Part shown: positions 1-64,000 of the stretch, piece after piece | Position numbering within the stretch: the stretch's first letter is position 1 | Layout of the letters: every line of letters begins with the position of its first letter | IMG/VR virus record: IMGVR_UViG_3300033463_000088 | Location: 11,081-75,080 of that record | Source of the DNA: a virus | Taxonomy: Duplodnaviria > Caudoviricetes | Length of the DNA stretch: 64,000 nucleotides | Strand: one strand, 5' to 3' | Notes under the pieces: model-generated | What the model saw: the letters and a program-made list of their open reading frames with translations, nothing else | Database searches by the model: none | Told to the model about the DNA's origin: nothing | Position numbers and translations under genes: made by a program

Positions 1-373
1 CAACTGTTTTATTCTTAATAGCGATGACTGGGAGCTCCATTAAATTGCTATTTTCATAAATCATAGCAACTTTATAGCTGCTCTTACCTGTTGAAATGAC
101 AACATTATTACCATCAACCTTTAATTCAAAGGTTTCTGTTGTTAAACCAGAGATAAGTGATAAGAATAAAGCGCCATCGACGACAGCCCTGAACTCTTCG
201 TCAGTATCAACTGGGAATTTAATAGAAACATAATACTCTTTGTTGGTAACATTTAAGTATAATGCTGTTGGTTTAACCGAAATTTCAACATTTGCAGCGT
301 TCTTATCATTTGGGTCAGACGCTAATAAAATCTTATTTACGGCTTCTTGGAAATCTTTTGTTTTTAAAATCAT
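1..373 (-). CDS. DNA polymerase sliding clamp (beta-clamp/DnaN-like), truncated by window edge
   Basis: Not in the track. My translation from ATG 373 is MILKTKDFQEAVNKILLASDPNDKNAANVEISVKPTALYLNVTNKEYYVSIKFPVDTDEEFRAVVDGALFLSLISGL..., open to base 1. It resembles the clamp N-terminal domain and lies directly downstream of polA. Confidence 0.62.
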   Translation of the reverse strand, partial: MILKTKDFQEAVNKILLASDPNDKNAANVEISVKPTALYLNVTNKEYYVSIKFPVDTDEEFRAVVDGALFLSLISGLTTETFELKVDGNNVVISTGKSSYKVAMIYENSNLMELPVIAIKNKTV

Positions 374-383
374 ATCTTTCTCC

Positions 384-3300
384 TTAGAATGTTAAATCAG
401 CTTCTTGCGTGATTACATTATATAATACAGTTTTATCGTGTTCTGGGTGGTTATCATAAATGATGCCCAAAGCAGTTTCTCTGTCAACAGGGTGAATTCC
501 TTTCTCAGGATTTCCCTTTTCAAGTTTCTTAAACTCTTCTCTGATGGCAACTGCTGCTTCATCTTCATACCAGTGAGATACGTTATAAGGGTCACATTTC
601 ATAGGAACGTTAATGTAAGGTTTAGCAGTGTCAATCATAACTTGAGGAAGTCTCTTTTCAACAATGTCGGCGTATAAGGCTGGACATTCAACTAAAACTT
701 CATCATGAACGGTGATAACTAAGTGAGCATCAAGTTCATTTAAGAGAGGATCTCTATCAATATTAATCATTGCTAACTTTGTTAATGACGCAGCTCCGCC
801 TTGAATACGAGCATTGAAGCATTGTCTTTCAGCTTGGGCGCGTTTACCTGTATTAGCAATAAGTAAGATACCGTCAGCGAGAGCTTCTTTAGCAAGTTTT
901 TCGTATTGAACATTACTTACTTCATCATTTTCTTCCCAAACTCTGCCATCTTCAGCAGCTCTAGATCTTTGTTTTTCTTGAGAAGCTCTAATTTCACGCT
1001 TAATTCTTTCTTCCCACTTCTTAATTCTTGGGTCATCATTACTTTCTTTGTTAACACAATTTAAGAATGGATTAAAGTTAGCTTCAATATTATCATCTTT
1101 TAGCTTAACTGTATAAGATGGTAAGTTAATTTCTGGTAAGTGTCTTCTACGGCCAGCCCAGTCTTCAACATAACCAACCTTTTTAAGCTGAGCCTTAGAT
1201 GCTTCAATTTCTTCTTTAACTCTAGTAAATTTACCAAAGAAGTTATCTAATAGTTGTTGACCTTGTTTTCTAGCATCATCACCATTATAACCTAATCTAA
1301 TACCAGCGGTTTTACCTGACATACCATAAGTAGCAGCTAATAACATAGTTTTAGCAGAGGCTCTTCTTTCTTTGCCTGCTTTATGTAAGTGTGTTTTCTT
1401 ACCGCAAACAATTTTCTTACCGTCTAGCTCAATTTCAGTTCCTTCTGGGTAGAACTCTAAGTTTTCCCAGTATTCATTATGATACATAGATTGAGCAATA
1501 ACTGCGTATAAGTCTTGTCCTTGTTCATAAGCTTGAATCATTTTTTGGTCTTGACTAATAAAAGCAGTTAATCTTGGTTCTTGAGCTGAGTAGTCCGAAC
1601 CGACTAATTTATATCTTGTTCTACTATTAACTTCACAATCCGCATCTGTGTAAATTACGGCAGACTTATCAGCTTGATTATAACTAATATGTGAGATATT
1701 AATAATTTCACCTGAAGTTGAGAACAATTTATCTGTTTCAGTCAACTCTTTAACAAAGACATAGCCATTTGGTGTTTCTAGTTCGACGATTTCTTTAACA
1801 GTTTCGCCGACGCCTTCTAAGAAGTTAACAACACCCTTATCTTCCTTTGCTCGGAATAACATACGGATTTCTTTGTTATGAGATGGAATATTTTGAATGT
1901 TGATACCTGAGATTTCAACTGGCTTATCACCATCTAAGAATTTCCATTTACCGCCAGAACTATAACGTCCTGTGTCAGTTCCCATTGAATTAAGTTTAAA
2001 TCTAATACGATGGTCTGGCCAATGCTTTGCTAATTCAGGAATAACATCGATATATGTAGAAATTAATTTAACGATACCTCTTCTTTGGACGATTAATTTA
2101 CAAATAGAATAATCAGTTTGTTCTGCTAATGCAACTAATTCGTCTTCACCAGTAGCTCTTGGTTTAGCTTTATTAACTACTGGACATTTTAAGACATCAT
2201 AGAAAAGAATAGCTAATTGAGTTGGAGAAGCCATATTAATAACATCTGGAAGTTGCGCTGTCTTAGGTTTTGTTTCCTTATAACGTCTGCCTTCTTCGTC
2301 GACAAGGTTATAAGTATCTTCTTGTTTTTCCAAAGACATCTTAGACTTCTTAGGACAATACATTCTTGTCTTTTCATTAGCTTCTGGAGTTAATCTCCAA
2401 GCTTCAATTCTATCTTTAAGAGTATCTAACTCTTGATTAATTTTTTCGTCTAATTCTTGTAATTGTTTATTATATTTTTCTTTTAATCTTTCGCCGAACT
2501 CAAGGTCAACGGCGACACCTCTAAGCTCCATCTTAGCTGTAACTTCAACAATTGGGTTCTCAATGTTTTGGAAAAGTTTTAAAACTTTCTCATTACCTGC
2601 TTGTTGGAAGTAAGGAAGTTCCCAAAGATAAACCTTATCGGTCATCATTGAGTCAGTTGCAGCGTATAAAGCAAAGATTTCTGGGTCTACATAAATATAA
2701 GGAATATTTTCGAAGAGGCTTTCGATGTCATACTTAGCTTGTGTTGGATCAATTTCTGTTGTATAAATCCACTTTAAGCTTGTAGACTTTTCACTATATT
2801 TATTTTCATCAATTAATCTTGCGCCAATAATTGTGTCCCAGTCAGGTGGGATAGCAATTCCGCAAGTTTCAAGAAGAACTTCAAAGTCAAACTTGCCGTT
2901 GTGCATTATAATAAAAATATCACTATCTAAAATCCTTTGAAGTTGTTCTTTACAGTCTTCCTCAGTCATTTGCCAAGGTAATCTGATGCCTGTATCAACA
3001 TCAACATGATTTACTGGAATATAGGCTTGCTTTTCACCTGGAACATATAAACAAAGACCAACAATCTTACAAGTTGCTGGGTCAGTGGAGTTATTAGTTT
3101 CAGTATCGATGTCTATTCGTCCAGCTTTAATTGCTTTATCAATATAAGCAGAAAAGTCCTCTTTTGTTTTAATAACGACAGTGTTTTCCTTCTGTCTTCC
3201 TAAAATCTTGAGGACTTTTTCTGTAATAATAGCAAGACGTTCTTTAATGGAAAGCTCTTTGGAGGCCAAAAGTTTTTCAGTATTGACTTCAGCAGTTTTA

Positions 3301-3386
3301 ACTGATTCAACTTTCTTTACTAACTTTTTAACTGCTGACTTAGCGGTTAAATCGATATTAAATTCTTCTCCAAAAAGTCCTTCCAT
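384..3386 (-). CDS. polA: Family A DNA polymerase with 3'-5' exonuclease domain (1000 aa)
   Basis: Exo motifs DIDTET and HNGKFD; polymerase motifs DYSAQEPR, RASAKTMLLAATYG and VHDE. It carries two insertions. All 12 Trp codons are TGG. Confidence 0.97.
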   Translation of the reverse strand: MEGLFGEEFNIDLTAKSAVKKLVKKVESVKTAEVNTEKLLASKELSIKERLAIITEKVLKILGRQKENTVVIKTKEDFSAYIDKAIKAGRIDIDTETNNSTDPATCKIVGLCLYVPGEKQAYIPVNHVDVDTGIRLPWQMTEEDCKEQLQRILDSDIFIIMHNGKFDFEVLLETCGIAIPPDWDTIIGARLIDENKYSEKSTSLKWIYTTEIDPTQAKYDIESLFENIPYIYVDPEIFALYAATDSMMTDKVYLWELPYFQQAGNEKVLKLFQNIENPIVEVTAKMELRGVAVDLEFGERLKEKYNKQLQELDEKINQELDTLKDRIEAWRLTPEANEKTRMYCPKKSKMSLEKQEDTYNLVDEEGRRYKETKPKTAQLPDVINMASPTQLAILFYDVLKCPVVNKAKPRATGEDELVALAEQTDYSICKLIVQRRGIVKLISTYIDVIPELAKHWPDHRIRFKLNSMGTDTGRYSSGGKWKFLDGDKPVEISGINIQNIPSHNKEIRMLFRAKEDKGVVNFLEGVGETVKEIVELETPNGYVFVKELTETDKLFSTSGEIINISHISYNQADKSAVIYTDADCEVNSRTRYKLVGSDYSAQEPRLTAFISQDQKMIQAYEQGQDLYAVIAQSMYHNEYWENLEFYPEGTEIELDGKKIVCGKKTHLHKAGKERRASAKTMLLAATYGMSGKTAGIRLGYNGDDARKQGQQLLDNFFGKFTRVKEEIEASKAQLKKVGYVEDWAGRRRHLPEINLPSYTVKLKDDNIEANFNPFLNCVNKESNDDPRIKKWEERIKREIRASQEKQRSRAAEDGRVWEENDEVSNVQYEKLAKEALADGILLIANTGKRAQAERQCFNARIQGGAASLTKLAMINIDRDPLLNELDAHLVITVHDEVLVECPALYADIVEKRLPQVMIDTAKPYINVPMKCDPYNVSHWYEDEAAVAIREEFKKLEKGNPEKGIHPVDRETALGIIYDNHPEHDKTVLYNVITQEADLTF

Positions 3387-3417
3387 TGACGTCTCCTTTA
3401 CTTTATATATTGATTAA

Positions 3418-4353
3418 TTAAAATGAAAATCCGGCAAAGTTTCTAGCTGGTTTTTCTTCAGCTGGTTTTTCTTCAGTGGTTGTAGCAGTTGCTTTAGCAG
3501 GTTCTGCAGTACCAATAGCTGTATGAGCTTCGACATTGTTTGTACCAATAGCTGTATGACCAACTGCTGGAGCTGGTTTTGGATCTAATGCAGCGTCCAT
3601 CTCTGCTTCTTCTTTAGCGCTAGCAAAGACTGGATCACCACCAACTTTGATACCATTATCTAATGTTCTCATACCATCATCAGCTTTTTCAGCTTGAGGG
3701 AAGGAACCGTTAGCTAAGTAGTATTCTAAATCTTCTGCTGGTTTTTCCCAGTAGGAATGTTTATTGATATTGAAATTATCAAAAGCGCTGAAATCTGTAG
3801 AAACTAATTCTGGCTTATCATAAAGTGGAATGAAGTCTAAGGAATACTTAGTATCTTTACCAGAACCTTGACGTGTAACTTTGAAAACATGTTCTTTTAA
3901 GCTACCATAATCTTTTAACTTTGTTGCTAATTCTCTTGAGAAACCAGCAGGACGTTCCCAAACGACTGGTTGAGCAACACTCCAACTACCTGTTGCAGCG
4001 TCTTTATAAGCAACTAACATTTCAACATAAACTGTTTTAGCAGCTTTACCGACGACATCATGACCTTCAGCTGCAGCGCGGCAGAATGGGCAAGTATCGG
4101 AATAGGAACCAACTTCATTTAAGCAGCTAACTGGTGTAAAGCCTGTTCCGAGGCCTTCAAACTTTTTACCAAAAGCTGGTTTATGAACTGTTGCGAATTT
4201 TAAATCTTCAATTGTAGCAGCATTAATTCTGACGAGCGCTTCATCACCATTGCCTTTTAACTTGAAGAAACCGACTTTAACGGCGTTTGTAGATGGACCA
4301 CTTTGGGCTTTTTCTACGACTTTTTGATAATCATTGTAATTAAATTGACTCAC
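3418..4353 (-). CDS. T4 gp32-like single-stranded DNA-binding protein
   Basis: Zn-site-like H...SC...CPFC, FKVTRQGSGKDTKY motif, acidic low-complexity C-tail, position within the replisome cluster. Confidence 0.78.
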   Translation of the reverse strand: MSQFNYNDYQKVVEKAQSGPSTNAVKVGFFKLKGNGDEALVRINAATIEDLKFATVHKPAFGKKFEGLGTGFTPVSCLNEVGSYSDTCPFCRAAAEGHDVVGKAAKTVYVEMLVAYKDAATGSWSVAQPVVWERPAGFSRELATKLKDYGSLKEHVFKVTRQGSGKDTKYSLDFIPLYDKPELVSTDFSAFDNFNINKHSYWEKPAEDLEYYLANGSFPQAEKADDGMRTLDNGIKVGGDPVFASAKEEAEMDAALDPKPAPAVGHTAIGTNNVEAHTAIGTAEPAKATATTTEEKPAEEKPARNFAGFSF

Positions 4354-4416
4354 TGTAATCTTTCTCCTTTATCATTTAATCGAGTATCTTTATAATATAT
4401 TATACGACCTACGCGG

Positions 4417-5358
4417 CTATGAATTTCTAGCCTCTTGAATAATTTTATCAAATTCTGGCTTTGTCAAGTCGTTAATATCCTTTTTTCCGTCTGGAAACTT
4501 AGTTTCAACAATAATAATTCGCTTTGTAAGCTTTCTTTTTAATGTTTCTGTGAAACGTCTTCCAGCCTCGTCATTATCAAACATAGCGTATAAAACCCTA
4601 ATACAAGATTTATTTAGCTGTTCTATTTGATAATCAGAGATTTTACCGAATGTTGCTACTGTTGGATAACCATATTCCCAGCCAGTTAAGCAATCAAATG
4701 GTCCTTCTGTAATAACTGCTGTCTTAAAATTGTTTTTCATAACATAATCTAAGCAGTATACAGGCTTTTCGACATCTTTATCGAGATAAAATGTCTTAGT
4801 ATCTATTGATCGTTTGGTCATCATCACTAGTCTACCATTAATATCATAGGCTGGGAAGATGATTTGACGATATTTTGGGTCATATTTTACCTTAAAAAGC
4901 TCGCAAATCTCTCTTGAAAGCTTCCTTTTTGCTAAATATGGACACCAAGATTGGTAGTTTTCGAGGATTTTTGGGTCCAAAAATTGCTTCTTTTGGGTCC
5001 TTTTTCCTATTTGTATTGGCTCATCCATTGCTACTGCGCTTGATACAATCTCGCCTCCAAAGGTCTTTAATAGCCAATCTTTAGCGTATTCTAAAGAGGA
5101 ATCAAAGCATCCAGCAACAAACTTTAAGAATGAGCCTTTCATATCGCAGCCGAAGCAATGAAACACGCCATCTTTCTTTCTAATAAAGCAAGAGCCATGT
5201 TCTTCTTGACCACCGCTATGAAATGGGCAGCTTACGACGATATCGGTTGACTTATCTTGAATATCTTTTAACTTACCATTAGTTAAAACAATACGAAGTC
5301 TATCTAAGACTGTACTGATATCCGCATTAAGTATGAAATCGTTTGTAATTTTAACCAT
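4417..5358 (-). CDS. dnaG: DNA primase (CHC2 Zn finger plus TOPRIM)
   Basis: CPFH...FHCFGC zinc finger; EGPFD and MFDNDEAG TOPRIM motifs. Confidence 0.92.
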   Translation of the reverse strand: MVKITNDFILNADISTVLDRLRIVLTNGKLKDIQDKSTDIVVSCPFHSGGQEEHGSCFIRKKDGVFHCFGCDMKGSFLKFVAGCFDSSLEYAKDWLLKTFGGEIVSSAVAMDEPIQIGKRTQKKQFLDPKILENYQSWCPYLAKRKLSREICELFKVKYDPKYRQIIFPAYDINGRLVMMTKRSIDTKTFYLDKDVEKPVYCLDYVMKNNFKTAVITEGPFDCLTGWEYGYPTVATFGKISDYQIEQLNKSCIRVLYAMFDNDEAGRRFTETLKRKLTKRIIIVETKFPDGKKDINDLTKPEFDKIIQEARNS

Positions 5359-6698
5359 TATAATCCTGAATCGTCGTCGTCCTTAAATCCATCATTATCA
5401 CAAACTTCTTCTGAATAATAGTTAGGATCGATTTTTTCATCTGGATTAAGAGGAATAAATCTACCTTCGTCGAAGTTTGCTTTATAAATAATCTTACCAC
5501 TGCCGCCGTCTCTTGACTTGACAACATTTAAGATTAATTTATCATCTTTAACTTTTGTTTTGGCTTCATCTTCATAAGTTAAGTTTCTACTTAACATGAT
5601 AATGCTTGTCGCATCTTGGCCAATTCTATCTGATAAACCAATTTGAGTGGTATCTTGTTCACCATTATCTGTCTTATCTCTGTTTAATTGAGAAACAGAA
5701 ACAATTGGAATACCTTTCATAACTTGAAGATTTTTAATATCTTTTGAAATATTTGCAACCTTTTCTGGAACCGTCTTGCCGCCGCGTTCATCTTCCAATA
5801 AAGAATATTGGTCGATAAGCAACATATCAAGATGATATTTCTCAATAAAGGTTCTTAGAGCTGAAACAGTCGCTGGACCATTAATATCTTTTGGTGTTAA
5901 GATTTTAATATCGCCTGGGACGTAAGAATTAATATTATCTAAGTAATTCTTATAAGGAATTTGCATTGATGTATCAGTTCCTCTTGTAATAACTCTATTA
6001 CTGATGTGTCCGATTAAGCTATCTAAACGATACGCAACCTTATCAAAGATCATTTCACCTGAATAAAGACCAACATTATAACCTAATTGAGCGCCACTTG
6101 CTGCAACTTTCAATAAGGTCCAAGATTTACCTATACCTGTTCTAGCAGCAATAACCATATTTTCATTTTCGGTATCAATGCCGCCAATTAATGCATCAAG
6201 TTCTGGAAAACCTGTTGGAATATAATATTTGTTGTGATTAACAACTCTGTCTAAATACTTATCATAACGGCTTGTATCTTCTTTAATACTTACACATGTC
6301 ATAGCAGTATTAGGACGAGTAGTTGATACTCTTTCTTCGAGCATCTTGAATGCTTCTTTAGACTTACCACTTTCAACAAGCTTTTTAACTTCATTGAAGG
6401 TTGTTGCTAAGAAACTTTCTTCATAATCATTGAATAATTGTTCTAAGAGATATGAGTCTGGCTCATTAATGTCCATGATGTCAAAATCTGGGAAGACGTC
6501 AGCAAAAGTTAATCTATCTGGGACAGTTCCATATTTCTTATAGTGATTAACTATATAATTAAATTCATTTGGATATGTGAAGAAGAATTTATCTGACAAG
6601 TTATTAAGCTCGACGATTGAGAAATCCTTCGTTTGTAATAATTTATTAATTAGTTGAAATTGTGCTGTCATATTAGTCTCTTCCCTCACTGGTTGCAA
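5358..6698 (-). CDS. dnaB: Replicative DnaB-like helicase
   Basis: Walker A AARTGIGKS, LLIDQY, SQLNR, IGQDA and KSRDG motifs. Confidence 0.93.
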   Translation of the reverse strand: MQPVREETNMTAQFQLINKLLQTKDFSIVELNNLSDKFFFTYPNEFNYIVNHYKKYGTVPDRLTFADVFPDFDIMDINEPDSYLLEQLFNDYEESFLATTFNEVKKLVESGKSKEAFKMLEERVSTTRPNTAMTCVSIKEDTSRYDKYLDRVVNHNKYYIPTGFPELDALIGGIDTENENMVIAARTGIGKSWTLLKVAASGAQLGYNVGLYSGEMIFDKVAYRLDSLIGHISNRVITRGTDTSMQIPYKNYLDNINSYVPGDIKILTPKDINGPATVSALRTFIEKYHLDMLLIDQYSLLEDERGGKTVPEKVANISKDIKNLQVMKGIPIVSVSQLNRDKTDNGEQDTTQIGLSDRIGQDATSIIMLSRNLTYEDEAKTKVKDDKLILNVVKSRDGGSGKIIYKANFDEGRFIPLNPDEKIDPNYYSEEVCDNDGFKDDDDSGL

Positions 6699-7371
6699 TT
6701 AAATTTAAGTGTCTCTTATCGATACCATGTAATTCGATATCGACTGAACGGTTAACAATTCTACTTGCTAGTCGTTCACCCATTGTTTTTTCTAAATCTC
6801 TTGCTCCGAGATTTGATGTAAAGACATTGGTTTTACCTTTTTCTATTCTCATGTTGATTAAGTTTAATAACTGATTAAGTTCAAACTCTGTACCAACTTT
6901 TGTAGCAATGTCATCCCAAACAACAATATCTGCTGTTAAGACACGAGCTTTGATAAACTCGACGTATTCACTTCTACCTGAGATACTATTTTTTAATTCA
7001 ATTAAGAACCTTGGAACGCTGATAAATAAACCTTGACAACCAAAGTTTGACTCATACCAAATAGCATTAAAATAAGCTTGAATCATTCTGATCGCCCAGG
7101 AAGTTTTACCATTGCCGCAAGTATATGAGTGAATATATAAGTTTTGTCCTGTTTGAACAAAGTTCTTAATGTTCTTCTCAATATTTGCTAGCTGTAAAAA
7201 CTCATTGTAGTCAGTTCCGTCTGCATCAGTATTTAATGTTCGTCTGACACGTTGGAGTTCTTCCAAGTTTGAGTTATCATAGAGACAGTCTAATCTGTAT
7301 CTTCTCATACAGAAATCTTTATCACAGTCTCTACCATTACATTTATGTTTATATGGACAATTCTCGACCAT
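6673..7371 (-). CDS. DnaC/IstB-like AAA+ helicase loader with N-terminal Cys cluster
   Basis: CGNGKTSW Walker A, VVWDD Walker B, TNVFTSN and RLASRI motifs. Confidence 0.85.
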   Translation of the reverse strand: MVENCPYKHKCNGRDCDKDFCMRRYRLDCLYDNSNLEELQRVRRTLNTDADGTDYNEFLQLANIEKNIKNFVQTGQNLYIHSYTCGNGKTSWAIRMIQAYFNAIWYESNFGCQGLFISVPRFLIELKNSISGRSEYVEFIKARVLTADIVVWDDIATKVGTEFELNQLLNLINMRIEKGKTNVFTSNLGARDLEKTMGERLASRIVNRSVDIELHGIDKRHLNLIATSEGRD

Positions 7372-7390
7372 TAACTGCCTCCTTCTTTAA

Positions 7391-7942
7391 TTATTTGGTT
7401 CCTGTAGAACCTGCCCAACCTTCTCCTCTGGTTGTTTTTTCTTTATAAAATTCTAATGGTGTTTTATCTACAATTTCAAGTGGCTCTGTTGAGATTAAAT
7501 GAGGAATAAATTGAATAACTTTTTGTCCGCATTCTATCTCTTGCCAGTCATCAGAAGTATTAATTAAATGGAAATGCCATTCACCTTGATAGGAGCAATC
7601 AATAACTGATGCGCCGAAAATTAATTTCTTCTTTGTAGCAATACCAGATTTATTATTTGCAATCAAAGCTAACTCAGGACCAAACTTACTTCTAATACCA
7701 CTTGGGATAATAACATCTCTGTGAGGTCTAATGTGAATTTTTCCTGTATCAACTTCATAAACAACTGGGTTTGCGCAACCTTTGATTACTGCATCAGAAG
7801 TTGTAAACCAAGTAGCTGGGTTTTTATCTTTCATGTCTCTTTGAAATTCTTCAGTATTTTCTGGAATAAATAAATCAATTCCAGCATTTTCTTCGACAAC
7901 CCTTATAGGGTCTTTAACATTTCTTGTTTTAATAAATTGCAT
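7391..7942 (-). CDS. dut: Trimeric dUTPase
   Basis: AGIDL, NKSG, VIDCSYQGE and RGEGWAGSTG motifs. Confidence 0.92.
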   Translation of the reverse strand: MQFIKTRNVKDPIRVVEENAGIDLFIPENTEEFQRDMKDKNPATWFTTSDAVIKGCANPVVYEVDTGKIHIRPHRDVIIPSGIRSKFGPELALIANNKSGIATKKKLIFGASVIDCSYQGEWHFHLINTSDDWQEIECGQKVIQFIPHLISTEPLEIVDKTPLEFYKEKTTRGEGWAGSTGTK

Positions 7943-7959
7943 TATCTACACCTCATAAT

Positions 7960-7968
7960 ATTATACAA
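7960..7968 (-). promoter_or_regulatory. Sigma-A-type -10 element TTGTATAAT upstream of dut and the replisome
   Basis: Exact TTGTATAAT followed by GAGG SD. The same 9-mer recurs at 18152, 26486, 62417 and 62887. Confidence 0.6.
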
Positions 7969-8000
7969 TAGCGATGCGCGTAAAATGAGTATAAAAATAA

Positions 8001-8029
8001 AATATCGTCCAATTTTTTCGGACGATATT
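8001..8029 (-). terminator. Intrinsic terminator
   Basis: AATATCGTCC/GGACGATATT 10-bp stem followed by a T-rich tract on the minus strand, at the end of the folD operon. Confidence 0.7.
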
Positions 8030-8149
8030 CAACTTAAATATAGAAAATGTAAGGGTATTTTTTAGGTATCATTTACAGTATCTTTTAAGTTAAATATCGT
8101 TGATATTTTATCTTATAGAACGCTCAACGCGCTCACTTAATTTAGCCAA

Positions 8150-8509
8150 TTATTCTTGCGGTAAATTAGCAAAATCTTGACATAATTGTTGATATTTTGG
8201 GCTTGCCCTTGTCTCATCAATTTTGTCTTTATAAACAGTAGGCATGTTTAGAACCCAGTCTTTACAATCTGCTAAGGAGGCAAATCTTAAGAGAGCTCCT
8301 TTGATAGGACAAGCAATCATTGGAATTGCTGTACCAGATTTGATATCAACAATTTTCCAACGAAGTTCTGGATATAAAGCTCTACCTTGCTCTTTATAAG
8401 CAAAGAGTTCATAACCAATTGCTGTTCCTGAAACTTTGACTGCTGCGTAGTGATGATCTTTTGCTTCTTCATCTCAAACACGAGTATAAATTCTAAATTC
8501 TTTTGCCAT
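8150..8509 (-). CDS. Hypothetical protein (119 aa) with in-frame TGA(Trp) at codon 12
   Basis: ATG lies 2 nt after the folD stop. MAKEFRIYTRV[TGA]DEEAKDHHY...DFANLPQE-TAA stays open for more than 100 codons past the TGA at 8474-8476. Missing from the track. Confidence 0.75.
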
Positions 8510-8511
8510 AC

Positions 8512-9297
8512 TTAATTTAGCTTTCCTAATTCAATTAAATTATCTAAAACAGCAATTCGGGTCATAAGACCGACACCGCCAGGGACTGGACTTTGGAACT
8601 TAACATGTAAGTCTTTATCACAGTCTCCAGTAAGCTTTCCATCTTCACCAACATTGATGCCGACATCAAACACTATTGCGCGAGCTTTTAGTTTATATTT
8701 AGAAGTTAATGTATGTTGATGACCAGTAGCAACAACTATCAAGTCAGCGTGTTTCAAATAAAATGCTTTATCTGATTCACTTGTCTTTGAATGCAACACT
8801 GTGACATTCATACTTTCTTTGAGTAATAGTTGAGCCATTGGTTTACCAACAATATTTGAACGTCCAATAACTACAGCATTTTTTCCTTGGAAGTCATATT
8901 TCATATCTTTTAGATAATTGTAAATGCCAAGAGGAGTTGCTGGAACAGTTTTTGATAAAGGATGGAATCCATCAATATCTTTTTCAGGAGCAATAGCAAG
9001 TTTAACTTTTTCTTCAGAGATATGTTTTGGAAGAGGTAGCTGAACTAAATAACCTGTCAAATCTGGGTCAGCATTTAAGCCTTCCATTAAGTTTAATAAT
9101 TCAACTTCAGTAGTTTCTTCCGGGAGATTAATAATTTCGCAATCAATGTTCACCTCAGCAGCATCCTTAGCTTTATTTCGAACATATCTGTCTGAGGCAG
9201 GAACATGTCCAATTTGAACAATAACCATCTTCAAATCAGGATGTGAATTTTTTAATTTTTCTTTCTTTTCTGCTACATATTCTTTAATTATTTGCAT
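8512..9297 (-). CDS. folD: Bifunctional methylene-THF dehydrogenase/cyclohydrolase
   Basis: YVRNK, LVQLPLP, KDIDGFHP, VIGRSNIVGKP, DVGIN and PVPGGVG motifs. Confidence 0.97.
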   Translation of the reverse strand: MQIIKEYVAEKKEKLKNSHPDLKMVIVQIGHVPASDRYVRNKAKDAAEVNIDCEIINLPEETTEVELLNLMEGLNADPDLTGYLVQLPLPKHISEEKVKLAIAPEKDIDGFHPLSKTVPATPLGIYNYLKDMKYDFQGKNAVVIGRSNIVGKPMAQLLLKESMNVTVLHSKTSESDKAFYLKHADLIVVATGHQHTLTSKYKLKARAIVFDVGINVGEDGKLTGDCDKDLHVKFQSPVPGGVGLMTRIAVLDNLIELGKLN

Positions 9298-9307
9298 ACT
9301 AATCTCC

Positions 9308-9556
9308 TTACCAACTAACTATAAAATTTGGATAATCTGGCCAGGCAACATTAACATTAAAGCCTTCAGAACTAATATAATCGCTAACGTCCCAAATAAG
9401 ATATCTATTTCCATATTTATCTGGGATTCTAAAAATCATTTCTCTATTTCCGCGCTCCGCTTCCATTTTTATATAATGATGGAGCTCATCAATAAATTGT
9501 TCTCTTGTAGTTCTTGGGTCAACCCCAGCTAGTTGTCTTGCTTCTTTTGCTGTCAT
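9308..9556 (-). CDS. Hypothetical protein
   Basis: 82-aa ORF with SD, in operon. Confidence 0.7.
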   Translation of the reverse strand: MTAKEARQLAGVDPRTTREQFIDELHHYIKMEAERGNREMIFRIPDKYGNRYLIWDVSDYISSEGFNVNVAWPDYPNFIVSW

Positions 9557-9557
9557 A

Positions 9558-9701
9558 TTATTTCCTCTTTTTTTGATTATTTAGCCATTGATAAAACTCA
9601 TTTGTTGCATCTCTGCAATAAAATGAGTCTGGCTTTGCAGTACAACCACTTGCGGTTTTATATCTGCAAAAATCACATTTAGTATATCTTTTACTAACCA
9701 T
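9558..9701 (-). CDS. Small Cys-rich hypothetical protein (47 aa)
   Basis: MVSKRYTKCDFCRYKTASGCTAKPDSFYCRDATNEFYQWLNNQKKRK fills the gap between fhs and the next gene with 1-nt spacing on each side. Confidence 0.6.
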   Translation of the reverse strand: MVSKRYTKCDFCRYKTASGCTAKPDSFYCRDATNEFYQWLNNQKKRK

Positions 9702-9702
9702 A

Positions 9703-11454
9703 CTAATTAAATTTATCTAAGCAGCGAGGTTCTTTTGGTAAACCTGGCATTAATAATAATTTGCCAGATAATGGAACAATTAAACCTGCGCCACTATATA
9801 ATCGGATTTCTCTAATATGAATTGTAAATCCAGTTGGAGCTCCAAGAACTTTTGGATCATCTGTTAATGAGTTTGGAGTCTTACTGATACAAACAGGAAG
9901 ATGACTATAACCCATATCAGTATATTTTCTCATTTGTTCTCTAGCTAAATCGGAATATTCAATTCGATCAGCACCATAAATATTATGACAGATAGTTCCA
10001 ATCTTATCATCAATAGAGTAATTTCTGTAATCACCTTGAGGATAAAGTGGATATAATGGTTCAAAGTGGTCAGCTAATTCTGGGAAGACACTAACTGCTT
10101 CGCTATCTTGAACATTTAAGATGCCTTGGACAGTTCTTGCTAAACTGACAGCGCCATCGCCACCATCAAGAGCAGCAGTATTAATTGCCCAATTAATTTT
10201 ATTTTCTTTACACCAAGCTCCAATAGCTTCTAATTCAGCATCAGTATCACTTGGGAAACGGTTAATAGCAACAACAACTGGGACACCATATCTTGTCATA
10301 TTTTCATAATGCTTTTGTAAATTACAAATACCAGCTTTAACTGCTTCAACATTTTCTTTTTCTAAATCTTCAAATGCAACACCACCATGAAGCTTTAATG
10401 CTCTAGCAGTGGCAACTAAGACAATAACATTTGGATGAATTCCTGCTAATTGACATTTAATATCTAAGAACTTTTCAGCTCCGAGGTCTCCACCGAATCC
10501 GGCTTCTGTGACAACAACGTCAGATAATTTAAGCGCTAACTTTGTTGCATTGATAGAATTAACACCGATAGAGATATTAGCGAATGGTCCGCAATGCACT
10601 AAAACTGGATTTTCTTCAAGTGTTTGAACAACATTTGGATTCATTGCATTTCTCATCATTTTAAGAATTGCTTTACTACAATTGAATTGTCCAAAGTAAA
10701 CTGGATTTCCATCATAGTCATAAGCAGCAATAATCTTATTAACTCTATCAATAAACTCTTCTTCGCTTTGAGAAATTGTTAAAATTGTCATAAGTTCAGA
10801 AGCAACTGTAATAACAAATTCTGAGTTATGATTTGATTTCTTGTCTCTTAATTTTTTAAGGTCTTCTTTAGTGCCGCCATTAAGAGATAATTTATCTAAT
10901 TCAATATCTAAATTTCTGCCATCTAAATCAAAACCAGCGGTGCCATCAGCATTGACGCCGACACTTCTCAATGAACGGTCATTAACGTCAAGCGCACGTT
11001 TCCATTCAATTCTTCTTGGATCAATTCTTAATTCATTGCCTTGCCAAATATGGTTTTCGATAATGGCAGACATTAAATTAATAGTAGAAGTTAACGCATG
11101 AAAATCGCCTGTGAAATGTAAATTAATATCATCACTTGGAACAATAGTTGATTTTAAGGCACCAACTGCTCCACCCTTAATGCCCCAAACAGGGCCTAAA
11201 GATGGTTCTCTTAAACAAGCAAGAGAATTAACACCAATTCTACGTAAGCCATCGTGTAGGCCAATTGTAGTTGTAGTTTTGCCTTCACCGGCTTTTGTTG
11301 GAGTAATAGCTGTTACTAATACTAATTTACCGTCAGGTCTGTCTTTCAAAACCTCACGGTATTTATAGTCAATCTTAGCTTTATCCCAACCATAAGGTTG
11401 GACATATTCATTAGGTATACCTAATTCTTTAGTTAAATCTAAAATATTTTTCAT
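9703..11454 (-). CDS. fhs: Formate--tetrahydrofolate ligase
   Basis: TAITPTKAGEGKTTTTIGL, REPSLGP, GIKGGA, INLHFTGDFHA, HCGPFANI, VTEAGFG, EKFLDIKC and MPGLPK motifs. Confidence 0.97.
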   Translation of the reverse strand: MKNILDLTKELGIPNEYVQPYGWDKAKIDYKYREVLKDRPDGKLVLVTAITPTKAGEGKTTTTIGLHDGLRRIGVNSLACLREPSLGPVWGIKGGAVGALKSTIVPSDDINLHFTGDFHALTSTINLMSAIIENHIWQGNELRIDPRRIEWKRALDVNDRSLRSVGVNADGTAGFDLDGRNLDIELDKLSLNGGTKEDLKKLRDKKSNHNSEFVITVASELMTILTISQSEEEFIDRVNKIIAAYDYDGNPVYFGQFNCSKAILKMMRNAMNPNVVQTLEENPVLVHCGPFANISIGVNSINATKLALKLSDVVVTEAGFGGDLGAEKFLDIKCQLAGIHPNVIVLVATARALKLHGGVAFEDLEKENVEAVKAGICNLQKHYENMTRYGVPVVVAINRFPSDTDAELEAIGAWCKENKINWAINTAALDGGDGAVSLARTVQGILNVQDSEAVSVFPELADHFEPLYPLYPQGDYRNYSIDDKIGTICHNIYGADRIEYSDLAREQMRKYTDMGYSHLPVCISKTPNSLTDDPKVLGAPTGFTIHIREIRLYSGAGLIVPLSGKLLLMPGLPKEPRCLDKFN

Positions 11455-12032
11455 TAATAATTTTTCTCCAGTTTATCTTTATTAACATTATACCAAGAAA
11501 CAAAATCATCGAGAGAGTCAGAGCCATCTAATTGAGTTAATAATTTAACTAATAACTTTTCTGAGTCAACATGCATTGCTCTTTGACCTTCACACTTAGC
11601 TTTCCAATAATCTAATGGTGTATGAACTGTCCAAGCTTCTTTTGAATAAGCTTTACCAGCACCAACAAAGTCACAGAACATTTCAATAACTCTTTCATAA
11701 GGCATTTTAACGCACTTACAAATAATTGTAAAAGTTCCGTCGCCATTTGGCTTGGCTTCGTTGAAATCAGTCCAATATTCCCAGTGATGTAAATTACGTG
11801 CTTTGTGGTGAATCCAGCTTGGGCTATAGCCTAACTTAGCTCTTGCAATATCATGCGGGCTTTTTGTGCCATCAGCGTATTTATAAATTTCAAACTCATC
11901 TGGACTAAACTTACTTAAATCATGTTGCTCACCAAGTTCTGGAATTCCCATTTGATAACATAAATCTCTAACAACTTTAATATGATTATTTATAGTTTGA
12001 GTATGTAAGTCTCTTTTTTCTTTATCTGTCAT
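11454..12032 (-). CDS. HD-like metal-dependent phosphohydrolase (DUF5662-like), copy 1
   Basis: H...HDLSK...WIHHKARNLHHWEYW...MP..RVIEMFCD pattern. Confidence 0.7.
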   Translation of the reverse strand: MTDKEKRDLHTQTINNHIKVVRDLCYQMGIPELGEQHDLSKFSPDEFEIYKYADGTKSPHDIARAKLGYSPSWIHHKARNLHHWEYWTDFNEAKPNGDGTFTIICKCVKMPYERVIEMFCDFVGAGKAYSKEAWTVHTPLDYWKAKCEGQRAMHVDSEKLLVKLLTQLDGSDSLDDFVSWYNVNKDKLEKNY

Positions 12033-12295
12033 TATTTAGTCTCCTGTTTAACTGTAGTAGCTGTCACCATATTTTTACCTTCTTGGGTAGGCGCGATAAT
12101 AATATCATTTAAACCCTGCTCATAACAAATTTCTTTAAGTCTTTTGCACAAATTATAAACATCTTCTTTTGGCATTTTACCAACTTCAACATTTAAAATT
12201 ACTACTTCACCAGGAGTATAAGTTTTAACTACTTTTTGAATAGTCATCTTTTGAACTTCTTCTTTAATAAATTCTTTAATTTGTTTATCTGTCAT
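12032..12295 (-). CDS. Hypothetical protein
   Basis: 87-aa ORF, translationally coupled to its neighbours. Confidence 0.65.
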   Translation of the reverse strand: MTDKQIKEFIKEEVQKMTIQKVVKTYTPGEVVILNVEVGKMPKEDVYNLCKRLKEICYEQGLNDIIIAPTQEGKNMVTATTVKQETK

Positions 12296-12791
12296 TATTA
12301 AGCTCCTTTACAACAGCATTAATTTCTTCTCTTAAATCTGTATACCAAGATTTTTTAAGTCTTTGTAATCTTAATTTAATATACTCAGTTTTTTCTGCCC
12401 AATCAGGCATTCCAACAATAATTCTATTAATTCTGTCTGGCCATAAATAAGAACCAAGCTCTATATTAGTAGTAAAAGCTGGATTATCTTTATCTCTTGG
12501 AATCCAGAATACTATTCTATCTGCTACATACATAGCATTGAGCTCCCAGTCAGTTTGGTGTTTTAACTCATCTTTAGCTTCTCTATCAAAGAGTGCATTT
12601 GTTGGGCTAAATACAATACCAATATAACCGGCTTCTTCTAAATACTTAAAAGCTTCATTTCGCCAGTCATTTTCATAATTTTTTCTTGGACATGGGCCTG
12701 CTAAAAAAATTGTAGGCAGCTCAGCAAAATTATAAGCTTCTTTTAATGGGTCAGTAAAACCGTTTTTATCTTTTGGAAAAATTTTAATCAT
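12285..12791 (-). CDS. Nucleoside 2-deoxyribosyltransferase-like protein / NMP N-glycosidase
   Basis: IFLAGP...WR...VFSP...WE..AM..AD.IVFW...TTNIELG pattern. Start moved to ATG 12791, which overlaps the upstream stop. Confidence 0.75.
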   Translation of the reverse strand: MIKIFPKDKNGFTDPLKEAYNFAELPTIFLAGPCPRKNYENDWRNEAFKYLEEAGYIGIVFSPTNALFDREAKDELKHQTDWELNAMYVADRIVFWIPRDKDNPAFTTNIELGSYLWPDRINRIIVGMPDWAEKTEYIKLRLQRLKKSWYTDLREEINAVVKELNNDR

Positions 12792-12936
12792 TTGGGCTTT
12801 CAACTCTATCACCAAGTTCAAGCTCTTCCATTAAACGTTTTTCTTCAGCTTTTTCAACTGGATCGAGCTCTCTTGTTTCAGAAATACAAGCTAATTCCAT
12901 TAAACGTCTGTGAACGTATTGTTTTCTGTTTGACAT
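12784..12936 (-). CDS. Small hypothetical protein (50 aa)
   Basis: MSNRKQYVHRRLMELACISETRELDPVEKAEEKRLMEELELGDRVESPND, coupled to both neighbours. Confidence 0.6.
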   Translation of the reverse strand: MSNRKQYVHRRLMELACISETRELDPVEKAEEKRLMEELELGDRVESPND

Positions 12937-12937
12937 A

Positions 12938-13111
12938 TTAGACCCTCGCAATAACATCTTGTAAAGCTTTAATTAAATTTGTTGAATCAACATCGAGACC
13001 ATCAACTTCACTATCGGCAATAGCTTTTGCTAATGCGCCTAAAATTTGGCCTGCTTTTGTTAAAGCTTCCACTTCTTCCTTTGAAAATTCTGCAATTTTT
13101 TTGACTTCCAT
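12938..13111 (-). CDS. Small hypothetical protein (57 aa)
   Basis: MEVKKIAEFSKEEVEALTKAGQILGALAKAIADSEVDGLDVDSTNLIKALQDVIARV, with upstream AGGA SD. Confidence 0.62.
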   Translation of the reverse strand: MEVKKIAEFSKEEVEALTKAGQILGALAKAIADSEVDGLDVDSTNLIKALQDVIARV

Positions 13112-13126
13112 TTTATTTTATCCTTT

Positions 13127-13387
13127 CTATATAAATTGTAATAATACACCAATTAAAGCTGCTGCTATACAAAACATACAGGTAGTAGCAGCATTGCTTC
13201 TCATTTTAAGAGCAAGATTCAGCAATGTATCTTCGTCTTGTTCTAGTCCTTTTTCAACACAAGCATCATAAAATTCTTTAAAAGCTTTAGTAGATTTAGT
13301 AATGCTATAAGCGGAAAACCAAAAATACCCACTAACAAAGAATAAAATTACGCTTATAACAATAAGGATTACACCAATTAAATGCAT
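13127..13387 (-). CDS. Two-TM membrane protein, hypothetical
   Basis: Hydrophobic N- and C-terminal segments. Confidence 0.6.
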   Translation of the reverse strand: MHLIGVILIVISVILFFVSGYFWFSAYSITKSTKAFKEFYDACVEKGLEQDEDTLLNLALKMRSNAATTCMFCIAAALIGVLLQFI

Positions 13388-13884
13388 TCTGCGTCCTCTC
13401 TAGTCCACTCTTGTAATATTATACCATTTTTTCTGAATAATTCTATTAAAGGTCCTCGTTCAGAACATGGATTATCGGGTTTTTCATGAACCAATAGGAC
13501 TATTTTTGGTTCACCCTTATAGTGAGTTATCTTCCTAACATCTTCAGCAATGCGTTCAAACTCAGGAATTAGATAACCATTGAAGTCTATTTTATCTAAA
13601 TGTCGCCTATATGCACTTAAAAATGCACACGCAGGCCATTTATTTTGGTACTCACAAGGCCTTCCAGAACACATTTCTTCTGGAGTTTCTTCCTCTGAGA
13701 GTAAAAAACTCTCTTCTTTTATACCAATAAGTAGGTTATTTTCATTAATATACTGACGCTTTCCATTGGCTGTATTAAGCCATTTTGGAGACCAAAATGA
13801 GGTATCTATCAAAATTAAGCTGTCATCAGTCATGAAACGGATATTTTGAAAGTAGGTTATATAATATTTATTTATCATTTCCAA
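13378..13884 (-). CDS. DUF488-like protein
   Basis: N-terminal Y.TYF...P.W and C-terminal VLLVHEKPDNPCSER pattern. Confidence 0.5.
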   Translation of the reverse strand: MEMINKYYITYFQNIRFMTDDSLILIDTSFWSPKWLNTANGKRQYINENNLLIGIKEESFLLSEEETPEEMCSGRPCEYQNKWPACAFLSAYRRHLDKIDFNGYLIPEFERIAEDVRKITHYKGEPKIVLLVHEKPDNPCSERGPLIELFRKNGIILQEWTREDAECI

Positions 13885-14767
13885 ATAAACTAAAAGTCAC
13901 TTCGTCTGTTTCTAAATTTATAGAGTCAATATGAAGAAATACTCTGCCTGCTTCACGCAATCTTCGACTAAATACCTCTAATAATTCATTAAATTTATCG
14001 TTATTAATAAGATCTGCTACTTGTTCATTAACTATAAAGCTACCTGTTTTACCAGAATGCCAGTCAGAACCAATAAGTAAACTAGCATCATGAGCTTTTT
14101 GATTTTTTAACTCTTCTAAATCTTTAACTAGCTTTACATCTATACGAATAGTTTTACCATTAATGATAATATCATAGTCTGCTAATTTACCCGGGTCTCC
14201 ATTATAACAATAGGCATCAAATGGGTCGAGACCAATACAAGAAATTCCTAACTCATTACAACTATCTTCAAAGATTGTTTGTTGAATATGACTATTAAGC
14301 TTTTTTTGTAATTTACTTTCATAAGACCCTTCCCAAATAGGTGATCCCATTGTCTGTAATAATTTTCCATGACCAACAGGAAGCTTACTATATTCTTCAA
14401 TAGAGCTAATTATATTATCACAAAGAGGGCTTCTTTCATCAATCTGCCTAACACAAGTAATTTCGCCACCTATCTTTTCTGGAAGATATATGTCGAATTT
14501 AAATACAGTACCTCTAGCCTTAAAAATAATCCAAACCAAAAAAGTTTTTTGGCCATTTTCATTATAAAAAGTTCCAGCTATTATTGCTTTTTGTGATACA
14601 GCAGCATTGCCACTCATAAAAATATCTTTAGCTGCTTGCCAACCTTCTTCAGATAGTTCTTTTCTAGTATCTAATTTAGGGCATTTTGCCTTAGCTATAT
14701 GATTTTGTAGCTTCTCTATTGGCCAATTAATTTGAGCCCACTGGGGTCGTAATGTTTCTATATTCAT
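13868..14767 (-). CDS. Hypothetical protein, possible C-terminal PD-(D/E)xK nuclease
   Basis: ADYDIIINGKTIRIDVK resembles the D...(D/E)xK catalytic pattern. Confidence 0.45.
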   Translation of the reverse strand: MNIETLRPQWAQINWPIEKLQNHIAKAKCPKLDTRKELSEEGWQAAKDIFMSGNAAVSQKAIIAGTFYNENGQKTFLVWIIFKARGTVFKFDIYLPEKIGGEITCVRQIDERSPLCDNIISSIEEYSKLPVGHGKLLQTMGSPIWEGSYESKLQKKLNSHIQQTIFEDSCNELGISCIGLDPFDAYCYNGDPGKLADYDIIINGKTIRIDVKLVKDLEELKNQKAHDASLLIGSDWHSGKTGSFIVNEQVADLINNDKFNELLEVFSRRLREAGRVFLHIDSINLETDEVTFSLFGNDK

Positions 14768-14778
14768 ATTATATTATA

Positions 14779-15309
14779 CTATTTTCTATTCCAAATTTGC
14801 TGGCTAATTGAATAACCATTTGTATACGCCATTCGGCAATCTAAGCCGTCATTCTTAAAATAAGGACTTGCGGCCATACATTGCCATTCTGGCATCTCAC
14901 TGATATTAGGGAAGAAGGCAGTAGCTTCTGGGTCAATAGCGTCAACAAATGTAATATCTATTACTTGTGTGTAAGGGAGCATGCTAGCGTATAAACTCGC
15001 ACCTCCGCAAATATATACATCTTCACTAGTAGCTAGCTTTTGAATAAAATCAAGCATTTGATCAAACTTACTAAAGGTAATTGCGCCTTCTAAACAATCA
15101 ATTGAAGGAGCATCTGCCCATAAAACAACATTAACTCTATCTTTTAATGGTCTGTGTTTAAGCGACAAATATGTATTGTAACCAAATACACAGACTTTTC
15201 CAATAGTTTCACTTTTAAAATGTGCCATATCGGCGGGAATATTAAATAAAAGACCATTGGCTTTTCCAATACCAAAGTCTTTTGCACAACAAACAATAGC
15301 TTTAATCAT
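14779..15309 (-). CDS. folA: Dihydrofolate reductase
   Basis: IGKANGLLFNIPADMAHFKSET, RPLKDRVNVV, ICGGASLY and AFFP motifs. Likely start is ATG 15309 (MIKAIVC). Confidence 0.92.
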   Translation of the reverse strand: MIKAIVCCAKDFGIGKANGLLFNIPADMAHFKSETIGKVCVFGYNTYLSLKHRPLKDRVNVVLWADAPSIDCLEGAITFSKFDQMLDFIQKLATSEDVYICGGASLYASMLPYTQVIDITFVDAIDPEATAFFPNISEMPEWQCMAASPYFKNDGLDCRMAYTNGYSISQQIWNRK

Positions 15310-15688
15310 CTTTTGGGTCCTCAAAACTTAAACTTTGACTGCAAATTTTTGACCAGGGAGTTTGTCTTTTTTCAGCTGCTTCAAAAGCTTTTTGTTCAGC
15401 TTCCATCTCAATTTTCATTTGTTCATCATCTAACTCAGCTTTCGACTTATCACCCGAGCTATAACCACCTGCAAAACCACAATGCGGGCATTTCCTACCA
15501 AGTCTAATATACTTTAAAGTAGAAGTATCAGCTGGGTTTGCTTGACTATAAGCAGCTTCACTTTCTAAAGCATAAAAAGTCTTACTGCAGCAAGGACATT
15601 GAATAGTAACAATTTTTTCACCTGTTTCTATTGCTAAGTTAGTAACTTCATCTAAGTTTCTTTCTAATTCTGTCATATTATTTTCCAA
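15302..15688 (-). CDS. Zn-ribbon hypothetical protein
   Basis: CPCC and CPHC pairs. Confidence 0.65.
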   Translation of the reverse strand: MENNMTELERNLDEVTNLAIETGEKIVTIQCPCCSKTFYALESEAAYSQANPADTSTLKYIRLGRKCPHCGFAGGYSSGDKSKAELDDEQMKIEMEAEQKAFEAAEKRQTPWSKICSQSLSFEDPKDD

Positions 15689-16277
15689 TTAATTTTCTTA
15701 ATTTTTCAGCACAGTCTTCACAAATGTGTCTTGGACTTTCATGTAAACCATTATGAATACTTGTATAAATAAGCGGAATCTCAAAAATTTCTCCGCAAAT
15801 TTCACATTTAGAATAAGCTTTTACTTCTGGGTCTGCAATTTTAAGTGGTTCAGCTAAGGCGCCTTCTATTGAAATATGACCATTGTTATCCATAGTATAA
15901 GTAGCAGCACCTTCTTCAGTAATGCCTTCTTCATTAATAGAAATTGTTTCTTGTGTCCATTTAATTGGTGGTTCATATAAATCTTTATCTTCCTGACTTG
16001 GTGTTACCTGTTCATATGTGCCATCATACAGCTCATAAGTGAACATAGAGCTGCCAGTATTACAATATTTACAGTGCCAGCCATATTGTGGCGGGTAAGA
16101 AGTTAAAATTACTCCTGTATCAACAAGAGCCACTTTACCGCATTTTGGGCACTTAATATAAACTTTATTATTCACCCAAACATAATTATTAAAAGTATGA
16201 TTTTTAATATCAACTGGTTTTACTTTTAATGTAGTTTTACCATCACCGGCATCAAATATATATTCTTTATCTGTCAT
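15678..16277 (-). CDS. Multi Zn-ribbon hypothetical protein
   Basis: Four CxxC pairs (CPKC, CKYC, CEIC, CEDC). Confidence 0.65.
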   Translation of the reverse strand: MTDKEYIFDAGDGKTTLKVKPVDIKNHTFNNYVWVNNKVYIKCPKCGKVALVDTGVILTSYPPQYGWHCKYCNTGSSMFTYELYDGTYEQVTPSQEDKDLYEPPIKWTQETISINEEGITEEGAATYTMDNNGHISIEGALAEPLKIADPEVKAYSKCEICGEIFEIPLIYTSIHNGLHESPRHICEDCAEKLRKLIGK

Positions 16278-17122
16278 TATTCAGCTACCTCAAACTTTTC
16301 TTCAAGCTTAGTTGCTTGATAATTTTCTAATTCAAAGTCTTCTTCTTTGAAATCATAGAAGTCTTTGACATTTGGATTTAATTTTAATGTTGGAGCATCA
16401 TACTCTGGGTTTTCTAAGAGCTTTCTAACTACTTCAACATGTCTATCATAAATGTGTAAATTATGTACGATATGAACTAATGTTCCAACTTGATAACCAC
16501 AAACTTGGGCTAACATATGCGTTAAAATTGCATATTCCATAGTATCCCAACCGCCTGAACTTGCAGCAGCAAGTAAGTCGCCAGAACGTTGAATAAGGGT
16601 GCAGTTTAATTTACCGTCAGTTACATCCCAAAGACTTTCATAAACACATGGAGGTAAAGCCATATCATGTAAATCTTCTGGGCACCACATGGTGACGATC
16701 ATACGTCTATCCATAGGCTTATTCTTTAATAAATAAATTAAGTTATCAACTTGATCAAAATCGCCGTAAGAATAATGAGAAACCTTACCTAATTGATAAC
16801 CATAGGTCTTACCAATAGTTCCATCAGGTCTTTCCCAAGCTCTCCAAATCGCGGCGCTAGGGCCTAATTCATTAACAACGTTGGATTTCTTCTGCCACAT
16901 CCATAAAAGCTCTCTTACGACGCCTTTAAATGCTTGTTTTCTAAGTGTTAAAGCTGGAAACTCTTTTGATAAATCATATCTACGAACAACACAATGTGTT
17001 TTAATAGTATGAGCTGGTGTACCATCTTCCCAATGTGGTCTGACTTCATAGTCCTTATCATTAAAACCATTTGTTAATAATTCAATTGCTTCTGAAATAA
17101 AATATTTATCTGCTTGACTCAT
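16277..17122 (-). CDS. thyA: Thymidylate synthase-family methyltransferase (Asp at the Asn177-equivalent position)
   Basis: ELLW, RRMIV, LPPC (catalytic Cys), QRSGD and HIYDRH motifs. It has WDTMEY where ThyA normally has (F/W)N..(S/Q)Y. The family is certain; the substrate is not. Confidence 0.9.
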   Translation of the reverse strand: MSQADKYFISEAIELLTNGFNDKDYEVRPHWEDGTPAHTIKTHCVVRRYDLSKEFPALTLRKQAFKGVVRELLWMWQKKSNVVNELGPSAAIWRAWERPDGTIGKTYGYQLGKVSHYSYGDFDQVDNLIYLLKNKPMDRRMIVTMWCPEDLHDMALPPCVYESLWDVTDGKLNCTLIQRSGDLLAAASSGGWDTMEYAILTHMLAQVCGYQVGTLVHIVHNLHIYDRHVEVVRKLLENPEYDAPTLKLNPNVKDFYDFKEEDFELENYQATKLEEKFEVAE

Positions 17123-17339
17123 CAGTCTCTTCCTCCTGTATATAACGTCCTGACCATTTCCTTATCATTTCACAAAGAGTCTTAAGCTCTCCCTGTCTTT
17201 CTTTTGGCCAATCATATTTAGTAATCTTAGTAATAAGTCTATCTGCTGTGATAGATGCATAAGTATTAATATAAATTGGAAAGGGCAATTCAAACTCTTT
17301 TTGTTCAGACTCGAAAACAATTCTACTTATTTTCATCAT
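17106..17339 (-). CDS. Hypothetical protein
   Basis: 77-aa ORF overlapping both neighbours. Confidence 0.55.
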   Translation of the reverse strand: MMKISRIVFESEQKEFELPFPIYINTYASITADRLITKITKYDWPKERQGELKTLCEMIRKWSGRYIQEEETDESSR

Positions 17340-17805
17340 CTAAAGCTTTCTTCATCTTATCTAAGATGCCTTCAACTAATTTTCTTGTGTTTTCATGAAG
17401 AACCATATCTTTATGCTTTGCATACCAGTCAAAGATTTCTCTTAAATTGCCTGTCTTATGAGAAAAACTCCACCAGTCAGCAATCATTTCATAGACATAT
17501 TGTTCTGGCATTTCAAGAGCTTCTTCTGGTTCATCATCGTGTTTTAATACCCAGTATTGCCAATGATGAGGATTTGCATGAATATGATGAAGCCAAGCAT
17601 AATTAAAGGCTTTTTCTACTTCTTTTGTTCTTTTACCATAGAAATAATCATCATAAGCTTTGTATTCCTCAGCTGTATATTTAGAAACATCGTGTAAACC
17701 AAATGAAATCTTTTCTGGAATAATTTGATGTTCATATAACCAGTCTGCTGCTTTTTGAACATTAGCAACATGAGTTGTAATATAACTTGTGTATTCTTGA
17801 CTCAT
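17323..17805 (-). CDS. HD-like metal-dependent phosphohydrolase (DUF5662-like), copy 2
   Basis: H...HDVSK...AWLHHIHANPHHWQYW...MPEQYVYEMIADW; paralogous to 11454-12032. Confidence 0.72.
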   Translation of the reverse strand: MSQEYTSYITTHVANVQKAADWLYEHQIIPEKISFGLHDVSKYTAEEYKAYDDYFYGKRTKEVEKAFNYAWLHHIHANPHHWQYWVLKHDDEPEEALEMPEQYVYEMIADWWSFSHKTGNLREIFDWYAKHKDMVLHENTRKLVEGILDKMKKALDDENK

Positions 17806-17810
17806 TATTT

Positions 17811-18134
17811 TTAACCTCTCTTATCAAACATATCATCATCTTCTAATAATGCTCTAAGTAACAAAAGATAATTAATATTATCTTGGATCTTTTCTTCCCA
17901 AAGTTCTTTAGAATATTTATGCTCACTTGCCACCATATCAGCTAAACTTTTAATATGCTTATACATAAACATATATAAAGTTCTTTCTGGAGATAGTTGA
18001 GTTAAATCATTACCTTGCTTAAAGAAAGATAATCTATCTTTATCTAAATTATACTCAGTTTGTTTAACACCTAAAGTGGCTTTACACTTTTCGAGCATTT
18101 CTTCAACAATTTTATTAAATTTTTCATGTGTCAT
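17811..18134 (-). CDS. MazG-like all-alpha nucleotide pyrophosphohydrolase / nucleotide-modification-associated protein
   Basis: K..EY...D.L..F...KH..SL.D...EEKI.D.INYLLLL pattern; first gene of the nucleotide operon. Confidence 0.5.
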   Translation of the reverse strand: MTHEKFNKIVEEMLEKCKATLGVKQTEYNLDKDRLSFFKQGNDLTQLSPERTLYMFMYKHIKSLADMVASEHKYSKELWEEKIQDNINYLLLLRALLEDDDMFDKRG

Positions 18135-18151
18135 AAAATATACCTCAATAT

Positions 18152-18160
18152 ATTATACAA
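18152..18160 (-). promoter_or_regulatory. Sigma-A-type -10 element driving the nucleotide/folate operon
   Basis: TTGTATAAT followed by GAGG SD and the ATG at 18134. A second TATAAT lies at 18202-18207. Confidence 0.62.
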
Positions 18161-18227
18161 TATAAATTCTTGCCAGATTTTACTAATTTTCTTTCTAGAT
18201 TATTATACGGCGAAGGACATTACAATT

Positions 18228-18237
18228 TGCTAAATTA
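18228..18237 (+). promoter_or_regulatory. Putative late-promoter motif TGCTAAATTA
   Basis: 30 nt upstream of ATG 18268. TTGCTAAATTATACGAGA is identical to the copy upstream of ATG 38053. Confidence 0.65.
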
Positions 18238-18267
18238 TACGAGAATTATTCAAAAGGAGTAATAGGT

Positions 18268-18735
18268 ATGGCGCTTCCTCAAAAACATATTAAAACAATA
18301 AACCTTCCAAAAACTGTTGAGGGACAAACAGTTGAAGACCAATATGAAGTCGTCCCAGAGATGTTAACAAAGAATGGCTACGCTGCTGAGCTTCCTACTT
18401 TAACAGGAAACTCTACTTTAGTCATTACTTCTGACCTTGTTAATATCGAAAAAACTCCTTTAATTAGCGGAACTGCCTCCTCCAATGTTTCTTTAGACTC
18501 TCATAAAGTCTATGACTTTGGAACACTTAATCAAGCCATGACTATTACATTAACAGCAGGTCCTGCTGGTTATTGCGCGGAATATTATTTTAGATTTACT
18601 GCAGGCGCAAACGCAGCCATTACCCTTCCAAATGCCTGTGTTTATGGAGCAGGACAAGCTCCAACTCTTACTACAGGTCATACTTACGAATATAGCATTG
18701 TTGATAATTTAGTCGTAGTCGGCGAATTCTTCTAA
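18268..18735 (+). CDS. Putative virion-associated protein
   Basis: 155-aa ORF with AGGAG SD and a beta-rich C-terminus ending in Phe; first gene of the inverted cassette. Confidence 0.65.
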   Translation: MALPQKHIKTINLPKTVEGQTVEDQYEVVPEMLTKNGYAAELPTLTGNSTLVITSDLVNIEKTPLISGTASSNVSLDSHKVYDFGTLNQAMTITLTAGPAGYCAEYYFRFTAGANAAITLPNACVYGAGQAPTLTTGHTYEYSIVDNLVVVGEFF

Positions 18736-18736
18736 T

Positions 18737-21700
18737 ATGAATCTAATCAGACGTCAATTATTAAAATTAATGCCAGTGGGTCATACCCTTGAAATCATTG
18801 CTGACAGTAGTTATGTTGGCAAGGTTTTTTATTGCACTTGTAAATATGATGGTCGAGTAGTTTCTGGTTCATGGATTATTTCATATGGCGACCAATTCGC
18901 GTCTATTAATGAAAATGGTAAAGTTACTATTTATGAAGACGTTCTTGGTGAAGATATTGAAATCACCTGTACTTATGAAGATTCTATTGCCGTTGTTGAA
19001 ATTAATATTTCTTATGATAACCAATTAACTATTGAATGTGCCGACACAATTACAGGCACTTCTGGTAATGCTTTTGCAAGATATAATTCTACTGTTGTTA
19101 CTCCTACTTGGTCTATTACTTCTGGTGGTGCTTATGCTTCTATTGATGCTACAGGCGCTATCACAATTACTGATTCAGGCCAAATAACTTTACAGGCTGT
19201 GTATACAACATATACTACTACTAAAACTATTAATGTTGTATACGACGCCGGAACTACTACTGAAACAACACTTGGTGATGATGGCTCAGTTACTACAGAA
19301 ACAACTACTACAACAACTGATCCTGAAACCGGAGCTGTTACAGAAACAACTACTTCCCAAACAACAAATGAAGATGGCTCTACAAGTTCTACTTCTATTG
19401 AAACAACTACTAATGAAGATGGTTCGAGTTCAACTACTTCTACTACTACAAATTCTGATGGTTCAAGTAGTGAAACAACTTCTACTACCTCTGCTCCAGA
19501 CCCAGAAACAGGTGCTGTCACAACCGAAACTAGCACTTCTACAACAAATGCTGACGGAACAAGTAGTGAAACAACTGCAACCATAGTTGAAAATGAAGAT
19601 GGTTCAAGTGAGTCAAGTTCCGAAACTATTCACTATGATGAGAACGGCGACGTCGCAGGTTCCACCGAAAATACAACTACTGTTAATACAGATGGTTCCA
19701 GCACAAGTCAAACAAACAACTACGATGAAAACGGCGATCCGACATCAACAACAAATAATGATGTTGACGCATCTGGTAATAGTTCAACACAAGAAATTGA
19801 ATATGATGATAATGGTGATCCTGTTGTCACCGAATATACTATCGATACTTCAGGCGGCAGCGGTGATGGTAAAGAGATTGAAGATGGTATCAATACTGAA
19901 TACTATGCCTTCGACACAACTAGAGGCTTTATTTTAGACATTGACTTTGTTATTGACTTTGCTCATCAACCAGCAAACCAAAACGAAAATCACCATAATA
20001 TTTTAACTGCAAAAAGAGCAAGCCCATCTCCTTGGTATGGCTTCCAAATTAGACAATCTGGCACCAATAAATACGTCCAATTAGGTACACAATTTGCAAC
20101 AGGTAACAATACTAATACTACAATTAGCCCAATTGGTATGACTAATAATATTGCTGAATATATTTTACAAATTACTTATGATCCAACTCTTGCTTCAAAT
20201 AATTTTATTTGTCGAGATTTAAAATCAGGCAATATTGTTTTTAGCGCAAGTAATAAATTCCCGGACATTGAAGCTCTTAAATACTTAAAAGTCTGCTTAG
20301 GCTACGCGATGGATGAAAATGGTGATCCGTATAGATATTCTAATATCGCTGTTAAAAACTTCTCCCTTGTTAAGTTATCTAATGTTCTCTCACCAAGTAT
20401 TAGTAGTAATGGTCGTTATATTATTATTACTACAAATGAAACAGGTGCTACAACATATTATAGATTAAATCAATCTGGCAGTTTCCAAGAATATACTGGA
20501 CAAATTGCTATGGTTAATGATACTACTGTTGAAGCTTATTCTATGTTAGATGGCTTCACAAGTGTAACTGTCTCAGAATATTGCACTTATACTGGTCTTA
20601 AAAAACCAACTATTTCTTGTGATGGCCAGCTAGTCACTATTACTTGTGATACAGTTGGCGCATCTATTCATTATAGACTAAATCAAACTGGTGAATATAT
20701 TGTTTATAATGCTCCAATTACTATCTTTGAAGATACTATTGTTCAAGCTTATTCTGAATTAGGCGGCGACACAAGTGAAACAGTTAGAGTAGTTTGTGTT
20801 TATGATGATGCTCATAACTACGCGGAAGATTATTTAACATTTAAGATTACTTCTAACGGAACTGTTGTCTGGAAGTCTATTGGCTCAGGTATGGCTAAAA
20901 CTATTCAATATAGTTTAAATGATGGCGCTTGAACCGATTTAGCTGCAACTGGTGGTGGTGCAACTATTACAGTTTATACAGGTGATGAAATTAGATTTAA
21001 GGGCTCAAATACTGCTTATGCGAAAGATAAGTCTAACTATTCTGGTTTTACTGGTGGCACTGCTACTTTTGACATTGAAGGTAATATCATGAGTTTAATT
21101 CATGGTGATAATTTCAGTGGCGAAACAGCTTTAACTGCTACCTATGCATTCTGCTCTATATTTAAACAAGCGGCAGTTGTTAATGCTGAAAACTTAATTT
21201 TACCTGCAACTACATTGACTAATTACTGCTACAGAGCTATGTTTAGTAAATGTCCTAACTTAGTAGTTGCTCCGGCTCTTCCAGCTACTACATTAACAAC
21301 AGGTGTTTATTGGTATATGTTTGAAGAATGCCCAATTACAACTGCCCCTGTTCTTAATGCAACTACATTAACAACTGAATGTTATGGTCATATGTTTACT
21401 GGTTGCGGAAGCTTAAATTATATTAAATGTTTAGCAACAAGTATTAGTGCAAGTAAAGCTTTAGAAGGTTGGGTTACTAGTGTTGCCGGTGTCGGTACAT
21501 TTGTCAAAGCTGATGGTATTGCTTGGTCTACTGGTGTTGCAGGCATTCCTTCTGGATGGACCACTTATGTTAATGGTCAAGAGCCAGAGCCAGAAGAGCA
21601 AGATGACGTCTGGAGAATTGGGGGTCAATCAGTTACATTACCTTATTCATTAAATGCTATTGACGGCCACTCATCTGGCTATGCTAAGGGAACTTATAAC

Positions 21701-23524
21701 TTTGTTGTAACTACTACCTTAGATGCTGTTCAACCAACTTATTTACAATTTGAACATGCTGACCAATCTGCTGAAATCTATGTTAATAACTCCTTAGTTA
21801 CTACACACTGGGGCGGTTATAACTCATTCACAGTAGATATTACTAATTATATTCATTTAGGGTCAAATAAAATTCAAGTTTCTATTTGTAATACAACAAG
21901 AAATACTCTCGCCCCTTGCGCTGGTGACTTTAACTTTAACGCAACTCTCGGCGATGTCTATTTAGTCTCAGGTGCTATTTTACCTGATACTATTTACGGC
22001 TATGATGGCTTCTGGATTAGCTCAGTTGTTTCTGATGCTGCCGCAGCTGTTACTGTTAAAACTACTGTTGCAAGTGAAGCCACTGTTGTATTGACTGTCT
22101 CAGACGGAACTTATACATATACTGATAGTCAAACAGATACTGGAGATATTACATTTAACTTTACTGTTAATAACCCGCATCTCTGGAACGGAAAATCTGA
22201 CCCATATTTATATGATTTCACCTTAGAAATTTATGATGGCCAAGATTTATGTTTCACTTCTACAAGACCTTATGGCTTCAGATATTATAGTTATGTATTT
22301 AATAATACTTCTGTTATTCCAGGAGAAACATATACTGGCTTCTTACTTAACGGCGCGCCATATTTATTAAGGGGCGTTTGCATGCACCAAGACTTGGAAT
22401 ATAAAGCAAATGCTCTTACTTCTGCTGATATTGCCCATGACTTTGAAATTATTCAAGATTTAGGCTGTAATTTTATCCGAACTGCCCACTATCCGCATCC
22501 AAGAGAATTCTATGACTGATGTGATGAATTAGGCATTGTCGTTCAAACAGAAACTCCTTGGGTCAATAAAGCTCAATCTACTTACCCAACTGATTATTAT
22601 GACCACTTAGGTAGTCAAGTTAGAGACATGGTTACTCAACATTATAACCACCCATCTATTATTTTCTGGGGTTTAGCAAACGAAATTACAACTGATGATA
22701 AAACCTTCGCAAAAACAAAAATTGAAGGATATAAAGCTATTATTAATACTTATGACACTTCAAGATATGTCGGCTATGTCGTCAGCCATAGCTATCCAAA
22801 CGGCTTAGGCACATTCAATGACCCAGATGTTGACTATATTGGTCAAAACTTATATGTTGGTTGGTATATTGATACAAATACTAATAACCCATCTTCAAGA
22901 ATTAATACTTGTTTAGGTTATGCTAATAATCATAATAAACCAATGGCTTTATCTGAATACGGCTGCGGTGGAACTCAACGTTGCCACTCTGTAGACTTTA
23001 TGACAACTACTACAAGGGGCAACAATCCAAGACACGATATTGAATATAATATGTGATTACATGAAGGTCATATCGCGGCTATTAAGAATTATCCGCAACT
23101 TATCTATACATCACAATGGGTTTTATTTGATTTCGCGGTCACAAGTAGACAAGAAGGTTATACAATTTGTTTAGATGGTGAAAATACTTCTACAAATGAG
23201 GACTTAAAGAGACTAAATAATAAAGGTCTTGTTGAAAGAGATCACGTCACTAAGAAAGATACATATTATTTATATAAAGCTTGGTGAAACCCAACAAGTA
23301 AGTTCGTTCATATCTGTGGCAAAGAGTTTACACTTATTACTAGTAGACAAGTTAAATGTTATACTAATGATGGTGATACATTAGACCTCTATATTAATAA
23401 CACTTTAACTGAGACCGCTGCTGTCTCTGATAACATTGCAATATTTACAGCAAGAACATTCTCGTCTGGCGACGTTATTAAGGTCCAAGGCGCGACGGTT
23501 TACGACACTTGAACAATTGCTTAG
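18737..23524 (+). CDS. 1595-aa multidomain protein: Ig-like, Thr/Ser/Asp-rich repeat, lectin-like, Fn3-associated repeats, LRR and GH2 beta-glycosidase
   Basis: Track ORFs 18737, 21089 and 22628 share a frame and are joined only by TGA (20930, 22517, 23054, 23285, 23510); the stop is TAG 23522-24. GH2 motifs: RTAHYP, FYD[W]CDELG, NHPSIIFWGLANE, SEYG, YKAW[W]N. Confidence 0.9.
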
Positions 23525-23531
23525 ATAAAAT

Positions 23532-23559
23532 AAAAAGAGCTCAAATCGAGCTCTTTTTT
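23532..23559. terminator. Bidirectional intrinsic terminator between convergent genes
   Basis: AAAAAGAGCTC-AAATC-GAGCTCTTTTT. Confidence 0.85.
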
Positions 23560-23576
23560 AATACTTTTTATTTTAA

Positions 23577-24509
23577 TTAGGAAACAGTAACTGTTTCAGT
23601 TTTTTCTGTCTTTGTGAGTGTGACATCACCAGATGCAGAACCAGTTGAACTAATTGTAGCTTCAGTTCCTGAGAAGGTTGGTTGTGTAGAAGAAGCACTT
23701 GTAATTCCTGTAACAACTGTTGTGCTATCATATGTTGGAAGAGTAACAGAAGTTGGAGTATTAGCTTGGAAAGTATCAGCACCATGTGTAGCAGCTGTGA
23801 AACTATCAGAACCTTGTGTAAAGGAACCTTGTGTAAAGCTAATTGTTAAGACTTCACCGCTAACACTTGTTGTTAATGTTGGGGCAACAAATTGGTCTGT
23901 ACCTTGTGTAAATGAACCGCCACTAAATGTTCCGCTTGTAAATGATGCGGCAGAACCAGCACTAACAGAACCATCAGTTAATTTAGTTGGAATAGAGCTT
24001 GTTGCTGGAGTAACTGTAATTGTTGGAGTAGAAACTGTGCCAGCAGGAGTATAAGTAGCAGAAGCAGAAACAGAACCATTTGAGAATGATGCACTATCAG
24101 CAGTTGTAAATGAAACTGAACCCGAAGCACTACTCTTATATGCTAATGAACCAAGTCCTTCAAAACTAACCTCAGTATCACCTAATTTTTCCCAAACATA
24201 ACTTGGAGTAGAAGTATCACTAACATCAACTGTAACATATTCAGCATAAATTGTTTTATTATTAACTGTATGAGGAACTAAATAAATTTTACCTTGTGTA
24301 CCTGACGCAGCAACTAATGAACCAACAATATCACTTGTGCCATCATTCCAAGTAACACCATAAGGCGTTTTATTTGCAGCAGTTGATTTAACAAAAGCCA
24401 ATGTTCCAGCAGATAATTGGCTAATTAAACCTCTGGCTTCTAAGTCTTTTAAATCATAAGTATTACCATCTGGTAAAGTAATTTGTGAAATATAAACTTT
24501 GTCTGACAT
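23577..24509 (-). CDS. Putative fibre/virion protein, Ser/Thr/Gly-rich repeats
   Basis: N-terminal ISQITLPDGNTYDLKD; FTQGTD/FTQGSD and TPAGTVS repeats. Confidence 0.7.
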   Translation of the reverse strand: MSDKVYISQITLPDGNTYDLKDLEARGLISQLSAGTLAFVKSTAANKTPYGVTWNDGTSDIVGSLVAASGTQGKIYLVPHTVNNKTIYAEYVTVDVSDTSTPSYVWEKLGDTEVSFEGLGSLAYKSSASGSVSFTTADSASFSNGSVSASATYTPAGTVSTPTITVTPATSSIPTKLTDGSVSAGSAASFTSGTFSGGSFTQGTDQFVAPTLTTSVSGEVLTISFTQGSFTQGSDSFTAATHGADTFQANTPTSVTLPTYDSTTVVTGITSASSTQPTFSGTEATISSTGSASGDVTLTKTEKTETVTVS

Positions 24510-24523
24510 AATTTTTTCCTCTT

Positions 24524-25012
24524 CTACTTAGTTAGTTTTAAGTTATAAGTTCCATCTGGAAGAACTTCAACTTCCGCAGAAACTTTATTGTTCCATTTTG
24601 TTCTATCAGATGAACTGACATGAGCAGAAGTATCTGTTATATGATTTTGTAGTTCATCTTCTAAATATTGAACTGAAGAACCTTGGAATAAAATTTGTTT
24701 TGTTGTAAATTCTCCAGTATTTTTATTTATATTTAACTCTGTCATATTACAACTTTGGCCTGCGCCAGTAGTTGTTGAGTTAATATACTTATAATTATCG
24801 CCTTCAATTCTTGCTAATCTATAGAATTTTCCATCTAAATATACAACAGAATTATTAGTGGCGAATAGTTTTTCTAGGTCTTCCTCTGGAATTTGACCAG
24901 AGACATCCTCAATGTCAATAACAACATCTTTTGGCTTGCCCCCTTCAGAAGAAGCAATCTTGCCATCAGCATAGCCGCGGGCTAAGATATAAGTGGTCAT
25001 ATCTATTGCCAT
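24524..25012 (-). CDS. Hypothetical virion-region protein
   Basis: 162-aa ORF with SD. Confidence 0.65.
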   Translation of the reverse strand: MAIDMTTYILARGYADGKIASSEGGKPKDVVIDIEDVSGQIPEEDLEKLFATNNSVVYLDGKFYRLARIEGDNYKYINSTTTGAGQSCNMTELNINKNTGEFTTKQILFQGSSVQYLEDELQNHITDTSAHVSSSDRTKWNNKVSAEVEVLPDGTYNLKLTK

Positions 25013-25028
25013 ACTATATCCTCCCTAA

Positions 25029-25223
25029 CTACATGATTCCAAGTTGAATTTTTGTGATGTTTAACCATCTATCATTTTCTTCATCGTACATCCAGAGCAT
25101 TGCAGTATCCATCTCTAAGAAGGTTGAGCCATTACCAAGTAATCTGTAATCTTTCTTTAATGGCTTTTTGTCAGTGCTAAGGCCACGGAGTTCGATGCAG
25201 CGTTCATTTACAGGACTAATCAT
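25029..25223 (-). CDS. Small phage protein (GLSTDxKP...NGSxFxEMDT type)
   Basis: 64-aa ORF with GGAGG SD; a motif of the kind seen in Bacillota phage tail regions. Confidence 0.65.
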   Translation of the reverse strand: MISPVNERCIELRGLSTDKKPLKKDYRLLGNGSTFLEMDTAMLWMYDEENDRWLNITKIQLGIM

Positions 25224-25238
25224 ATCTGCTCGCCCTCC

Positions 25239-25496
25239 TTACCTTGCCGCCTGAGCATTCCAAGCTCTTATCTCTGCTTGGAGGTCAGGGTCTTCTAGAG
25301 ATCTACCAGAGGCAACAGCCATATACATTTTGTTATAGAAAAGAACAGCGGCATTTGATGGGTTATTATAAATCTGATTCCAGAGTTTAGTTAACTCATC
25401 TGCATGCTTTGCTGCATTACTATACATTTGATTTCATTCTTCTTGTGTATAGTTCTTTGCTATTTGATCACGTCTAAATTCTTGACCTTCTGCCAT
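25239..25496 (-). CDS. Hypothetical protein (85 aa), TGA(Trp) at codon 21
   Basis: MAEGQEFRRDQIAKNYTQEE[W]NQMYSN... extends the track ORF. The late motif lies 20 nt upstream (25517-25526). Confidence 0.65.
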
Positions 25497-25540
25497 CTGA
25501 TTACAACTTTCTCAAATAATTTAGCAAATATTTATCTGTC

Positions 25541-26479
25541 TTATATATTACATTTAACTATGTTAAAGTCTTTTAATTGGTCTTTAATTTGGTCTTCATA
25601 GTCTGAATTTATAAGTAAAAACTTTGCTCCCTTAAGACCTGAGCCAACAAGCTTCTCACCATAAACGCCATCTATTTCACAAATATGATATTCTTCTTCA
25701 AAAATATTTACTTTTAAATTAAGCATACTTTGGGTTAAGCATGCGCCCATATAAGTCTCAGTTAGACCATCTTCATTTGCCCATCAGCTTGCACAATCTA
25801 CAATACACTCTTCAAAGTGAATAAACTGACTAATTAAAGTATTTGGCTTTGCTTCTTTAATTCTTGTAACATTATCTAAAAACTTTCTGTCAGCTGAGTG
25901 ATTATGTTGTTCATTATAAATTAATAAACCAGAATAATGTTTATCATCTAATTTAATATCAGCACCTAAATCACAAGTGCTTGTATCAATTTTCCAGATA
26001 CCTGGTTCATGTAAAATAGCTTTAAAATCCATTCTGCCGCAAGGAATTTGTAAATAATTATGTTCTACCCAATAGCCAAATTTTACTATTAAATTATCAC
26101 TTAACTCTAAATTATTCCAATAACAAATAGTTTTTAAAATGGAGATAATAAAAGCAGCTGATGATGAAACACCTAAGCCACTTGGTAAATCATTAGAAAT
26201 AGTAATATCACAGCCAGTATTTAATTTTAAGTTATTTCTTGCAAAGACATTAATACAGCCATCAACATAATCAGTCCAAGTATAACTTCTTTTTGACTGC
26301 GGTTGAAGGTTTACTTCATAATATGAAAATTCTTTGGAAGTAATAGAAAGTTTTTTATCTTCTCTTTTATTACTTTCAGCTATAATATATTTATCTATTG
26401 TAGAAGTAAGAACTGGTTCATTAATACAATCAAGGTAAGCACCAGCTCAATTAATACGATATGGAACTTTAATTTGCAT
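25541..26479 (-). CDS. GHMP-family kinase, galactokinase-like (312 aa), 2 TGA
   Basis: PYRIN[W]AGAYLD (compare P.RVNLIGEHTD), LPSGLGVSSSAA, PCGRMD and GVYGEKLVGSGLKG. Joins track ORFs 25784 and 25541. Confidence 0.85.
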
Positions 26480-26485
26480 ATATTT

Positions 26486-26494
26486 ATTATACAA
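26486..26494 (-). promoter_or_regulatory. Sigma-A-type -10 element upstream of the GHMP kinase
   Basis: TTGTATAAT 6 nt before ATG 26479 with no room for an SD, so possibly a leaderless mRNA. Confidence 0.5.
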
Positions 26495-26503
26495 TAAATA
26501 AAG

Positions 26504-26524
26504 AAAAACTCCAAATTAGGAGTT
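26504..26524 (-). terminator. Intrinsic terminator
   Basis: AACTCC-TAATTT-GGAGTT followed by a T-tract, at the P-loop kinase stop. Confidence 0.6.
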
Positions 26525-26960
26525 ATTCTTTAAGACTGCCATCAGCATTTATTATATCTGAGACATACTGTCCAGATTCTAAATAAATTTTTTGACAATC
26601 TACTTGATTAAGAGCTTCCATTTCAGTATCAAAAATTTGACTATACTCAGTAGCTCAGGTGCTATTTTGGTCTCGTTCAGAGAGTCTATTAATAATCTCA
26701 TCTTTTATTTCTGGTTTTGGCATAATAATGCAATCTACAGGAATCTTAAATCTAACTAAAGCATTTGTAGCTCTGAAATTATTAATCATAATATTATAAC
26801 CATGCGCCTTATAATACAAAACTATTCGACTAAAGATGGTTTCAGCAAAAGGTCCTGGAAAATATTCAGCTAATGCCCAGTCCAAATCTACTCAATTTAA
26901 ATGTGTTTTACAGAAATCTGTTTTACCTGTACCAGATGTTGCGACATAAATTTTTGACAT
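26523..26960 (-). CDS. Small P-loop kinase (nucleoside/nucleotide kinase-like, 145 aa), 2 TGA
   Basis: MSKIYVATSGTGKTDFCKTHLN[W]VDLD...RLSERD; N-terminal Walker A; stop TAA 26523. Confidence 0.75.
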
Positions 26961-26964
26961 AATA

Positions 26965-28494
26965 TTATTCTCCTACTTTGCTTTCTAAAACAGCTAATCT
27001 TGTTTCAAGATCTTCAATTTTTTTCTTTTGGTCTTTTAATGCAAGAAGAGCAACATAAGCTAACTTAGCATCTCAAACACCTAATTTATGCTCTACTTCT
27101 CCAGTTTCTTGGTTTGGTATTTCAGCATCTCTAATTAATGCATTACGATATCTTTCTGGTAAAGCTGCTTCTAAATCTTGTGCAATAACACCAATACCTA
27201 TATTATGGTCTTCATCTGCCTTAAAACTAAACTCTACAATCTCTAACTTATCTAATAGACTATTAGTATCTAAAGTTGTAGGAGCAATATTTTCTTTAAG
27301 GCTTCTATCAGATGACATAGCATAGTATGAATTTCAGTTATTACTGTTAAACCAGGCTTCAGAGTGCGGACCACTTGCATTCTGATAAAGCGTTCCAGTA
27401 ACAAATACATCACCTCTAATAACTACACCTGTATCATCAAAAGCATCTATAAATCTAGAGGCAACACAGCCATTTGGATAGAAGCATCAACCATAATAGT
27501 TTGCGGTATCTGCAGGATGTACTGAAGTTTGGGTACCAGGAATAAGAAGAATTGGAGCAGTCATACAAACTGGATTGCCATTTTTTGGCTGAATACCTAA
27601 GTCATTTGCAGACTCTCATAATGAACTTCCACTACTAGAAGAACCTGTAGCATCATCACGTCATGCTGGATTACCATCAGCATCAGTTTTTCAAACTTTA
27701 TATGCAGCAGATGCACCTGGCGCAGAGACATAGCCAGCTTGTGTGACTGTATTTGCATTTCAGGTATTATTGTCTGTAGAACTAATTGTTATTTCACCAT
27801 CAGCAGATTTTGTTACAGTTGTGCTACCTCCACCCTTAATACTTAAAGTAGAATTACCACTTTGATTAGCTGTAAATGAAACAGCGTCAGTAGTGCCAGC
27901 TTGAATTTTAAATGTACCATTATTAACTGTATAAGTAGAATTTTCCCATGGAACACTAACATATGCTTTACTATTTGAGTCTAATTGAACAGCATATTTT
28001 TTCGATTCACCTTCTGGTAATGTATAACCGAGTTTAATACCACCAAGTGCACTGTCGGTAGCAGCTGATAAAGAATAAGCATTTGCACTTTCTGCAATTC
28101 CGTCTAATTTTGTTTTATCAGCAGCAGACATTAGACCCGCAGCAGACTGTGTAGCATTGTTATAAGTGGTATCACTATCAGAAGGAAGAGTAATAGTTTT
28201 TGTAGAAGCAGCTGTTACACGTCCTTTAGCATCAACTGTAATATAAGGGACACTAAATGTTCCTTCATGACCTGGGCTAGCATCAGATGATGGACCATAA
28301 CTATCAGCGCCAACGCCAGAATCAGCTAATCTACTAGCATTTAAAGTTCCAGATGAAATATTACTAGCATTTAAGCCTGTTAAACCAGAGCCATTACCTA
28401 AAAGTGTTCCGCCAACAGTTAAATTACCAGATATATTTTCATCATCTGTTACTCTTAATTTACCACGAACTATTGTACTATTTAAATCAGCCAT
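26965..28494 (-). CDS. Tail fibre/spike with C-terminal S74 intramolecular chaperone (509 aa), 7 TGA
   Basis: Track ORFs 27760 and 27073 join through TGA. SDRSLKENI cleavage motif, GVIAQDL and a terminal coiled coil (KKKIEDLETRLAVLE). Confidence 0.88.
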
Positions 28495-28535
28495 AAAAGT
28501 TCTCCTAACATATTATACATTTTTTAATTTTTTTC

Positions 28536-31235
28536 TTAATTTTCTATTAACTTATTAATGCATACTGCACCAATTTTACTTAATTTTGCAGTTGATTGCC
28601 CTTCAATAACCTCATAAGTTGACACAAAATTACTCTTATCTATTGAGGTTTTTCCATAATTATAAGTGCTATCAACTTCTTCTATTCCAAGGCCAGTAAA
28701 CCAAACTGTTGCATTACCAGAGGTATCAGTTCTATTAACCTGAACCCAGAAACCATAACTATCATTTTGTGCTGCGTACCTTGTATAAATATCAAAATGA
28801 TGCCATTTACCATCCTTTAATACTTCTTCACTTGTTGTTGTTGCAGCAGGTGCCCCACCTCAACTAGTATCTCCTTTTTTACCATCTAAATATCAAGTAA
28901 CTGGAGATCAGTTATTGCTGTGCCCTAAAATATTAATTAAAGTTCCAGAATGAAGCTGTGCATCAAATGAAATATGATAGTATTTTCCATATGTAAATAA
29001 GCTGTTTGCAAATTGGAATCCAGCTCAATGTCCACTAATTTGTATTATATTATTATCAATAAAAGATGCACCTGGAAAATTAGTGCTATTTAGGTCTAAA
29101 AATTTAAAAGTATTAGATGCCTCAATAGTATTTCCAGTAAATAAATTTGCACTTCTATCAATAGCAGCTTTTCTATTATATTCAGCCACTATATCAGCGC
29201 TAGATAAGGTAGTATTATATATTTTAATATCTCCAATTATTCCATGGAATGTATAACTTCCAGCACCACTTCCACCATAATAACAAATATTTAAATTACC
29301 GGGCCATGTCGATAAATTAACCCCAGTAAAAGCATAACAATGCCATGCATCATCAAGTAATGGATAATTATTGACTTCTCCATCTCTATATGCTGTGATA
29401 CTTCCAGCACTATTATGATACCAGCCACCCCCAGAATTAACTGCAGCAAAATAATATGTTGTGCTTGTATCTTCTGCCAATAACATTTTAGGATATGCAC
29501 TTGAACTTGGATATTTAGCTCAAATAATAACAGTCCCCGTAGTTAAAAAACTAAAGTTAGATGTTTTTATATATTGATTTGTTTCTAATAAACTTAAACC
29601 TAATTTACCTGGACCACCACTAGAGCTAACAGAAAGAGCATTGTTATAGAGATTGCCATTATAGCCATAACCACTGTTGTCTATTATCCTAGGCAGCTCA
29701 AAAACTTTTATATTAGTTATATAAATATTTCTTGATCTTACACCACTTGTAAAACCAGAGTCATCAAGAATCATTTTAGTTGCATCTGTTCATTGAGATG
29801 ACTTATACTCAAATATTGCATAACAAAACCCATTTCTTAACCTTAATGTATCAGCATAACTTTGTGCACAAATTGGAAAATCTCAATAATCTGTGTAGCT
29901 AGAAAAACCACTTACGTCGCAGGTAATAACATAATATTTACCAAATGTCATTTCTTTATTAAAATGAACATAAAAATAAGTATCACCATCACTACCGCTT
30001 GTATGTAAAGAACTAGCATTATCTCGTACAACCCGGCCACCGACTGAAATGTCACTTACAAGATTGTCTGTTGGTTGATTAAAAATATCAGAGCAAACTG
30101 TTCTATTATTTTCTAAGTAACAACAAGTTACATAAACTTCATTGCCAGCAGTAACATAAATACCAACTAAATGATCATTTGTGCTACTCGGACTTGTTTT
30201 TTGTTTGATACCCTCAACTTTACAAAGGTAGAAACCATCTCCTAAAGATTCAATAGATGTTCAATGGCTATTTGGAACACTTCCATCAACTTGTCCATTT
30301 CAAGCTGGAAAACAAATACTGTCTGTAATTGGCTCACTATTTTTTGATTTAATAATTGCTTGGAATGAACGGTATCCCCCATCAAAGATGTTTTCATGAT
30401 ATAATAAATATGGATTGGTTGCTCCAGCACTATTACCAAACTTATGAGAATAATTACTAAAACCAGGGTAGATATATTTTTTATCGGTATTTTGAGCATA
30501 ATACCCTTGATTACCAGTTGAACCCCACTGACCTCAGCCACCGCTTGAAGAAGATGTATCAAATGTTGGATATGGTTCTACATTCGCAAGTATATTTATA
30601 TTTTGCTCAAAATTATAATGTAAAACTAAACCCTTTGAAATTTCTTTTACTTCTTTTTGGGATAATGCATGGTCATAAATACGAGCATCATTTAAATAAC
30701 CCGCAATAAATTTTTCACCGCCAGCATTACCACCAATATAAATATATGCACTTGATAGTGCTGGAACATATGAAGTTGTACCGGTTTTAACTAAAGCACC
30801 ATCAACATATAACTTTAAATTTGTTCCATCATATGTGCCACAAATATGATGTCAAATACCATCTTTAATTGCTGCACCTGAGTTAATATTTGTATTTGAT
30901 GACCCATTAGAAACATTAAAATATGGAATACCAGAGCTATTTATATCAATACCTACTCTAATATTATTCCAACTTGTCCCAGAAGTTCCTAAAACAAATA
31001 TTTGTGATCAAGTTGAATGACTTGTTGGAATTTTAGCTCAAATAGCAAGTGAGCAGCCATTAGAGCAAGATGATAAATCTAAAGCACTGCTATTTAAAAT
31101 AGTAGAATTAAAATAATAACAGCTTCCAAGTTTTCCAGAACTATTAACAGTTGCACCATTATTAGTTAAAGATATAGCTGAAGTGCCTTGATCATTTAAA
31201 TTACCGTTAAGAGGCCACCAATGTATTAAACTCAT
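28536..31235 (-). CDS. LamG/ConA-like lectin-domain protein (899 aa), 13 TGA
   Basis: LIHWWPLNGNLND...I[W]HHICGTYDG..LKLYVDG...LNDARIYDHALS, plus a second LamG (WHCYAFT...IGDIKIYNTTLS). One frame, closed only by TAA 28536. Confidence 0.88.
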
Positions 31236-31255
31236 ATATTCCTTTCTAATTTATA

Positions 31256-34200
31256 TTATGAAAAGATAAAATCTAAGCAAGCTTCTGCAGAATTATATTG
31301 CATTGTGCAATTTTTAATTTGAACAGAAGCATCAGCATAAACTTGACCGCTACTATTTGCAGCAAATGCACTGCCGCTACTTCCAACTTCTAATCTATTA
31401 TCACTTCTTATTAATGAACTTCCTGTATAAATACCAGAACTAAATCCACTATTTTCATTAATTCTTAGCCAACTATCACTGATATTAAATGCTCGTTTGC
31501 TATTCATATAGATATAAGAATTAGTACAGAGATTAATAATATCATTCGCATCATTTTGTTGACTAATACATAATTCTGTACCACCTGCAGCGCCACTTGT
31601 TTTTAAAGTGATAGAAGCAGCATCAGAACTATCAGAGGAGGATTCTACATATGGATTTCAATAGATACCACCAGAAGTAGATAAGTTCTTAATGTTAGTA
31701 GCAGTAACATCACTAGCAGTAATATTACCATTTGATAAGTCTAATTTAATTCTTGCTGTTCCAGAGCCAATAAATGAAATAGTATTAGGACCTTGATCAT
31801 GTCTAATACCCCAAGGATTACTTGTTCCACCAAGAGTATCATAATAAATTCAGGTATCTCCAGCAGGTGAAGCATCGCCTCTGCCAGCTCCACTTTGTAA
31901 TAAAGCATATCCAGGGCTAGCAGCATTATCATCACCAATTACATAACGAGCATTTGTTGCAGAACCAACACTTACATAAGCAGAATTATATGTTCTTAGA
32001 TAAGAATCATTACCATTAGTTCCTCAAATTCTTGCAGGAGATGATGAGTTATTTTCATCGCCAGAAGATGAATTAATATATCCAGTTAAAAGATAACCAT
32101 TACTATCTGTTCTAACAATCTTATCTGCTTCATTATTTCTTCCAGAATGTACATGAAGACCATCTACTTGATCAGCATTATCAGCATAAGCTACTCTACA
32201 GCCAGCATGAGCAGTATCACCATTATAACCATATAATACCCAGTATGTTCCATCATGGTAAGTTTGAACATTATAAGCACTATCATGGTCATTTCTATAT
32301 AATTTTGTTACGCCAGGTCTATTAGCACTTGCTCTGTCTGCTTTTTCATCATAATTTGCAATACGAACTCATGATTGTCATGTACCACTATTTTTGCCAC
32401 GAACAAATAAGCGACCATTTCGATAATCTTGTGCAATCTGTCCTACTCAACTATCACTATAAGATTGTACATATAATGCGCCATCACCAGTAGAAGCACC
32501 TAAGTCAGTAGATGGTCCGCCAGAGCTATAATAATAATGTCCATTTTTAACCGCATTATTAGCATTATGTTCAGCATTACTTTCATTTCCAGAATAGAAA
32601 GTAGTTCCATCAAAGTTATAAGTATGGTCTTCCCAAGGAACATTTACATATAATTTACCACTGCTAAGTCCTACCGCATAATTTCTATTAGTATTGTTGG
32701 TAGAAAAACCTAAGTGGTGTGTGCCTAAAAGTTCTGCACTTTCAGCCCAGGTTTCTCTTGCAGCAGCACTTCTCATAATATAAGCGCCAAGAGATTGTCT
32801 ATTAACACCAATAGCAACACCACCACCAACATCACTACCACTATAGCAGTCCATAAATAATCAATCTTTATATTGACTATTACTGTTGACAGTAGTATTC
32901 ATCATTAAGGCACCAACTTTATTTGTGCCAAAATAATTTGGATTTTGTTGACCGCCATTAGAGGTATAAGAACCAACAATAGTTGTATGGGTATGGTTAC
33001 CAGCAGCAGCATCTGTCGCACCAGTACCTAGTGGTCTCCATGTATCAGTATCAGTATCATCTCGCCATCCTGGATTACCATTAGCATCACACTTCCAAAC
33101 TTGATTAGCATTATTTGCTTTTGTTGGTGCTGCAACATAACCGGCAACACCGACAGCATTAGCAGTCCAAGTATTTGTTGAGCTAATTGTAATTTCACCA
33201 GCAGCAGTTTTAGTAACAGTTGTTGCACCACCAGCAGCTAATTTAAGAGAAGCATTTGCATTTTGAGCGAAAGATACTGCCTCAGTACCTGCGTTATCTG
33301 TAACTTTAAAAGTATAAGTATAATGATCATTATTATCTGTCCAAGGGACATTAACATAAGCTTTATTATTGCTATCTAAGACAACTGGATAATTTTTACC
33401 ATTAGCACTATAGCCAAGTTTAATGCCACCTAAAGTGCCATCACCTGCAACTTTTAAATAATATTTAGTAATAGTTTCACTAATGCCACCTGTACCATAG
33501 CCACTACCAGTAGTAAGTGCTAAGCCATCACCAGCTTCATGGCTATGTGCTGTATTAGTATCTGTATAAGAAGAACTAATTGTAATTTCTCCAGAAGCTG
33601 CAGAAACAGTGACATTTGAGCCTGGTTTAATATTTAATGATTTATCTGAATCTTGGGTAAATTTAACAGCTTCTGTTCCATTACCTTTAATTTGGAAATA
33701 CTTAGTATAATGAGTATCTTCATCATTATCAACCCAAGGAACATAAACACCTAATTTATCATTTTTATCTAACTGAACAGCATAGAATTTAGTGCTGCCA
33801 CCAGCAGTGTATGTTGCAGCATTAGTTGACTTAGTTTCATCTACTAATGCAACTTTATAGTCATAAGTTCCACTGCCAGTTCCAGCTGAACCAGACCCAA
33901 TTAAACCAACACCTGCACTATGTGAGTGTGAGGTATTTGTATTATCAGAAGCTGGTAACGTATAAGCAGTAACACCAGTAATATGTCCAGCAGCGTCAGC
34001 AGTAATTCCAGTTAAAACAACTGTAGAATTACGAGTAGCTGTGCCAGAAGATGTTACTGTTATTGCACTACCACCGCTTGGTGTATAGTGATTTCCAACA
34101 GCAGTAACACTTGTATCAGTATTATTATCTGTCCAAGGGACATTAACATAGGCGCTACCATCAGAGTTAGTTCTAACCCCATAATTTTTATTACTGCCAA

Positions 34201-34987
34201 TTGTTACATTGTCAGTTGAAGCATTAACAGTGCTAACTTTAATACCGCCAATTTCATTAGTAGCTGCTTGCTTTAGTTCATAAGTAACTTTATCAGAGGA
34301 ATTTATACCGCCAGTAGCAGAACCACTTGCAAATTTTAAACCAGTACCAACATCATGACTATGAGCAGTATTTTGTTCATCTGATGCTGGAATTTTAACT
34401 GTATGTTCAGAAATTTCAGTAACAATACCTTGAGCATTAACTCGGACATATGGAACTTTAAATGTAGAACCATAGCCTGGAGTTTGAGCAGAAGAATCAC
34501 CATAAGCATTTGCTGTAACACCAGAAGCTCCTAATGTAACAGAATGTAAACCTGATGTAGTTTGGCTACTTGAAGCAGTAATATCAGTTGAACCATCAGC
34601 TTTTTTACCAGAAACAACAGTAACACCATGAGAATTGTGTGTATTAGCCCAATAACTACCTTGCATTACCCAGCCTGTTCCATTATAAACTAATGTAACA
34701 TACATATTTGCAGCAATATGAGTTGTGCAATATTCACCCGTACGATAATAGATACGTTTTGCATCTAAGCTATTGACTTTTAAAGTACAGCCGTCAGCTG
34801 TTGCAGCATTAAATTTAACATTAATAGCAAGACCAGTGTAAAGAGCATCTACATCTGGAATAGATACAGTAAAAGCATTTGCTGTAGCAGAGGCAGTGTC
34901 ATAAAACATTGTATCTTTACTATCAGCAGGTAATGCTATATCATAACTTGTTGAACCTATAGTAAGTTGATCTATTCTATCAGCCAT
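31256..34987 (-). CDS. Long tail fibre protein (1243 aa), 7 TGA in the C-terminal part
   Basis: Track ORFs 32861, 32447 and 31256 are in one frame joined by TGA. Repeated GGIK...Y.VPW.D modules; gp-type segment QIAQDYRNGRLFVRGKNSGT[W]QS[W]. Confidence 0.85.
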
Positions 34988-35002
34988 AGTTTAAAGTCCT
35001 TT

Positions 35003-38000
35003 CTAATTCTTATCTAATCCTGTAACTATTGCATCACCTGTTGAAACATTGTCTAAGCCAAGTGAAACAGTTCCTGTTGGAACAACTTCATGAGAGTGTC
35101 CTTGAGAAGCAACAGTTTCAGTACCAACAGCAGAACCAGTAGAAGCAGTTAAATATTTAACTGTGTCTGTTCCGCTAGAAACACCTGTAATAACGCCAAT
35201 TTTACCTGTTGCGGTATTTTCAGCAAGAGATAATGCAACGGTGCCAGCAGGAGTAACTGTATGAGTGTGTTCAGCAGTTGCAACTAAAGTACCACTATCA
35301 CTTGGACTGCCAATAGATGGAGCAGCAATAAAGTATTGTGGAGTATGTGTAATGCTAGAGATAACTGAAACATTACCACCTGCATTATCATAGAGCGTAA
35401 TATTACCTGTTGCAGTAACATTATGAGTATGAGAAGCTGGAGCAACATCTACACGAGATGCAGTTGCTTGTGTAGATAAGCCAGAACTACCTGTAAATGA
35501 GGCAGTCATTCATTTATTTGTAATATCAAAAGTACCACTTGTTAAGCTGCCAACAACTGTTGTTGTGCTACCACTACCAGTAGCAACAGTATTTGCAGTT
35601 CCACCTGTAAACTTTGGATGTAAGTATTTTGTTGTAACATCTCCATTACCAATAGCAGTAACTGCAGTAACTGTACCAGTATTAGCAGTTGATTTGCCAT
35701 CAGATAAGGTAGAAGTATGATTTGGCGCTGCTTTTAATCTTGTAGTAACAGCAGACCATGAGCCACCAGAAACTTCATATTCTTGTAAATATTTAATACC
35801 ATTAGCAGCTGTTTCATTAGAAATTAAACTTGGAGCGGTTCCAGCATTTAATGTAACACCAGTTGTTTTCTTATAACTATGTGTATGAGAATGAGAAGCA
35901 ACAGTAGCAGATGCAGATTCATTACTAGCACCTTTATATGGAGCACCAGTATATTCAGTGCTTGGAGATAACGCTAAGCTACTATCATTCATAGCTGCAA
36001 CATATGGGAAGTCAGATGAATTATTAGTATTGAAATTCATAGATGGAGCAGTACCATTATTTAAAGTAACACTAGAAGTCTTACTATATGTATGTGTATG
36101 AGTTGAAGAGCTTGTGCTTTCAATATAGTTCATATTTAATGCAGCAGCAGTATCAGAAGCTTGTGAACCTTTAATACTTAATGTTCTTCTTGCAGAAGTA
36201 CCTGAGCCACTTGTAGATCTCTTCATTGTAAGATATTTTGTTTCACTACCAGTTAAAGTAGTAGCAGTTCCAGTAGCTGCAGTGTCATCATAGTTTACTG
36301 TTGCACTAGCTTTTGGAGTTGTGCCAGCGTTAAACTTCATATACTTAGGAGTATGTGTAGTATTTGAGCCAGTTAAACTATAAGTAGTATAACTATGTCT
36401 ATGAGCAGTTGATGCAACAGCTTGTCCATTACCACTATCATTTTCTGTGTCTGTATCAGTATATGTTGGAGTTGCGCTACTTGCAGGAGTAGTTCCAGCA
36501 CTCCAATGTAAATATTTAGTTGTTGGATCACCAGATGCCGCAGAGCCTGTAATATCTTTTGCAATAACAACCCCACCACTTTCGTTATCAATAGTTAAAG
36601 TAACGCTGGTAGTTTTATCATAAGTATGAGTATGACCACTTATAGCAGCAGTGCCAGTAGCAGTAGCTACGGGTAAAGTAACTGATTCAACAAATTCTAC
36701 TGGATTATTAACATCAGAAGTATCTTTTGTGCTAGAAGATGTCGGGTCTAAATTAATAGAACCACTTGGAGTATAACTATGAACATGGTCTGCTTTTGCA
36801 ACAGATGGAGTAGTAGCAGCAGTAGGTGCTTCATAATCAATACTATAAATATATTGAGGACCTGCGCCTTGAGTTGAAACACCCTCTAAAGAAACAGAAC
36901 CTGCTGGGGTATAAGTATGTGTATGTGCACCTGTTGGAACTTCAACACCTGTATAGTTTTCTGGGTAATTTGGAGTAGTTGTAATAGCACTTGTACCACT
37001 AAATGTTCCAGATAAATTTTTAGAAGTTACTGTAATGTCTTCTAAATATTTAACACTTGCTGGAATTGATGTTGAATCACTAGCAGTAGCAGTGGCTAAT
37101 GCGGCTTCTGCAGCTGCTTGTGTTGCACCAGTTTCAAAGCCAACAGAAATTGTATGAATGTGAGTACTACTAGCAACAGAAGTTGTTCCACCGCTATTTG
37201 GTGCAGTAACAGAAGTATTTGCACTATCACCTGTAAAAGCGGCACCAGCATATTGAGTTGTTCCAGATGCTCCACCAGAAGCTTCGATATAAGCAATACT
37301 TCCTTGAACATTACTATTATTTGAAGTAAGAGAAATACCATGAGTATGAGTAGATGAAGCAACAGTAGCTGTGCCACCAGAATGCTCATTTGCATCAGTA
37401 GTAGTATTTGTATTACCTGTAAAACTTGGGTGGGCATATTGAACTGTTCCACCTGTAACAACATCTCCTAAATTAACAACACCACCGGATTGACTCTTTG
37501 TATTACTATTCATTGTAATACTAGTAACGGTGCCTTCATTTGTTGTATAACCGCGAGTTGTTACATATTCCTCAGTAGCTAATTTCTTTCTTGTTGAATC
37601 ACCTGGGTCACCAGAACCAACATAAACAGAACTAGCATATAAATTACCTGATTGTTCAAAAACATTCGTATTTGTATATGTAGTAACACCATTTGCATTT
37701 TGTGAACCAGCACCAACTAATAAAAGTTTAGCGTCACTGTTTGCAGAACCAGCAGTATTTCTTGTATCAGAATTACTATCTAAAGATAATGCTGTATATA
37801 AGCCTCTATCTGCACAAATTTGATAAATACGACCTGTTGTAGTATGTAAACCTAAACCGTAAACTGTATTACTAGAAGTTGGTACAACTTTCCAAAGAAC
37901 AGCATAAGAGCTGCCATCGATAGTAACAGTAGAAATATTTGTATCAGTGCCATCAGTTGGTTTAGTAGTAGCGTCTGCAGCAATTCAACTTCTAAGTTTA

Positions 38001-38053
38001 CTTAGCGCATTATCAACTTCTTGACCAGTAAATATACTTTGATACTCTGCCAT
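35003..38053 (-). CDS. Fibre protein with about 11 His-x-His motifs (1016 aa), 2 TGA
   Basis: ATG 38053 with GGAG SD, TGA at 37985 and 35510 (NK[W]MTASF), stop TAG 35003. HTH, HIH, HVH, HRH and HSH repeats. Confidence 0.82.
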
Positions 38054-38084
38054 ATGCTGTCTCCTTCTTAAAATTAATCTCGTA

Positions 38085-38094
38085 TAATTTAGCA
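38085..38094 (-). promoter_or_regulatory. Putative late-promoter motif TGCTAAATTA
   Basis: Immediately after the 38101 terminator and 31 nt before ATG 38053. Confidence 0.65.
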
Positions 38095-38100
38095 AATAAT

Positions 38101-38132
38101 AAAAAGAAGAGCCCCTTAAAACTCTTCTTTTT
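38101..38132. terminator. Intrinsic terminator
   Basis: AAAAAGAAGAG-loop-CTCTTCTTTTT. Confidence 0.8.
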
Positions 38133-38151
38133 AATTCTATTTATTTAGCTA

Positions 38152-38679
38152 TTATTCACTAGCAATTTCAGCTGAACTGTGAACCTCATAGCCGTCTGAA
38201 CTAACAGGCTTATAAACAGTTCTTGGACCAACAACCATAAATAGCTGAGTAAAGTCTCATGAATGGTCTATACTACTCTGTGCCATTAAGCAAACTCTAT
38301 AAGTATTAGTAGAGCTTCCAATAAAAACTTCTGGAGTAATCGAGATGCTAAAATTAGTTAAAGTATTTGCAGAAATACCCTGAGTAAAATAAGCAAGATT
38401 TCCAATTCCTGGCCCATAGTCATCTGAATAACCTGTTGCTGGACTCATTGGAGTAACTCTAATTTCAAAACGATTTAATTCCATATTTGAACTAAATCTA
38501 CCTGTAATTGAATTAAATGGGCTATTATATGAAGCTCTATAGGCAGTAATACTATCAGTTGTACCACCATTAAAAGCAACGGTAATATCTTCATCTTGAT
38601 AAGTTATACTACCATTAAAAAATCCACCGTCTATAGTATGTTTAACATTAAAATAGGTAATTGTTGGAAAAATTGCCAT
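38152..38679 (-). CDS. Hypothetical beta-rich protein (175 aa), 1 TGA
   Basis: The track ORF continues through TGA 38257 to TAA 38152. Confidence 0.7.
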
Positions 38680-38753
38680 TTTTATCTCCTTATAATAGAA
38701 GTAGCTGAAAGTATTATATTACCTCCAGCTATTCTCCATATTAAATTCTTAAA

Positions 38754-41516
38754 TTATTCAGCGTCAAATTTTGTGCCAGCGACGGACCAAAGACCAGCAT
38801 TATTTTTGCCAAAGACTAATACATAATGTGTTCCATCAACATTAACTTGGTCACTTCCGCCTAAAGCTGCACGATAATCTTTACCATCAATAATAACAGT
38901 GATAGGAAGTGTAATTGGATTACCTGTTGCATTATAGTTAGCACCATTAGAACCTTGACCAGCGACTAGAGCTGCAGTAGTAATTTGTGCACCTGTTGTA
39001 GTAGCAGTTGGGAAGTCTTCATCAGCATAAGCTGCAACCTTGATTTCAACAAGATTTTGGTCTGAATTAACTGTAAATGACATTAAATCAGCATAAGTAG
39101 TTAAATCAGAAACTGTTCCCTCATTGACTGTTTTTCTAAGAACATGAACACAACTGATTCTTTCATTTGAAACATTACTAATAGTAATTTCAGCAGTATT
39201 TGGGTTATAAATGAATGAGCTAGAAGTTAATGAAGTTACGTTACCAGCATCATCTTTTAATTTACCATAAATAGTTTTTGTTTCACCGTTAGCATTTGAA
39301 CCGCTATTCGCAGTGCAATATAATGTATCAGTAGTAATTGAAGCTGCAGTTAAGGTTGTTCAAACAGCATTTGATTCAGTAACTTGAGTGCCACCATCTG
39401 TTAAGGCAAAGTCACCTCAAATTTTATATTGAACATGACTGTAAACGTCTGTTGCATCTTCATTATAAGTAATAATAACTTTAAATTCTTTATCAGCAGT
39501 TGGAGAGATTTTAGCTGTAGTACCATCAGTTTCTCTTAATACAAGAGTTCCAAGAGGTGGAGTATCGTCATATTCTCATGTTAATGTTTGAGTTGCGATA
39601 TTACCAGCTTTATCTTTAACTTCTACAATAGCACCATATGTACCACTGCCTAATTGGGAGTCAAGCTCTAGGGTATAAGTACCATTAGCTCAAGCAATCC
39701 AACCATTAGTAGCGCCACTTGCAAATGTTGTTCCAGAAGCAGCAGTAATTCTCATTTTATCAACACCGTCATTAAAGTTATCTGAAATATTTGAGACAGA
39801 AATATTTATTGATGGGCTATTTGTTGGAACACTAGTTACAATAGATGCATTAAATTCTGGAGCAGTATGGTCAACAGTAAATTGAATATGTTTATAAGCA
39901 ACATTACCAACCTGGCTAATTGCTTTAACATGTAAGAAGTTTGTAGCAGAATCTGCAACAAAAGCTTTTACAATACTAGATGATGCAACTTCTTGAGAAG
40001 CATTTGTCCAAGCAATTAAGTTAGCACCATTTGCTGGAGTTGTATCATTAGCAGTTGTATTTGTCCAAACTTGTAAATTTGCACGTCCTGAACCTGGAGC
40101 TGTTGAGTTGTTAACTGTAACAGTAATAGCATTTTCAGTAGCGGCACGATAATAGTATTGATAAGCTTCATATCCACCCAAAGCTAATGAATCGATTTCA
40201 AATGACTCTTCTATATTTACAATAACAGAATCTGATGTTGTATTTCCAGAATTATCTGTTGCAACAATTCTAATAGTATAAGCTCCTGCAGCGCTTGGTG
40301 TTTTATCAGCTTGTGCAATTTGTGCAACGCCAAAACTAAAACTTCCACCAGAAATTTCAGTTAAGGTTCTCCATTCACCTTCAGAGCCCTTCTTATAACT
40401 AAATGCTGGACTACCAGAAGCTAGACCAGAAGTAGCATCAGAACAAGTATAAGAAATAGTAGCACTATTGATTGTACCATAGCCAGCAGCAATCCATTCA
40501 TTACTTCTTGAAATAGATACAGCTGGAATAGTTGCATCATAAACCCTTGTAACAGGATTTGCAGTAGAAATATTGCCAGCAGCGTCTTTTAATTTAACAT
40601 TAACAGTTTTAGTACCATCAGTAGTAGTAAAAGCTAAGCTAGAAATAGTAATAGAAGTTGTTGCTGGTGTTGTTTGAGGTCATGTATGCCAAACAGCAGT
40701 TTCATTATTTTGAATATCACCATATAATTGATATTCAATAATATCAGTATCATTAGTATTGATAATGGCAACAAAGCCGTTATTACTTGCGTTTAAATAT
40801 TGAATTAAATCATTTTGATCACTAGCATTTGCTTTTAATGTTGTAGTAACTGTTGCAATACTTGTATCTAAATAAATAGTGCATTGACTTGTTGCAGAGT
40901 TGCCAGATCTATCATAAGCAGTAATAGTAAGAGTTTTATTACCATCTAAGGTTCCTTGCGGAAAACTTAAAGTGCCTTCATAAACATGAGTAGTAGAATT
41001 AAAGCTTGATTCATTAATAGTAACAGTGCTTGTAAAGTCAGCACAGGCAATAGTAACTTCTCTTAAACCAGATTGAATTGTGCCGGAATCAGCTGCTTCA
41101 ATATGAATACCAAAGGTTAAATCATTTGTATAACTATGGTTAGAAGTATTATCTAAGTCATAAGCATATAATGTTGCACCAATAGTTGGAGCGACAGTAT
41201 CAGATCTAACTGGACCGGAATGTTTAATAGCAGATGTATTACCAACATCATCCATAAAGATTGCATGTAAATAATAGTTTCCATCTGCATTAAAAACAAC
41301 ATTATAACTAGAAGCAGCAGGAACCCAGTTTAATCCACTTGGAACAGATGCAGTACTATTACTATCATCTGCCCAAACTTTCATATACGAGGCACCATCT
41401 GTATTAAACTCAGCAGTAATATTATTTTTAACCAACGCTTGCGTTGTAGGTGAAGTAAAAGCAGCGGCATTTGGCGCTACAGTGTCTAAAGTTAACTTAA
41501 AATTATTTGCAGACAT
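38754..41516 (-). CDS. Ig-like repeat protein (920 aa), 5 TGA
   Basis: Track ORFs 40680, 39690 and 38754 are one frame. Repeated D..GN...(D/H)T.AP Ig-like signatures. Confidence 0.85.
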
Positions 41517-41574
41517 TGGTTTTTCTCCTTTAAATAATTTGAATTATCAATTAATTTAGCTAATTTTTAGCAAT

Positions 41575-44500
41575 TTAGCTATTTTTTACTTTGTAAAAAA
41601 CATCAGAGACAACATTAGCATTAATATAACCCTCTATACCATTATTAGTTCTAATGTGTCACATTGGCTGTAATCTACCTCTCAAAGTTAGATTCATATC
41701 TATACCATCTAATGCTTCTAGTATCTCAACAGTAGAATTTTCTTTTGCTTGACCTTGACTATAATGTAATACAGCATTGCCAGATTTAACATAATGAGTT
41801 TCATTATCAATAACTACTTTATTATAGATATCAGCATCATTATATCTAACAAAACCATAAGTAGTACAACCTGGGAACCAATTTGTATAGCCATTAAATT
41901 CACTAATTCGCTCGCCACCAGTTTCAAGATCAAGTCTAAAATAAGTTTTAAATGTTTGATCTCTTAGTCTATATAAAATTTGTTCTGCATTTTGAGCAGA
42001 AATATTATTTCCTAAGATAGTTCTAATATTACCTGCCCCAAAAATATGAACACGTTTTAATAAATAACCATTAGGTCTTTTAACACACATATAAGGACCT
42101 GGTCTACTAGGTATTGGATCTGGTAAAGGTTCAACAAAGCTATTACTTTGTCCCTCGAAAATTGAATTAAGAGACCAGAATCTTGCAGTTAACCAGTCAA
42201 CTAAAAAATCTTTTGCGTCTACTTCAGTTGCCATACTCCAATGAATACTTCTAATATTAGTTATTGGGTGAACTCCAGTAACATAAGCAATACCCATAAT
42301 AATTAATGGTTTAGGTTCTAAATTTCAAGTTTTATTAGCATTCCAAGCCCAACCAATATCTCATTCTCTAAAATTAAATTCAAAGTCATATAATAAGTCA
42401 TTAGAATATTTTTCTAGCATATTAATGCATTTTCTACAGAAAGCGCTTTCTCATAATGCCTGTCATTTTTGTTTAACGAGATTTCTAAATCATTCTGCAT
42501 TAGGTAACATATTGACCCAAGGATTTAAAGTACAGTCTTGAATATAAGATGGACTATTTACTGGGTCTTCAACAAAGAATGGGACAGTTCCCATTGCTAA
42601 GTCAAAATCTCATGGAGCTGTTAAAGTAAGCTTCTTATCACCAGTTTCTGACATATCTAAAGAAAAGTGAAATGAGCTATGTCCAACGTCAGGGTTACAA
42701 ACAATCTCTTGTAGTATAAAAGTTTCTACAAAAGAATCAATATTAATAATTTTACCCAAAACTTCTATTGGATTTGTAGAGGTACTAAAAGATAGATTAT
42801 TATTATCATCAAGTTCATAATAACGTTGATTATGAACCGCTTCATACATAATTCTATAAATCTTTTTCATACGTTCTTTAAGAAATGAAACTTGCATAGG
42901 TGAAGTAATAGTGCTTTTTATAGTATAGCCGTCTCCATCTAATCTTGTTCCACCATCTTGTCTTGACCAAGTATTTGGTTTAGTACTGATGTATCCTGGA
43001 CGTTGAGGTAAGTATTCATTTTCTTGAATAAAGAAAGTTGGGTCAGTCTCGGTTCTAAAATAGTCATCTCTTTCAAAGAAATAACCAATGTCTGTTCCTG
43101 CATAGCCATCTTCTGGCTCAAATACATTAACACGTTCTGGATTTTGCTCTTTATTATCACAGAGTAAATATAAACCTTGATAGTAACTTTTACCTCCAGC
43201 TTCAATATATAAATGAACAAATTTAAAAGTTGGAACTCATTGATGATCACAAATCTGCTTAGCCATAAAAAAGCTTAATGCATTTCTTAGCATAGAATTA
43301 TCACAATATTCTGCTAATAATACCCATTTTTTATTCTTTTGACCATTATTTAATCCAAATAAATTTTGTTTTTTATTAAATCTAATTTGAAAAGCCTTCT
43401 TAGAATAGAAAGCAGTATAATTACCACGAATTTTAACATCAGCTTTAACATCATGTAGTATAAATTTACTATCACAATTACTTGTACTTAATTTTCCGTC
43501 AGCTCTTGGATGCGGAGTATCTTTTTCAGTCAAACTATACCAGTCTTCAAAGTTATCATAAAGATTATCTTCACAAGTAAATGGCTCATTAAAAGTAAAG
43601 GTTAATATTGGAGCGGTTAAATGCTCCTCAAGTTTAAATCCATTAAGTGTTAGCTTAATTGCATTAAATCTAGTACTTACTCAGCTTTTCAAAAGCTGCT
43701 TAGCTTCAGCTTCTGTTGTAATCGAATCATAGAAACTAGTTCTAATACTACCTATATTAACTGGGTTAACTTCTGTTAAATCAAATGCCCATCTAATATT
43801 TCATCTACTAAAGTTTAAGGCGAAGTCATCTACATAGGTGTCAGAATAATCATCTAACATATTAAGACACTTGTTAAAAATATCTGCTTGTTCTAATTGT
43901 TGATATCTTGCTTTTAATAAAGTAATAAATCAATCTGCCTGAGGTAACACAGATACTCATGGGTTATAATGGCAATCTTTACACCATAAAGTAGTTTGTC
44001 CAGCATTTTTTAAACCATTACATAAACCAAAAGTTCTATCATGGTCTCATGGACATGTCAGAGCCAATTTTTTGTTTCCAGTTGGAGACATGTCTAATGA
44101 AAAATAAAATGATGAGTGAGCTAAGTCAGGATCACCGACAGCTTCACAAATTAAAATCATATCAATAAATGAATCTAAGTCAATAACTTTGCTGACTACT
44201 TCTACTGGATTATTTGAACTACTAGGTACTAAAGTTCAAGATTGCCAGTCTGCTATATTTGAAGAGCTAATTTCATAATAAGCTTGATTTACACACGCTT
44301 CATATAAAATAGTATAAGTTAATTGAAAATACTTTTTAGCAAAGTCCTTTTGATCTTGGCTATAAACTTTATTATGAATAGTATAGCCATCAAGTTCTGG
44401 TGCATCAACACCATGTGAGCTATCTGTTTCATGACCAATTACTGGTAAAACATCTGGATAATACTCAGTTGGATATTTAATAACAAAGTTATTTGGTTCT

Positions 44501-45081
44501 TGATTATAGTAGTCATCACGTTCAATATAATAACCAATATCAACGCCTGTATAACCTGCTTCTGGCTCAGGTAGATTAATACGATGCTCGTCTATTTCCT
44601 TCTCATCACAAAGTAAATATAAGCCTTGATATTCATTATCAATATAAATTTGAACAAAAGTAAAAGTAGCGGCCCAATGGCCTCTTAAAATTTGTTGTCC
44701 CATATATAATGCTAAGGCATTTCTTAGCATTGAGTTGTCACCATAATCAGCTAATAAAATCCAATTTGTAGCAGCATGTCCATGATTTAAACCAAAAAGA
44801 TTTTGAGGAGTGCTCAATGTAAGTCTAAATGGCTTTTTATTATACATAGAAGTATAATTACCACGAACCCTTATAGTTGCAGAAATATTCTGTAAAATAA
44901 AGTTGCTATCACAATTACTAGTTGAGACAGTTCCAGGAACCTCAGAACGAGGCTCACGTAGACGTTGTGCATTATACCAAGATTGTCATGAATTAAAAGA
45001 ACTGCTACTCTCAATAAATGGAGTTCGGCAAGTAAAATCTAATCTAGGAGCTGAATTAAAAATAATATAATCTTTGGACAT
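41575..45081 (-). CDS. Tandem CotH-family kinase with C-terminal SH3b-like domain (1168 aa), 15 TGA
   Basis: Two copies of I.(V/I)RGNYT...KK.F, W(I/V)LLA(D/E)Y.DNSMLRNAL, YQGLYLLCD and P[W]D(H/F)D. The C-terminus has [W]HIRTNNGIEGYINANVV. Four track fragments share one frame. Confidence 0.87.
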
Positions 45082-45084
45082 AAA

Positions 45085-45729
45085 TTAGTTATTTGGATTA
45101 TCTGAAATAAAATAAATTGTTCCTTCATTTAATTTTCCAGCATTAATGACATCACTTTGGTATTCTGCAAAAGTGCCATACCAGAATTTAGAGCCATATA
45201 AAGCTGCAGTTTGTTCAACCATAGCTGCAGTATTAGCTTCATTAGTTGCAGCAGCGGTTGCAGCACCTCTAGCATTAGTAGCTTCTTGAGCTGCTCTATC
45301 TGCTTGTGCTTGTGCTGTAGATATTGCATTATTTAATGCAGTTTGGTCAAGTGTTCTTTGCCAGCTTAAACCACCATTATTAGCCATTGGGAATAAACCG
45401 TTTTGACTTGCTTCGCCTGTAAAGCCTGCAATTCTAAGACCATCTTCACCATATTCAATACTTTGACCATCAGCAAGAGCTTTGGCTTCCCATTGGTCTG
45501 TAGTTTCATTATAAATTAAAATTTGTCCGTCGAGAGCGTCTTCAATTTCAATGCCACCACCAGCAACATAATCTAAATCTTCATAATTATGAATACCATC
45601 GCCAATCTTTAGCTTTTTAGTATCCATTTCAAAGATTGGTTCGCCCTCTTTTGGTTTATTATCACCACTGAGGAAGGTAATTAAAGCACTACGATTACCG
45701 CGTTTTATTTGAATAACTTCAATTTTCAT
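45085..45729 (-). CDS. Tail protein with Mtd_N/hyaluronidase-type N-terminal domain
   Basis: IQIKRG...EGEPIFEMDTKKLKIGDG...L.Y motif; Ala-rich coiled coil. Confidence 0.75.
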   Translation of the reverse strand: MKIEVIQIKRGNRSALITFLSGDNKPKEGEPIFEMDTKKLKIGDGIHNYEDLDYVAGGGIEIEDALDGQILIYNETTDQWEAKALADGQSIEYGEDGLRIAGFTGEASQNGLFPMANNGGLSWQRTLDQTALNNAISTAQAQADRAAQEATNARGAATAAATNEANTAAMVEQTAALYGSKFWYGTFAEYQSDVINAGKLNEGTIYFISDNPNN

Positions 45730-46355
45730 TACTCTATTCTACCTCCATCAATTGTAATTTCTAAATTAGCTACTGCAGAAGCTAAATCTGCTTTAGTAGC
45801 TGCTTCAGTTTTTGTATATACTTCTGACTTCTTTGCATAAGTTATAGCAGCATTAATTTTTGTCTCAGCTTCTGCTTTTGATGCTGCACCAATATCTTCT
45901 GGTGTTAAATTTACAACGCCAGTTTTACCATTAATAGACTCAACACCAACATCAGCGCTAATAATACCATTTTGAATTCTAATATGGTCACCAGCAACTA
46001 AACTAGAAGATTCTGCTAATTCTTGAAGTCTATTTCTAACCTCTTCGCTTAAGTCTTCTCAGCGAATTTCTTTTCTAAGAACTGTTGTAGCAACAATTTT
46101 TGTTGGCTTTCCATTATCATCAATATATAAATAAGCTTCATTTGATAAATTATCAATAGTAATATCTTCAACAGATTCAGAATCTTTTAATGCAAAAGGA
46201 ACATAAAGCTTAGCAATATTTTCTGATAATGTTTTAAGCTTTAAGTCAGAATAATCAGTTTGTTGACGAGTGGCAGACTGACACTCCTTTACAGAGGCAG
46301 TCGTGCTATTATCAACTACTGTAGGTTTAACAGGTTTTGGGATTTCTCTTGGCAT
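45729..46355 (-). CDS. Tail-region protein (208 aa), 1 TGA
   Basis: Continues past TGA 46059 through VESINGKTGVVNLTPEDIGA (fibre repeat) to a TAA overlapping the next ATG. Confidence 0.75.
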
Positions 46356-46366
46356 AAGTTATCTCC

Positions 46367-46570
46367 CTATAAATCAATTTCAATATAATCTTTTACTTGG
46401 CCCTTATTACCAAGATTTACAGATTTAGTAAAAACTTTTCCAGTAACAGTATTTTTTAAAGCTTTTCCTTCTGCAGGATACAAAACATAAGCTTCTGTAA
46501 GTGCTGTTCTAAGAATTTTACGATTTTCATCAAGAATATTTGTAATAGTTTGAATAATATTAATTGTCAT
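46367..46570 (-). CDS. Small hypothetical protein
   Basis: 67-aa ORF with SD. Confidence 0.6.
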   Translation of the reverse strand: MTINIIQTITNILDENRKILRTALTEAYVLYPAEGKALKNTVTGKVFTKSVNLGNKGQVKDYIEIDL

Positions 46571-46581
46571 AAAATTTACCT

Positions 46582-49500
46582 CTATAAGTCATTAGTATAA
46601 GGAATTAAGTTATAGAAACCAATACCACTACTATGGCAGTTCCAATATGGACCATAGACACTGGCGGTCATTTCAGGAGTAATAATTGCTGGAATATGAA
46701 TATCAAGATTTTGGTTTGTTTGTGAGAACCAACCATCAGAAGGATCAACAACCTTGAAATCACTACTTGTTAAGTATAAGTTAGCTCTACGTAAACCAGT
46801 ACAAGATTCAAATGCATTATCACCAATAGAAATAACTGACATTGGAACAGTGATACTAGATAATGAAATACAATAGAAGAATGCTAGGTTTCCAATTACC
46901 TCTAAGCCTGATGGTAAAGTAATATTTACTAAGCTATCGCAAAGAGAGAAGGCACGTTCACCAATTTCTTTAATTGTAGCAGGTAATGTAATATTTCTTA
47001 ATGCTAAAACACCAAAATTATCTGCACTAAATACTCTATCTGGAATCTTCTCAGTCCAAGCAAATTTAATTGCATAATCACCACTAATTGGACCAGCAGT
47101 GGTTAATAATGGACAACCTTGTAAGCAGAGAGAGCCAAAGCTCATTTCAGCAGCTTCAAAAGTAATACTTTCTAAGCTAGTACAATTTTGGAAAACTGCG
47201 TCACCTAAATTAACAACAGATGTGCCTAATGTAATTTCTTCAATAGCCGTGCAGTTTGCAAAAGCACGTTCACCTAAGGTTGTTATACTATTAGAGAAGC
47301 TAATATCAGTAAGAGCTGAGCAGTTATTAAATGCATAACTTGAAATAGTAGTTAATGGACATTGAGGAATAAATGTTACAGACTCTAAACTTGTGCAGCT
47401 ATCGAAAGCATAACTTCCTAATAAAGCTAATTTAGTTGGTAAAACAACAGTAGTTAGGTTATTACAACCATAGAAAGCACGTTCATAAATTTGTTTAATT
47501 GAACTTGGAATTTCATTTGTAATAACAGTAATATCTTCACCATGTTCTCTTCCTGAGACTTTGAATGTTGTTGCACCAGTGCATCCTTCGAATGTTGACG
47601 CAGAAATTCTTGTCATAAATTTAGTCAAATGAATAGCAACTAAATTTGTAGCATTTCTAAATGCGCCAGCTCTTGTATATGGAACATCATAAGAGAAGCT
47701 AACATCAGAAACTGTGTTAATTGGGACAATTGCTGGGTTATCATAGTTATATCCTAATAAGTAAGTACCAACTTTTCTTGATAATTCAATAGTTTGAGGA
47801 CCACTTGAAGCATAAGTATGTTGAATAGAAATTTGTCCATAACTATTTATACGTTCTGGAGAAGAACCATCACCCCAGTCAATCTCAACACCATTATATT
47901 CTGTTTGAGAATAATTTAGTGTGATAGTAAAATCATTTTCTGGAATTGATAATGAAATATAAGTTGGAATAGTAACAGCATCCCATCTAGCATTTAACTG
48001 AATATTTTCAACAACTTCATCAGTCATAAATTGCCAGATTTGATTATCATTTGTTAACCAAGCAGTTAAAGCATCACCTTGATATAATTGAGGATCTGGT
48101 TCATTAATCAGATGTCTATATAAAACAGGTTGGTCTGCTAATGGTTCACCTTTTTGGTTCATATTAAAGCTTACTCAATAAGTTTTAGGTTGAACAGAGC
48201 CATTAATAACTGCTGGACCATCAATAATAATTTCATCACCTTGTTCTAAGAATGTATTATTATAAGATAATGTTAAATTTTCATAATGACTATCACAAGT
48301 TGCTCTAACAACAACTGTTGTGCCAAGTAAAGCAAAGTTTGTCATTGTGACACCATCTTCAGTTAATTGTAATTGAATTTGATCAACAAAAGTATCTCTT
48401 TCATTATGAATATTTGGATTTAATGTAATTGTATCTGCATGTAATTTTGCCCAAGAAACATTGCCTTGGTCATCTTTAACATGAAAGTAATAGTCACCAG
48501 GACCACTAATTGTATATTCGCCTTCAAATAATGTTACAGGAGTAATATCTGTCCAATTTGGGTCAGCTAAATCAACTTCTTCACTGTCTGTAACAATCCA
48601 GCCAGTAACACCCATGTTATCAGTTGCTCTAAATGCAAACTTATTGAAAGCAATTCTTGTTAAAGTAACAACTGGGACGTTTTCATCTTGCCATCTTGCA
48701 GCAAGAACAACGTTCATTGTAGTTGGGAAGTTGAGAATATCACCAGAGATAGTCTTTGTTGCAAAGTCAACAATATCATTATTTGCTGTATATCAACCTA
48801 AGAAACGAACACCTGAAGGAATTGTGCTCTCATCAATTGTTGGTTCTGGAATTAAACTACCATAAAGTAAATCATTATATTCTGGTTCGACATTAATAAC
48901 ATCAGAACGTGTATCATAAATAATATGGTAAGTTTGAGTATGGTCATCATAAATAGCATGAATATCTAGGTCAGTTAAAACTTCTGAATAAGATGTATCC
49001 CATCTATTAAATGTGTAATAAAGTTGAGGAATTGGTGCTCTTGTTGGAATACTTGGAGTAATAGCATAAGTTCCGCGTTCAATAAATTGAACATCATGTT
49101 CAGTTTCGTCATTCCAGAAGGTAACAGTGCAAAGAACCTTAGCATTAATAGTAACTTCTGGATACATATCTAATAATTCTTTCCATTCAGCATAAGAAAC
49201 TGGGTTTGTTTCAGAGCCAGGAATATGAATTATACCAGTAATTTGTGCTTTATCAGTTGTATCACCTTTGGCATCTTTACCTTTCATGCTATTAAGTTTT
49301 ACATAAAGTTGTCTAATATCATCAATAGTATCAACAGTTTCATTGATATTAATTAAACGAACATTAGAACCTTCTGGCATATTATGAATAATACCAAAAG
49401 TATCCATAACAGCTGCTGGAATATCTTCTAACCAAACAGATGTTAATTTATTTGTGCCTGCTAAAACTAATTCTTCTAAGTTTGGGTGATTTCTAATTGT

Positions 49501-52500
49501 TAAGTCTGTAATTGAAGCTGGTAAATGAATTCTCTTTAAGTTACCACCAATAGGGAAGTTAATACCTTGAATATTAGTATTATCAAAATAAACATCTTCA
49601 ATACTTGTACAGTTAGATAAGTCAATAACTTTTGTTTCACCTGTTCCTAAAGCTGAACAGTTTCTAGCATCAATATATGTAAGTAAGTGGTTATTACCAA
49701 CGTTAAGTGTAGTTAATTTATTATTTGAATAACCATCAGCATTAGAACCAATTTGTAATCTTTGAAGCTTTGTAGCGGCAGAGAAATCAGCATAGCCTGG
49801 TTTTAATGCAGAAATATCGCCAACGTCTCTTAATAAGTCAGCAGAATAGATGATGACAACAGAGTCAGATCCTGCTGGATCCCAATGTAATGGAGGAACA
49901 ATAGTATAAGCGGTATCTTTTTGGGCATCAACTGTAACCATTAAGTCATCGACTGCTTGGTCAAAGACGCCTGTAATATAGCAGTTAATGTATGGAGTAA
50001 CAGTTAAATTAGCTCTTTGGTAAGCACGGAGCATAATATTTTCACCCTTAGCATCACCAGTTCTATATTTACTGTCTAAGTATCTAAATCTATTCCATAA
50101 CCACCATTTTCTTTGTTCTTCTTTAGAACCTTGCGCCATACCTAAGTAAGTAGCATCATTATTTTTAATTAATGGTTCTAAATATTTTGTATAAGAGTCT
50201 TCATTAAAGATAGATGCAGACCAATAAGCTTGGTGGTCTTCAAATAATTTTTCAATAATATCATAAGACCAAGCCATATCACCACCAGCATTGCCAGAAC
50301 GTAAATCAGCATATAAAGCTTTTAATTCATTAGGGAATGCATCTCTTAAGTTATTCCAGAAAGTTGAGTCTTGTCCATTATAAACGTTCATACCGCCAAC
50401 AATATCTGTATCTTCAGCGTCATAGTTGAAGACTAAAAGACCTTCGTTGTTAGTACCAATCGCAGTATCCATGTCGTATGGGAGCCAGAATCATCTGTTT
50501 CCACCATCGCCTGGTTTATGGCTCTTTAAGTAAGCCATCATTGCGTTTTTAGCACGAGAGTCAACCATTAAGAATAACTCAGTATATAAGTAATAGAATA
50601 ATGAAGATTGTAAATCGAAATGTAATGTTAATTCATTTCTGAATTTTTGCAATTTGGCTTGTTTTTGTTCTTCTGTGTCTGTTGATAAACGTCTTGTAGA
50701 TGCAATCCAAGTGCAAATTGCTTGTAGTTTATCTAATTCGCCTGGTTGAGTTCCATATGGATGTTCATCATCACCATAATCTTCTGGATATCTTGACTCA
50801 AATGAAGAGTCCCAGTTAGACAAGTCATCATTTTGGAATAAAACAAGTGGTGTAGTATTGTTAATAAATTCTCAACATTCATCACCATCAGAGAAACCAA
50901 AGGTATCTTTGTTATCTTTATCATTATTAAAGTTCATTTTACCGTAGAAATAAGTTTCTGCAGTATTATCATGGAACATAATAATTGGGAAACCATCAAT
51001 ACCAGTTCTAACACGGTCTTTTGTGATATAACCATCAGCTGTATCATCAGCATCTTGATCTAATTCAGATGGCATATAGAAGTTTTTAGTTAATTCAAAG
51101 TATCTAACAAGTTCAACGTTATTTGCGCCTTCTGAAGAAGCAACGTCAGCTTTAAAAGTAAACTTCTTTTCTTTCTTAGAAAGTGGTGGTATAAGCTTAT
51201 ATTTATTGCTATGGTTGCCATCTATATCATCAAAACCTTCTTTAAAGTTAATCTTGAAGTTCTTTCTATAATAGTATTGAGAAGATGTACCTTGAACGTC
51301 GACACTTGCATCTTTAGCAGTAAAATATCTGTCATCACTACCTGGATAAACAAATTCAACATCCATTAATTTCTTATCTTTTTTATAGTTTGGTAAAACT
51401 TCACCAGTTAAAACCATATAAGGAGTTCTACTTGGAATTTTTTCAATAATAACTTTACCTGTTTCATCAAAGTTATCATTATCTTGGAAGTAAATAGCTT
51501 TTGTAATTGGGTCCCTCATGTCAGCGATCCAGTTATTAACTACTTGCTTTCTTGTTAATGAGTTATCATAAATACGAATAGTATAAATATCTAATGTAGC
51601 ATCATTGCTACCTAAAATAATATTAGCAGCAGGTGCTTGTTCAAAAGTATCACCGACAGGGTATCTAGCAACACCAGACATAATGCCGTTGATATACATA
51701 TAGATTAATCTATTTTCAGTACGTTTTTCAATAACGAATGCTAATCTAACTCTTTCGTTTTCTTTATATTGGGTAGAAAGAGAAGATAATTGAGATTGGA
51801 ACTTTGCTAATTGAGGAGTAATGTAAATACCTCTACCAACAACTTCATAAGCAACAGTAATTCTGTCACCATTAATGAAGTATTCACTTGGTGTTCCATC
51901 ACGCTCTTCTAACTTGATATTAATACCATAAATATTATCTTCACCTAAATCAACAACTTCACCATCTAAAATCCAGTTTGTGCCATTATGTAAGAATAGA
52001 TATGTTTTATGGTCTCCTCTAACTGCTTCAACGAATTTATTATTGTCAACATCGAGAATAGTAAAATATTTAGCACGGTCATCTTCACCTGCTAATGTTT
52101 GACTATATGTTAAGGAATCGCCACCAGTTAAACATTCGAAGATACGAGACTCATATTTCTTAACGTCTGTAGTAGCAAATTCAATTTCAATTGTTTTACC
52201 TGTTTGTTGTAAGTCTTTATAGAATGGTTGATATGGAATTTCAACACGAGCATCACCAGAAAGTCTTAAAACAGTTGCACCTTCGTCATCTTGGACCCAA
52301 CCATTTGAGCTCCAGTTAAAACCTGTTAAGGTACAGTGAATATCTCTATCAAAGTCATCCCATTTTCTTCTAACTTCTGGAGTTTCAGCATTACTTCTTC
52401 CAAATGTGCTTAAATATAAAACCTGGTTCTCAGTAACTGGGTCAACTTGAATAGTGCTTTCATAAATATGAACGTTAAACATTCTAATAATATCGCCAGT

Positions 52501-53745
52501 TTGAACTGTATAAATATGATTACCAGTGACAGTTGGTCTAATTTCTCAGTTTTGCCAAGCCATATCAACTGATAATGGGTCTCCAATTGTTTCACCATCA
52601 ATATATTGAATAACAGTAGAATTATTTAATCCTGGTGTATATACACGGTATCTAATATTAAATGCAACATATTGTTCTTGTTCTGACTCACTAGGGAATG
52701 TAGAAGCAATAATTGGTGTTTGATTACCTGCAACATAGCAGATTAAGTCATAGTTTAAGACATTAGATGTAACTAAGTCTTCACCTAAAACTGCAGTAAA
52801 ATAAACACTTAAAGTATGAGCACCATGAGCTTGTGCTGGAATAATCTTTGTGCATTGTTCACCAGTTGTTTTAATAACATCTTGTCCAATTTCTCTTCCA
52901 TCAACAATAAAGTGAACTGTTTTTGCAACATCACCAATTGGGACATATGTATAAGTAATAAAGCCAGTATAACTGACATCATCTTCAAATGCAGATGTTA
53001 ATTTAAGAGAAACAGCGTTAATGTTTCCGATAATATTTTTAGTAGTTGAATAAGTATCAGTAACTTTGAATTCAACTTTATTACTGCCTGATTTTAAATA
53101 AGCAGAAATATCACACTCATAATCACCTTGAGGAACAGACTTCTTAGCAACTAATACATCATTGACATAAACGAGCATTGTGCCGTTTCCAGTTGGATCT
53201 CCGTCTCTCTTAGATGTCCAATTAACTTTTAATACAACTTCTGCACCGACAGCAACAGATGTTGGCCAATATGGTTCTTTTGTGACTGGATCTTTATTTA
53301 CTAATGTGACTGTAGTAACACCTCCACCACTACTGCCACCAGAGCCATCTCCGCTACCTCCACCTGAAATACTATAAGGACCTGATACAATGTATTCACC
53401 ATTTTTACCAGGATTTCCTTGACCAGTTGTTTCATCAACTTCAGATGTAAAATACCAATAAGCTTTTCTAGCAAATTGTTTATCTACGTCAAAATACATG
53501 CCCTTAACTTTTTTATCATTTGCTTGGGCAATAATATTTGCAATATCGGTTGTATTTACTTTTTGTGCTAATTTTTCTTCTAAACCAGTGATTGCTGAAA
53601 TAGGATGTTGATCATCAGCATCCCTATTAAATAATCTGTTATGGTCTGTTACTCCGCTTCCACCAGTGGCAGTAGCTGTTTTATTATCACGGGAAGAAAT
53701 AGAACCATTAAATGATTGTTTAGATTTTATTGTTCCACTTGCCAT
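46582..53745 (-). CDS. Giant 2387-aa surface/virion protein: Ig-like, LamG-like, CotH-like, LRR, InlB-B-type repeats, PKD, BspA-type LRR; 5 TGA
   Basis: Six track ORFs share one frame, joined by TGA at 52546, 50872, 50491, 48793 and 48175. Motifs VQGTSSQYYYRKNF, MVDSRAKN, [W]FWLPYDMD, IDWGDGS and IxxxAFxxCxxL repeats. Confidence 0.87.
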
Positions 53746-53760
53746 ACAGCTTTCCTTTCA

Positions 53761-54138
53761 TTAATCATTGATTACAAATTTAGTTTTGTTAATTACAGTA
53801 ATTACTTTATCAATAAATTCACTTTCAGTATTTTTCATTCTATGTAGTTTAACTGCATAGTAATATACGCCAGGAAGTAAATCAAGTGTGTCTTCAGGTC
53901 TAATTTCAATATTTAAATTTCCACCCTCATCACAGTCATCTTTTGTATATCTCTTTCTCAAAAGAGCATCCTCAAACTTTTGACGCGGGTCCATTAAACC
54001 AAAGTAAAGAACATCATCATCTTGTAGAATGTATCTACCGTCTGTTGAATCATCATAAATAGTGAGGTCAAAAGCATATGTATCACCTCTATTTATTGTA
54101 ATAATATTAGCTGCAAAATTTTTATTTGTGCTTCCCAT
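53761..54138 (-). CDS. BppU-like baseplate/Ig-fold protein
   Basis: ITINRGDT..FDLTI...YFG...L.PG.YYY.VKL pattern. Confidence 0.55.
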   Translation of the reverse strand: MGSTNKNFAANIITINRGDTYAFDLTIYDDSTDGRYILQDDDVLYFGLMDPRQKFEDALLRKRYTKDDCDEGGNLNIEIRPEDTLDLLPGVYYYAVKLHRMKNTESEFIDKVITVINKTKFVIND

Positions 54139-54165
54139 AAACTGTCTCCTGACGAATTAATCATA

Positions 54166-54175
54166 TAATTTAGCA
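54166..54175 (-). promoter_or_regulatory. Putative late-promoter motif TGCTAAATTA
   Basis: Between the 54196 terminator and ATG 54138. Confidence 0.65.
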
Positions 54176-54195
54176 ATTAATAGGCTTAGTTATAA

Positions 54196-54220
54196 ATAAA
54201 AAGCAGCATTTATGCTGCTT
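54196..54220 (-). terminator. Intrinsic terminator
   Basis: AAGCAGCAT/ATGCTGCTT stem followed by a T-tract. Confidence 0.75.
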
Positions 54221-54244
54221 AATATTTTTGTATTTTTTAGGTTA

Positions 54245-57200
54245 TTATTCACCAACTTCTGGAGTTGGGTCAGATGAACCTGGGTCCTCAGTATTATCTG
54301 GGTCAGATGGCTCTGGATCAGGTGTTGGCTCTGGTTCAGATTGAGGTTCTGGTTGAGGAGTAGTTCCAAGTGTAATAACAATTGTATGTTCAGTATCTTT
54401 AGATGTTGGAATATAAGCTCTCTTAATACGACATTCATCTTTATTCTTAGCAGCCTTCCAGACAACTGTAGCATCACTGCCTTCTAAATCACTGGTTGCA
54501 AGAATTGTACCTTCAACACCATCAACAAGAACAGATGTAATAATAGCACTATGAGTCTTATCTTCATCATTTAATTGATGGTTGACCTTAAATTGATAGT
54601 CTTGTAAACCATTAACAGTTAATGGTGCCGTAACGACTGCCTTAGTTATTGTATCTTCAATATCATAGCTTGTATTATTTACAAAAGTTAATGTAACGTC
54701 TGCAACATCAACAACAACTTCAACAGTAACTTCAATATTACCAGCTACTTTAGTTAAAGTATAGTATGGTTTAGCATCTGTTGGGTTATTTAATTTATTA
54801 AAGTTATTATTAAGTTTTTTAGCACTTATTTGGAAAGCATAACCTTCTGCTGGAGTTCCCTCAACTCTAAAGTAAACTTTCGCAACATCACCAGTTGTAT
54901 CAGCTGATGGTAAACCATTTGCATCATCATATGCTTTATCGTACATTGTTCAAGTATTTTTATTCTCAACAACTATTGGTTCAGCTGGCATTTCAAGAAC
55001 ATTACCACTAATTAAACCTTCATCGAGCTCTGGATGAGCTGGAGGATTAACTGCACCTGGACCATATTTTACATATTTTTCAAGATGGTCTGCACCTCTA
55101 AAAATTCTAATTGTTGGAAGACTTGCAACTGGATAATCTAATGGAGCAACAACATTATATGTAATAGTGTGAGCTGGTATTTCAGATTCTAAAACAGCAT
55201 TTAATTCAATTGTTAAATCAGAATTAACTTTTGTAAATCTATATAAGCCAGGAATACCTGTGTTCCATTGTGTTTTGAAATTGTTATAACCATCTGCTGG
55301 AGTTACTCTTGGTTGTAAAACATAACCTGGAGTATTCCAATTTGGTTTAAAATTGAATTGGCCAGTCTTATCGATTTCTGGATAACCAAAGTCACCATCT
55401 CTTGCATAAATTGGACGACCATCTTTAACATAGTCTTTATGTGTTTCTGGAGCATCATCAATATCAATACGCTCTGGGCAAGCATATCTGTAAATATCAA
55501 TACTATCAGCAACATAAACTGTCTCATCATTAATTGTAACTGGACAATAGGCATGATCACCTAATGGACGACCGTCTGTTTTTGATGTATCAACAACATA
55601 ATTGATAATATTAATTTTCTTTGGAGCTCTAGCATCTAATTCAGCTTTTAAAGCATCATAAACAGCTTTAGAAACAAATTTTTCGTCAGCGGCAGCTTTT
55701 GAATAGCCATCGCCAGAATAAACTGTCCAAGGAGAACTACTTACTTCGTCAATAGATGGAATTTCAGCTTTAACATCTTCTGGAGCAACATAATTTCTTG
55801 CTCCTACATTATTTTCAACATTAGCAGCTGTATATAATACCGCAGTATTTACATATGACTGACCTACTTTTTGTAAAACTTCACCAGTTAAAGCTTCTAT
55901 AGAGACATCAGCACTATTTTCAGCAGCAATACTACCTAAAATAGTAATACCTGTATGATATTGAGTAGCAAGGATCTTACTTTGATATGTTAATTCGTCA
56001 CCGCTAGTAGTAATTAATGCATCAGTGGTATTTCCAATAATATAAATTGGGTCATCAGAGGCACTACGTTTAGTTGGGTTAGAACCAAACTTATTTATAA
56101 TATCATCTGGGTCTTCACCTAAACGAATATTATCAGCATAAACACCCATTGAACAACCGGTAATTCTTCTTAAACCGTCACCAGAGAATAATGCATAACT
56201 ATTTGGAGCAAAAACACCACAATCAGCAGTTCCGCAACCATCAATAATTACATCACCCTTAGAAGTAATTTGAACGCCTTTATTGGATTGGATAATATTA
56301 CCATGAGCTTTCTTAATAAAGATTAATTTATCATCATTTGTTTTAATCTTAACACGTTTTGTGGTAGAAGTATGAAGAATAAATGGGTCAGTTTCTTCAC
56401 TATCATTGTAGTAAACATCATTAAAAATTAAATCAATCTTTTTATCATCTGCTAATGGCTTTGTAATAATTTTATAGCCAGTAAAATTACCAGAAACTTT
56501 ATATTCAGTTGTTTCAGCACTTCCAGAAACTAATGTAAATACATTATTTGCATCTGGCAGAATCTGATCTAATGTATCAGCATTTTGAATAATTGGGCCA
56601 TTAGTAAAGTAGAAAAAATCTGCTGGATCTGTTTCTGTAATTTCAGCACCGTGAAGATTATTTAATCCTGCTAAAACTTTAACTCCTGAACTAACTGCAT
56701 GTCCAACTTCACCTAAATAAATGTTGGAATTAACAATATATTGTTTTGCTCCACTTGAACGACTTTCAAAAGCTGTTTCATTGCAGTGAGCAACATGGTA
56801 TTCACCACCTAAGATGAATAATCTACCGTCATCATCTGGGTCATCATGTCCTGCAGTAAATGCATCATTAGCATTAGCAACATAGAAATAACCATCAGTG
56901 ATTTTTAATAAGTTTTTGCCATGGAAAGCATCATGTTCTGCATCAACATAAATGTGAGGATTACCATCAACATAAAGTTCAGAAGCTTTAAAACCATGAC
57001 CTCTTGTATTTCTAACTGATAAATAACCAACACCAGTAATTGCTAAACCATTTTCGGAATTAATAACGCCTGGGTCTGCATCAGCATGTTCGCCTTCAAT
57101 ATCAACAACTAAATAGTTTTCAGTGCCATTAGCAATTTCAACTACAAGTCTCTTATCTTTTGGAGTATAATCAATAGCATAATCAACATCAGAGAAAATA

Positions 57201-57880
57201 CTAACATTATTTAAGATAATTTTTGTTCTATTATTTAAGGTATCTTTTAATTCACCATGTCCAATAACGATATGACCTTCTAAACAACCAGTTAATTCAT
57301 AGGTTCCGCAGGCTTCTAATTGGATAGTGCCTTGTGCTTGAGGAACACCATTAACTTTAAAGACGCTACCAGCATCATCACCAACAGTTAAAATTCTTTG
57401 AGCACTGTTGATTTTTGATTTCCATTCTTGTTCGACTTCTGTATCAGAAAGTTTTGTAACTCTTAATGTACCTTGATTAGCAGTACTTACTGGATAATTT
57501 AAGGCATTAACAACAGAATAGACACCTTCTTCAGTTAATTCATCTAATGAAACACCATCAACTGATTGATAATTGATGTCTTCATCTTCTTGAATAACTA
57601 AATCGCCTTCACCAAGAATGCTTTGACCATTAACAGTTTTAATGTTAACGCCAGAAACTAATGTGTCTTGTTTTGTTCCAGCAGTAATTTCTTCAAGATG
57701 TTCAGTAATATTATCTACTGTATCTTTTGCGCTTGTAGCAGCTTCATAAGCAGCATTAGCAGTTCTTTCAGCTTCTTCTGCGATAGAGTGGGCATTTTCA
57801 ATACCTTGCTCCATGTGATTGAAGTTTGTAGCGCTTAATTTGGTTTGGTTATTTACCCATTTAATCTTATCATAAGCCAT
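54245..57880 (-). CDS. 1211-aa protein with Cthe_2159-like carbohydrate-binding beta-helix domains, 1 TGA
   Basis: GTYELTG..EGHIVI, IILNNVSI, GVINSENGLAITG.G.L, HDAFH and DAFTAG patterns. KNT[W]TMYDK joins the two track ORFs; Pro/Glu-rich tail. Confidence 0.8.
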
Positions 57881-57895
57881 GTGTATTTTTTCTCC

Positions 57896-58435
57896 TTATC
57901 TACAACAAGTTAAGTTAGTTGAACAATATAATGTTTGTGAGCAGTATTCAGCAGCTCTTGGTTGTTTTGGACCACCAATAATTTCTGAATAGAGCGTTGC
58001 AACCGGCCAAAGAGGGGGTTGTCTTTCAATAATAATATCGTCATCATGTAATTTGACAGCAATTTCATATTCAATTGGTTTATCTGCTGGATATCTATCA
58101 GTAATTTCTGGTTTTAATTCAAGCCAAACTGTTTCTGTTAATTCATCATAAGAGAATTCATAACCAGCTTCGCTTGAACCATAATCGATAGCGCCAGTTT
58201 CCTCATCCATAAATGAGAAGTAATCAATTAAACCATTGTCATATTTAAAAATGAATGTTAGTTGTGAAACTTCTTCATAACCATAAGTTTTTCCAACGAA
58301 AGAAAATTTTAAGTCAGCTGTTCCGCCCTTATCGATTTTAGTTACATTTCTAAATCCCTGAGGTTTATGATTACAGAGATCGCCTTGCATTTTTGTTTTT
58401 AATTTGTAATCGTACATAGCAATCCTCCTAATCAA
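57896..58435 (-). CDS. Hypothetical structural-region protein
   Basis: 179-aa ORF; the true start may be MYDYK. Confidence 0.65.
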   Translation of the reverse strand: MIRRIAMYDYKLKTKMQGDLCNHKPQGFRNVTKIDKGGTADLKFSFVGKTYGYEEVSQLTFIFKYDNGLIDYFSFMDEETGAIDYGSSEAGYEFSYDELTETVWLELKPEITDRYPADKPIEYEIAVKLHDDDIIIERQPPLWPVATLYSEIIGGPKQPRAAEYCSQTLYCSTNLTCCR

Positions 58436-58874
58436 TACTTAAAATGCCATCAGTATCAGCAAATAAAATGTATTTTTCACCATTAATCATAGCATAAAGT
58501 TCTACACGATAATTTCCATAAGGTAATTCGTCGCCAGCATGAACTTGAGCAACTAAAACGTCATCAGAGAACTTATAAACCTCTGGAGAACACATAACTT
58601 TATGTCTTCTGTTAAGAATGTTGCAAACAACATCACTTTCCATAATTTCATTAATCATGCCATCACCACAAAGGTCGCTAAGACTAAAATAAATGTTAAA
58701 ATCAGAGTTTCTTTTAGCTAATAATCCCAAAACCTCACCTTTAACATTAGTTAATGGGACAGCGCCACCTGCAAAAGCAACATTATGCTTATGACAGTCG
58801 TGCCAGACTATTGGTTCTGGAAACTTTTTCTCATTGATATTGTAATCGTAATTATAAAACATGTCTTTTGCCAT
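58428..58874 (-). CDS. Hypothetical structural-region protein
   Basis: 148-aa ORF; its N-terminus (MFYNYDY) resembles that of the next gene. The late motif is at 58896-58905. Confidence 0.65.
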   Translation of the reverse strand: MAKDMFYNYDYNINEKKFPEPIVWHDCHKHNVAFAGGAVPLTNVKGEVLGLLAKRNSDFNIYFSLSDLCGDGMINEIMESDVVCNILNRRHKVMCSPEVYKFSDDVLVAQVHAGDELPYGNYRVELYAMINGEKYILFADTDGILSID

Positions 58875-58895
58875 ATCAATTCAACTCCATCACAA

Positions 58896-58905
58896 TAATT
58901 TAGCA
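58896..58905 (-). promoter_or_regulatory. Putative late-promoter motif TGCTAAATTA
   Basis: Between the 58923 terminator and ATG 58874. Confidence 0.65.
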
Positions 58906-58922
58906 ATTAAATGTCAGAAAAT

Positions 58923-58950
58923 AAAAAGACCTATATTAATAGGTCATTTT
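58923..58950 (-). terminator. Intrinsic terminator
   Basis: GACCTA/TAGGTC stem followed by a T-tract, after the holin-like gene. Confidence 0.65.
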
Positions 58951-58969
58951 AAATTTTGCTAAATTTTAG

Positions 58970-59314
58970 TTATTTTTTCATTCCATTGTACCACTTAATG
59001 CAGCTATCAATATAACTACCTAATTGGTCAATAAATGGATCTAAGTCAATACCAGCTGCTTTGCAACCTTCTTTGACCATATTAACAACTAATTCTTTCT
59101 TACCAGCGCCACTTAAGGTTGATCTTTCAGCTTCTTTCATAGCAGCGTCTGTAATTTCTTGAATCATAGCCCAAATTTCTTTAGAAGATTTTTCTTTTGT
59201 AGCTTTAATCCAGTTTCTAATTGCAAAGAATGTACCAACGCCTGTGCCGATTAAGCCGACTAAGCCAGTAATTAATGCAAGTAAGCCGTTAACTGTTGTA
59301 ATCCAATCACCCAT
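58970..59314 (-). CDS. Putative holin (LL-H-like)
   Basis: Single N-terminal TM helix, then A.KEAE...SGAGKKE.V amphipathic pattern and a basic C-terminus. Confidence 0.55.
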   Translation of the reverse strand: MGDWITTVNGLLALITGLVGLIGTGVGTFFAIRNWIKATKEKSSKEIWAMIQEITDAAMKEAERSTLSGAGKKELVVNMVKEGCKAAGIDLDPFIDQLGSYIDSCIKWYNGMKK

Positions 59315-59339
59315 ACTATTTGTTTCCTTTCTAAATTAT

Positions 59340-59846
59340 TTATTTGTCTTCTTTAGAAGCTCTTGGTTTTCTTTTCTTTTGAGGAAGTGCGTCAAGTTCT
59401 GTCTTCCATTGATCAACATATTCTTTAAAGTGATTTCCACCTAAATTACCATAAGTTGTATATAATTCATGCCAGTTAGCTTTTGTGCTTGTAGATGCAT
59501 AGCCTTCCTTACGACATTCGTCTAGAATTGCTTTCATCCTATCACGAAGTAATGTGACAGTCCCAATGGTATTGTCGGCTAAATCGCCTTTCATTTCAAC
59601 AATATTTTTATCTAATTGGTCAATCTTATTTTCTAATGGTTTGTTTTCTTCTTTAATTACTGCACGTAATTCTTCTTTATAAGCAGCTTTTTGACGTTCT
59701 TCTGCCTCTTCTTCATGTCTATTTTTTCTGCCTGCTTTGTATTTTGCTCTATCTGCAAAGTATACACCAACGCCGAATAAACCGGCAAGAGTTACAATTC
59801 CGGCCAAAATAATGGATATGATTTGAGCAATTTCTAATGGTGTCAT
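59340..59846 (-). CDS. Membrane-anchored lysis-region protein (holin-like)
   Basis: N-terminal TM, coiled coil, LLRDRM...LY..Y..LGGN. Start moved to ATG 59846 behind a GGAGG SD. Confidence 0.55.
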   Translation of the reverse strand: MTPLEIAQIISIILAGIVTLAGLFGVGVYFADRAKYKAGRKNRHEEEAEERQKAAYKEELRAVIKEENKPLENKIDQLDKNIVEMKGDLADNTIGTVTLLRDRMKAILDECRKEGYASTSTKANWHELYTTYGNLGGNHFKEYVDQWKTELDALPQKKRKPRASKEDK

Positions 59847-59891
59847 ATCACGACCCTCCATTTCTTGAAAAATATTTTGCAATTTTTCAAT

Positions 59892-59901
59892 TAATTTAGC
59901 A
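59892..59901 (-). promoter_or_regulatory. Putative late-promoter motif TGCTAAATTA
   Basis: Intergenic, upstream of the holin-like pair. Confidence 0.6.
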
Positions 59902-59918
59902 CTTAAATTAAAATTAAT

Positions 59919-60359
59919 TTATTTTTCTATTTTATCTATTGCTTTTGTACCTCATTTTGTAGCTTGTCCTTCAAACCAAATAGCATCATAATCTTTATTT
60001 GGAAGACCTTTTCTACTTCTATAATTTTGATATTGGTATCTAATTGCTGAAGGAATTGCAATAACAAATGGGAATAAAGGACCTCAAATTAAATTTTGTA
60101 GACTATGACCAAATTCATGTCTTCTAGTATGTTGAAATCAGGTTTCATCTGGACATTCAGTAGTATATCCACCGCAAAGAGAGACTGCACCAAGGTCTAA
60201 ACCGCCCCAATTGCCGCCAATTTCTACAATATATGAATAGCCATTCTTATGAACCTTTCCTTTTAAGAAAATAATACAGAAACCTGTAATAATTAAACCA
60301 AGAATAGTCATTAAGCCTCCCCAAGTGAGACTTCAAATCCAGAATAAAATTTTTTTCAT
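59919..60359 (-). CDS. Membrane HExGH zinc metalloprotease-like protein (146 aa), 4 TGA
   Basis: Not in the track. MKKILFWI[W]SLTWGGLMTILG...RRHEFGHSLQNLI[W]GPLF...YDAIWFEGQATK[W]G...-TAA. Confidence 0.8.
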
Positions 60360-60374
60360 AACTCAGCCCTCAGT

Positions 60375-60384
60375 TAATTTAGCA
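60375..60384 (-). promoter_or_regulatory. Putative late-promoter motif TGCTAAATTA
   Basis: Directly after the 60385 terminator and 15 nt before ATG 60359. Confidence 0.62.
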
Positions 60385-60414
60385 CAAAAAAAGACTTATA
60401 TAACATATAAGTCT
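60385..60414 (-). terminator. Intrinsic terminator
   Basis: AGACTTATA/TATAAGTCT stem followed by 7 T. Confidence 0.8.
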
Positions 60415-60437
60415 ATTTATGATAATATGATTGTCAG

Positions 60438-61406
60438 CTATTTAACAGTAACTGTTTCAATATGAGACACAGCTTTGTACTCTTCTAATTTAACATGATA
60501 TTTATTATAACAAACACCATCTTCAATTATTAAGACATTCTGCGGATGATAATAGGCTCCGATTGAAGTAACATATACTCCGCAATCAATACCGATTACA
60601 TCTTTACTATAATAAATTTTAGTAATAAAGCTACCAGTATTTTTTATATTCTTTAAATGCTTATAGAAATCTGCTACATGCCAGTGACCACAAACAATAG
60701 TTTTGCCTGTTTTATTCCAACCTTTTTTAGCTTTTGCCCAAGGACAACCCCATGTAGCATCACCCCACTCAGTTTGAGTAGCGTTTTTCCAGTCTTCTCT
60801 ATAACCTATTTCTTCTGGTGGGCAATTTGGGTCTAACATAGCAAACTTGGTAGCACATGGAATCCAGCTATGAACCATAATATATTTATCTAATTCAAAA
60901 TAGTTAACCCATCTTTTATCATCTAAAATTAGCTTTGTAATTGGGTGATTTTTAACAATTTCTAAAACTTGCTTCCAATGCTTATTTGTTAAGTCACCTT
61001 CTGGGTTATCATCAGCATCTTCCCAACCACGATAGAGGCTAAAATACTGATAATAACTATTTTTCTCAAAATAACCTTCAATACAATCAAAGTCTAACTG
61101 TTTTGTTCTTGCTATTTGACAAAAAGTGTCTACTGTATGATTATGAAAATCATGACTTTCTGGATAATCTTTTTCTAAAAGTTCTTTATATAATAATTCA
61201 TGGTTGCCACGAACTAAGATACAACGTTTTTTTGGAATAGAAGAAATAAATTTATAAATACTTAAAGCATCTGGCCCACGATCAAATAAATCACCTAAGA
61301 TTACCAAGGTGTGATTTTTGTTTTTCTTATCAAACCCAGCATCTTTTAATGCATTTTTGAATTCAATATAGAAACTATGAATGTCAGATACTACAAAATA
61401 TTTCAT
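60438..61406 (-). CDS. Calcineurin-like metallophosphoesterase
   Basis: SDIHS, GDLFDRG, RGNHE, VHS, GHWH and IDCG motifs; all Trp codons are TGG. Confidence 0.9.
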   Translation of the reverse strand: MKYFVVSDIHSFYIEFKNALKDAGFDKKNKNHTLVILGDLFDRGPDALSIYKFISSIPKKRCILVRGNHELLYKELLEKDYPESHDFHNHTVDTFCQIARTKQLDFDCIEGYFEKNSYYQYFSLYRGWEDADDNPEGDLTNKHWKQVLEIVKNHPITKLILDDKRWVNYFELDKYIMVHSWIPCATKFAMLDPNCPPEEIGYREDWKNATQTEWGDATWGCPWAKAKKGWNKTGKTIVCGHWHVADFYKHLKNIKNTGSFITKIYYSKDVIGIDCGVYVTSIGAYYHPQNVLIIEDGVCYNKYHVKLEEYKAVSHIETVTVK

Positions 61407-61416
61407 ATTAATTAAT

Positions 61417-61569
61417 TTAGTCGTCCCATTCCCAAATTGTTGCTAATACTGCGTATGGAAATGCAAATAATAAACCTAAAATAGCAAATGGAACAAATAA
61501 TACTGCGCCAAGTAATGCCAATGGAACACAAAATATTGAACCAAAAATTTTACCAACTGTAGATTTCAT
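61417..61569 (-). CDS. Small membrane protein (50 aa)
   Basis: MKSTVGKIFGSIFCVPLALLGAVLFVPFAILGLLFAFPYAVLATIWEWDD; its ATG overlaps the upstream stop. Confidence 0.6.
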   Translation of the reverse strand: MKSTVGKIFGSIFCVPLALLGAVLFVPFAILGLLFAFPYAVLATIWEWDD

Positions 61570-61907
61570 TATTGTAATACCTCCGCATCTTTTACTAAAT
61601 AATCATATACTGTTTCCCAGGTTTCTACTTCTGGAGTTTCTTGTAATTGCTTTGCTTTATGTTTTGCATCAAAATTATCAAAGTCATATAATTTATAAGT
61701 AATTAATTCTGTATGATCATACATTACTTTGGTAATTAATTTAAGTAATTTATCTTCATAATCACCATATAAGAATACATCACAATAAGTTTCTGGACTT
61801 AGTTCTTCTAATGCTTTACAGAATTTGTCTTGCTGAAGACTCTTCTTTTGAATGAACTCCATGTAAGTTACAAATTCTTGTTTACTGAGTAACATTTTAT
61901 TCTTCAT
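61569..61907 (-). CDS. Hypothetical protein
   Basis: 112-aa ORF in operon. Confidence 0.65.
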   Translation of the reverse strand: MKNKMLLSKQEFVTYMEFIQKKSLQQDKFCKALEELSPETYCDVFLYGDYEDKLLKLITKVMYDHTELITYKLYDFDNFDAKHKAKQLQETPEVETWETVYDYLVKDAEVLQ

Positions 61908-62397
61908 TTTTTAATAGCTCTTGTGCTTTCTTCTTTTGTTTTTTCTCTAATTTATTATAAGCTTCTTCAACTGTTTCTTCTGTAATTTCTTGTTTTTCTA
62001 GCATTTTTCTAAAAGCTTCTTGTTCAGCTTTATTATACCAAGTACCATATTCTGTTTTTTCCCAGCCTGGGTTTTCTTTTAGCCAATCATCTAAGCGATT
62101 TTTATAGTCTTCTTCATCCCAACACATTTCTGTATGATTATCTGGAAATTCTTTTTCTAACATAACTACTTGGTCATAATCAACAAATTCAAATTTACCT
62201 TCATCACCATATTCACTATTATAGCTAACATCAGTCCATTCTATAATAGAGCAATAGCCATCAGTAGTAATATGAATATCATAATATTGTTTATCATTCT
62301 TTTTATTGTGATCTAAAAGATAATTAAGCAAGTCATTAAATAAACCTTGTTCAACTTCTTCTGGTGTAAATGCTTGGTAGTTATAGTTTCTGTTCAT
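61897..62397 (-). CDS. Hypothetical protein
   Basis: 166-aa ORF with AGGAG SD and TTGTATAAT at 62417-62425. Confidence 0.7.
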   Translation of the reverse strand: MNRNYNYQAFTPEEVEQGLFNDLLNYLLDHNKKNDKQYYDIHITTDGYCSIIEWTDVSYNSEYGDEGKFEFVDYDQVVMLEKEFPDNHTEMCWDEEDYKNRLDDWLKENPGWEKTEYGTWYNKAEQEAFRKMLEKQEITEETVEEAYNKLEKKQKKKAQELLKNEE

Positions 62398-62436
62398 AAA
62401 AAACTCCTATATTTATATTATACAATATTTTCCATT

Positions 62437-62461
62437 AAAAAACCTCCATTTCTGGAGGCTT
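62437..62461 (-). terminator. Intrinsic terminator
   Basis: CCTCCA-GAAA-TGGAGG followed by TTTTTT. Confidence 0.85.
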
Positions 62462-62465
62462 ATTA

Positions 62466-62825
62466 TTACCAAGTAATAAAAATGCAATTGTCTCGAACTT
62501 CAGTTTTATAACCATCAATTTCGAGCTCTTTGAGCAAATGCTCTTTGCAAATAGGACTAAGATTTTCTGTAGCCCACTCAATGCTAATATAACCTTCTAA
62601 AGCAGTATCTCTAATATATTTATAGAGACGTGTTAATTGAACTATACTAGTATCAGCCATATTTCTGGCTTCTGTAGCATTGAGTCTTCTTTTTTGAAGC
62701 TTCTCAATATTTGCTAGTTTAAGTTCTGCAAGTTTTTTCTCTTCTTGCGCGTCAATGTCTGCTAGCTTAATATAGACATCTGGATCTACTTTGCCTTGTA
62801 AAGGCTCTCTTAATTGTTTACCCAT
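62466..62825 (-). CDS. Hypothetical protein
   Basis: 119-aa ORF; TTGTATAAT at 62887-62895. Confidence 0.65.
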   Translation of the reverse strand: MGKQLREPLQGKVDPDVYIKLADIDAQEEKKLAELKLANIEKLQKRRLNATEARNMADTSIVQLTRLYKYIRDTALEGYISIEWATENLSPICKEHLLKELEIDGYKTEVRDNCIFITW

Positions 62826-62903
62826 ATCTTCTCTTTCTGCGCTTACGAGCTATGATGCTATGGACCATCACGCGAACCCGTAGTATATTATACAATATTT
62901 TTA

Positions 62904-64000
62904 AAAAATAAAAAATCTGGCTACTTTCGTTTAGGTTTACAATAGTTTACCTGTTTCCGTAGTCAGATTTTAAACTTGTAGAGGGTATAGAACTTGAAGT
63001 CCGTCCACCTCTGGACAAATAGAAGAGCCAAACCCTTCCATGACGAGACTAACTCTCATGTTTCCCCAGCTTTATCTTCTCTCTACCATTTCTGGTTAAT
63101 TACCTATTTGTTAATGGCTTTGAACCAAACACTTCAAGATTCGGATCATTAGCAGGTCATGCTGCCTCAAAGATAGGTCCGATGGTTTAGTCTTAGATCT
63201 CTACATCGAGTCAAATAGGCTGAAGGAGTCCACTTACACTTACAGATTCCGATTTCGGCTCCTGTTCGGAAATAGTTTTGAGTCAATCAAGGACAAAAAG
63301 CCTATAAGTACAACATCCAGTACTGGGTGGTGGAACTATTTAATTAATGTATTGGTTCATTTCTACCTAAAGAAGTAATTAACTTCACCCACCAATAAGG
63401 CCTTTATCGCTCAAGAGTTATACCTCCGACGAACGGTTTTATATTGCCACCGAAAATTACTAGTGCATATTATTTTAATTCCCAGCAACCTAGCATACCT
63501 TTTCTCGTGATTATCTTTCGTATAAGTTAGATAATCATTCGCTTTGGTTTTTATCCAAAGAACATCGGGAATTTTATAAAGTTTTAACGGAATTGAGGCA
63601 TATACAGCCAGCTTTCAACCTAGCACCTATTTGGCAGTCAAACTTCAAGAGCCGGACCACCCATTTGTAACTTAATACCAGATATTCAGTGCATTGCCGA
63701 CATCATCTCATTCCTTAGGTGAGAAGGCTTCTTAGGCTCGCCGGCGCTCCATTGCTGGAGAATTTATAATCACACCACGTCCAGCCATGCATTGAACCCC
63801 CGAATCCGGGGAACTGGCATAGGTGTAATTAGCATAAGGGGCCATACTCGTGGTATAACCCATTACAATACTGCTCTTACATAAGATAAGGCAGAGAGTA
63901 AGTTCCCGAAATTATTTACTTACAGTGGATTCGGTTTAGGCGGTAGATACCACTGATACTTCCAAACATTACTGCTTTTTACGAGTGTGTCTCTCGGGAG
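62904..64000 (-). ncRNA. Candidate large structured non-coding RNA (GOLLD/ROOL-like class), 5' part beyond the window
   Basis: More than 1 kb with no track ORF, visibly more GC-rich than the flanks, many short perfect helices, and a long 3' stem with a U-tract. Family not identified. Confidence 0.55.

Follow-up and report, generated by a model that had tools for sequence, protein, structure and literature searches.

Early genes readable in the standard code and TGA-recoded late genes in a fragment of a large rumen or gut phage

The DNA analysed here (the window) is a 64,000-nucleotide stretch of a 75-kb viral record, G000. Its early genes are almost free of in-frame TGA, and in its late genes TGA is read as tryptophan. 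A sequence-only reading had proposed that the early genes can be translated in the standard code and that the late genes are unlocked by a phage UGA decoder. This proposal was supported, fits every test that was run, and is in our view the likely explanation for the phage fragment. It draws on the meaning of TGA, on selection against TGA in early genes, on a motif linked to the late genes, on a decoder module in the complete relative G001 and on the presence of RF2 in relatives of the candidate host. The window clearly displays the design 'early genes in host code, late genes in phage code', which by itself opens no new question: the same pattern and the code-switch model were already published (Borges et al., bioRxiv 10.1101/2021.08.26.457843). 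The phage is a further case of this stop-codon-recoded kind, and the code-switch interpretation is not new. The work of Borges et al. reportedly appeared later in Nature Microbiology (2022). The published case is sharpened here, since codon turnover shows that selection, not composition, lies behind the TGA-free early genes, in three phages the use of TGA follows a distinct late promoter-like motif, and an early-type promoter precedes the UGA decoder of G001. As far as we could find, the late-motif link and the codon-turnover test do not appear in Borges et al.

The record is a fragment, about 33% complete, and the window represents approximately one third of a large phage genome. The parent is a large phage (roughly 150-240 kb) of the rumen or gut, in the class of stop-codon-recoded phages. 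Genes were called as code-4 ORFs, and counts given with upstream sequence add the 11 kb of the record preceding the window. The main features are:

1..18134, minus strand: early block with 85 TGG and 1 TGA, all stops being TAA or TAG; replication genes (sliding-clamp-like, PolA, primase, DnaB, helicase loader) and metabolic genes (dUTPase, FolD, Fhs, DUF5662, nucleoside deoxyribosyltransferase-like, DHFR, ThyA-like).
7959..7968, minus strand: early-type promoter-like motif TTGTATAATA, with a TATAAT -10 hexamer.
8150..8509, minus strand: 119-aa ORF of no known family, with the sole in-frame TGA of the window's early block.
18229..18237, plus strand: late promoter-like motif GCTAAATTA, preceding the plus-strand unit.
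18268..23524, plus strand: late unit of two proteins, one of 155 aa and a multidomain one of 1595 aa that includes a GH2 glycosidase region; 5 TGA, 17 TGG.
23577..60359, minus strand: late block with 69 TGA and 124 TGG; GHMP-kinase-like, Peptidase_S74 tail fibre, Laminin_G_3, Ig-like, CotH, Mtd_N-like, 2387-aa BspA-LRR, Cthe_2159-domain protein, holin and small ORFs.
41575..45081, minus strand: 1168-aa protein with two CotH domains and 15 in-frame TGA, used to read the meaning of TGA.
46582..53745, minus strand: 2387-aa BspA-type LRR and Listeria-Bacteroides-repeat protein; 5 TGA, 34 TGG.
58970..59314, minus strand: holin of the Holin_LLH family; 0 TGA, 4 TGG.
60438..62825, minus strand: right-hand TGA-free block, with a metallophosphoesterase and three small ORFs; 0 TGA, 18 TGG.
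62826..64000, no strand: end of the record, mostly non-coding.

Megablast of 20 kb against deposited phages gave no match, and an exact-protein look-up returned only a related strain contig. Related phages were retrieved using the 2387-aa protein as a marker; the relatives named below are G001, G003 and the more distant G004. The 166-aa right-end protein yielded no relatives, and the phosphoesterase yielded one contig, bearing a single odd tRNA. PolA was closest to that of Firmicutes phages. Neither a terminase nor a portal or capsid gene was found on the contig, and the clades of Borges et al. are set by position in a large-terminase tree. Rfam returned no family at gathering score in the window, and a single sub-threshold sRNA match between 62500 and 64000. 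An adjoining metagenome contig, L164, is 100% identical to the last 127 bases of the record. From the overlap onward, its 6.3 kb hold five TGA-free genes and an array of 12 tRNAs with no UCA anticodon.

The per-gene counts of the sequence-only reading were reproduced (TGA/TGG: PolA 0/12, ThyA-like 0/8, Fhs 0/6, phosphoesterase 0/10), as was its maximum of 15 TGA in a late gene (41575-45081). The single exception that it placed at 8474 is codon 12 of ORF 8150-8509 (8474-8476). Within the window, TGA:TGG was 1:103 in the early blocks and 74:141 in the late block. With the upstream 11 kb, the ratio was 3:127 in 40 early genes vs 74:141 in 27 late genes (Fisher test, p = 1.8e-14), and TGA occurred in 3/40 early and 17/27 late genes. 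These three early TGAs fall before the true start of the clamp-loader gene, within a RecU-like gene that is not part of the window, and at 8474. Early genes had also been said never to stop at TGA; indeed TGA terminators are not used, the 40 genes ending in TAA (29), TAG (10) or an open end (one), and no TGA was seen near the 3' end of any early ORF. In G001 and G003, the early-block orthologues likewise lack TGA.

In late genes, TGA means tryptophan. Alignment of the GH2 protein with PDB chains was ambiguous (TGA opposite L, V/H and W/L), and the CotH protein had no match among PDB sequences; therefore, library homologues were used instead. The CotH protein, with TGA masked as X, was aligned with approximately 145-150 of them. 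Seven TGA columns (345, 375, 384, 467, 824, 864 and 873) contained W in 66-149 homologues each, the best reaching 148/149 and 149/149. Such columns led us to reject glycine (code 25) as the meaning of TGA. In the 2387-aa orthologues of two recoded relatives, in-frame TGA aligned to W in 20/31 and 8/11 cases. A separate observation concerns the GH2 protein, in which one late TGA lies 4 codons before the end and is ambiguous as sense or terminator.

Selection, and neither composition nor inertia, keeps TGA out of the early genes. The share of TGA among TGA and TGG is 0.02 in early and 0.34 in late genes, but for the A/G codon pairs of Lys, Glu, Gln, Leu and Arg the A-share reaches 0.70-0.95 in either class (early pairs 70-91% A-ending, late pairs 0.77-0.95). 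Out-of-frame TGA is similarly frequent (39 per 1000 codons in early genes, 35 in late genes). Base composition was rejected as the cause of the skew on these two measures. Among orthologues of G000 and G003, conserved early Lys columns differ between AAA and AAG in 166/423 cases (39%), and the 74 conserved early Trp columns comprise 73 TGG/TGG, 1 TGA/TGA and no mixed column. The late Trp columns comprise 40 TGG/TGG, 20 mixed and 1 TGA/TGA.

The two gene classes also differ in their promoter-like motifs. GCTAAATTA occurs in 10 copies vs 2.0 +/- 1.4 expected, a number reached in 0/100 shuffles. Besides the plus-strand copy, exact copies were found on the minus strand at 25517-25525, 38085-38093, 41552-41560, 54166-54174, 58896-58904, 59892-59900 and 60375-60383, every one at a gene boundary and in the sense orientation. 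Exact copies of TTGTATAATA lie upstream of TGA-free genes (18151-18160, 62416-62425, 62886-62895), and one lies within the late block (26485-26494). When the first gene behind GCTAAATTA was compared with the first gene behind TTGTATAAT, TGA:TGG was 15:24 vs 2:20 in G000 (p = 0.018), 39:46 vs 6:81 in G003 (p = 3e-9) and 106:38 vs 10:63 in G001 (p = 1e-17). TGA-bearing genes follow GCTAAATTA and TGA-free genes follow TATAAT-type promoters, in G000 and in two related phages. Two late-block units, however, have TATAAT-like motifs and still contain 11 TGA. A search for sigma-70 region 2 in G000 and G003 found no sigma-like gene.

The sequence-only reading saw neither a tRNA nor a release factor in the window, and we agree: ARAGORN found no tRNA there or in the whole 75-kb record, and no RF-1 domain was found. 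Two intron-containing 'tRNA-Ser' calls made by ARAGORN in G000 were spurious. TrpRS and release-factor genes were sought and not found in the 75-kb record or in G003. Likewise, the 6.3 kb of adjoining contig with its 12 tRNAs and the 146 kb available for G003, the closest relative, with its 38 tRNAs, yielded no tRNA(UCA), TrpRS or release factor (completeness 33% for G000 and 64% for G003). Intron-allowing ARAGORN and a hand-made scan for a UCA anticodon arm followed by a T arm detected a suppressor only in G001, a complete 237-kb genome with a collinear early block. Its tRNA(UCA) is 75 nt long, resembles tRNA-Trp in A1-U72, G73 and the CUUCAAA loop, and has a TTGTATAAT motif 15 nt upstream. 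G001 also encodes a trpS equivalog (317 bits vs a cut-off of 177), and no RF-1 domain. The tRNA, its motif and the TrpRS are located in a zone almost devoid of in-frame TGA. Both G003 and G001 encode tRNA-Trp(CCA), and the more distant G004 encodes an RF1-type factor with PAT and GGQ motifs. The clade of relatives mixes standard-code, TGA-recoded and TAG-recoded members. In the work of Borges et al. (bioRxiv 10.1101/2021.08.26.457843), only about 35% of genomes of this type had a detected suppressor tRNA(UCA).

The nearest cellular Fhs homologues come from small-genome Bacilli MAGs of the rumen or gut (53-61% aa, up to 75% nt identity). prfB scored above cut-off in four of the five Fhs-bearing MAGs tested, and their fhs genes have no in-frame TGA. 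Bacilli are thus a candidate host, a lead drawn entirely from metabolic-gene similarity. When 151 genomes of the candidate host order were searched at the DNA level, the only similarity returned was to fhs, folD and thyA; since just two candidates were scored per genome, this search cannot find CRISPR spacers. Searching genome contigs for a host with the single Fhs protein gave nothing, and an alignment query gave matches.

In the code-switch model, host-like TATAAT-type promoters would drive the genes of replication, recombination, folate and thymidylate metabolism. Because these avoid TGA both as a sense codon and as a terminator, they would be translated correctly by an unmodified host in which TGA ends translation. 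The genes behind GCTAAATTA (tail fibres, carbohydrate-binding and hydrolase proteins, lysis region), with TGA for about one third of their Trp, would need a UGA-reading tRNA-Trp before their products could be completed. To judge from G001, the decoder may be a phage Trp-like tRNA(UCA) behind an early-type promoter, encoded in the missing part of the genome and possibly aided by a phage TrpRS. We infer the late timing, the standard-code host and the identity of the decoder with that of G001, as well as a regulatory role of recoding beyond the constraint on early genes. Several observations count against the model: the decoder searches of the 75-kb record, the adjoining contig and G003 came back negative, the host lead draws only on metabolic genes, several late genes (among them the holin) contain no TGA, the two late-block units with TATAAT-like motifs do contain it, and the phosphoesterase called early, TGA-free in the right-hand block here, has an orthologue in G001 with 4 TGA.

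Recoding might also constrain without regulating. Once a suppressor exists, late TGA would arise by neutral drift under AT pressure, late promoters would set the timing and only the TGA-free state of early genes would be selected. Late TGA and TGG positions do turn over freely (20 mixed columns vs 1 shared), TGA shows no 5' bias along genes (mean relative position 0.46-0.54), several late genes, the holin included, have no TGA, and a dedicated late motif already separates the two classes. However, at 0.34 the late TGA share falls well short of the A-share of comparable pairs (0.77-0.95), which means that TGA is not simply neutral, and a TGA just before the RecU catalytic motif is common to G000 and G003 in an otherwise TGA-free early operon. 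We give this account a small chance of being correct. The base 3' of TGA was of no help as a sign of RF2 competition, the result being inconsistent across the three phages: G was enriched in G000, whereas G001 and G003 showed an excess of A and a deficit of T.

The alternative offered by the sequence-only reading, a native code-4 host that prefers TGG in highly expressed genes, is disfavoured; in a form that takes the host as Mycoplasmatales-like and lacking RF2 and allows recent acquisition as another cause of early TGG, it is very improbable. Folate-gene relatives do include the Mollicutes-related Acholeplasmataceae, 'Tenericutes' and Erysipelotrichaceae, and the contig carries no decoder that we could find. 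But TGA reaches only 2% in early genes, in which other pairs are 70-91% A-ending, and 34% in late genes; the pattern is kept in three phages despite saturated synonymous change; the tRNA(UCA) and TrpRS of G001 would be redundant; clade members use the standard or a TAG-recoded code; and the closest Fhs-bearing MAGs have RF2. Equally hard to credit is inefficient reading of TGA by an ordinary host or phage tRNA-Trp(CCA), with TGA attenuating late protein yield: no UCA tRNA was found among the tRNAs of G003 or of the adjoining contig, tRNA-Trp(CCA) is present in G003 and G001 and TGA is a minority of late Trp codons, but leaky read-through could hardly complete proteins with 13-15 TGA, the G003 tRNA-Trp(CCA) has, as read from its sequence, the ordinary U11-G24 and not the Hirsh-suppressor A24, G001 has a clear UCA tRNA, and G000 and G003 are incomplete.

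Several known systems come close to the one described here. The TGA-recoded 'Jade', 'Sapphire' and 'Agate' phages of Firmicutes are also large animal-gut phages with TGA as Trp in structural and lysis genes, modules spread over the genome, standard-code-compatible replication genes, no TGA stops and clades mixing codes 11, 4 and 15. The Jade code-change module consists of TrpRS, RF1 and tRNA(UCA) (Borges et al., bioRxiv 10.1101/2021.08.26.457843); G001 shares its TrpRS and suppressor but lacks RF1, and no such module is on G000. crAss-like phages (Yutin et al. 2021, PMC7886860; Peters et al. 2022, PMC9523058) likewise reassign a stop codon block-wise in late genes (TAG to Gln or TGA to Trp, with proteomic proof for TAG) and carry suppressor tRNAs, but differ in their Bacteroidota hosts, gene content and genome size. 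The TrpRS:tRNA-Trp(UCA) pair of phage AP1, a 'code change operon', inserts Trp at UGA experimentally (PMC12636597); G001 has the same kind of pair, as judged by gene kind and not by sequence comparison, whereas the present contig has none. Phages of native code-4 or code-25 hosts (Mycoplasma, Spiroplasma; Absconditabacteria) also read in-frame TGA as an amino acid, but about 90% of their genes carry it (Borges et al., bioRxiv 10.1101/2021.08.26.457843), in contrast to the 3/40 early and 17/27 late genes found here, where TGA aligns to Trp and not Gly. In practice, contigs like the present one must be annotated in code 4, otherwise tail and lysis genes fragment. T4-type late promoters read TATAAATA and are used by gp55 with the sliding clamp. 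The late motif here is similarly a short, AT-rich single element with TAAAT, and the phage has clamp and clamp-loader genes of its own. No sigma-like gene was found, and this resemblance is a lead only.

Finally, there is a modest chance that, in the sub-lineage of G000 and G003, the switch is wired to a dedicated GCTAAATTA late regulon, with single TGAs as gene-specific late gates in early operons. The decoder might then be non-canonical, a candidate raised because no tRNA(UCA) is detectable in the 146 kb of G003 or in the adjoining tRNA array. The proposed gates are the TGA before the RecU catalytic motif, in both phages, and that of ORF 8150-8509, which is flanked by late-motif copies at 8513-8521 and 8138-8146, both reading GCTAAATTAAGT.

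The record of the phage under study (G000) is linear, 75,080 bp long and without terminal repeat, and its completeness according to CheckV is 33%. The window covers its bases 11081-75080. No capsid, portal or terminase gene was found in the record, which fits a fragment. With TGA translated rather than taken as a stop, nearly all of the record is coding, mostly on the minus strand. It is laid out as follows.

Record 1-29214 (window up to 18134): left, early part, with replication/recombination and nucleotide/folate genes.
Window 18268-60359: middle, late part, with tail-fibre and host-surface-binding proteins and a holin.

The replication and recombination genes encode clamp loader subunits, RecA, a RecU-like nuclease, a clamp-like protein, PolA, primase, DnaB and a helicase loader, and the metabolic genes encode dUTPase, FolD, formate-tetrahydrofolate ligase (Fhs), DHFR and a ThyA-family enzyme. 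This folate one-carbon set (FolD, Fhs, DHFR, ThyA-family enzyme) adjoins dUTPase (window 8512-17122). The middle part encodes a GH2 glycosidase fusion, Laminin_G_3 and Ig-like domains, a double CotH protein, an Mtd_N-like protein, a 2387-aa BspA-LRR protein, a Cthe_2159 domain protein and the holin. About 1.2 kb (window 62826-64000) lack a convincing ORF; no Rfam family reached its gathering score there, SpF36 sRNA being detected below threshold only (62895-62975).

Using the 2387-aa protein as query, 38 IMG/VR contigs were retrieved, including records of 146, 201, 217 and 237 kb. Two are TGA-recoded, four TAG-recoded and the rest standard. The related phage G003 (146 kb, 64% complete) is collinear with G000 when reversed, and the early block of G000 is collinear with that of a second related phage, G001 (237 kb, complete).

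The 1168-aa CotH protein, which contains 15 TGA, was searched against 1.84 billion representative proteins, and the best 150 matches were re-aligned with the TGA positions masked. At seven TGA columns, the homologues carried Trp in 148/149, 132/141, 125/141, 66/79, 149/149, 129/145 and 114/134 cases, so that these columns behave like conserved TGG columns. Similarly, in the 2387-aa LRR protein of two recoded relatives, in-frame TGA lay opposite a W of G000 in 20/31 and 8/11 cases. These alignments show that TGA is read as tryptophan; code 25, in which TGA is glycine, was excluded, as the CotH TGA columns align to Trp. Five otherwise standard-code relatives (L007, L009, L016, L018, L023) have a single in-frame TGA in their homologue of the 2387-aa protein, opposite a Gly of the query. 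Possibly tblastn ran across a gene boundary here, or the codon is a site of read-through.

The sequence-only reading had proposed that early genes are readable in either code and that late genes need code 4, possibly through a programmed code switch. All the TGA and TGG counts on which it relied were reproduced, and the early/late skew is confirmed. In-frame TGA:TGG was 1:103 in the early blocks of the window and 74:141 in the late block; with the upstream 11 kb included, the gene classes stood at 3:127 versus 74:141 (Fisher test, p = 1.8e-14). TGA was present in 3/40 early and 17/27 late genes, and terminated none of the early genes, whose orthologues in G001 and G003 are also TGA-free. Of the three early TGA, the first precedes the real clamp-loader start (the protein starts with MTETLAVKYRP), the second occurs in the RecU-like gene, immediately ahead of the E-x-K motif, and the third is at window position 8474.

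TGA makes up 2% of Trp codons in early genes and 34% in late genes. The late share is well below the AT-pressure expectation, which argues against a host that is itself a native code-4 organism. Composition or inertia as the cause of the skew was rejected from out-of-frame TGA (39 per 1000 codons early, 35 late), from the A-ending share of other A/G-ending codon pairs (70-91% early, 77-95% late) and from Lys codon turnover. Indeed, between G000 and its closest relative G003, AAA/AAG differ in 166/423 early conserved Lys columns, and early synonymous sites have thus been heavily turned over. Early conserved Trp columns comprised 73 TGG/TGG, one TGA/TGA (RecU) and no mixed column, versus 40 TGG/TGG, 20 mixed and one TGA/TGA in late genes. 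Lys turnover together with the lack of mixed early Trp columns indicates that selection keeps early genes TGA-free, while late genes swap TGA and TGG freely.

Intergenic regions carry two promoter-like motifs. TTGTATAAT(A), a TATAAT-type -10 element, precedes TGA-free genes, and (T)GCTAAATTA precedes TGA-bearing units. Ten copies of GCTAAATTA were present in the window versus 2.0 +/- 1.4 expected, a number reached in 0/100 shuffles. All ten lie at gene boundaries in sense orientation, 8 in the late block and 2 flanking ORF 8150-8509 of the early block.

TGA:TGG in the first gene after each promoter-like motif.
G000: GCTAAATTA 15:24; TTGTATAAT 2:20; p = 0.018.
G003: GCTAAATTA 39:46; TTGTATAAT 6:81; p = 3e-9.
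G001: GCTAAATTA 106:38; TTGTATAAT 10:63; p = 1e-17.

These putative promoters provide an independent marker of the two gene classes. The fit is imperfect, the exceptions being two late-block units with TATAAT-like motifs yet 11 TGA. A sigma-70-like gene, as candidate reader of the late motif, was not found in G000 or G003.

ORF 8150-8509 (119 aa, minus strand) is the sole TGA-bearing gene of the window's early block. The identical 12-mer GCTAAATTAAGT stands on either side of it (window 8138-8149 and 8510-8521, minus strand), and neither G001 nor G003 has an orthologue. Located between folD and dut, the ORF has the look of a late cassette or moron that was inserted there. A RecU-like early gene that also bears a TGA lies outside the window.

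Record 9841-10317 (L001:9841-10317), minus strand: RecU-like nuclease, 764 bases before the window start.

Its one TGA, directly before the E-C-K motif, is shared in the same column by G003 and replaced by Phe in G001; no other TGA/TGA column occurs in the 74 conserved early Trp columns, and the gene lies inside an early operon. The metallophosphoesterase (window 60438-61406) has 0 TGA and 10 TGG in G000 and G003, and 4 TGA in G001. The class of this gene thus varies within the clade.

ARAGORN found no tRNA in the window or in the whole 75,080-bp record. In G001, a 75-nt tRNA with anticodon UCA was labelled SeC by ARAGORN, yet it is of ordinary length and has A1-U72, G73 and the CUUCAAA loop of tRNA-Trp. 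The TTGTATAAT motif lies 15 nt upstream, and a tryptophan-tRNA ligase (TIGR00233, 317 bits vs cut-off 177) 2.5 kb away, all within a 205-230 kb zone where in-frame TGA is almost absent. Directly upstream of this phage TrpRS and adjoining the tRNA(UCA), an ORF (G001, L092 192-1415) matches the C-terminal half of Lon protease (AAA+ and protease domains). No release factor was found in G001; the more distant relative G004 (201 kb) has an RF1-type release factor with PAT and GGQ motifs (L090).

By synteny with G003, a tRNA array was expected shortly beyond the right edge of the window. When metagenome contigs were searched for exact matches, one of them, L164 (Ga0310690_10003636), proved to overlap the last 127 window bases at 100% identity and to continue the phage. 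Its positions 1-6403 contain five TGA-free genes, among them those for a methyltransferase, a Band_7 protein and a Thg1-like enzyme, then 12 tRNAs ordered as in the second array of G003.

L164 tRNA array (12): Ala, Pro, Thr, Ala, Pro, Val, Arg, Thr, Lys x3, Thr.

The UCA anticodon was found in 0/12 of these tRNAs and 0/38 of those of G003. Intron-tolerant ARAGORN and a custom UCA-anticodon-arm scan gave no candidate decoder in the G000 and G003 records, which are both incomplete. Suppressors are detected in only ~35% of TGA-recoded genomes (Borges et al., bioRxiv 10.1101/2021.08.26.457843).

The PolA of G000 is closest to that of Firmicutes phages, and this agrees with RecU, the Holin_LLH family and the Listeria-Bacteroides repeats. 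Among cellular homologues of Fhs, the nearest (53-61% aa) belong to uncultured rumen/gut MAGs with low-GC, small genomes (0.8-2.4 Mb), labelled Bacilli, Bacillales or Erysipelotrichaceae. DNA identity to Bacilli MAGs reaches 75% in fhs, folD and thyA. Metabolic-gene similarity thus suggests small-genome rumen/gut Bacilli as a host lead, short of a host assignment. The fhs genes of these MAGs contain 0 in-frame TGA, and prfB was above the curated cut-off in 4/5 tested genomes among them.

As far as sequence can show, the code-switch interpretation is supported. The idea is not new, having been published by Borges et al. (bioRxiv 10.1101/2021.08.26.457843), whose model has early translation in the standard code, followed by a switch. 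In their Jade, Sapphire and Agate, large gut phages infecting Firmicutes, structural and lysis modules use TGA for Trp, replication genes remain standard-code compatible, TGA is lost as a stop, and codes are mixed within clades; Jade has a 'code change' operon that comprises TrpRS, RF1 and a suppressor tRNA (bioRxiv 10.1101/2021.08.26.457843). Experiments have since demonstrated Trp insertion at UGA by a phage TrpRS:tRNA-Trp(UCA) pair (PMC12636597). Our additions are modest: the codon-turnover test for selection, the co-segregation of the late motif GCTAAATTA with TGA in three phages, and the RecU TGA common to G000 and G003 inside an early operon.

Finally, G004 carries a tmRNA inside its tRNA array (L052 13-397; L054 2672-3056). 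tRNA-like genes with abnormal anticodon loops of 6, 9 and ~5 nt were observed at G003 48045-48118, L049 1501-1572 and L091 145-216, and ARAGORN reads the one in G003 (48045-48118) as 'Asn or Stop'.

Follow-up and report, generated by a model that had tools for sequence, protein, structure and literature searches.

A thymidylate synthase (ThyA) homologue encoded by a very large phage has Asp at the position of the pyrimidine-selecting Asn, and the enzyme is probably a dCMP 5-methyltransferase that makes the precursor of 5-methyldeoxycytidine (5mdC), as in phage Xp12. The window analyzed, a stretch of 64,000 nucleotides, makes up roughly a third of a phage genome of ~220 kb, of which its 75-kb contig represents ~33%. 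With the pyrimidine-selecting Asn changed to Asp, dCMP would most likely be bound instead of dUMP. The enzyme class is known: the Asp177 signature has been published, is an accepted predictor and has been assayed on other phage enzymes. The Xp12 enzyme and five of seven Asp177 thymidylate synthase (TS) homologues from metaviromes made 5mdC in vivo in assays that coexpressed the T4 gp1 dNMP kinase with each synthase (10.1101/2024.12.05.627091). The features discussed are listed in Table 1.

Table 1. Features at and around the ThyA homologue, in window positions
Feature	Position	Strand	Evidence
dUTPase-like protein (trimeric dUTPase family)	7391..7942	-	Pfam dUTPase E=4.4e-7; phrog_135 E=1.8e-19
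FolD, methylene-THF dehydrogenase/cyclohydrolase	8512..9297	-	THF_DHG_CYH E=4e-31, THF_DHG_CYH_C E=4e-41
Formate-tetrahydrofolate ligase (Fhs)	9703..11454	-	Pfam FTHFS E=2.9e-203
DUF5662 copy b (HD-fold)	11454..12032	-	Pfam DUF5662 E=1.4e-27; synteny
Nucleoside 2-deoxyribosyltransferase-like protein	12285..12821	-	Pfam Nuc_deoxyri_tr2 E=2.1e-12
Dihydrofolate reductase (DHFR)	14779..15324	-	Pfam DHFR_1 E=7e-31
Zinc-ribbon protein between ThyA and DHFR	15678..16277	-	Weak Zn_ribbon_8, under Pfam cutoff
ThyA-family enzyme, predicted dCMP 5-methyltransferase (5mdCMP synthase)	16277..17122	-	Pfam PF00303, alignments
Asp193 codon GAT, equivalent of E. coli Asn177 / L. casei Asn229	16544..16546	-	HMMER and MAFFT alignments
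DUF5662 copy a, HD-fold metal-dependent phosphohydrolase	17323..17805	-	Pfam DUF5662 E=4.7e-33
107-aa four-helix protein just upstream of ThyA	17811..18134	-	phrog_6802 E=1.5e-30

The open reading frame encodes 281 amino acids, ends in TAA and contains no in-frame TGA. Its translation matches Pfam Thymidylat_synt (PF00303, E=3.3e-75), aligning to positions 20-258 of the 266 in the profile, and has the catalytic residues of this superfamily, and its best relative of solved structure is B. subtilis ThyA (1B02, E=1e-70). In alignment A1, residues E58, W80, Y94, R126, R127, C146, R166, S167, D169, H207 and Y209 are kept, with the columns of Cys146, Arg166, Ser167, Asp169, Glu58, Tyr94, His207 and Tyr209 invariant, and the remaining catalytic residues, including Leu143, Asp169 and the C-terminus, are canonical. 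Asn177 of thymidylate synthase hydrogen-bonds O4/N3 of dUMP, and the canonical dUMP-specific enzyme (EC 2.1.1.45) has Asn in this column; here we directly observed Asp193 instead, in the sequence QRSGD-LLAAASSGGW-D-TMEY. The initial annotation had placed the Asp at the dUMP/dCMP specificity position by eye, across a 3-residue insertion, and the placement was borne out by two types of alignment. Against solved structures (B. subtilis ThyA 1B02/1BKO, 6AUJ), HMMER aligned W-D with F-N and placed the 3-residue gap earlier in the loop; in MAFFT, run with E. coli ThyA, T4 gp42 and the Xp12 TS, Asp193 fell in the E. coli N177 column. The insert is no alignment artefact, because Asn-type relatives have the same long loop, with GGWN, GGIN or GGYN.

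The Asp is not a chance change, as it was found in 119 of the 120 closest homologues and in 180 of the 193 long-loop homologues collected, whereas all 80 cellular homologues (loci from Bacillota-type bacterial genomes) have Asn. The single Asn variant among the 120 closest homologues (P0032) lies on a 1.2-kb contig without gene context. P0336 and P0317, long-loop proteins with Asn, have bacterial ThyA-DHFR-UPRTase surroundings. Position 147 co-varies with position 177, being Val or Cys alongside Asp and Ala alongside Asn; the same two sites separate the TS genes of modified-cytosine contigs from those of unmodified ones in MetaGPA (PMC8670742). Among sequences that have a solved structure or a cellular context, the ThyA proteins of B. 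subtilis and phi3T and of gut Clostridia are closest (45-65% identity). They share with the phage protein all catalytic and folate-contact residues, the C-terminus and the pairing of ThyA with DHFR, but have Asn177 and mostly Ala147 and act on dUMP, whereas the phage clade has Asp177 and Val/Cys147. In the tree, the phage sequences form a clade of 18 Asp-type and 1 Asn-type members (SH-aLRT 99) that is nested among Asn-type sequences, apart from Xp12. As the branch differs from that of Xp12, the Asn-to-Asp change arose independently, from a ThyA of the Bacillota type and in a protein whose specificity loop is longer.

The one Asn member of the clade, in locus L026, is nested inside it (SH-aLRT 95). 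The same relative encodes a dCMP hydroxymethylase resembling T4 gp42 (37% identity, E=3e-43), together with a P-loop protein similar to thymidylate kinases; no deaminase was found in the locus. It is thus a natural control, with ThyA being of the Asn type again where a separate cytosine-modifying module is present, and is evidence, from comparison among relatives, that residue and function change together. This return to Asn, together with the retention of Asp in the phage homologues against Asn in the cellular orthologues and the linkage of Asp-type genes to deaminases, makes it quite unlikely that the protein still functions as a thymidylate synthase with dUMP, either by itself or besides dCMP, with the Asp merely tolerated in an ordinary dTMP-supply module of an AT-rich genome. 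The protein does look like a canonical TS elsewhere, being 45-50% identical to genuine ThyA of the B. subtilis/phi3T type, it is the sole TS-family gene of an AT-rich genome, and its neighbors include DHFR and a dUTPase-like gene, which would be a source of dUMP; on the other hand, E. coli N177D and L. casei N229D are described as preferring dCMP (Liu and Santi 1992; Hardy and Nalivaika 1992, as cited in PMC8670742).

For an enzyme acting on dCMP, the initial annotation had allowed either a 5-methyl or a 5-hydroxymethyl product, and the sequence favors the former and disfavors the latter. Hydroxymethylases have Asp or Glu at position 143 and 5-hydroxy-dCMP synthases have Asn at 169 (PMC13326640). 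The phage protein has Leu143, keeps Asp169 in QRSGD and ends in FEVAE, the C-terminus of its Asn-type relatives; with the linked DHFR, these features favor reductive transfer of a methyl group over 5-hydroxymethylation or 5-hydroxylation. Hydroxymethylation of dCMP yields no dihydrofolate (DHF), whereas the tight linkage to DHFR implies that DHF is produced. It is therefore very unlikely that the phage encodes, instead of a methylase, a dCMP hydroxymethylase or some other variant that modifies C5, even if Asp177 is common to T4 gp42 and MilA, and residue 143 is an imperfect predictor: the Xp12 enzyme has Asn, not Leu, at this position, so the marker is not absolute. T4 gp42 resembles the phage protein in having Asp at the specificity position and in modifying at the mononucleotide level, before replication, but it is only 22% identical, has Asp at 143, lacks the C-terminal closure of TS and makes no DHF, and a genuine gp42 homologue occurs in L026, which also has the Asn form of the ThyA discussed here. 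Neither a glycosyltransferase nor any other hydroxyl-dependent enzyme was seen near the ThyA gene. The 5-hydroxy-dCMP synthases RB69 gp48 and DLP3 gp80 are likewise ThyA homologues with Asp177 that act on dCMP, but their D169N and L143E changes are absent from the phage protein (PMC13326640).

The nearest known counterpart, with the assayed Asp177 homologues from metaviromes, is the deoxycytidylate 5-methyltransferase of Xp12 (MT664984 45326-46195), which shares the ThyA fold, the Asp in place of N177 and the retained Asp169, has DHFR in its operon and shows the ThyA-deaminase-DHFR layout found in most relatives of our phage. The two differ in that their identity is only 26% (with the Xp12 TS aligned to E. 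coli ThyA), they lie on different branches of the tree, and the phage protein has a loop longer by three residues and Leu rather than Asn at 143. The Xp12 deaminase is matched at only 22% identity by that of the relatives, while the sub-lineage of the window has no deaminase and carries Fhs and FolD in addition. Host range and phage type differ as well, ours being a ~220-kb phage from gut/rumen-type metagenomes.

From these observations we infer the following substrate, product and fate of the product in DNA. The enzyme would convert dCMP, with 5,10-methylene-THF as donor of both carbon and hydride, to 5-methyl-dCMP and DHF. The DHFR gene shares the strand of ThyA and lies 950 bp downstream of it, and most related loci have a DHFR no more than a few kb away. 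DHFR would reduce DHF to THF, and Fhs and FolD would refill methylene-THF from formate. 5mdCMP would be phosphorylated, presumably by a host kinase, to 5-methyl-dCTP, which the phage family-A DNA polymerase would then use, giving 5mC in place of C. Removal of dCTP or supply of dCMP could fall to the DUF5662 HD-fold proteins, the four-helix protein and the dUTPase-like protein as candidates.

Pfam searches upheld the earlier calls of Fhs, FolD and DHFR and also showed the dUTPase-like gene, all on one strand, and the translation of the last shows the motifs AGIDL, G.IDxxYxGE and RGxxGxGSTG. The nucleoside 2-deoxyribosyltransferase-like gene adjoins ThyA also in L005 and L018. The suggestion that 5mdCMP synthesis is the reason for the phage to carry a C1 cycle is plausible, but the C1 cycle is no general companion of the Asp enzyme: most Asp-type relatives have no Fhs/FolD within 10 kb and have a dCMP-family deaminase instead. 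Our literature search found no publication on phage-encoded Fhs/FolD with an Asp-type ThyA. The P-loop kinase proposed at 60438-61406 had to be given up, as the protein matches only Metallophos and is a calcineurin-like metallophosphatase. We found no dNMP or thymidylate kinase in the contig (~33% of the genome) or in four near-complete relatives, and no Thymidylate_kin match or homologue of the L026 kinase in the Asp-type genomes searched. A Walker-A protein beside ThyA in L025, considered as a kinase, is PhoH.

In the relatives searched, the Asp-type gene is the only one of its kind. As the initial annotation had advised, we searched for a ThyX or a second ThyA (PF00303, PF02511) and found none in four near-complete relatives and one partial relative; the near-complete ~220-kb genomes each have one ThyA-family gene, without ThyX and without a C5 DNA methylase. 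A second match in G004 comes from this one gene, which is present at both ends of the contig. A post-replicative route to 5mC was rejected, as no C5 DNA methyltransferase (PF00145) was found in these genomes. Among the 31 related loci, 19 show a deaminase motif at a distance of 1-4 kb from ThyA and, after it, DHFR, and the domain (PF00383) was confirmed in three of the five large records and in L046. In these relatives, some of the 5-methyl-dC pool would be converted to thymidine nucleotides by the dCMP-family deaminase. No such deaminase was found in the window (six-frame motif scan), the 75-kb contig (PF00383 search) or the complete relative G001, and the window forms with L002, L003, L004/G001 and L027 a deaminase-free sub-lineage. 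The deaminase neighbor is an accessory and not an essential feature of the Xp12-type system. With no deaminase and a genome of 67% A+T, thymidylate would have to come from the host. The stretch that holds the deaminase in most relatives is occupied in the window by the zinc-ribbon gene.

Neighboring genes may bear on how dCTP could be kept out of the DNA. The initial annotation had named an HD hydrolase, and DUF5662 indeed has an HD-type fold: the AF2 model of copy a (pLDDT 93) had as its nine best VIA-align matches only HD-domain proteins, among them DatZ of phage S-2L (Z 8.1 to 5.1 for the nine). Residues H12, H38-D39, H74, H80-H81 and D110 of this copy are invariant, and both DUF5662 proteins combine the fold with the His/Asp metal ligands of HD-domain phosphohydrolases. 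We consider copy a a candidate dCTP/dCDP hydrolase; copy b is the one that adjoins ThyA in most relatives. Our literature search found no mention of DUF5662 in any paper. The 107-aa protein has conserved synteny in 14 loci, and its AF2 model (pLDDT 85) weakly matched the folds of AF_0060 (Z 8.0), a T. maritima MazG-related protein and DCTPP1/RS21-C6 (Z 6.1), scores in the range usual for helical bundles. It may possibly be an all-alpha MazG-like NTP pyrophosphatase, but for the MazG assignment made earlier there was only this weak similarity in fold, the protein having no Pfam match and Pfam MazG matching in none of the records. Searching by sequence among proteins of solved structure gave nothing significant for DUF5662 or the 107-aa protein, and Foldseek against the PDB gave nothing below E=0.001.

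These data also bear on whether 5mdCMP is only an intermediate of a dUMP-independent route to dTMP and dTTP, in which it would be phosphorylated, deaminated or both, leaving little or no 5mC in virion DNA; we regard this as unlikely. Deaminases of the type found beside Asp-type ThyA in most relatives turn 5mdCTP into dTTP, and yet Xp12 and PaMx74, the phages known to have this pathway, do replace C by 5mC (10.1101/2024.12.05.627091). While a 67% A+T genome without another thymidylate synthase, and with no dCTPase or dNMP kinase firmly identified, would fit such a route, in the window and G001 it would need a deaminase from the host, and the HD-fold and MazG-like neighbors fit a need to exclude dCTP.

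If C is replaced by 5mC, the DNA of these phages would be shielded from many restriction enzymes, and sequencing-based methylation surveys would have to read such DNA differently. The findings add to the known enzyme class a clade of very large phages of gut/rumen type that is itself large and abundant, with hundreds of metagenome homologues, an independent Asn-to-Asp origin with a longer loop, a natural reversion to Asn in one relative whose cytosine-modifying module is different, and a coupling to phage-encoded supply of methylene-THF from formate. A possible use is as a source of dCMP methylases and 5mC-selective deaminases.

In the base composition, GATC, GTAC, CATG and CTAG are under-represented (O/E 0.46-0.60; 0.46-0.58 for the first three) and CpG has an O/E of 0.5. 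The strong shortage of GATC, GTAC and CATG suggests that the DNA still meets restriction at sites containing C. As 5mC does not stop every restriction enzyme, this is not decisive against 5mC; the low ratios could reflect either host-like composition or restriction pressure, and we did not count them as support.

A broader scenario, which we put forward only tentatively and consider doubtful as a whole, is that the ~220-kb phage family switches between two cytosine-replacement chemistries, with the resident ThyA following. An Asp-type ThyA would mark the 5mC route, usually with a deaminase making T from 5mC nucleotides, and ThyA would become Asn-type again where a gp42-like hydroxymethylase and a kinase were acquired; the sub-lineage of the window would then be fully 5mC, formate-fed and reliant on host thymidylate. 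In the late genes of the same phage family, TGA appears to be decoded as sense.

The Asp after GGW reported by the initial annotation for the ThyA homologue agrees exactly in codon and translation, and its assignment to the E. coli N177 position, made by eye over an insert, is borne out. In HMMER alignments to 1B02, 1BKO and 6AUJ, the first two being B. subtilis ThyA and the nearest solved structure (E about 1e-70), ggW-D-tmeY stands opposite npF-N-vfqY and vpF-N-iasY, and the 3-residue gap sits earlier in the loop than the Asp. A MAFFT alignment of the window ThyA, E. coli ThyA, T4 gp42, Xp12 TS and representative homologues places Asp193 in the N177 column, with E58, W80, Y94, R126, R127, C146, R166, S167, D169, H207 and Y209 invariant (E. 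coli numbering, used below). The insert is no threat to this placement because many homologues, found in a search of representatives, have the same long loop with Asn instead of Asp there (GGWN in P0184 and P0248, GGIN in P0127 and P0153, GGYN in P0135). The Asp is real and nonrandom.

Features of the window, its contig (L001) and related loci
Locus	Feature	Position	Strand	Details
Window	ThyA homologue	16277-17122	minus	281 aa; Pfam Thymidylat_synt over nearly full length, E=3.3e-75
Window	Asp193 codon, GAT	16544-16546	minus	directly after GGW; read in ThyA ORF
Window	DHFR	14779-15324	minus	after ThyA, same strand; E=7e-31
Window	DUF5662, two copies	17323-17805; 11454-12032		confident predicted structure (copy at 17323-17805), pLDDT 93
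Window	107-aa protein, phrog_6802	17811-18134		upstream of ThyA; four-helix
Window	dUTPase-like protein	7391-7942		trimeric dUTPase motifs present
Window	Nucleoside 2-deoxyribosyltransferase-like gene	12285-12821	minus	PF15891
Window	299-aa ORF	13868-14767	minus	D...(D/E)xK-like motif near C-terminus (by eye)
Window	168-aa ORF	13378-13884	minus	terminal Cys-containing motif resembling DUF488 (by eye)
L001	270-aa protein	9029-9841	minus	upstream of window; matches only N-terminal domain of S-adenosylmethionine synthetase (PF00438, E=4e-11)
L001	268-aa protein	2042-2848	minus	pyridine nucleotide-disulphide oxidoreductase (Pyr_redox_2, E=5e-16); among replication genes
L005	N6/N4 DNA methyltransferase	12117-12842		next to deaminase
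L046	ART-PolyVal ADP-ribosyltransferase domain protein	13217-13867		next to deaminase
L026	Thymidylate-kinase-like P-loop protein			after Asn-type ThyA
L026	Second ThyA-family gene			after Asn-type ThyA; 37% identity to T4 gp42, E=3e-43; catalytic Cys and specificity Asp aligned
L026	DUF5662 gene			after Asn-type ThyA

In TS homologues, residue 177 decides between dUMP (Asn) and dCMP (Asp), a bulky hydrophobic residue 143 accompanies methyl products and an Asp or Glu there hydroxymethyl products, and D169N marks 5-hydroxy-dCMP synthases (PMC13326640, a 2026 study of 5-hydroxycytosine phages). By alignment the window ThyA has Leu143 (MALPPC), Asp169 (QRSGD) and Asp177, and its C-terminus, FEVAE, is that of the Asn-type relatives. 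This end of TS folds over the folate during hydride transfer, and DHF arises only from reductive methyl transfer, hydroxymethylation yielding none. The three residues, the TS C-terminus and the DHFR therefore predict conversion of dCMP to 5-methyl-dCMP, and the most likely function, which we consider probable, is dCMP C5-methylation as in Xp12, the phage in whose DNA 5mC replaces C. The residue-143 marker is not absolute, since the Xp12 enzyme itself has Asn143, unlike the window's Leu143; even so, a hydroxymethylase, which would leave no DHF for the DHFR, is highly improbable. A second thyA or thyX, for which the initial annotation proposed a check elsewhere in the genome, was found in none of five relatives (four near-complete, one partial), each having one ThyA-family gene. 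Continued action on dUMP would suit a single family member and is at odds with Asp177; we regard it as very unlikely. No C5 DNA methyltransferase was found in the four near-complete relatives or the window's own contig.

Three of five large relative records have a dCMP/cytidine deaminase (PF00383) at a distance of 1-4 kb from ThyA, and a deaminase motif occurs in 19 of 31 related loci. The usual gene order, as in L046, is ThyA, DUF5662, a small ORF, deaminase and DHFR, then dUTPase and replication genes, and Xp12 resembles these relatives in having its ThyA homologue, dCMP deaminase and DHFR consecutive. Deaminases adjoining Asp177 TS genes turn 5mdCTP into dTTP, and 5mdC was made in vivo by five of seven linked TS homologues and also by the Xp12 enzyme (10.1101/2024.12.05.627091, a 2024 preprint). 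Six-frame translation of the window showed no deaminase motif and the contig no PF00383 match; zinc-ribbon ORFs occupy the stretch from ThyA to DHFR, and the deaminase is likewise missing in the closest relatives (L002, L003, L027 and the complete G001/L004). Thymidylate in this lineage would have to be host-derived. That 5-methyl-dCMP serves solely as a thymidylate intermediate, a route such deaminases would provide, is unlikely. In the same operon, L046 and L005 have further genes inserted beside the deaminase (see table).

The initial annotation tied a C1 cycle to the Asp enzyme, and Fhs (E=2.9e-203) and FolD are indeed present in the window and its closest deaminase-less relatives, while L025 and L028 have the deaminase and Fhs/FolD together. 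Making methylene-THF from formate is thus an extra of some lineages and does not generally accompany the Asp enzyme.

Among the database homologues, 119 of the closest 120 (78% identity or more) have Asp, and the long-loop sequences collected here comprise 180 with Asp and 13 with Asn. In these, residue 147 covaries with 177, Val or Cys accompanying Asp and Ala accompanying Asn; the same two positions are those by which TS genes of modified-cytosine contigs differ from TS genes of unmodified ones (MetaGPA study, PMC8670742). All 80 bacterial genome loci carrying the nearest cellular ThyA have Asn; most of them belong to Clostridia, Christensenellaceae, Oscillospiraceae, Lachnospiraceae and Bacilli from the guts of animals and humans. 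P0336 and P0317, which combine the long loop with Asn, sit in bacterial ThyA-DHFR-UPRTase neighbourhoods. In a maximum-likelihood tree of 86 sequences (quick method, SH-aLRT support only), the phage long-loop clade (18 Asp, 1 Asn; support 99) is nested among Asn-type lineages, far from Xp12 TS, and the residue switches between Asn and Asp at least 7 to 10 times. The window's Asp enzyme therefore arose independently, from a Bacillota-type ThyA.

L026, the only sequence with Asn in the phage clade, has an Asp-type sister (support 95), and Asp occurs in every one of its nearest database relatives (72-76% identity). Positions 10001-14209 of this record (IMGVR_UViG_3300001598_001490), in the genomic slot of the Asp-type locus, carry a different module for cytosine modification; besides the tabulated genes they hold a DUF488-N3a protein, DHFR and a small NPPY-motif protein, and the scan of related loci found no deaminase there. 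The resident ThyA is thus Asn with a separate dCMP hydroxymethylase and Asp without one, as expected, on the strength of this one genome, if residue 177 sets the substrate in these phages.

Among the accessory genes, the HD hydrolase initially proposed is supported by the DUF5662 model: HD-domain phosphohydrolases take all of the top nine places among its structural matches (Z 8.1-5.1), and one of them is DatZ, which removes dATP in phage S-2L. The His/Asp columns of DUF5662 are invariant. By analogy, DUF5662 is a candidate for dCTP removal or dCMP supply. The four-helix 107-aa protein bears no more than a weak resemblance to MazG-like pyrophosphatases, including the dCTPase DCTPP1. The proposed P-loop kinase at 60438-61406 was rejected, the protein being a metallophosphatase, and searches of Asp-type genomes gave no dNMP kinase, which is the main gap in the proposed pathway. 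The PF15891 gene of the nucleotide block directly follows ThyA in L005 and L018; its superfamily includes N-glycosidases that act on dNMPs and hmCMP, for example MilB, which works with the ThyA homologue MilA. Between it and DHFR, the conserved 299-aa and 168-aa ORFs recur in several relatives and have no Pfam or PHROG match. Upstream, the 270-aa protein is encoded by a truncated or divergent MetK-like gene within the phage replication block, and the 268-aa protein is possibly thioredoxin-reductase-like.

Enzymes of this kind and their Asp177 signature are already in the literature, with assays on other phage enzymes; of moderate note are the independent origin of the Asp, the natural return to Asn, the formate C1 supply being phage-encoded, and the setting in a very large phage whose late genes appear to recode TGA. 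The window covers bases 11081-75080 of its contig, which is 75,080 bp long, lacks terminal repeats and is 33% complete by CheckV estimate; IMG/VR relatives reach 220-233 kb, and direct terminal repeats are present in one of them, G001 (223,464 bp). When TGA is read through in the late/structural region (18200-60400), code-11 ORF fragments merge and the frames become longer and fewer: the number of ORFs of 200 aa or more falls from 21 to 14 while their summed length rises from 8,771 to 12,328 aa, the longest being 2,392 aa. The early region (1-18200) is nearly unchanged, and the ThyA ORF has no in-frame TGA, TGG for all eight Trp and a TAA stop. Over the whole contig, GATC, GTAC, CATG and CTAG are underrepresented (O/E 0.46-0.60, z about -6.5 to -8.5), with CpG O/E at 0.5 and CA/TG at 1.16, values that do not separate modified from unmodified DNA. 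In G004 (IMGVR_UViG_3300031555_003626), the ThyA-deaminase region lies at both ends of the 233-kb contig (1-10752 and 204357-225199), which suggests that the assembly runs more than once round a circularly permuted or terminally redundant genome of ~214 kb.

Follow-up and report, generated by a model that had tools for sequence, protein, structure and literature searches.

The locus lies within a 64-kb window, the whole stretch of DNA that was analysed, of a 75-kb viral contig and consists of a two-gene cassette on the plus strand, bounded by an upstream late-gene motif and a downstream terminator. The first gene encodes a 155-aa protein (P0002) and the second a 1595-aa multidomain protein (P0001) that ends in a glycoside hydrolase family 2 (GH2) enzyme domain. 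The features, in window coordinates, are as follows.

18228-18237 (+): late-gene motif TGCTAAATTA; the first ATG of the cassette (18268) lies 31 nt further on
18268-18735 (+): P0002, 155 aa, with a strong AAGGAG ribosome-binding site; coupled to P0001
18737-23524 (+): P0001, 1595 aa, which reads through only with TGA as Trp
18737-19261 (+): N-terminal module, aa 1-175, possibly two Ig-like domains
19244-19936 (+): low-complexity linker, aa 170-400, Thr/Ser/Asp/Glu/Gly-rich by composition
19919-20380 (+): predicted concanavalin-A/LamG-like lectin jelly roll, aa 395-548, from structure matches
20384-20800 (+): two CHB_HEX_C/Fn3-associated beta-sandwich repeats, aa ~550-688, from Pfam and structure
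20819-21583 (+): predicted beta-sandwich and BspA/TpLRR-type leucine-rich repeat (LRR), aa ~695-949, from structure matches
20930-20932 (+): TGA, Trp732; the homologous site in the relative G001 is likewise TGA
21590-23464 (+): complete GH2 core, aa 952-1576, from Pfam and PDB matches
22517-22519 (+): TGA, Trp1261; a Trp column in most homologues, Met in G001
22682-22684 (+): codon of Glu1316, acid/base, ANE motif, aligned with the NE motif of 7kgz and 6mvg
22955-22957 (+): codon of Glu1407, nucleophile, SEYG motif, aligned to solved GH2 chains
23054-23056 (+): TGA, Trp1440; an invariant Trp column across 15 sequences, TGA in G001
23216-23224 (+): codons of Asn1494-Asn1495-Lys1496, NxK motif, aligned with NqKG/NhKG of solved glucuronidases
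23285-23287 (+): TGA, Trp1517; an invariant Trp column, TGA in G001
23510-23512 (+): TGA, Trp1592; Trp in one homologue, Phe or Leu in others, His in G001
23532-23558 (both strands): bidirectional intrinsic terminator, located where the GH2 gene and a 310-aa late gene converge
23577-25012 (-): conserved adjacent genes of 310 aa and 162 aa, with which the late block ends

The stop codon of P0002 lies 1 nt before the ATG of P0001. The earlier note on this DNA covered 18268-23559 and thus contained the 155-aa gene, yet passed over it. That note had described the cassette as the only plus-strand unit; this is correct for the other open reading frames of at least 150 aa, which lie on the minus strand throughout the window and the rest of the 75-kb contig, but it has to be qualified for the 155-aa frame itself and for frames nested in larger genes. 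Likewise, the cassette is inverted here but is not unique, since the same cassette is found in G001, a complete 237-kb phage, and members of the GH2 protein family are carried widely by large rumen phages and by bacteria of the rumen. The late motif and bidirectional terminator that had been assigned to the cassette are both present. Seven exact copies of TGCTAAATTA occur in the window (0.77 expected), all in gene sense; six of the seven are minus-strand copies within the recoded late region, and five of these six lie just upstream of late genes. The terminator has a stem of 11-12 bp, with an A-run upstream and a T-run downstream, and was called on both strands. Around the cassette, late genes encode giant proteins of adhesin-like type together with a tail fibre that has an S74 chaperone domain, and the 162-aa neighbour protein has a weak match to a PHROG tail protein.

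Under translation table 11, the frame at 18737-23524 is split into pieces of 731, 476, and 142 aa plus smaller ones; because of its TGA codons the gene is invisible to standard annotation, as had been foreseen in the remark that it would be called a pseudogene. Under table 4, it is a single open frame of 1595 aa with five in-frame TGA codons and no frameshifts, in agreement with the intact plus-strand protein first reported. Two lines of evidence uphold the reading of TGA as Trp. In the family alignment (A1), invariant Trp columns lie under two of the four TGA codons of the GH2 domain. In addition, the G001 homologue (1596 aa, 70% identity over the full length) carries 12 TGA codons, and TGG and TGA are exchanged at homologous Trp sites: three TGA sites are common to both genes, and seven further Trp sites are TGA in G001 and TGG here. 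TGA accounts for 5 of the 22 Trp codons of P0001 and for up to about half of those in late genes, and the fibre-like late genes nearby share the need for TGA as Trp; 19 of 20 replication-block genes of at least 100 aa have no in-frame TGA, and the early/replication block has identical reading frame ends under tables 4 and 11. No tRNA gene, suppressor or other, and no gene for TrpRS or RF1 was found in the 75-kb contig, which CheckV estimates to be 33% complete. The pattern resembles that of large code-4 gut phages such as the Jade and Agate clades (Borges et al., bioRxiv 10.1101/2021.08.26.457843), which likewise have TGA in structural and late genes and none in replication genes, have genomes of ~220-240 kb, and differ in recoding density between close relatives. 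Judged from these sequence comparisons, P0001 is a code-4 recoded late gene that is conserved and intact.

Upstream of the enzyme, P0001 is a chain of predicted accessory modules. Pfam gave no match to aa 1-175, and the Ig-like assignment made earlier for this module was therefore not confirmed by that search. The linker is 27% Thr and 15% Ser, with Asp, Glu, and Gly at 10% each. A structure model of aa 395-960 (pLDDT 88) agreed with the lectin-like and LRR modules proposed previously and revealed the CHB_HEX_C repeats as well. The lectin jelly roll (model residues 1-154) matched a domain of 8ayr, PL7 lyases, galectins, and LG domains with Z scores of 8-10.6, and Pfam returned nothing for this region; 8ayr is an Akkermansia mucin-glycan enzyme whose title names sialidases and fucosidases. 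The CHB_HEX_C repeats were detected by Pfam (PF13290, E 1.8e-6; PF13287, E 7e-4) and by a structure match to 9joq (Z 9.1, rmsd 1.8). For the LRR, the matches were PcpA, BACOVA_04585, TpLRR, and EUBVEN_01088 (Z ~9 over 157-179 residues); this fold match was obtained only in the model, since Pfam found nothing at aa 700-950, including no PF13306 (LRR_5). The beta-sandwich and LRR module accompanies the GH2 domain throughout the family and is conserved in 40 homologues. Because the accessory modules also occur in secreted bacterial homologues, their presence is not in itself a sign of location in the virion. A beta-helix was seen neither in the GH2 TIM barrel catalytic part nor in the model of aa 395-960.

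The GH2 core is arranged as a jelly roll, an Ig-like domain, a TIM barrel, and C-terminal domains. Pfam GH2_N, GH2, and GH2_C models (PF02837/PF22666, PF00703, and PF02836) scored above their gathering thresholds at aa ~988-1410, and phmmer against the PDB aligned aa 952-1576 with the gut GH2 enzymes 7kgz, 6mvg, 6mvh, and 8ges (E ~1e-67). P0001 has the domain order and both catalytic glutamates that CAZy gives for GH2; with Glu1316 and Glu1407 invariant in the family alignment, the earlier identification of a GH2 with both residues is well founded. The Asn and Lys of the NxK motif are also invariant across the 15 aligned sequences. This motif is a marker of GH2 beta-hexuronidases, in which it lies in loop 8 and holds the C6 carboxylate (PMC12243196), a meaning also supported by PMC10162664. 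The GH2 domain thus has, at the sequence level, every catalytic hallmark of an exo-acting beta-hexuronidase of the beta-glucuronidase or beta-galacturonidase type, and NxK speaks for beta-linked hexuronic acids, and not galactose or mannose, as the substrate. For this reason, and since the setting looks ruminal, the mucin target that had been suggested is unsupported. The best NCBIfam model, NF050095 (beta-glucuronidase LacZ4), gave 274 bits against a cut-off of 950, and PRK10150 gave 139 bits against a cut-off of 544; on these scores, P0001 does not qualify as the equivalog of a named enzyme.

Its closest solved counterparts are the gut bacterial beta-glucuronidases of the FMN-binding/No-Loop group (7kgz, 6mvg, 6mvh, and 6mvf) and NF050095, which have the same domain order over ~620 residues and whose catalytic glutamates, NxK motif, and C-terminal domains align with those of P0001. 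However, identity to these enzymes is low, the phage and rumen clade sits on a long separate stem, and in P0001 the enzyme is fused behind ~950 residues of predicted binding modules. Much closer in sequence are giant secreted GH2 proteins from metagenome-assembled genomes (MAGs) of rumen Bacteroidales, Kiritimatiellota, and Verrucomicrobiota (L031-L061), with 56-63% identity to P0001 in the GH2 domain and a common grammar of sandwich, LRR, and CHB_HEX_C modules before it. Unlike P0001, these proteins mostly have signal peptides, other N-terminal regions, and often a C-terminal extension of ~450 aa, and all use the standard code. Signal peptides were present in 10 of 10 tabulated MAG copies and in none of the viral copies, in line with the original observation that P0001 lacks one; housekeeping genes neighbour the MAG-derived copies at all three loci checked.

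Comparison with other phages showed which parts of the cassette are constant. In G001, the same two-gene inverted cassette is flanked by homologues of the 310-aa and 162-aa neighbours, convergent as they are here. A closely related complete phage of 223 kb (G002) is without the cassette, which is therefore dispensable. In L197, P0002 is followed by a 485-aa protein that consists of the N-terminal module, linker, and lectin domain only, and this pair is co-directional, behind homologues of the 310-aa and 162-aa late neighbours. The N-terminal 175 aa recur in 90 proteins (45-75% identity) of 450-1130 aa, mostly 480-660 aa, some of them on contigs of >200 kb, and also in the viral GH2 giants L004, L022, and L023. 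P0001 accordingly shows the conserved N-terminus with distal modules exchanged among related phages that is used to recognize tail fibres. P0002 has 16 homologues, one on a 257.6-kb contig, and in all four phage contigs examined its gene is followed directly by that of the Ig/lectin protein. Residues 62-155 of P0002 were modelled with pLDDT >90 and matched the Pa223 capsid spike, the N-terminus of CBA120 TSP4, the KP1 baseplate, T4 gp9, and one chain of the T4 baseplate at Z scores of 5-6.8, values below 8, at which a common fold alone could account for a match; an Atlas lead placed P0002 with a phage tail fibre C-terminal cluster. In its model, P0002 weakly resembles phage spike and baseplate adaptor domains.

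We propose, with a probability of about 0.5, that the two genes of the cassette form a late operon in a code-4 phage of ~220-240 kb and that P0001 is a particle-mounted, fibre-like GH2 protein. Lacking a signal peptide, P0001 would stay in the cytoplasm until assembly or lysis. It would then be attached to the particle, like a long fibre, by means of the conserved N-terminal module and the 155-aa partner, with the 230-residue Ser/Thr-rich spacer holding out lectin, beta-sandwich, and LRR modules that may bind surface glycans. It can be imagined that the distal GH2 removes terminal beta-linked uronic acids from polysaccharide of the host envelope or capsule, or from rumen glycans that act as decoys, so that the true receptor is exposed or a particle bound unproductively is released. 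An older, shorter fibre gene probably gained the sandwich, LRR, and GH2 modules as a block, and this set of modules may have been exchanged more than once between large phages and bacteria of the rumen.

Virion display, which the earlier note had put forward, is plausible on the basis of sequence and models. The late signals, recoding, and lack of a viral signal peptide favour it, as do the conserved N-terminus and partner, the variable C-termini, the gene position in L004, another large phage, in which portal and major-head genes flank the GH2 giant, and the weak fold likeness of P0002; against it, neither P0001 nor P0002 matched a PHROG family at E values up to 0.01, tail families included. 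GH2 glucuronidases are usually dimers or tetramers, a poor fit with the usual trimeric fibre. Like the tail fibres and tailspike depolymerases of other phages (CBA120 TSPs, K1F endosialidase, and P22 tailspike), P0001 combines a conserved N-terminus and exchangeable distal modules with a distal enzyme and late expression, and the fold of P0002 is weakly like adaptor domains of TSP4 and gp9. Tailspike depolymerases, however, are beta-helix endo-enzymes, whereas the catalytic part of P0001 is a predicted TIM-barrel exo-glycosidase, and P0001 is outside the PHROG tail families. The jumbo phage protein Gp255 is a glycoside hydrolase shown by proteomics to be a particle component. It is, however, a small muramidase of family GH25 with the cell wall as its target, whereas P0001 is a 1600-residue multidomain protein with a predicted GH2 exo-glycosidase.

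A possible but less probable explanation is that P0001 is a late nonstructural enzyme, an auxiliary product that remains cytoplasmic and is freed at lysis, when the soluble glycosidase would trim capsule, biofilm matrix, debris, or plant glycans and so help progeny to disperse or to avoid adsorbing to debris. Late recoding and the missing signal peptide suit this explanation, as do the PHROG result, the dispensability of the cassette in G002, and the secreted bacterial enzymes with the same accessory modules that are the nearest nonphage relatives; glycoside hydrolase auxiliary genes have also been reported in rumen viromes (PMC10465536). However, a conserved N-terminal module and partner with variable C-termini is the pattern of a fibre, homologues elsewhere are embedded in clusters of head or tail genes (in L004, as above, and beside tail-fibre-like genes in L008 and L022), and the fold of P0002 leans towards virion adaptor domains.

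It is improbable that the GH2 domain is catalytically idle and serves a fibre only as a head that binds glycans. Reuse of enzyme folds for binding is frequent among phage receptor-binding proteins, but the catalytic glutamates, NxK, and the active-site motifs around them do not vary within the clade, viral or bacterial, and are kept in the 70%-identical G001 copy, an invariance that binding alone would not need. We consider a pseudogene, or an assembly chimera of bacterial GH2 DNA and a phage contig, very hard to credit despite the five stops under table 11, the inverted strand, the GC skew shift at 18-24 kb of the window, and the bacterial identity of the closest nonviral relatives, since all five interruptions are TGA, there are no frameshifts, TGA sites lie on conserved Trp positions, the cassette and its right-hand neighbours recur in the independently assembled G001, the promoter motif and terminator are phage-like, and the GC content of the cassette region (36%) is near that of its surroundings (33%) and unlike that of MAG loci with signal peptides (43-61%).

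Sequence comparison newly places the P0001 GH2 in a long-stemmed clade of phages and rumen bacteria (branch length 1.17), made up of proteins of 1000-2500 aa and common to at least 26 large viral contigs and to MAGs of rumen Bacteroidales, Kiritimatiellota, and Verrucomicrobiota; in the tree, viral branches are intermingled with bacterial ones. A bolder and doubtful reading is that this exo-hexuronidase clade was born in, or captured early by, large rumen phages, whose particles carry it as the distal head of very long modular fibres, and passed several times to or from rumen bacteria of these three groups. If so, the particles themselves would attack uronic-acid-capped glycans, in the manner of a receptor-destroying enzyme, and a complete multimodule gene for glycan degradation would be spread through the rumen community by phages.

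To our knowledge, virion-borne glycan enzymes are mostly endo-acting beta-helix depolymerases or small muramidases, and our literature searches turned up no modular phage protein of 1600 residues that ends in a TIM-barrel GH2 exo-glycosidase. If particles do carry P0001, bacterial viruses would possess a counterpart of the receptor-destroying enzymes, and P0001 would be a clear case of exchange of complete carbohydrate-active multidomain genes between phages and bacteria in the rumen. P0001 could also serve as a test protein for code-4 translation, by means of peptides that span its TGA-encoded Trp residues.

In this analysis, we have shown that P0001, the 1595-aa protein of the plus-strand cassette, is intact and conserved and that its full translation depends on the reading of TGA as Trp. 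Under the standard bacterial code (table 11), its coding stretch falls into pieces, the largest of 731, 476, and 142 aa; when TGA is read as Trp (table 4), it is one frame, with 17 TGG and 5 TGA codons for Trp. The cassette comprises the following features.

18228-18237, plus strand: copy of the late motif TGCTAAATTA, 31 nt ahead of the ATG at 18268
18268-18735, plus strand: P0002, 155-aa partner ORF directly 5' of P0001, its stop 1 base ahead of the P0001 ATG
18737-23524, plus strand: P0001, table-4 frame with in-frame TGA at residues 732, 1261, 1440, 1517, and 1592
23532-23558, called on both strands: hairpin terminator between an A-run and a T-run

Alignment of the GH2 domain with 14 homologues from the database placed W1440 and W1517 in invariant Trp columns, W1261 in a column that is mostly Trp, and W1592 in an aromatic/aliphatic column. 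Elsewhere in the window, TGA makes up as much as about half of the Trp codons of the late genes and is missing from almost all replication genes; such recoding of late genes is the pattern reported for code-4 phages (Borges et al., bioRxiv 10.1101/2021.08.26.457843). The ends of the early-block ORFs are identical under tables 4 and 11; TGA is therefore not the stop codon of any of these genes. This argument rests on the agreement of ORF ends between the two tables; the ORF caller yields only TAA/TAG stops by construction, and the listed stop codons carry no weight as evidence. No tRNA was found by ARAGORN in the window or in the contig behind it, a linear viral contig of 75,080 bp that is 33% complete (CheckV) and of which the window makes up bases 11081-75080.

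The minus strand holds all other ORFs of at least 150 aa in the window and the rest of the contig, except frames nested in larger genes. The earlier note had credited the inverted cassette with a late motif of its own and a bidirectional terminator, and both proved to be real: TGCTAAATTA is present in seven copies in the window versus 0.77 expected, all in gene sense, and the hairpin separates the convergent GH2 gene and 310-aa gene (23577-24509). A promoter motif of the late type and a terminator thus bracket the cassette. Six of the seven copies are on the minus strand in the recoded late region, five of them just 5' of late genes. In place of TGCTAAATTA, early genes bear TGTATAATAT-like extended -10 boxes (for example, at 18137-18166, minus strand). 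The two promoter classes match the two coding regimes, with TGTATAATAT-like boxes at early genes and TGCTAAATTA at recoded ones.

Megablast of positions 18000-24000 against phage records gave no match; a relative was reached via P0002. This complete genome, G001 (237,392 bp; CheckV completeness, 100%), carries the same two-gene cassette, in which a 194-aa partner is followed by a 1596-aa protein. This protein contains 12 in-frame TGA codons and, along its whole length, is 70% identical to P0001. There, too, the gene pair converges with homologues of the window genes at 23577-24509, 24524-25012, and 25239-25496. Three TGA sites are common to the two copies, and seven further Trp sites are TGG in the window and TGA in G001. 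Because the same cassette, with swapped TGG and TGA codons, is found in G001, a pseudogene is ruled out, as is the chimeric join that had been raised as a possibility. A second complete relative, G002 (223,464 bp, with direct terminal repeats), is without both cassette genes, and in three other loci (L113, L114, and L119), where same-strand late genes precede the conserved 107-aa, 160-aa, and ThyA genes, the cassette is likewise absent. Its conservation thus extends to only part of the lineage, and it is dispensable.

P0001 is built of the following segments; the structure evidence for residues 395 to 960 comes from a model made from 40 homologues (mean pLDDT, 88).

Residues 1-175: possibly an Ig-like module, unconfirmed; no Pfam match
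Residues 170-400: Thr/Ser/Asp/Glu/Gly-rich spacer, by composition
Residues 395-548: concanavalin-A/LamG-like jelly roll; structure matches at Z 8-10.6, no Pfam match
Residues 550-688: two small CHB_HEX_C-type sandwiches; PF13290 and PF13287, and 9joq at Z 9.1, rmsd 1.8
Residues 695-949: sandwich and BspA/TpLRR-type leucine-rich repeat (LRR); Z about 9 to PcpA, BACOVA_04585, TpLRR, and EUBVEN_01088, with no Pfam match for the LRR region
Residues 952-1576: complete GH2; Pfam, and phmmer against PDB at E about 1e-67

Foldseek with the four-domain model returned generic tandem-sandwich proteins only; the per-domain matches came from a wide VIA search.

Judged by its sequence, P0001 has a hexuronidase-type active site. 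The best PDB matches of the GH2 domain are gut No-Loop/FMN-type glucuronidases, and the acid/base Glu1316 (ANE), the nucleophile Glu1407 (SEYG), and Asn1494-x-Lys1496 are all present and invariant across the family. Presence of the NxK motif is the accepted criterion for telling GH2 beta-hexuronidases from beta-galactosidases (PMC12243196; PMC10162664). We therefore predict an exo-enzyme of the beta-glucuronidase or beta-galacturonidase type and leave the substrate unnamed, because no curated NCBIfam equivalog cutoff was reached (274 bits versus a 950-bit cutoff).

The GH2 domain has 2814 database relatives at E values up to 1e-10. The top relatives are 500 to 1130 aa long with 55 to 91% identity, some with BACON, CHB_HEX_C, Fn3_assoc, or Big_2 domains; the closest database proteins are P0005 (91% identity) and P0006 to P0009 (about 70%). 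Scanning viral contigs with a single GH2 sequence as the query gave no match, and an alignment-based scan matched 29 contigs. The 26 of these that were tabulated are 31 to 435 kb long, with GC contents of about 27 to 40% in the examined loci of ~20 kb and GH2 identities of 52 to 63%. In all but one of the 26, the standard-code match is unbroken and lies within an open frame of about 700 to 2070 aa. In L027, on a 102-kb viral contig, the GH2 sequence (9890-11884, plus strand) is broken by two in-frame TAG codons and no TGA, which suggests that a TAG-recoded (code 15) phage also carries the family. The same type of scan of reference genomes matched 551 places; the best 30 or so (56 to 63% identity) are in ruminant-gut metagenome-assembled genomes (MAGs) labeled Bacteroidales, Kiritimatiellae, Lentisphaerae, or Verrucomicrobia, beyond which identity falls to 38% or less, among ordinary Bacteroidota and Bacillota GH2s. 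A grammar of sandwich, LRR, CHB_HEX_C, and GH2 is common to these giant proteins, and the N-terminal 700 residues of P0001 are also found in the viral loci L004, L018, L022, and L023.

In a maximum-likelihood tree (quick search, LG+G4, with L027 and fragments of <520 aligned residues left out), the GH2 domains of the giant proteins grouped as a single clade, set apart by a long stem (branch length, 1.17; support, 100). The viral rows were interleaved with the genome-derived ones, and well-supported branches forced at least seven label changes; when the tree was rooted by other GH2s, the branches nearest the base were those of P0001, of the pair L002/P0008, and of three database proteins. Some MAG contigs are in fact viral contigs: ONIZ01000001.1 (L057), labeled "uncultured Firmicutes bacterium RUG343," and the IMG/VR record of L022 are both 410,106 bp, with the same match coordinates and identical GH2 sequences. 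Contigs of about 410 to 413 kb recur several times, which suggests that complete huge-phage genomes have been binned into bacterial MAGs.

The tabulated MAG-derived copies (L031, L032, L033, L034, L037, L040, L042, L044, L054, and L056) lie in loci of 43 to 61% GC and begin with a classical signal peptide, whereas the viral copies, in their AT-richer loci, have none; P0001 likewise has no export signal. Bacterial neighbors, seen in L033, L044, and L054 only, encode arginine decarboxylase, alkaline phosphatase, SAM synthetase, ClpX, GH20, and sialidase, and the neighbors of viral copies are phage structural genes in the loci checked. No signal peptide is obvious in two further genome-derived copies, L041 and L047, the latter of which has a viral-type N terminus and groups with viral rows in the tree. 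In L004 (positions 1-15867 of a 244,784-bp viral contig), a 1945-aa GH2 gene lies between the portal (phrog_213; E, 2e-55) and major head (phrog_138; E, 2e-65) genes, an order in which the giant could be head associated rather than tail associated; in L008 and L022, tail-fiber-like genes adjoin it. Many viral N termini (L003, L005, L011, L013, L018, L022, and L047) contain one or two short K-x-N/D-G-x-W repeats, absent from P0001 and the bacterial copies, which may be another way to anchor the protein.

P0001 has a modular history. Its N-terminal 175 residues recur in 90 proteins, several on contigs of >200 kb; most are 480 to 660 aa long, and some are 1030 to 1130 aa with CHB_HEX_C domains. 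Truncation under table 11 may account for some of these proteins. Among the 16 homologues of P0002, one is on a contig of 257.6 kb. In L197, on a 130-kb contig, homologues of the 162-aa and 310-aa proteins, the partner, and a 485-aa protein follow one another in that order, all on one strand, and the last matches only residues 4 to 547 of P0001 (N-terminal module, spacer, and lectin); in L195, the partner again directly precedes a P0001-type N terminus. When the longer viral GH2 giants were searched with an HMM of the partner, no P0002-like domain came up; P0002 is therefore not simply their split-off N terminus. On the simplest reading, the starting point would be an older, shorter late gene (N-terminal module, spacer, and lectin) accompanied by the small partner. 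The lineage of the window would then have gained the block of sandwich, LRR, and GH2, and its gene pair would have been turned round to face the late operon's end.

The P0002 model (pLDDT, 77 overall and >90 for residues 62 to 155) matched the Pa223 capsid spike, the Klebsiella phage KP1 baseplate, the N-terminal part of CBA120 TSP4, T4 gp9, and a T4 baseplate complex chain at Z 5.0 to 6.8 over 82 to 93 aligned residues. We treat this likeness as a lead only, since a common fold alone can give a match in that range. A phage tail fiber C-terminal cluster was among the nearest feature neighbors of P0002 in the Atlas; P0002 had no Pfam match, and neither protein had a PHROG match.

It can be proposed, at about even odds, that P0001 is displayed on the particle. 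It would be attached via its N-terminal module and P0002, the lectin, sandwich, and LRR modules on the long spacer would bind glycans, and the GH2 domain would strip terminal beta-linked uronic acids off host envelope polymers or decoy glycans. The main rival is that P0001 is a late enzyme set free at lysis. Several points weigh against display: both proteins fall outside all PHROGs, the same accessory modules are present in secreted bacterial enzymes, the cassette is dispensable, and GH2 glucuronidases are usually dimers or tetramers. Structural hydrolases are already known from jumbo phages, as are glycoside hydrolase auxiliary genes from rumen phages (PMC10465536); P0001, a modular late protein that bears a glycan enzyme in a phage, is unusual in its exo-acting TIM-barrel catalytic domain and its size, and its family is unusual in its wide spread across phages and bacteria. 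Within the literature covered, which was not complete, we found neither this giant GH2 family described nor any GH2 enzyme on a structural or fiber-like protein of a phage.

Positions 1-18134 of the window code for DNA polymerase, SSB, primase, helicase, and a ThyA homologue. AAGGAG-type ribosome-binding sites are frequent across the window and would speak against a Bacteroidota host. One TGCTAAATTA copy (38085-38094, minus strand) overlaps the predicted TTG start of the ORF at 35003-38095, the true start of which is probably an ATG 14 codons further in. Positions 25541-60359 code for giant adhesin-like proteins and include the following.

25541-26494, minus strand: 317-aa protein, at the late-block boundary, that has two TGA codons and a GHMP-kinase N-terminal domain
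41575-45081, minus strand: late 1168-aa CotH protein with 15 in-frame TGA (CotH kinase PF08757; E, 1e-58)
46582-53745, minus strand: 2387-aa BspA-LRR protein, a single frame with five TGA, four LRR_5 stretches, and a Listeria-Bacteroides repeat
Within 25541-60359: 1211-aa Cthe_2159 protein, 920-aa Big_13 protein, 899-aa LamG protein, and 509-aa tail fiber (26965-28494) with an S74 chaperone domain

We considered, and dropped, the idea of a crAss-like phage in which the 2387-aa protein would be the virion RNA polymerase; this protein is of the BspA-type LRR kind, and the relatives are 223 to 237 kb. Relatives of parts of this protein (27 to 41% identity) adjoin GH2 giants in other large viral contigs (L008, L009, L011, L012, L014, L017, and L023). 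The CotH kinase domain is an unusual cargo in a phage fiber block.

Follow-up and report, generated by a model that had tools for sequence, protein, structure and literature searches.

In the tail-fibre block of this phage (18.7–60.4 kb) TGA encodes tryptophan, interchangeably with TGG, a reading that the sequence comparisons strongly support, whereas the replication genes are readable in the standard code. We give roughly 85% to the explanation that joins these two features to a late, phage-borne decoding module and a host that itself uses the standard code. The window, that is, the whole stretch of 64,000 nucleotides that was analysed, belongs to an AT-rich 75-kb contig (~34% GC) that covers about one third (~33%) of a roughly 225-kb phage genome. 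Its source is an uncultured jumbo phage, probably of rumen origin, since the nearest bacterial relatives of its genes point there. If TGA is taken as a sense codon, 73 TGAs fall in frame within 16 ORFs between positions 18737 and 60359; these ORFs and their neighbours are as follows.

384–18134, minus strand: replication and nucleotide-metabolism block in standard code (PolA, SSB, primase, DnaB, DnaC-like loader, FolD, formate-THF ligase, ThyA); the sole TGA of the early block, at residue 12 of ORF 8150–8509, is probably upstream of the true start
18737–23524, plus strand: 1595-aa protein with a C-terminal GH2 glycosidase; 5 TGAs (residues 732, 1261, 1440, 1517 and 1592)
25239–25496, minus strand: 85-aa ORF; 1 TGA
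25541–26494, minus strand: GHMP-kinase-like protein; 2 TGAs
26523–26960, minus strand: 145-aa ORF; 2 TGAs
26965–28494, minus strand: fibre protein with a Peptidase_S74 chaperone domain; 7 TGAs, of which three align with TGG of the paralogue at 31256–34987
28536–31235, minus strand: 899-aa Laminin_G_3 (LamG) protein; 13 TGAs
31256–34987, minus strand: 1243-aa fibre paralogue; 7 TGAs
35003–38095, minus strand: 1030-aa protein, family not identified; 2 TGAs
38152–38679, minus strand: 175-aa ORF; 1 TGA
38754–41516, minus strand: 920-aa protein with Ig-like (Big_13) domains; 5 TGAs
41575–45081, minus strand: 1168-aa protein with two CotH domains; 15 TGAs
45729–46355, minus strand: 208-aa ORF; 1 TGA
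46582–53745, minus strand: 2387-aa BspA-type leucine-rich-repeat protein; 5 TGAs, joining six table-11 fragments in one frame
54245–57880, minus strand: 1211-aa protein with a Cthe_2159 carbohydrate-binding domain and a weak minor-tail N-terminus; 1 TGA
58428–58895, minus strand: 155-aa ORF; 2 TGAs, at residues 2 and 5, both doubtful as they may precede the real start
59919–60359, minus strand: 146-aa ORF; 4 TGAs (7 in its homologue at 76983–77525 of the relative G001)
60438–62825, minus strand: standard-code genes (metallophosphoesterase and others); no TGA

An earlier note on this DNA, made from the letters alone, had counted about 70 TGAs (71 by hand) in 15 genes. The recoding itself was borne out, and the two tallies differ because of the pair of TGAs at the start of ORF 58428–58895: dropping this one doubtful N-terminus leaves 71 TGAs in 15 ORFs. 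Among the genes that it checked, the same note had found none that ends in TGA, and indeed all 54 ORFs of at least 60 aa, 19 of which contain an in-frame TGA, terminate in TAA (40) or TAG (14). The long ORFs free of in-frame TGA have identical coordinates under tables 11 and 4, and therefore none of them is TGA-terminated. The comparison of coding densities that had been proposed as a check also favours recoding, the ORF cover of the 75-kb contig rising from 0.775 under table 11 to 0.933 under table 4; under table 15 it is 0.815, so that reading through TAG adds far less than reading through TGA. One could nevertheless take the TGAs for real stops, produced by decaying pseudogenes or sequencing errors or separating many short genes, and table 11 does yield ORFs of 150–700 aa in this region. 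However, the long frames are broken only by TGA and never by TAA or TAG, and the table-11 pieces of each gene share a single frame. Pfam domains and homologue alignments continue across the TGAs, there are TGAs on invariant tryptophan columns, and some of the TGAs are common to relatives from other samples. Real stops are thus hardly credible.

The identity of the encoded residue was examined in 33 TGA columns of the LamG, CotH and GH2 proteins, which together comprise 2727 homologue cells. Tryptophan occupies 1910 of these cells, against a background of 2.2%, and is the plurality residue in 25 of the 33 columns, much as it is in 30 of the 40 TGG columns. At two CotH sites (345 and 824) it is present in every homologue (149/149 and 148/148). 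The log-likelihoods at the TGA columns are −37 for Trp, −118 for Tyr and −147 for Gly, so that Trp is preferred to Tyr by 81 log-units and to Gly by 110. The motifs to which the earlier note had pointed, FYD[TGA]CDELG (22517) and YKAW[TGA]N (23285) in the GH2 protein, AP[TGA]DFD (42612) in the CotH protein and I[TGA]HH (30854) in the LamG protein, were all found where they had been placed. One of the claims needs correcting, since GH2 site 1261 is no conserved tryptophan: this residue has only a plurality there (W 40/120, Y 33, R 21), and leucine takes its place in the best PDB relatives. The CotH protein, for its part, gave no sequence match to solved structures.

The exchange of TGA for TGG is visible both within the window and between genomes. 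As the earlier note had described, the fibre paralogues (49% identity over 195 aa) swap codons, the TGAs at 27762, 27693 and 27663 aligning with TGGs at 33169, 33097 and 33067. Likewise, RGHW of CotH domain 1, with TGG at residue 136, aligns with DHQ[TGA] of domain 2 (residue 615) in a comparison of 42% identity (E = 1e-122). A 91% identical relative, L073, which is readable by table 11, has TGG at GH2 sites 1261, 1440 and 1517; TGG also stands at 1440 and 1517 in six loci of rumen bacterial genomes, and no internal stop occurs in any of 80 bacterial loci. In the LamG protein the relative L074 has TGAs at 66, 76 and 128 in common with the window, while at residues 6 and 89 its TGA corresponds to TGG of the window. 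The two codons are exchanged even between relatives that are 87–91% identical. When the LamG protein alone served as query against viral contigs, no close relative was found.

Since open reading frames alone cannot separate table 4 from table 25, a different residue has to be considered, either glycine (code 25) or cysteine/selenocysteine, the more so as ARAGORN labels the tRNA(UCA) of the relatives (see below) 'SeC'. Yet glycine is found in only 47 of the 2727 cells and has the plurality in just one of the 33 columns, while cysteine does not exceed 6 cells in the tally for LamG and is missing from the top residues of the CotH and pooled tallies. The same sites carry TGG in close relatives, and a tRNA of 75 nt with a short variable arm and the anticodon loop of tRNA-Trp does not have the SeC form. 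We consider it exceedingly improbable that TGA specifies any of these residues here. The 'internal proof' of which the earlier note spoke is a proof of the amino acid that is meant; it does not extend to translation itself, and the decoding machinery is absent from the fragment.

The recoding is restricted to one module. In the early replication and nucleotide-metabolism block (1–18.2 kb; 23 ORFs, 5673 codons) there is at most one TGA against 85 TGG, compared with 73 TGA and 141 TGG in the 13763 codons of the tail-fibre block (Fisher's test, p = 8.6e-12). The density of off-frame TGA is equal in the two blocks (3.8% and 3.5%). Even in the recoded block, only about one tryptophan codon in three is TGA. 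The boundary between the standard-code and recoded modules is sharp, and the genes to the right of 60.4 kb likewise avoid TGA; their homologues in G001 are found at 42–45 kb, adjoining the early block. Just left of the window, a RecU-like gene of the replication block seems to contain one TGA. The recoded genes are fibre- or adhesin-like. No capsid, portal, terminase or lysis gene was identified within the window, so that the label 'late' for the fibre block rests on analogy, and the recoding is presumably also timed. Of the term 'genetic code 4' that the earlier note had applied, the assignment of TGA to tryptophan stands, but not the genome-wide code of the Mycoplasma type, because the use of TGA is confined to the tail-fibre block.

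The relatives recovered with PolA include complete genomes of 223, 237 and 232 kb, and all three (G001, G002 and G006, the completeness of the last being a CheckV estimate) are TGA-recoded. Once TGA is taken as sense, the ORF cover increases from 0.61 to 0.87 in G001 and from 0.59 to 0.905 in G006, and in both the replication region is TGA-poor. The code signal of G003, a 146-kb fragment whose PolA is 60% identical, is ambiguous (tables 11, 4 and 15 give a cover of 0.68, 0.80 and 0.75), and no suppressor tRNA was found on it. Two of the complete relatives, G001 and G002, together with L071, encode a 75-nt cloverleaf tRNA(UCA) with discriminator G73 and a normal short variable arm. Its anticodon loop, CUUCAAA, matches the loop of these phages' tRNA-Trp(CCA) except that U replaces C34. 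G001 and G002 also have a trpS gene (TIGR00233; 304 and 317 bits, cutoff 177) that is free of internal stops and lies about 2.5 kb from the tRNA(UCA). Both the synthetase (TrpRS) and the tRNA sit in standard-code regions, beside a Lon protease and a large array of tRNAs. In G006 a TrpRS homologue was detected, by tblastn only, with 58% identity to that of G001. Lon is not a universal partner of TrpRS, as G006 is without it, nor is a phage TrpRS by itself a mark of recoding, for many other large phages have one with no tRNA(UCA) nearby.

In the 75-kb contig itself no tRNA, TrpRS or release factor was found. ARAGORN, with introns allowed and scores relaxed, gave no credible tRNA (its single call, of an intron-containing tRNA, was rejected as not credible), and Rfam gave no match in the window at gathering thresholds. 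A scan for RF1 (PF00472) that covered the contig and three relatives (G000, G001, G002 and G003) gave no match, while control genomes matched. The lack of a tRNA on the contig says little, because two thirds of the genome are missing. By analogy with the relatives, there is a good chance that the missing part encodes a TrpRS, and a somewhat better than even chance that it encodes a tRNA(UCA). The early block (384–18134) is syntenic with 19–42 kb of G001. Strict collinearity with that genome, which would put the tRNA/TrpRS module just past the left end of the contig, was rejected because the counterpart of the contig's first 2.3 kb lies at 215–217 kb of G001.

We propose that the phage infects a host that, as we infer, uses the standard code, and that its early genes would be translated with the host's own code. 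A decoding module, carried by the phage and written in standard code, would then let ribosomes read UGA as tryptophan, so that the fibre genes are made only late. This module would consist of a Trp-like tRNA with anticodon UCA, probably aided by a phage tryptophanyl-tRNA synthetase, and the present phage would carry it in the two thirds of its genome that are missing. What TGA means, that its use is restricted to one module and that relatives possess the decoding module were read directly from the sequences; the mechanism and the timing of expression we infer, the former from the relatives and from published recoded phages, since the contig holds none of the decoding components.

An alternative would need no switch of code: code 4 would apply throughout the genomes of both the phage and its host, for instance a Mycoplasma-like bacterium. 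The absence of TGA terminators from the contig, its AT-richness and the existence of a complete recoded genome, G006, in which no suppressor tRNA was detectable would all accord with this. However, a phage of a code-4 host would have no reason to exclude TGA from its early genes, and the same contrast between early and late genes is seen in G001 and G006. In-frame TGA occurs in 19 of the 54 ORFs here, as against ~90% of the genes in code-25 phages of code-25 hosts (bioRxiv 10.1101/2021.08.26.457843). Moreover, the relatives carry a tRNA-Trp(CCA) as well as the tRNA(UCA) and a TrpRS of their own, and the nearest PolA proteins in GenBank come from phages of standard-code Firmicutes. A shared code is therefore very unlikely. 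The formate-THF ligase, which was searched in bacterial genomes as a hint to the host, gave no match.

A further alternative is that UGA is read as tryptophan without any suppressor tRNA of the phage, through near-cognate reading by a tRNA-Trp(CCA) of host or phage, with assistance from a phage factor (TrpRS, for example) or from the loss of RF2 activity. In G006, for all its heavy recoding and its TrpRS homologue, neither ARAGORN under any setting nor the Rfam tRNA matches revealed a tRNA(UCA), and hence a phage-borne suppressor is not universal in the lineage. None was found on the 75-kb contig, and a TGA suppressor was detectable in only ~35% of published code-4 phage genomes (bioRxiv 10.1101/2021.08.26.457843). 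On the other hand, two of the three complete relatives and L071 do carry the Trp-like tRNA(UCA), and 73 TGAs, with up to 15 in a single gene, would need efficient decoding. We regard this alternative as unlikely. A version for the lineage as a whole, in which the conserved phage TrpRS is the real switch and the phage of the window behaves likewise, seems unlikely; such a switch might boost the reading of UGA by tRNA-Trp(CCA) or remove the host's RF2, perhaps together with Lon.

To return to a phage-borne module in a standard-code host, such a system has precedents. Stop-codon recoding in phages was reportedly noted already by Ivanova et al. in 2014. Late-gene recoding in phages of standard-code hosts has since been described by Borges et al. 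(bioRxiv 10.1101/2021.08.26.457843), whose code-4 (TGA to Trp) gut and rumen clades are Jade (about 210 kb), Sapphire and Agate. As in those phages, TGA here aligns with tryptophan, the recoding falls in structural-type modules while the replication genes keep the standard code, and the detectability of a suppressor differs between related phages; by comparison, the module is not on the present fragment, and TGA usage is only partial. The relatives resemble Jade, with its 'code-change module', in carrying tRNA(UCA) and TrpRS in standard code. Unlike the Jade module, which comprises RF1 as well, theirs has no RF1 that we could find, and in G001 and G002 it stands beside the tRNA array and Lon and not visibly upstream of a lysis cassette. 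With Mycoplasma and Spiroplasma (NCBI table 4), which read UGA through a tRNA-Trp(UCA), the window shares the meaning of UGA and the absence of TGA terminators; their code, however, is genome-wide, with RF2 lost, whereas here TGA is kept out of an 18-kb block of 23 genes. The crAss-like and Lak phages of code 15 (TAG to Gln), validated by metaproteomics (PMC9523058), similarly recode late genes with the involvement of a phage suppressor tRNA, but the codon and amino acid are different, and the cover of this contig favours table 4 over table 15.

The phage of the window is thus a fresh case of an already described late-gene recoding of TGA to tryptophan, and it leaves the current picture of phage recoding unchanged. 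In practical terms, the contig and its relatives need to be annotated with TGA as tryptophan, since table 11 breaks up the giant proteins of fibre and adhesin type (GH2, double CotH, LamG and the 2387-aa BspA-type protein), whose functions are then lost. With this case a lineage of 220–240 kb, whose origin is probably the rumen, would join the phages whose late genes are written in a code that their host cannot read. As its sister genomes occur both with and without a detectable suppressor tRNA, this lineage should be useful for studying how the switch works.

The contig from which the window was taken (bases 11081-75080) is a linear IMG/VR viral sequence of 75,080 bp, estimated by CheckV to be ~33% complete. 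The GC content is ~34% across the whole window, and neither tRNAs nor Rfam families were detected in it. Read with table 11, the region between 18.7 and 60.4 kb fragments into many medium-sized ORFs; with TGA as a sense codon these pieces fuse into 16 ORFs, the longest of 2387 aa, that contain 73 in-frame TGAs. Two of these TGAs (residues 2 and 5 of the ORF at 58428-58895) may precede the true start, and dropping them gives 71 in 15 ORFs, precisely the count in an earlier note on this DNA, whose quoted motifs and coordinates were likewise all located. The 54 ORFs of at least 60 aa end in TAA (40) or TAG (14), and those lacking an in-frame TGA have the same ends under tables 11 and 4; hence no gene stops at TGA, as the note had maintained for the genes checked there. 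The last ~1.1 kb of the window (62904-64000) has no convincing ORF (the only candidate, of 87 aa, would require two TGAs to be read as sense) and matches no Rfam family at gathering thresholds.

The products of the recoded genes resemble fibers and adhesins: a Peptidase_S74 chaperone, LamG, Ig-like, two CotH, BspA-type LRR and Cthe_2159 domains and a GH2 fusion. Since no capsid, portal, terminase or lysis gene was identified in the window, this fiber block is only presumably "late". The early block (384-18134) encodes PolA, SSB, primase, DnaB, a loader, FolD, formate-THF ligase and ThyA, among others.

Features of the early and fiber blocks (window coordinates)
8512-9297, FolD, in the standard-code block
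9703-11454, formate-THF ligase (677 bits), in the standard-code block
16277-17122, thymidylate synthase, in the standard-code block
25541-26494, GHMP-kinase-like gene with two TGAs, among the fiber genes
41575-45081, 1168-aa protein with two tandem CotH kinase-like domains, 42% identical to each other (E = 1e-122), within the phage fiber gene cluster
45085-45729, Mtd_N (major tropism determinant N-terminal) protein of 214 aa, inside the fiber block, no TGA; it could be the target of a diversity-generating retroelement

To assign a residue to TGA, we tallied the amino acids opposite it in the homologues of three proteins that together bear 33 TGAs: LamG (28536-31235), the double-CotH protein and GH2 (18737-23524). 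At the 13 LamG sites W fills 426 of ~590 homologue cells, and all 121 at site 128. An exhaustive HMMER search supplied 150 cluster representatives for the double-CotH protein; W occupies 1172 of the 1763 cells at its 15 sites (W background 2.2%), including 149/149 at site 345 and 148/148 at site 824. The earlier view that TGA falls on Trp-conserved GH2 positions is correct for site 1517 (W in 116/117; similarly 117/120 at site 1440) but not for site 1261, where W has only a plurality (40/120); at site 1592 the homologues have mostly Phe. When the three proteins are pooled, W is the plurality residue in 25/33 TGA columns versus 30/40 TGG columns. A simple per-column likelihood for the TGA columns gave W -37, Y -118, F -124 and G -147, which excludes the Gly reading of code 25; Cys/Sec is excluded by the pooled homologue columns. 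Sequence alone could hardly make the assignment of TGA to Trp firmer.

Because the homologous proteins might themselves be table-4 translations, we avoided circularity by inspecting the DNA of the relatives. A metagenome scaffold (L073) carries a GH2 gene that is 91% identical and readable with table 11; it has TGG at 1261, 1440 and 1517, opposite the TGAs of the window, and shares the TGA at 1592. The nearest GH2 genes of bacterial genomes (56-62% identity) are mostly those of MAGs from the rumen, annotated as Bacteroidales, Bacteroidia, Firmicutes, Verrucomicrobia or unclassified; positions 1440 and 1517 are TGG in all six that cover both, and none of 80 bacterial loci has an internal stop. 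A second locus (L074), with a LamG N-terminus 87% identical, is readable only with TGA as W: the TGAs at residues 66, 76 and 128 are common to both sequences, and residues 6 and 89 are TGA in L074 and TGG in the window. Paralogues within the window behave similarly. Three residues are TGA in the fiber gene at 26965-28494 and TGG in its paralogue at 31256-34987, as the earlier note had observed, and the two CotH domains set TGA against TGG at 615/136, 375/855 and 467/963, the first being the pair (TGG in domain 1, TGA in domain 2) noticed earlier. These exchanges among relatives and paralogues indicate that TGA and TGG act as synonymous codons.

This recoding is confined to one module. The early block (5673 codons) has at most one in-frame TGA versus 85 TGG, and the fiber block (13763 codons) 73 TGA versus 141 TGG (Fisher p = 8.6e-12), with off-frame TGA equally dense in both (3.8% and 3.5%). 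TGA use starts and stops exactly at the fiber-block edges (18134-18737 and 60359-60438), and the genes to the right of 60.4 kb are TGA-free again. The 11 kb of contig to the left of the window (clamp loader, RecA, sliding clamp and nucleases) are nearly TGA-free, the likely exception being a RecU-like ORF (contig bases 9841-10317) whose Pfam match, weak at 21.7 bits and below the cutoff of 25, spans one TGA seemingly read as sense. The label "genetic code 4" does not hold genome-wide; a narrower one, module-restricted recoding of a jumbo phage, is appropriate.

A PolA search recovered 17 viral contigs as relatives. G001 (223,464 bp, with terminal repeats) and G002 (237,392 bp) are among them and are rated complete; another complete genome, G006 (232,051 bp), came from a subsequent search. 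GenBank phages are distant (PolA identity at most 41%), the closest named ones infecting Firmicutes. Both G001 and G006 are strongly recoded: reading TGA as sense raises ORF cover from 0.61 to 0.87 in G001 and from 0.59 to 0.905 in G006, and their replication regions are TGA-poor. The early block shows synteny with 19-42 kb of G001. G001 also has the three folate one-carbon genes (55-86% identity), which have therefore been in the lineage for a long time. In G001, homologues of the genes on either side of the fiber block are no more than 3.5 kb apart (41.5-45 kb), so that the 42-kb block resembles a cassette set between standard-code genes, either relocated or inserted by comparison with G001. 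PolA itself is interrupted in relatives: in G006 (211132-214831) as three matching, stop-free pieces separated by ~1 kb and 25 bases, and in G001 (29012-30979) with a largest ORF of only 655 of 1000 residues; an intein, an intron or a split gene are candidate causes.

A tRNA with anticodon UCA, a 75-nt cloverleaf with discriminator G73, is present in G001, G002 and the fragment L071; its anticodon loop, CUUCAAA, differs from that of the tRNA-Trp(CCA) in these phages only by U in place of C at position 34. In G001 and G002 a tryptophan-tRNA ligase gene (TIGR00233, 304 and 317 bits), uninterrupted by stops, lies within ~2.5 kb of this tRNA, adjoined by a large tRNA array and a Lon protease (TIGR00763, 557-707 bits; G001 7596-10100, G002 231.1-233.4 kb). 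L071 resembles G001 over this Lon/TrpRS/tRNA(UCA) region (tblastx); any part played by Lon in switching the code is purely speculative. RF1 (PF00472) was not found in our contig, G001, G002 or the 146-kb fragment G003, although control genomes gave matches. Our contig also lacks tRNA(UCA) and TrpRS, but, as one-third of a genome, it is uninformative here.

The published suppressor-tRNA model is the best-supported mechanism. The host's standard code would serve for the early genes; UGA would then be converted to Trp by a phage-borne tRNA-Trp(UCA), aminoacylated by the TrpRS of either phage or host, and fiber proteins could be made. The sequence demonstrates what TGA means and that its use is limited to one module, whereas for this phage we infer the decoding module, the host's code and the timing. 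There may also be a variant without a dedicated suppressor tRNA: G006 is complete and strongly recoded, with a TrpRS homologue 58% identical to that of G001, yet has no detectable tRNA(UCA), and no Lon. A 61-nt tRNA-like element of G006 (206885-206945; Rfam tRNA, 40 bits) has acceptor, D and T arms and seemingly no anticodon arm. Suppressor tRNAs were detectable in just ~35% of code-4 genomes by Borges et al. (bioRxiv 10.1101/2021.08.26.457843), who described phages that recode TGA to Trp in hosts with the standard code; the ~210-kb Jade phages have a module that combines suppressor tRNA, TrpRS and RF1. Apart from RF1, every feature testable here agrees with theirs. Jumbo phage recoding has also been surveyed (PMC13037316), and code 15 validated by metaproteomics (PMC9523058). 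Recoding of TGA to Trp by phages is already known, and the present case is a further instance of it.

Follow-up and report, generated by a model that had tools for sequence, protein, structure and literature searches.

The window, by which we mean the whole stretch of 64,000 nucleotides that was analyzed, corresponds to the final 64 kb of a linear virus contig of 75,080 bp, on which no terminal repeat was found, and its position 64000 is the contig end. Almost all genes of the window lie on the minus strand. The phage's DNA polymerase has its nearest counterparts in Streptococcus, Clostridium and Enterococcus phages (31-33% identity), which would fit a Bacillota-type host. ARAGORN detected no tRNA or tmRNA on the contig, the window included. 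Positions 62904-64000 contain no frame of at least 100 amino acids, either under genetic code 11 or with TGA read through (code 4), and when any one stop is reassigned, open stretches reach no more than 87-133 codons; 83-97% of the rest of the window is covered by open frames of at least 100 amino acids. The G+C content is 0.41 in 62904-64000 as compared to ~0.33 elsewhere, the highest of any 1-kb bin of the window. The earlier note had described the region as a non-coding stretch without an ORF and had named a long code-4 ORF as the competing explanation; such a frame was looked for in 62904-64000 and is absent, as is an open frame under any stop-codon reading, and the description holds.

On its 3' side the stretch ends in a terminator-like long hairpin followed by a U-tract (62971-62904, minus strand). 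An 11-bp closing stem had been noted here; it is present, and its arms are longer than claimed, with 12 of 13 nucleotides paired (62971-62959 with 62924-62912). A 17-nt promoter-like motif with an extended -10 box, TGTATAAT, marks the boundary outside the RNA at 62900-62884. An identical copy is found at 62430-62414 (minus strand), and the two precede two successive early genes. Looser copies occur at 18149-18165, 26483-26499, 28509-28525 and elsewhere, giving 11 matches in the window as opposed to 2.4 expected. Inside 62972-64000, neither the promoter motif nor a terminator was found on the minus strand. The RNA is therefore expected to be transcribed from beyond the contig end and, because window position 64000 is that end, to be truncated at its 5' side.

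A neighboring gene (61897-62397, minus strand) encodes a 166-aa protein without a match in Pfam or PHROG. Its 135 homologues (54-80% identity) occur on phage-like contigs, the longest of 273 kb, and often lie close to genes for thymidylate synthase, DHFR, RNA ligase/Pnkp-type and AAA proteins. A 322-aa NinI/Pnkp-like, Metallophos-type phosphoesterase is encoded at 60438-61406, 1.5 kb downstream of the RNA. Two related loci, L003 (the ERZ27257207 contig) and L004, encode a 757-aa fusion of an AAA_33 kinase, a Metallophos domain and a T4-type RNA ligase 1, and in addition carry separate Metallophos genes near the RNA/tRNA region, so that their surroundings form an RNA-repair-like neighborhood.

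The earlier note had listed a series of minus-strand hairpins in 62904-64000, all of which are present and are located below. Folding energies were not informative in this respect: minus-strand MFE z-scores relative to dinucleotide shuffles were -2.3, -0.45 and 0.04 for three sub-stretches of 62904-64000, while those of neighboring coding stretches (-1.9 and -3.0) were as good or better. The z-score was not significant and was dropped as evidence for structure. By thermodynamics, the hairpin density is not above chance. The signal that exceeds chance is, at the level of sequence comparison, conservation together with compensatory change in homologues, and at the same level 62904-64000 is a non-coding, structured RNA on the minus strand.

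The 3' core and its homologues

A homologue of the neighboring 166-aa protein pointed to L004, whose 510-nt gene-free gap shares 31 nt with window positions 63340-63310. When this block was used as a scan pattern, 6 loci were retrieved from IMG/VR and 45 from JGI/ENA metagenomes, and a second pattern on a later block added two more divergent loci (L060-L061). The members are L004-L010, L013-L057 minus four false matches, and L060-L061; L011, L012, L034 and L044 were left out. These four, two pattern matches in GTDB (Elusimicrobiales MAGs) and two similar ones in metagenomes, were coincidences within protein-coding sequence. Six loci were removed as duplicates. About 45 different contigs from phages or metagenomes thus carry the element, and several have lengths of 115-273 kb. 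When the region and a typical core were compared by blastn with 50,697 GenBank phage records, no member was found; nor was there a homologous RNA in the 59-kb record of L001, the nearest relative by the phosphoesterase gene, or a true match of the pattern of block B1 (described below) in GTDB species-representative bacterial genomes.

The members have five collinear blocks in common, designated B1 to B4 and a final hairpin with a conserved loop. B1 is 29 nt long (63336-63308 in the window) and nearly invariant: 26 of 26 aligned members are identical save at two variable positions, the pattern being GUUCCACCACC, two variable nucleotides and GUACUGAAUGUUGU. B2 contains AGUGGACU, B3 is AAUAGGUAAUUAAC, and B4 consists of an A-rich run followed by GCnnGGGGAAC. 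The window fits the B1 pattern without mismatch at 63336-63310 and differs from the consensus once (G for A at 63317); this is the only match in the window, and 100 shuffles gave none. From B1 to the contig end, 664 nt of upstream sequence are available. More than 60 columns are invariant across 26 core sequences, and unpaired and pseudoknot nucleotides remain invariant across phages ranging from ~33% to more than 55% G+C. The size of the core varies from ~100 to 440 nt among members.

An eight-helix fold derived from the sequences was tested on 26 full-length, non-redundant cores aligned with MAFFT (A2), and this alignment and the pair counts place the core of the window at 63336-63022. The 45 pairs of the fold are formed in 93.2% of the alignment cells as compared to 82.8% in shuffled alignments, 25 pairs are changed on both sides (16.9 in shuffled alignments), and the covariation score is 0.314 (shuffled, 0.131); none of 500 shuffles reached any of these values. 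When partners were slid by 1-3 columns, 28-46% of the cells were paired and scores dropped to 0.04-0.09. By covariation, the new RNA family is well supported, and its predicted fold is supported.

P1, a 7-bp helix joining the start of B1 to B2 (63336-63330 with 63233-63228), is invariant in A2 and compensated in the divergent L061. Pa (63309-63302 with 63245-63238) is a variable hairpin in which all eight closing pairs covary and which in the window encloses the stem TTCCGA/TCGGAA (63271-63247). H3 joins B2 to the purine run before B4 (63225-63222 with 63079-63076), while H4 joins B2 to B3 (63220-63212 with 63110-63102) and has five covarying pairs. Three further hairpins are Py with a GAAA loop (63096-63085), Px (63060-63039) and the final hairpin (63038-63022), which carries the conserved GGUUKNGC-type loop. 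A pseudoknot joins CCYRG of B1 to CnnGG of B4 (63327-63323 with 63069-63065). Its one variable pair is formed in 38 of 39 members by four pair types (CG, UG, UA and AU; permutation p = 5e-5), and L026 shows a double change to AA/UU; the neighboring pair is often A-C and displays no significant covariation. The window copy can form all helices in the family order, including a perfect 5-bp pseudoknot, with compensatory variants in Pa and H3; its Px and last loop are slightly atypical.

Three other pairings were considered and dropped. Pairing of the B1 start with GGAAC of B4 is uncompensated in L061, whereas P1 is compensated there. The self-complementary YRGUACUG was considered as a kissing or dimer site, but the two bases that vary in it proved to covary with B4. 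A third candidate, in which the final hairpin loop pairs with CCACCACC of B1, was discarded since the loop varies while B1 is constant.

A tentative optional domain follows the core in the window (63016-62975), consisting of a GUCC...GGAC stem, seen as the hairpin GTCCA-GAGG-TGGAC (63016-63003), and GUUCUAnnCC. It is common to L010, L018 and L025 only, and L025 has GUUC/GAAU in place of GUCC/GGAC.

Since the asymmetry of wobble pairs between the strands is modest (93.2% paired as opposed to 90.9% on the opposite strand), the strand of the RNA was set mainly by its context, i.e., terminators 3' of the core, -10 boxes before it in four members, and tRNAs on the same strand in 59 of 59 cases. The -10 boxes lie 9-14 nt before B1. 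In several members the final core hairpin is directly followed by a terminator, composed of a short G+C-rich hairpin and a U-run. In L033, L041, L015, L005 and the window, a fresh promoter comes after the terminator at which the RNA ends.

Minimal forms and tRNA arrays

In L036, L054 and L049, the core from B1 through the last hairpin spans only ~100 nt, and both Pa and the whole H3/H4/Py domain are lacking. The MAFFT alignment that included these minimal forms (A4) was too poor for pair counts, and anchored regex counts were used instead. Because the minimal forms lack the remaining parts, the core consists of P1, the loop pseudoknot and two hairpins, with everything else inserted at two fixed sites.

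That RNAs of this kind often occur near tRNA genes, as the earlier note had it, is borne out by the relatives, in which the core adjoins or sits inside tRNA arrays. The core of L049 sits between tRNA-Trp and tRNA-Asp; that of L047 also lies between tRNAs and is followed by tRNA-Pro; and B1 of L060 starts 2 nt after the 3' end of a tRNA-Arg within a nine-tRNA array. Longer forms are located downstream of arrays of 6-16 tRNAs. The spacing between the core and flanking tRNAs is variable and mostly at least 100 nt.

Stop-codon reassignment is a further trait of several of these phages. Read-through of TGA raises the cover by frames of at least 100 amino acids from 0.83 to 0.97 in window positions 18135-60400, with fewer pieces, and leaves it unchanged in the blocks 1-18134 and 60401-62880. 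One core-bearing relative encodes a tRNA with a CUA anticodon (L008:95-169), to which ARAGORN gave the name tRNA-Pyl and which probably acts as an amber suppressor. Since the phage of the window reads TGA through in its late genes and this relative has a CUA anticodon, the family occurs in recoded phages without being tied to one reassignment.

Upstream modules

The part of the stretch upstream of the core is composed of blocks with separate histories of conservation. Three of them, A0 and Modules A and B, recur in other phages, where they have the same strand as the core but lie at other distances from it. Closest to the contig end lies A0 (63972-63839), a conserved non-coding block that matches L031 on the same strand in an nhmmer search (E = 1.5e-14), ~1.4 kb upstream of the L031 core; its conservation is seen in these two sequences only. 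Module A (63831-63767) is ~65 nt long, is closed by a 10-bp stem and holds the CCCCGGAUUCGGGG hairpin, whose CCCCG/CGGGG stem was seen at 63811-63798. Its four homologues (L014, L022, L032 and L047) lie at four different distances from their cores, between -217 and -1345 nt, and the consensus fold has 21 pairs, four of them with compensatory change. A 5-bp hairpin with a GNRA loop, CTCCA-GCAA-TGGAG, follows at 63760-63747. For the non-coding Stretch X (63746-63581), neither nhmmer nor blastn found a homologue among 58 loci.

Module B (63575-63351) is a multi-hairpin domain of ~225 nt with its own long-range closing helix, and includes the stems CTTTGG/CCAAAG (63560-63542), TGATTATCT/AGATAATCA (63537-63508) and GAAGT/ACTTC (63386-63372). 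It is 80% identical to homologues in L024 and L048/L058, and 9 of its 56 predicted pairs are changed on both sides. Whereas it adjoins the core in the window, it lies ~1.45 kb upstream of the core in those relatives, and the sequence in between is ORF-poor. Pattern scans of IMG/VR yielded one locus for Module B and none for Module A. Other phages carry other upstream modules, one block being common to L004, L006 and L010, and the core is surrounded by ORF-poor gaps of 0.5-2.4 kb in the relatives. This mosaic pattern resembles that of tRNA arrays themselves.

Because the upstream modules form a mosaic and minimal cores are autonomous, the 1.1 kb probably represent several RNA modules strung together on one transcript and not a single giant RNA of fixed makeup. 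The earlier note had proposed a large ornate RNA of more than 1 kb. The structured RNA is upheld by our comparison, while a single RNA of that length appears doubtful given that the 3' ~330 nt are self-sufficient and the upstream parts are independently conserved.

Two side observations concern the relatives. In L024:1500-3700, ~2.2 kb between the Module B homologue and the core contain no ORF of more than 83 amino acids, so that some relatives carry multi-kb RNA-only regions. A G+C-rich hairpin beginning with GGCCCGGGGAUAUCCCGCGCG is found just upstream of B1 in L005 and as the Pa hairpin in L017/L045, which suggests a mobile hairpin module.

Identity and possible function

The Rfam covariance-model check that the earlier note had proposed was run with Rfam 15. 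At gathering score, no match was obtained in the window, and none apart from their tRNAs in seven homologous loci. At E ≤ 10, with queries of 181-1601 nt (the window stretch, L004, the L033 core and the L054 minimal form), nothing relevant was found; the sole look-alike in the window stretch was its terminator, which resembles a Streptococcus sRNA terminator (stem and U-run). Group I and II introns, tmRNA and RNase P were not recovered, and neither the GOLLD (RF01998) nor the ROOL (RF03087) model matched the window or the homologous loci at gathering score or E ≤ 10. The tRNA and tmRNA models gave no match in the window stretch at E ≤ 10, nor did the ribozyme and RNase P models with queries of 181-411 nt. 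Two readings were set aside: a CR-I-like block of RNase P was discerned by eye, but its strand order is reversed, no model matched, and it was treated as chance; the likeness to HDV ribozymes is a resemblance only, and no HDV family of Rfam matched. Judged by covariance models, a catalogued ribozyme or riboswitch identity is excluded for the element by Rfam 15. The earlier note had left the choice between a GOLLD or ROOL member and a new class; the first option fails even at E ≤ 10 and the second is favored. That the core represents a new RNA family is thus well supported relative to the catalogued families of Rfam 15; it could coincide with one of the 8,495 unnamed IMG/VR candidates of PMC10690425.

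GOLLD is a phage RNA of no known function found near tRNA islands, with a conserved 3' and a variable 5' region and many helices and pseudoknots (PMC12286853); its membership was defined by Kretsch et al. by cmsearch at E ≤ 1e-5. The present family resembles it in layout only, with a conserved core, variable upstream parts and tRNA arrays in relatives, and differs in that its core can be as small as ~100 nt, its upstream parts are separable modules, and the covariance model does not match. ROOL, originally discovered in metagenomes of the rumen, is present in phages and prophages, often close to tRNAs, and is likewise of no known function; it averages 581 nt with six multistem junctions, three pseudoknots and ~10 highly conserved nucleotides (PMC5737381). 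By contrast, the family described here has a 29-nt near-invariant block, one supported pseudoknot and a far smaller minimal form, and, while ROOL occurs in bacterial genomes, B1 has no true match in species-representative ones. The T4 tRNA cluster contains rnaC and rnaD (species 1 and 2 RNAs), small stable RNAs without known function (AF158101 annotation). They are similar to the core in context only, being arranged in a row with phage tRNA genes of the same orientation and presumably matured from a tRNA precursor. The best blastn hit of rnaC/rnaD to the core covered 14 nt on the wrong strand (E = 0.054), no B1-like block was found in them, and they end in a tRNA-like T-arm, whereas no tRNA-like call was obtained for the core.

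HDV-like theta ribozymes are found in recoded gut-type phages, are associated with tRNA genes and have a nested pseudoknot topology, all of which recalls the core. They differ in that no Rfam HDV model matches the core, the 3' strand of the pseudoknot here precedes the hairpins, a conserved C equivalent to that at J4/2 is lacking, and the core usually does not adjoin a tRNA end.

We propose, with a probability of about 0.55, that the stretch specifies a stable minus-strand non-coding RNA built as a string of at least four modules, the 3'-most of which belongs to an uncatalogued phage RNA family, and that the transcript is processed and its core acts in trans. Non-coding status, family membership, fold and genomic context are established by the comparisons above, whereas transcription, processing and target belong to the proposal. 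The promoter would lie beyond the contig end, and the modules, each of them folded and conserved separately, would share one transcript. The 3'-most of them (63336-63022 with the optional tail and the terminator) is built on the 7-bp P1, a 20-nt invariant loop, the pseudoknot that connects this loop with the segment following P1, and two hairpins, the last with the conserved loop; variable domains are inserted at two fixed sites. In the manner of the stable RNAs encoded in phage tRNA clusters, the modules may be released from a tRNA-cluster-type precursor by host tRNA/RNA processing enzymes, whereupon the core would act in trans. Its invariant unpaired and pseudoknot nucleotides could form the surface that is bound by a conserved factor, of host or phage origin, with a role in translation or tRNA metabolism; alternatively, the target may be a tRNA-directed defense nuclease, with the core serving as decoy or modulator. 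The proposed target is a guess, because no partner protein recurs beside the core (the largest flanking cluster comprises 7 loci and has no Pfam match). As no promoter or terminator lies within 62972-64000, one long transcript is expected, and it could also function unprocessed.

The same absence of internal signals is what a single giant ornate RNA of at least 1.1 kb would predict, GOLLD-like in having a conserved 3' core and a lineage-variable 5' part, and working whole, possibly as a homo-oligomer. The stretch is ORF-free throughout with raised G+C, the relatives have the 0.5-2.4 kb ORF-poor gaps, and GOLLD displays the same layout near tRNA islands (PMC12286853). However, the core exists alone, as units of ~100-200 nt between tRNAs and with its own -10 box, upstream modules recombine freely as judged from the shifting positions of Modules A and B, and each of these two is closed by its own terminal helix, so that we regard this explanation as rather unlikely. 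Less probable still is that the ~100-nt pseudoknot core by itself constitutes a new functional RNA class acting on phage tRNA-array transcripts or the host tRNA machinery. It may then be a ribozyme cutting tRNA-RNA junctions, or a captor of tRNA 3' ends or of tRNA-directed defense nucleases, and large forms such as that of the window may be ornate elaborations, self-assembling in the manner of GOLLD and ROOL. Catalysis taken on its own, i.e., a self-cleaving or pre-tRNA-processing ribozyme at tRNA-array junctions, is quite doubtful. The invariance of unpaired and pseudoknot nucleotides over the wide G+C range and the position within tRNA arrays, in one case only 2 nt away from the 3' end of a tRNA, would fit it, and we find that the nested P1 and pseudoknot with a dispensable domain at a fixed site recall double-pseudoknot ribozymes; but the Rfam ribozyme and RNase P models gave no match, the spacing to flanking tRNAs is mostly long and variable, and no conserved candidate cleavage site was identified.

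A cis-acting role is suggested by L004 and L038, in which the core forms part of a ~530-nt leader directly before a Metallophos gene, and the window has its Metallophos-type phosphoesterase 1.5 kb downstream. The RNA would then be a leader or riboswitch-like element for downstream early genes such as the metallophosphoesterase block. This is highly improbable in view of the loci named above in which a terminator and a fresh promoter intervene, of the downstream genes, which vary among loci without a protein family common to more than 7 of them, and of the minimal forms, which are followed by tRNAs and not by ORFs. Finally, the position at the contig end and the unexceptional single-sequence folding would be expected of a stretch without function at the RNA level, be it decayed genes, an assembly artifact where the contig ends, or an origin or packaging site that acts at the DNA level. 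We give this hardly any credence: the same blocks occur inside contigs of 115-273 kb, compensatory changes keep the helices intact, the element is strictly co-oriented with tRNAs, and no protein-like frame exists under any code. The covariation tests of the core and the pseudoknot have largely refuted it already.

Few large, intricately conserved RNAs of bacteria or phages lack an assigned role, and such RNAs have repeatedly opened the way to new biochemistry. The family described here combines a 29-nt near-invariant block, maintained across very different base compositions, with a covariation-backed fold, and its natural minimal form of ~100 nt is a small, easily testable RNA. Its context is tight, since it is associated with the tRNA arrays of uncultivated phages, among them several with reassigned stop codons. 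The family offers a concrete RNA for testing why phage tRNA clusters carry extra structured RNAs, a question that dates from the T4 species 1 and 2 RNAs.

The genome segment that is missing past the contig end is likely to contain the tRNA cluster, and the context suggests that this may include a suppressor tRNA for TGA reading. At the contig start of L001 (IMGVR_UViG_3300028833_004300, positions 1-860), the 3' half of a partial tRNA is followed by a tRNA-like gene called tRNA-Phe (anticodon AAA) and then by an HNH-type ORF with an in-frame TGA. As this contig, too, terminates within tRNA-like sequence, the RNA-rich region appears to be a place where assemblies stop.
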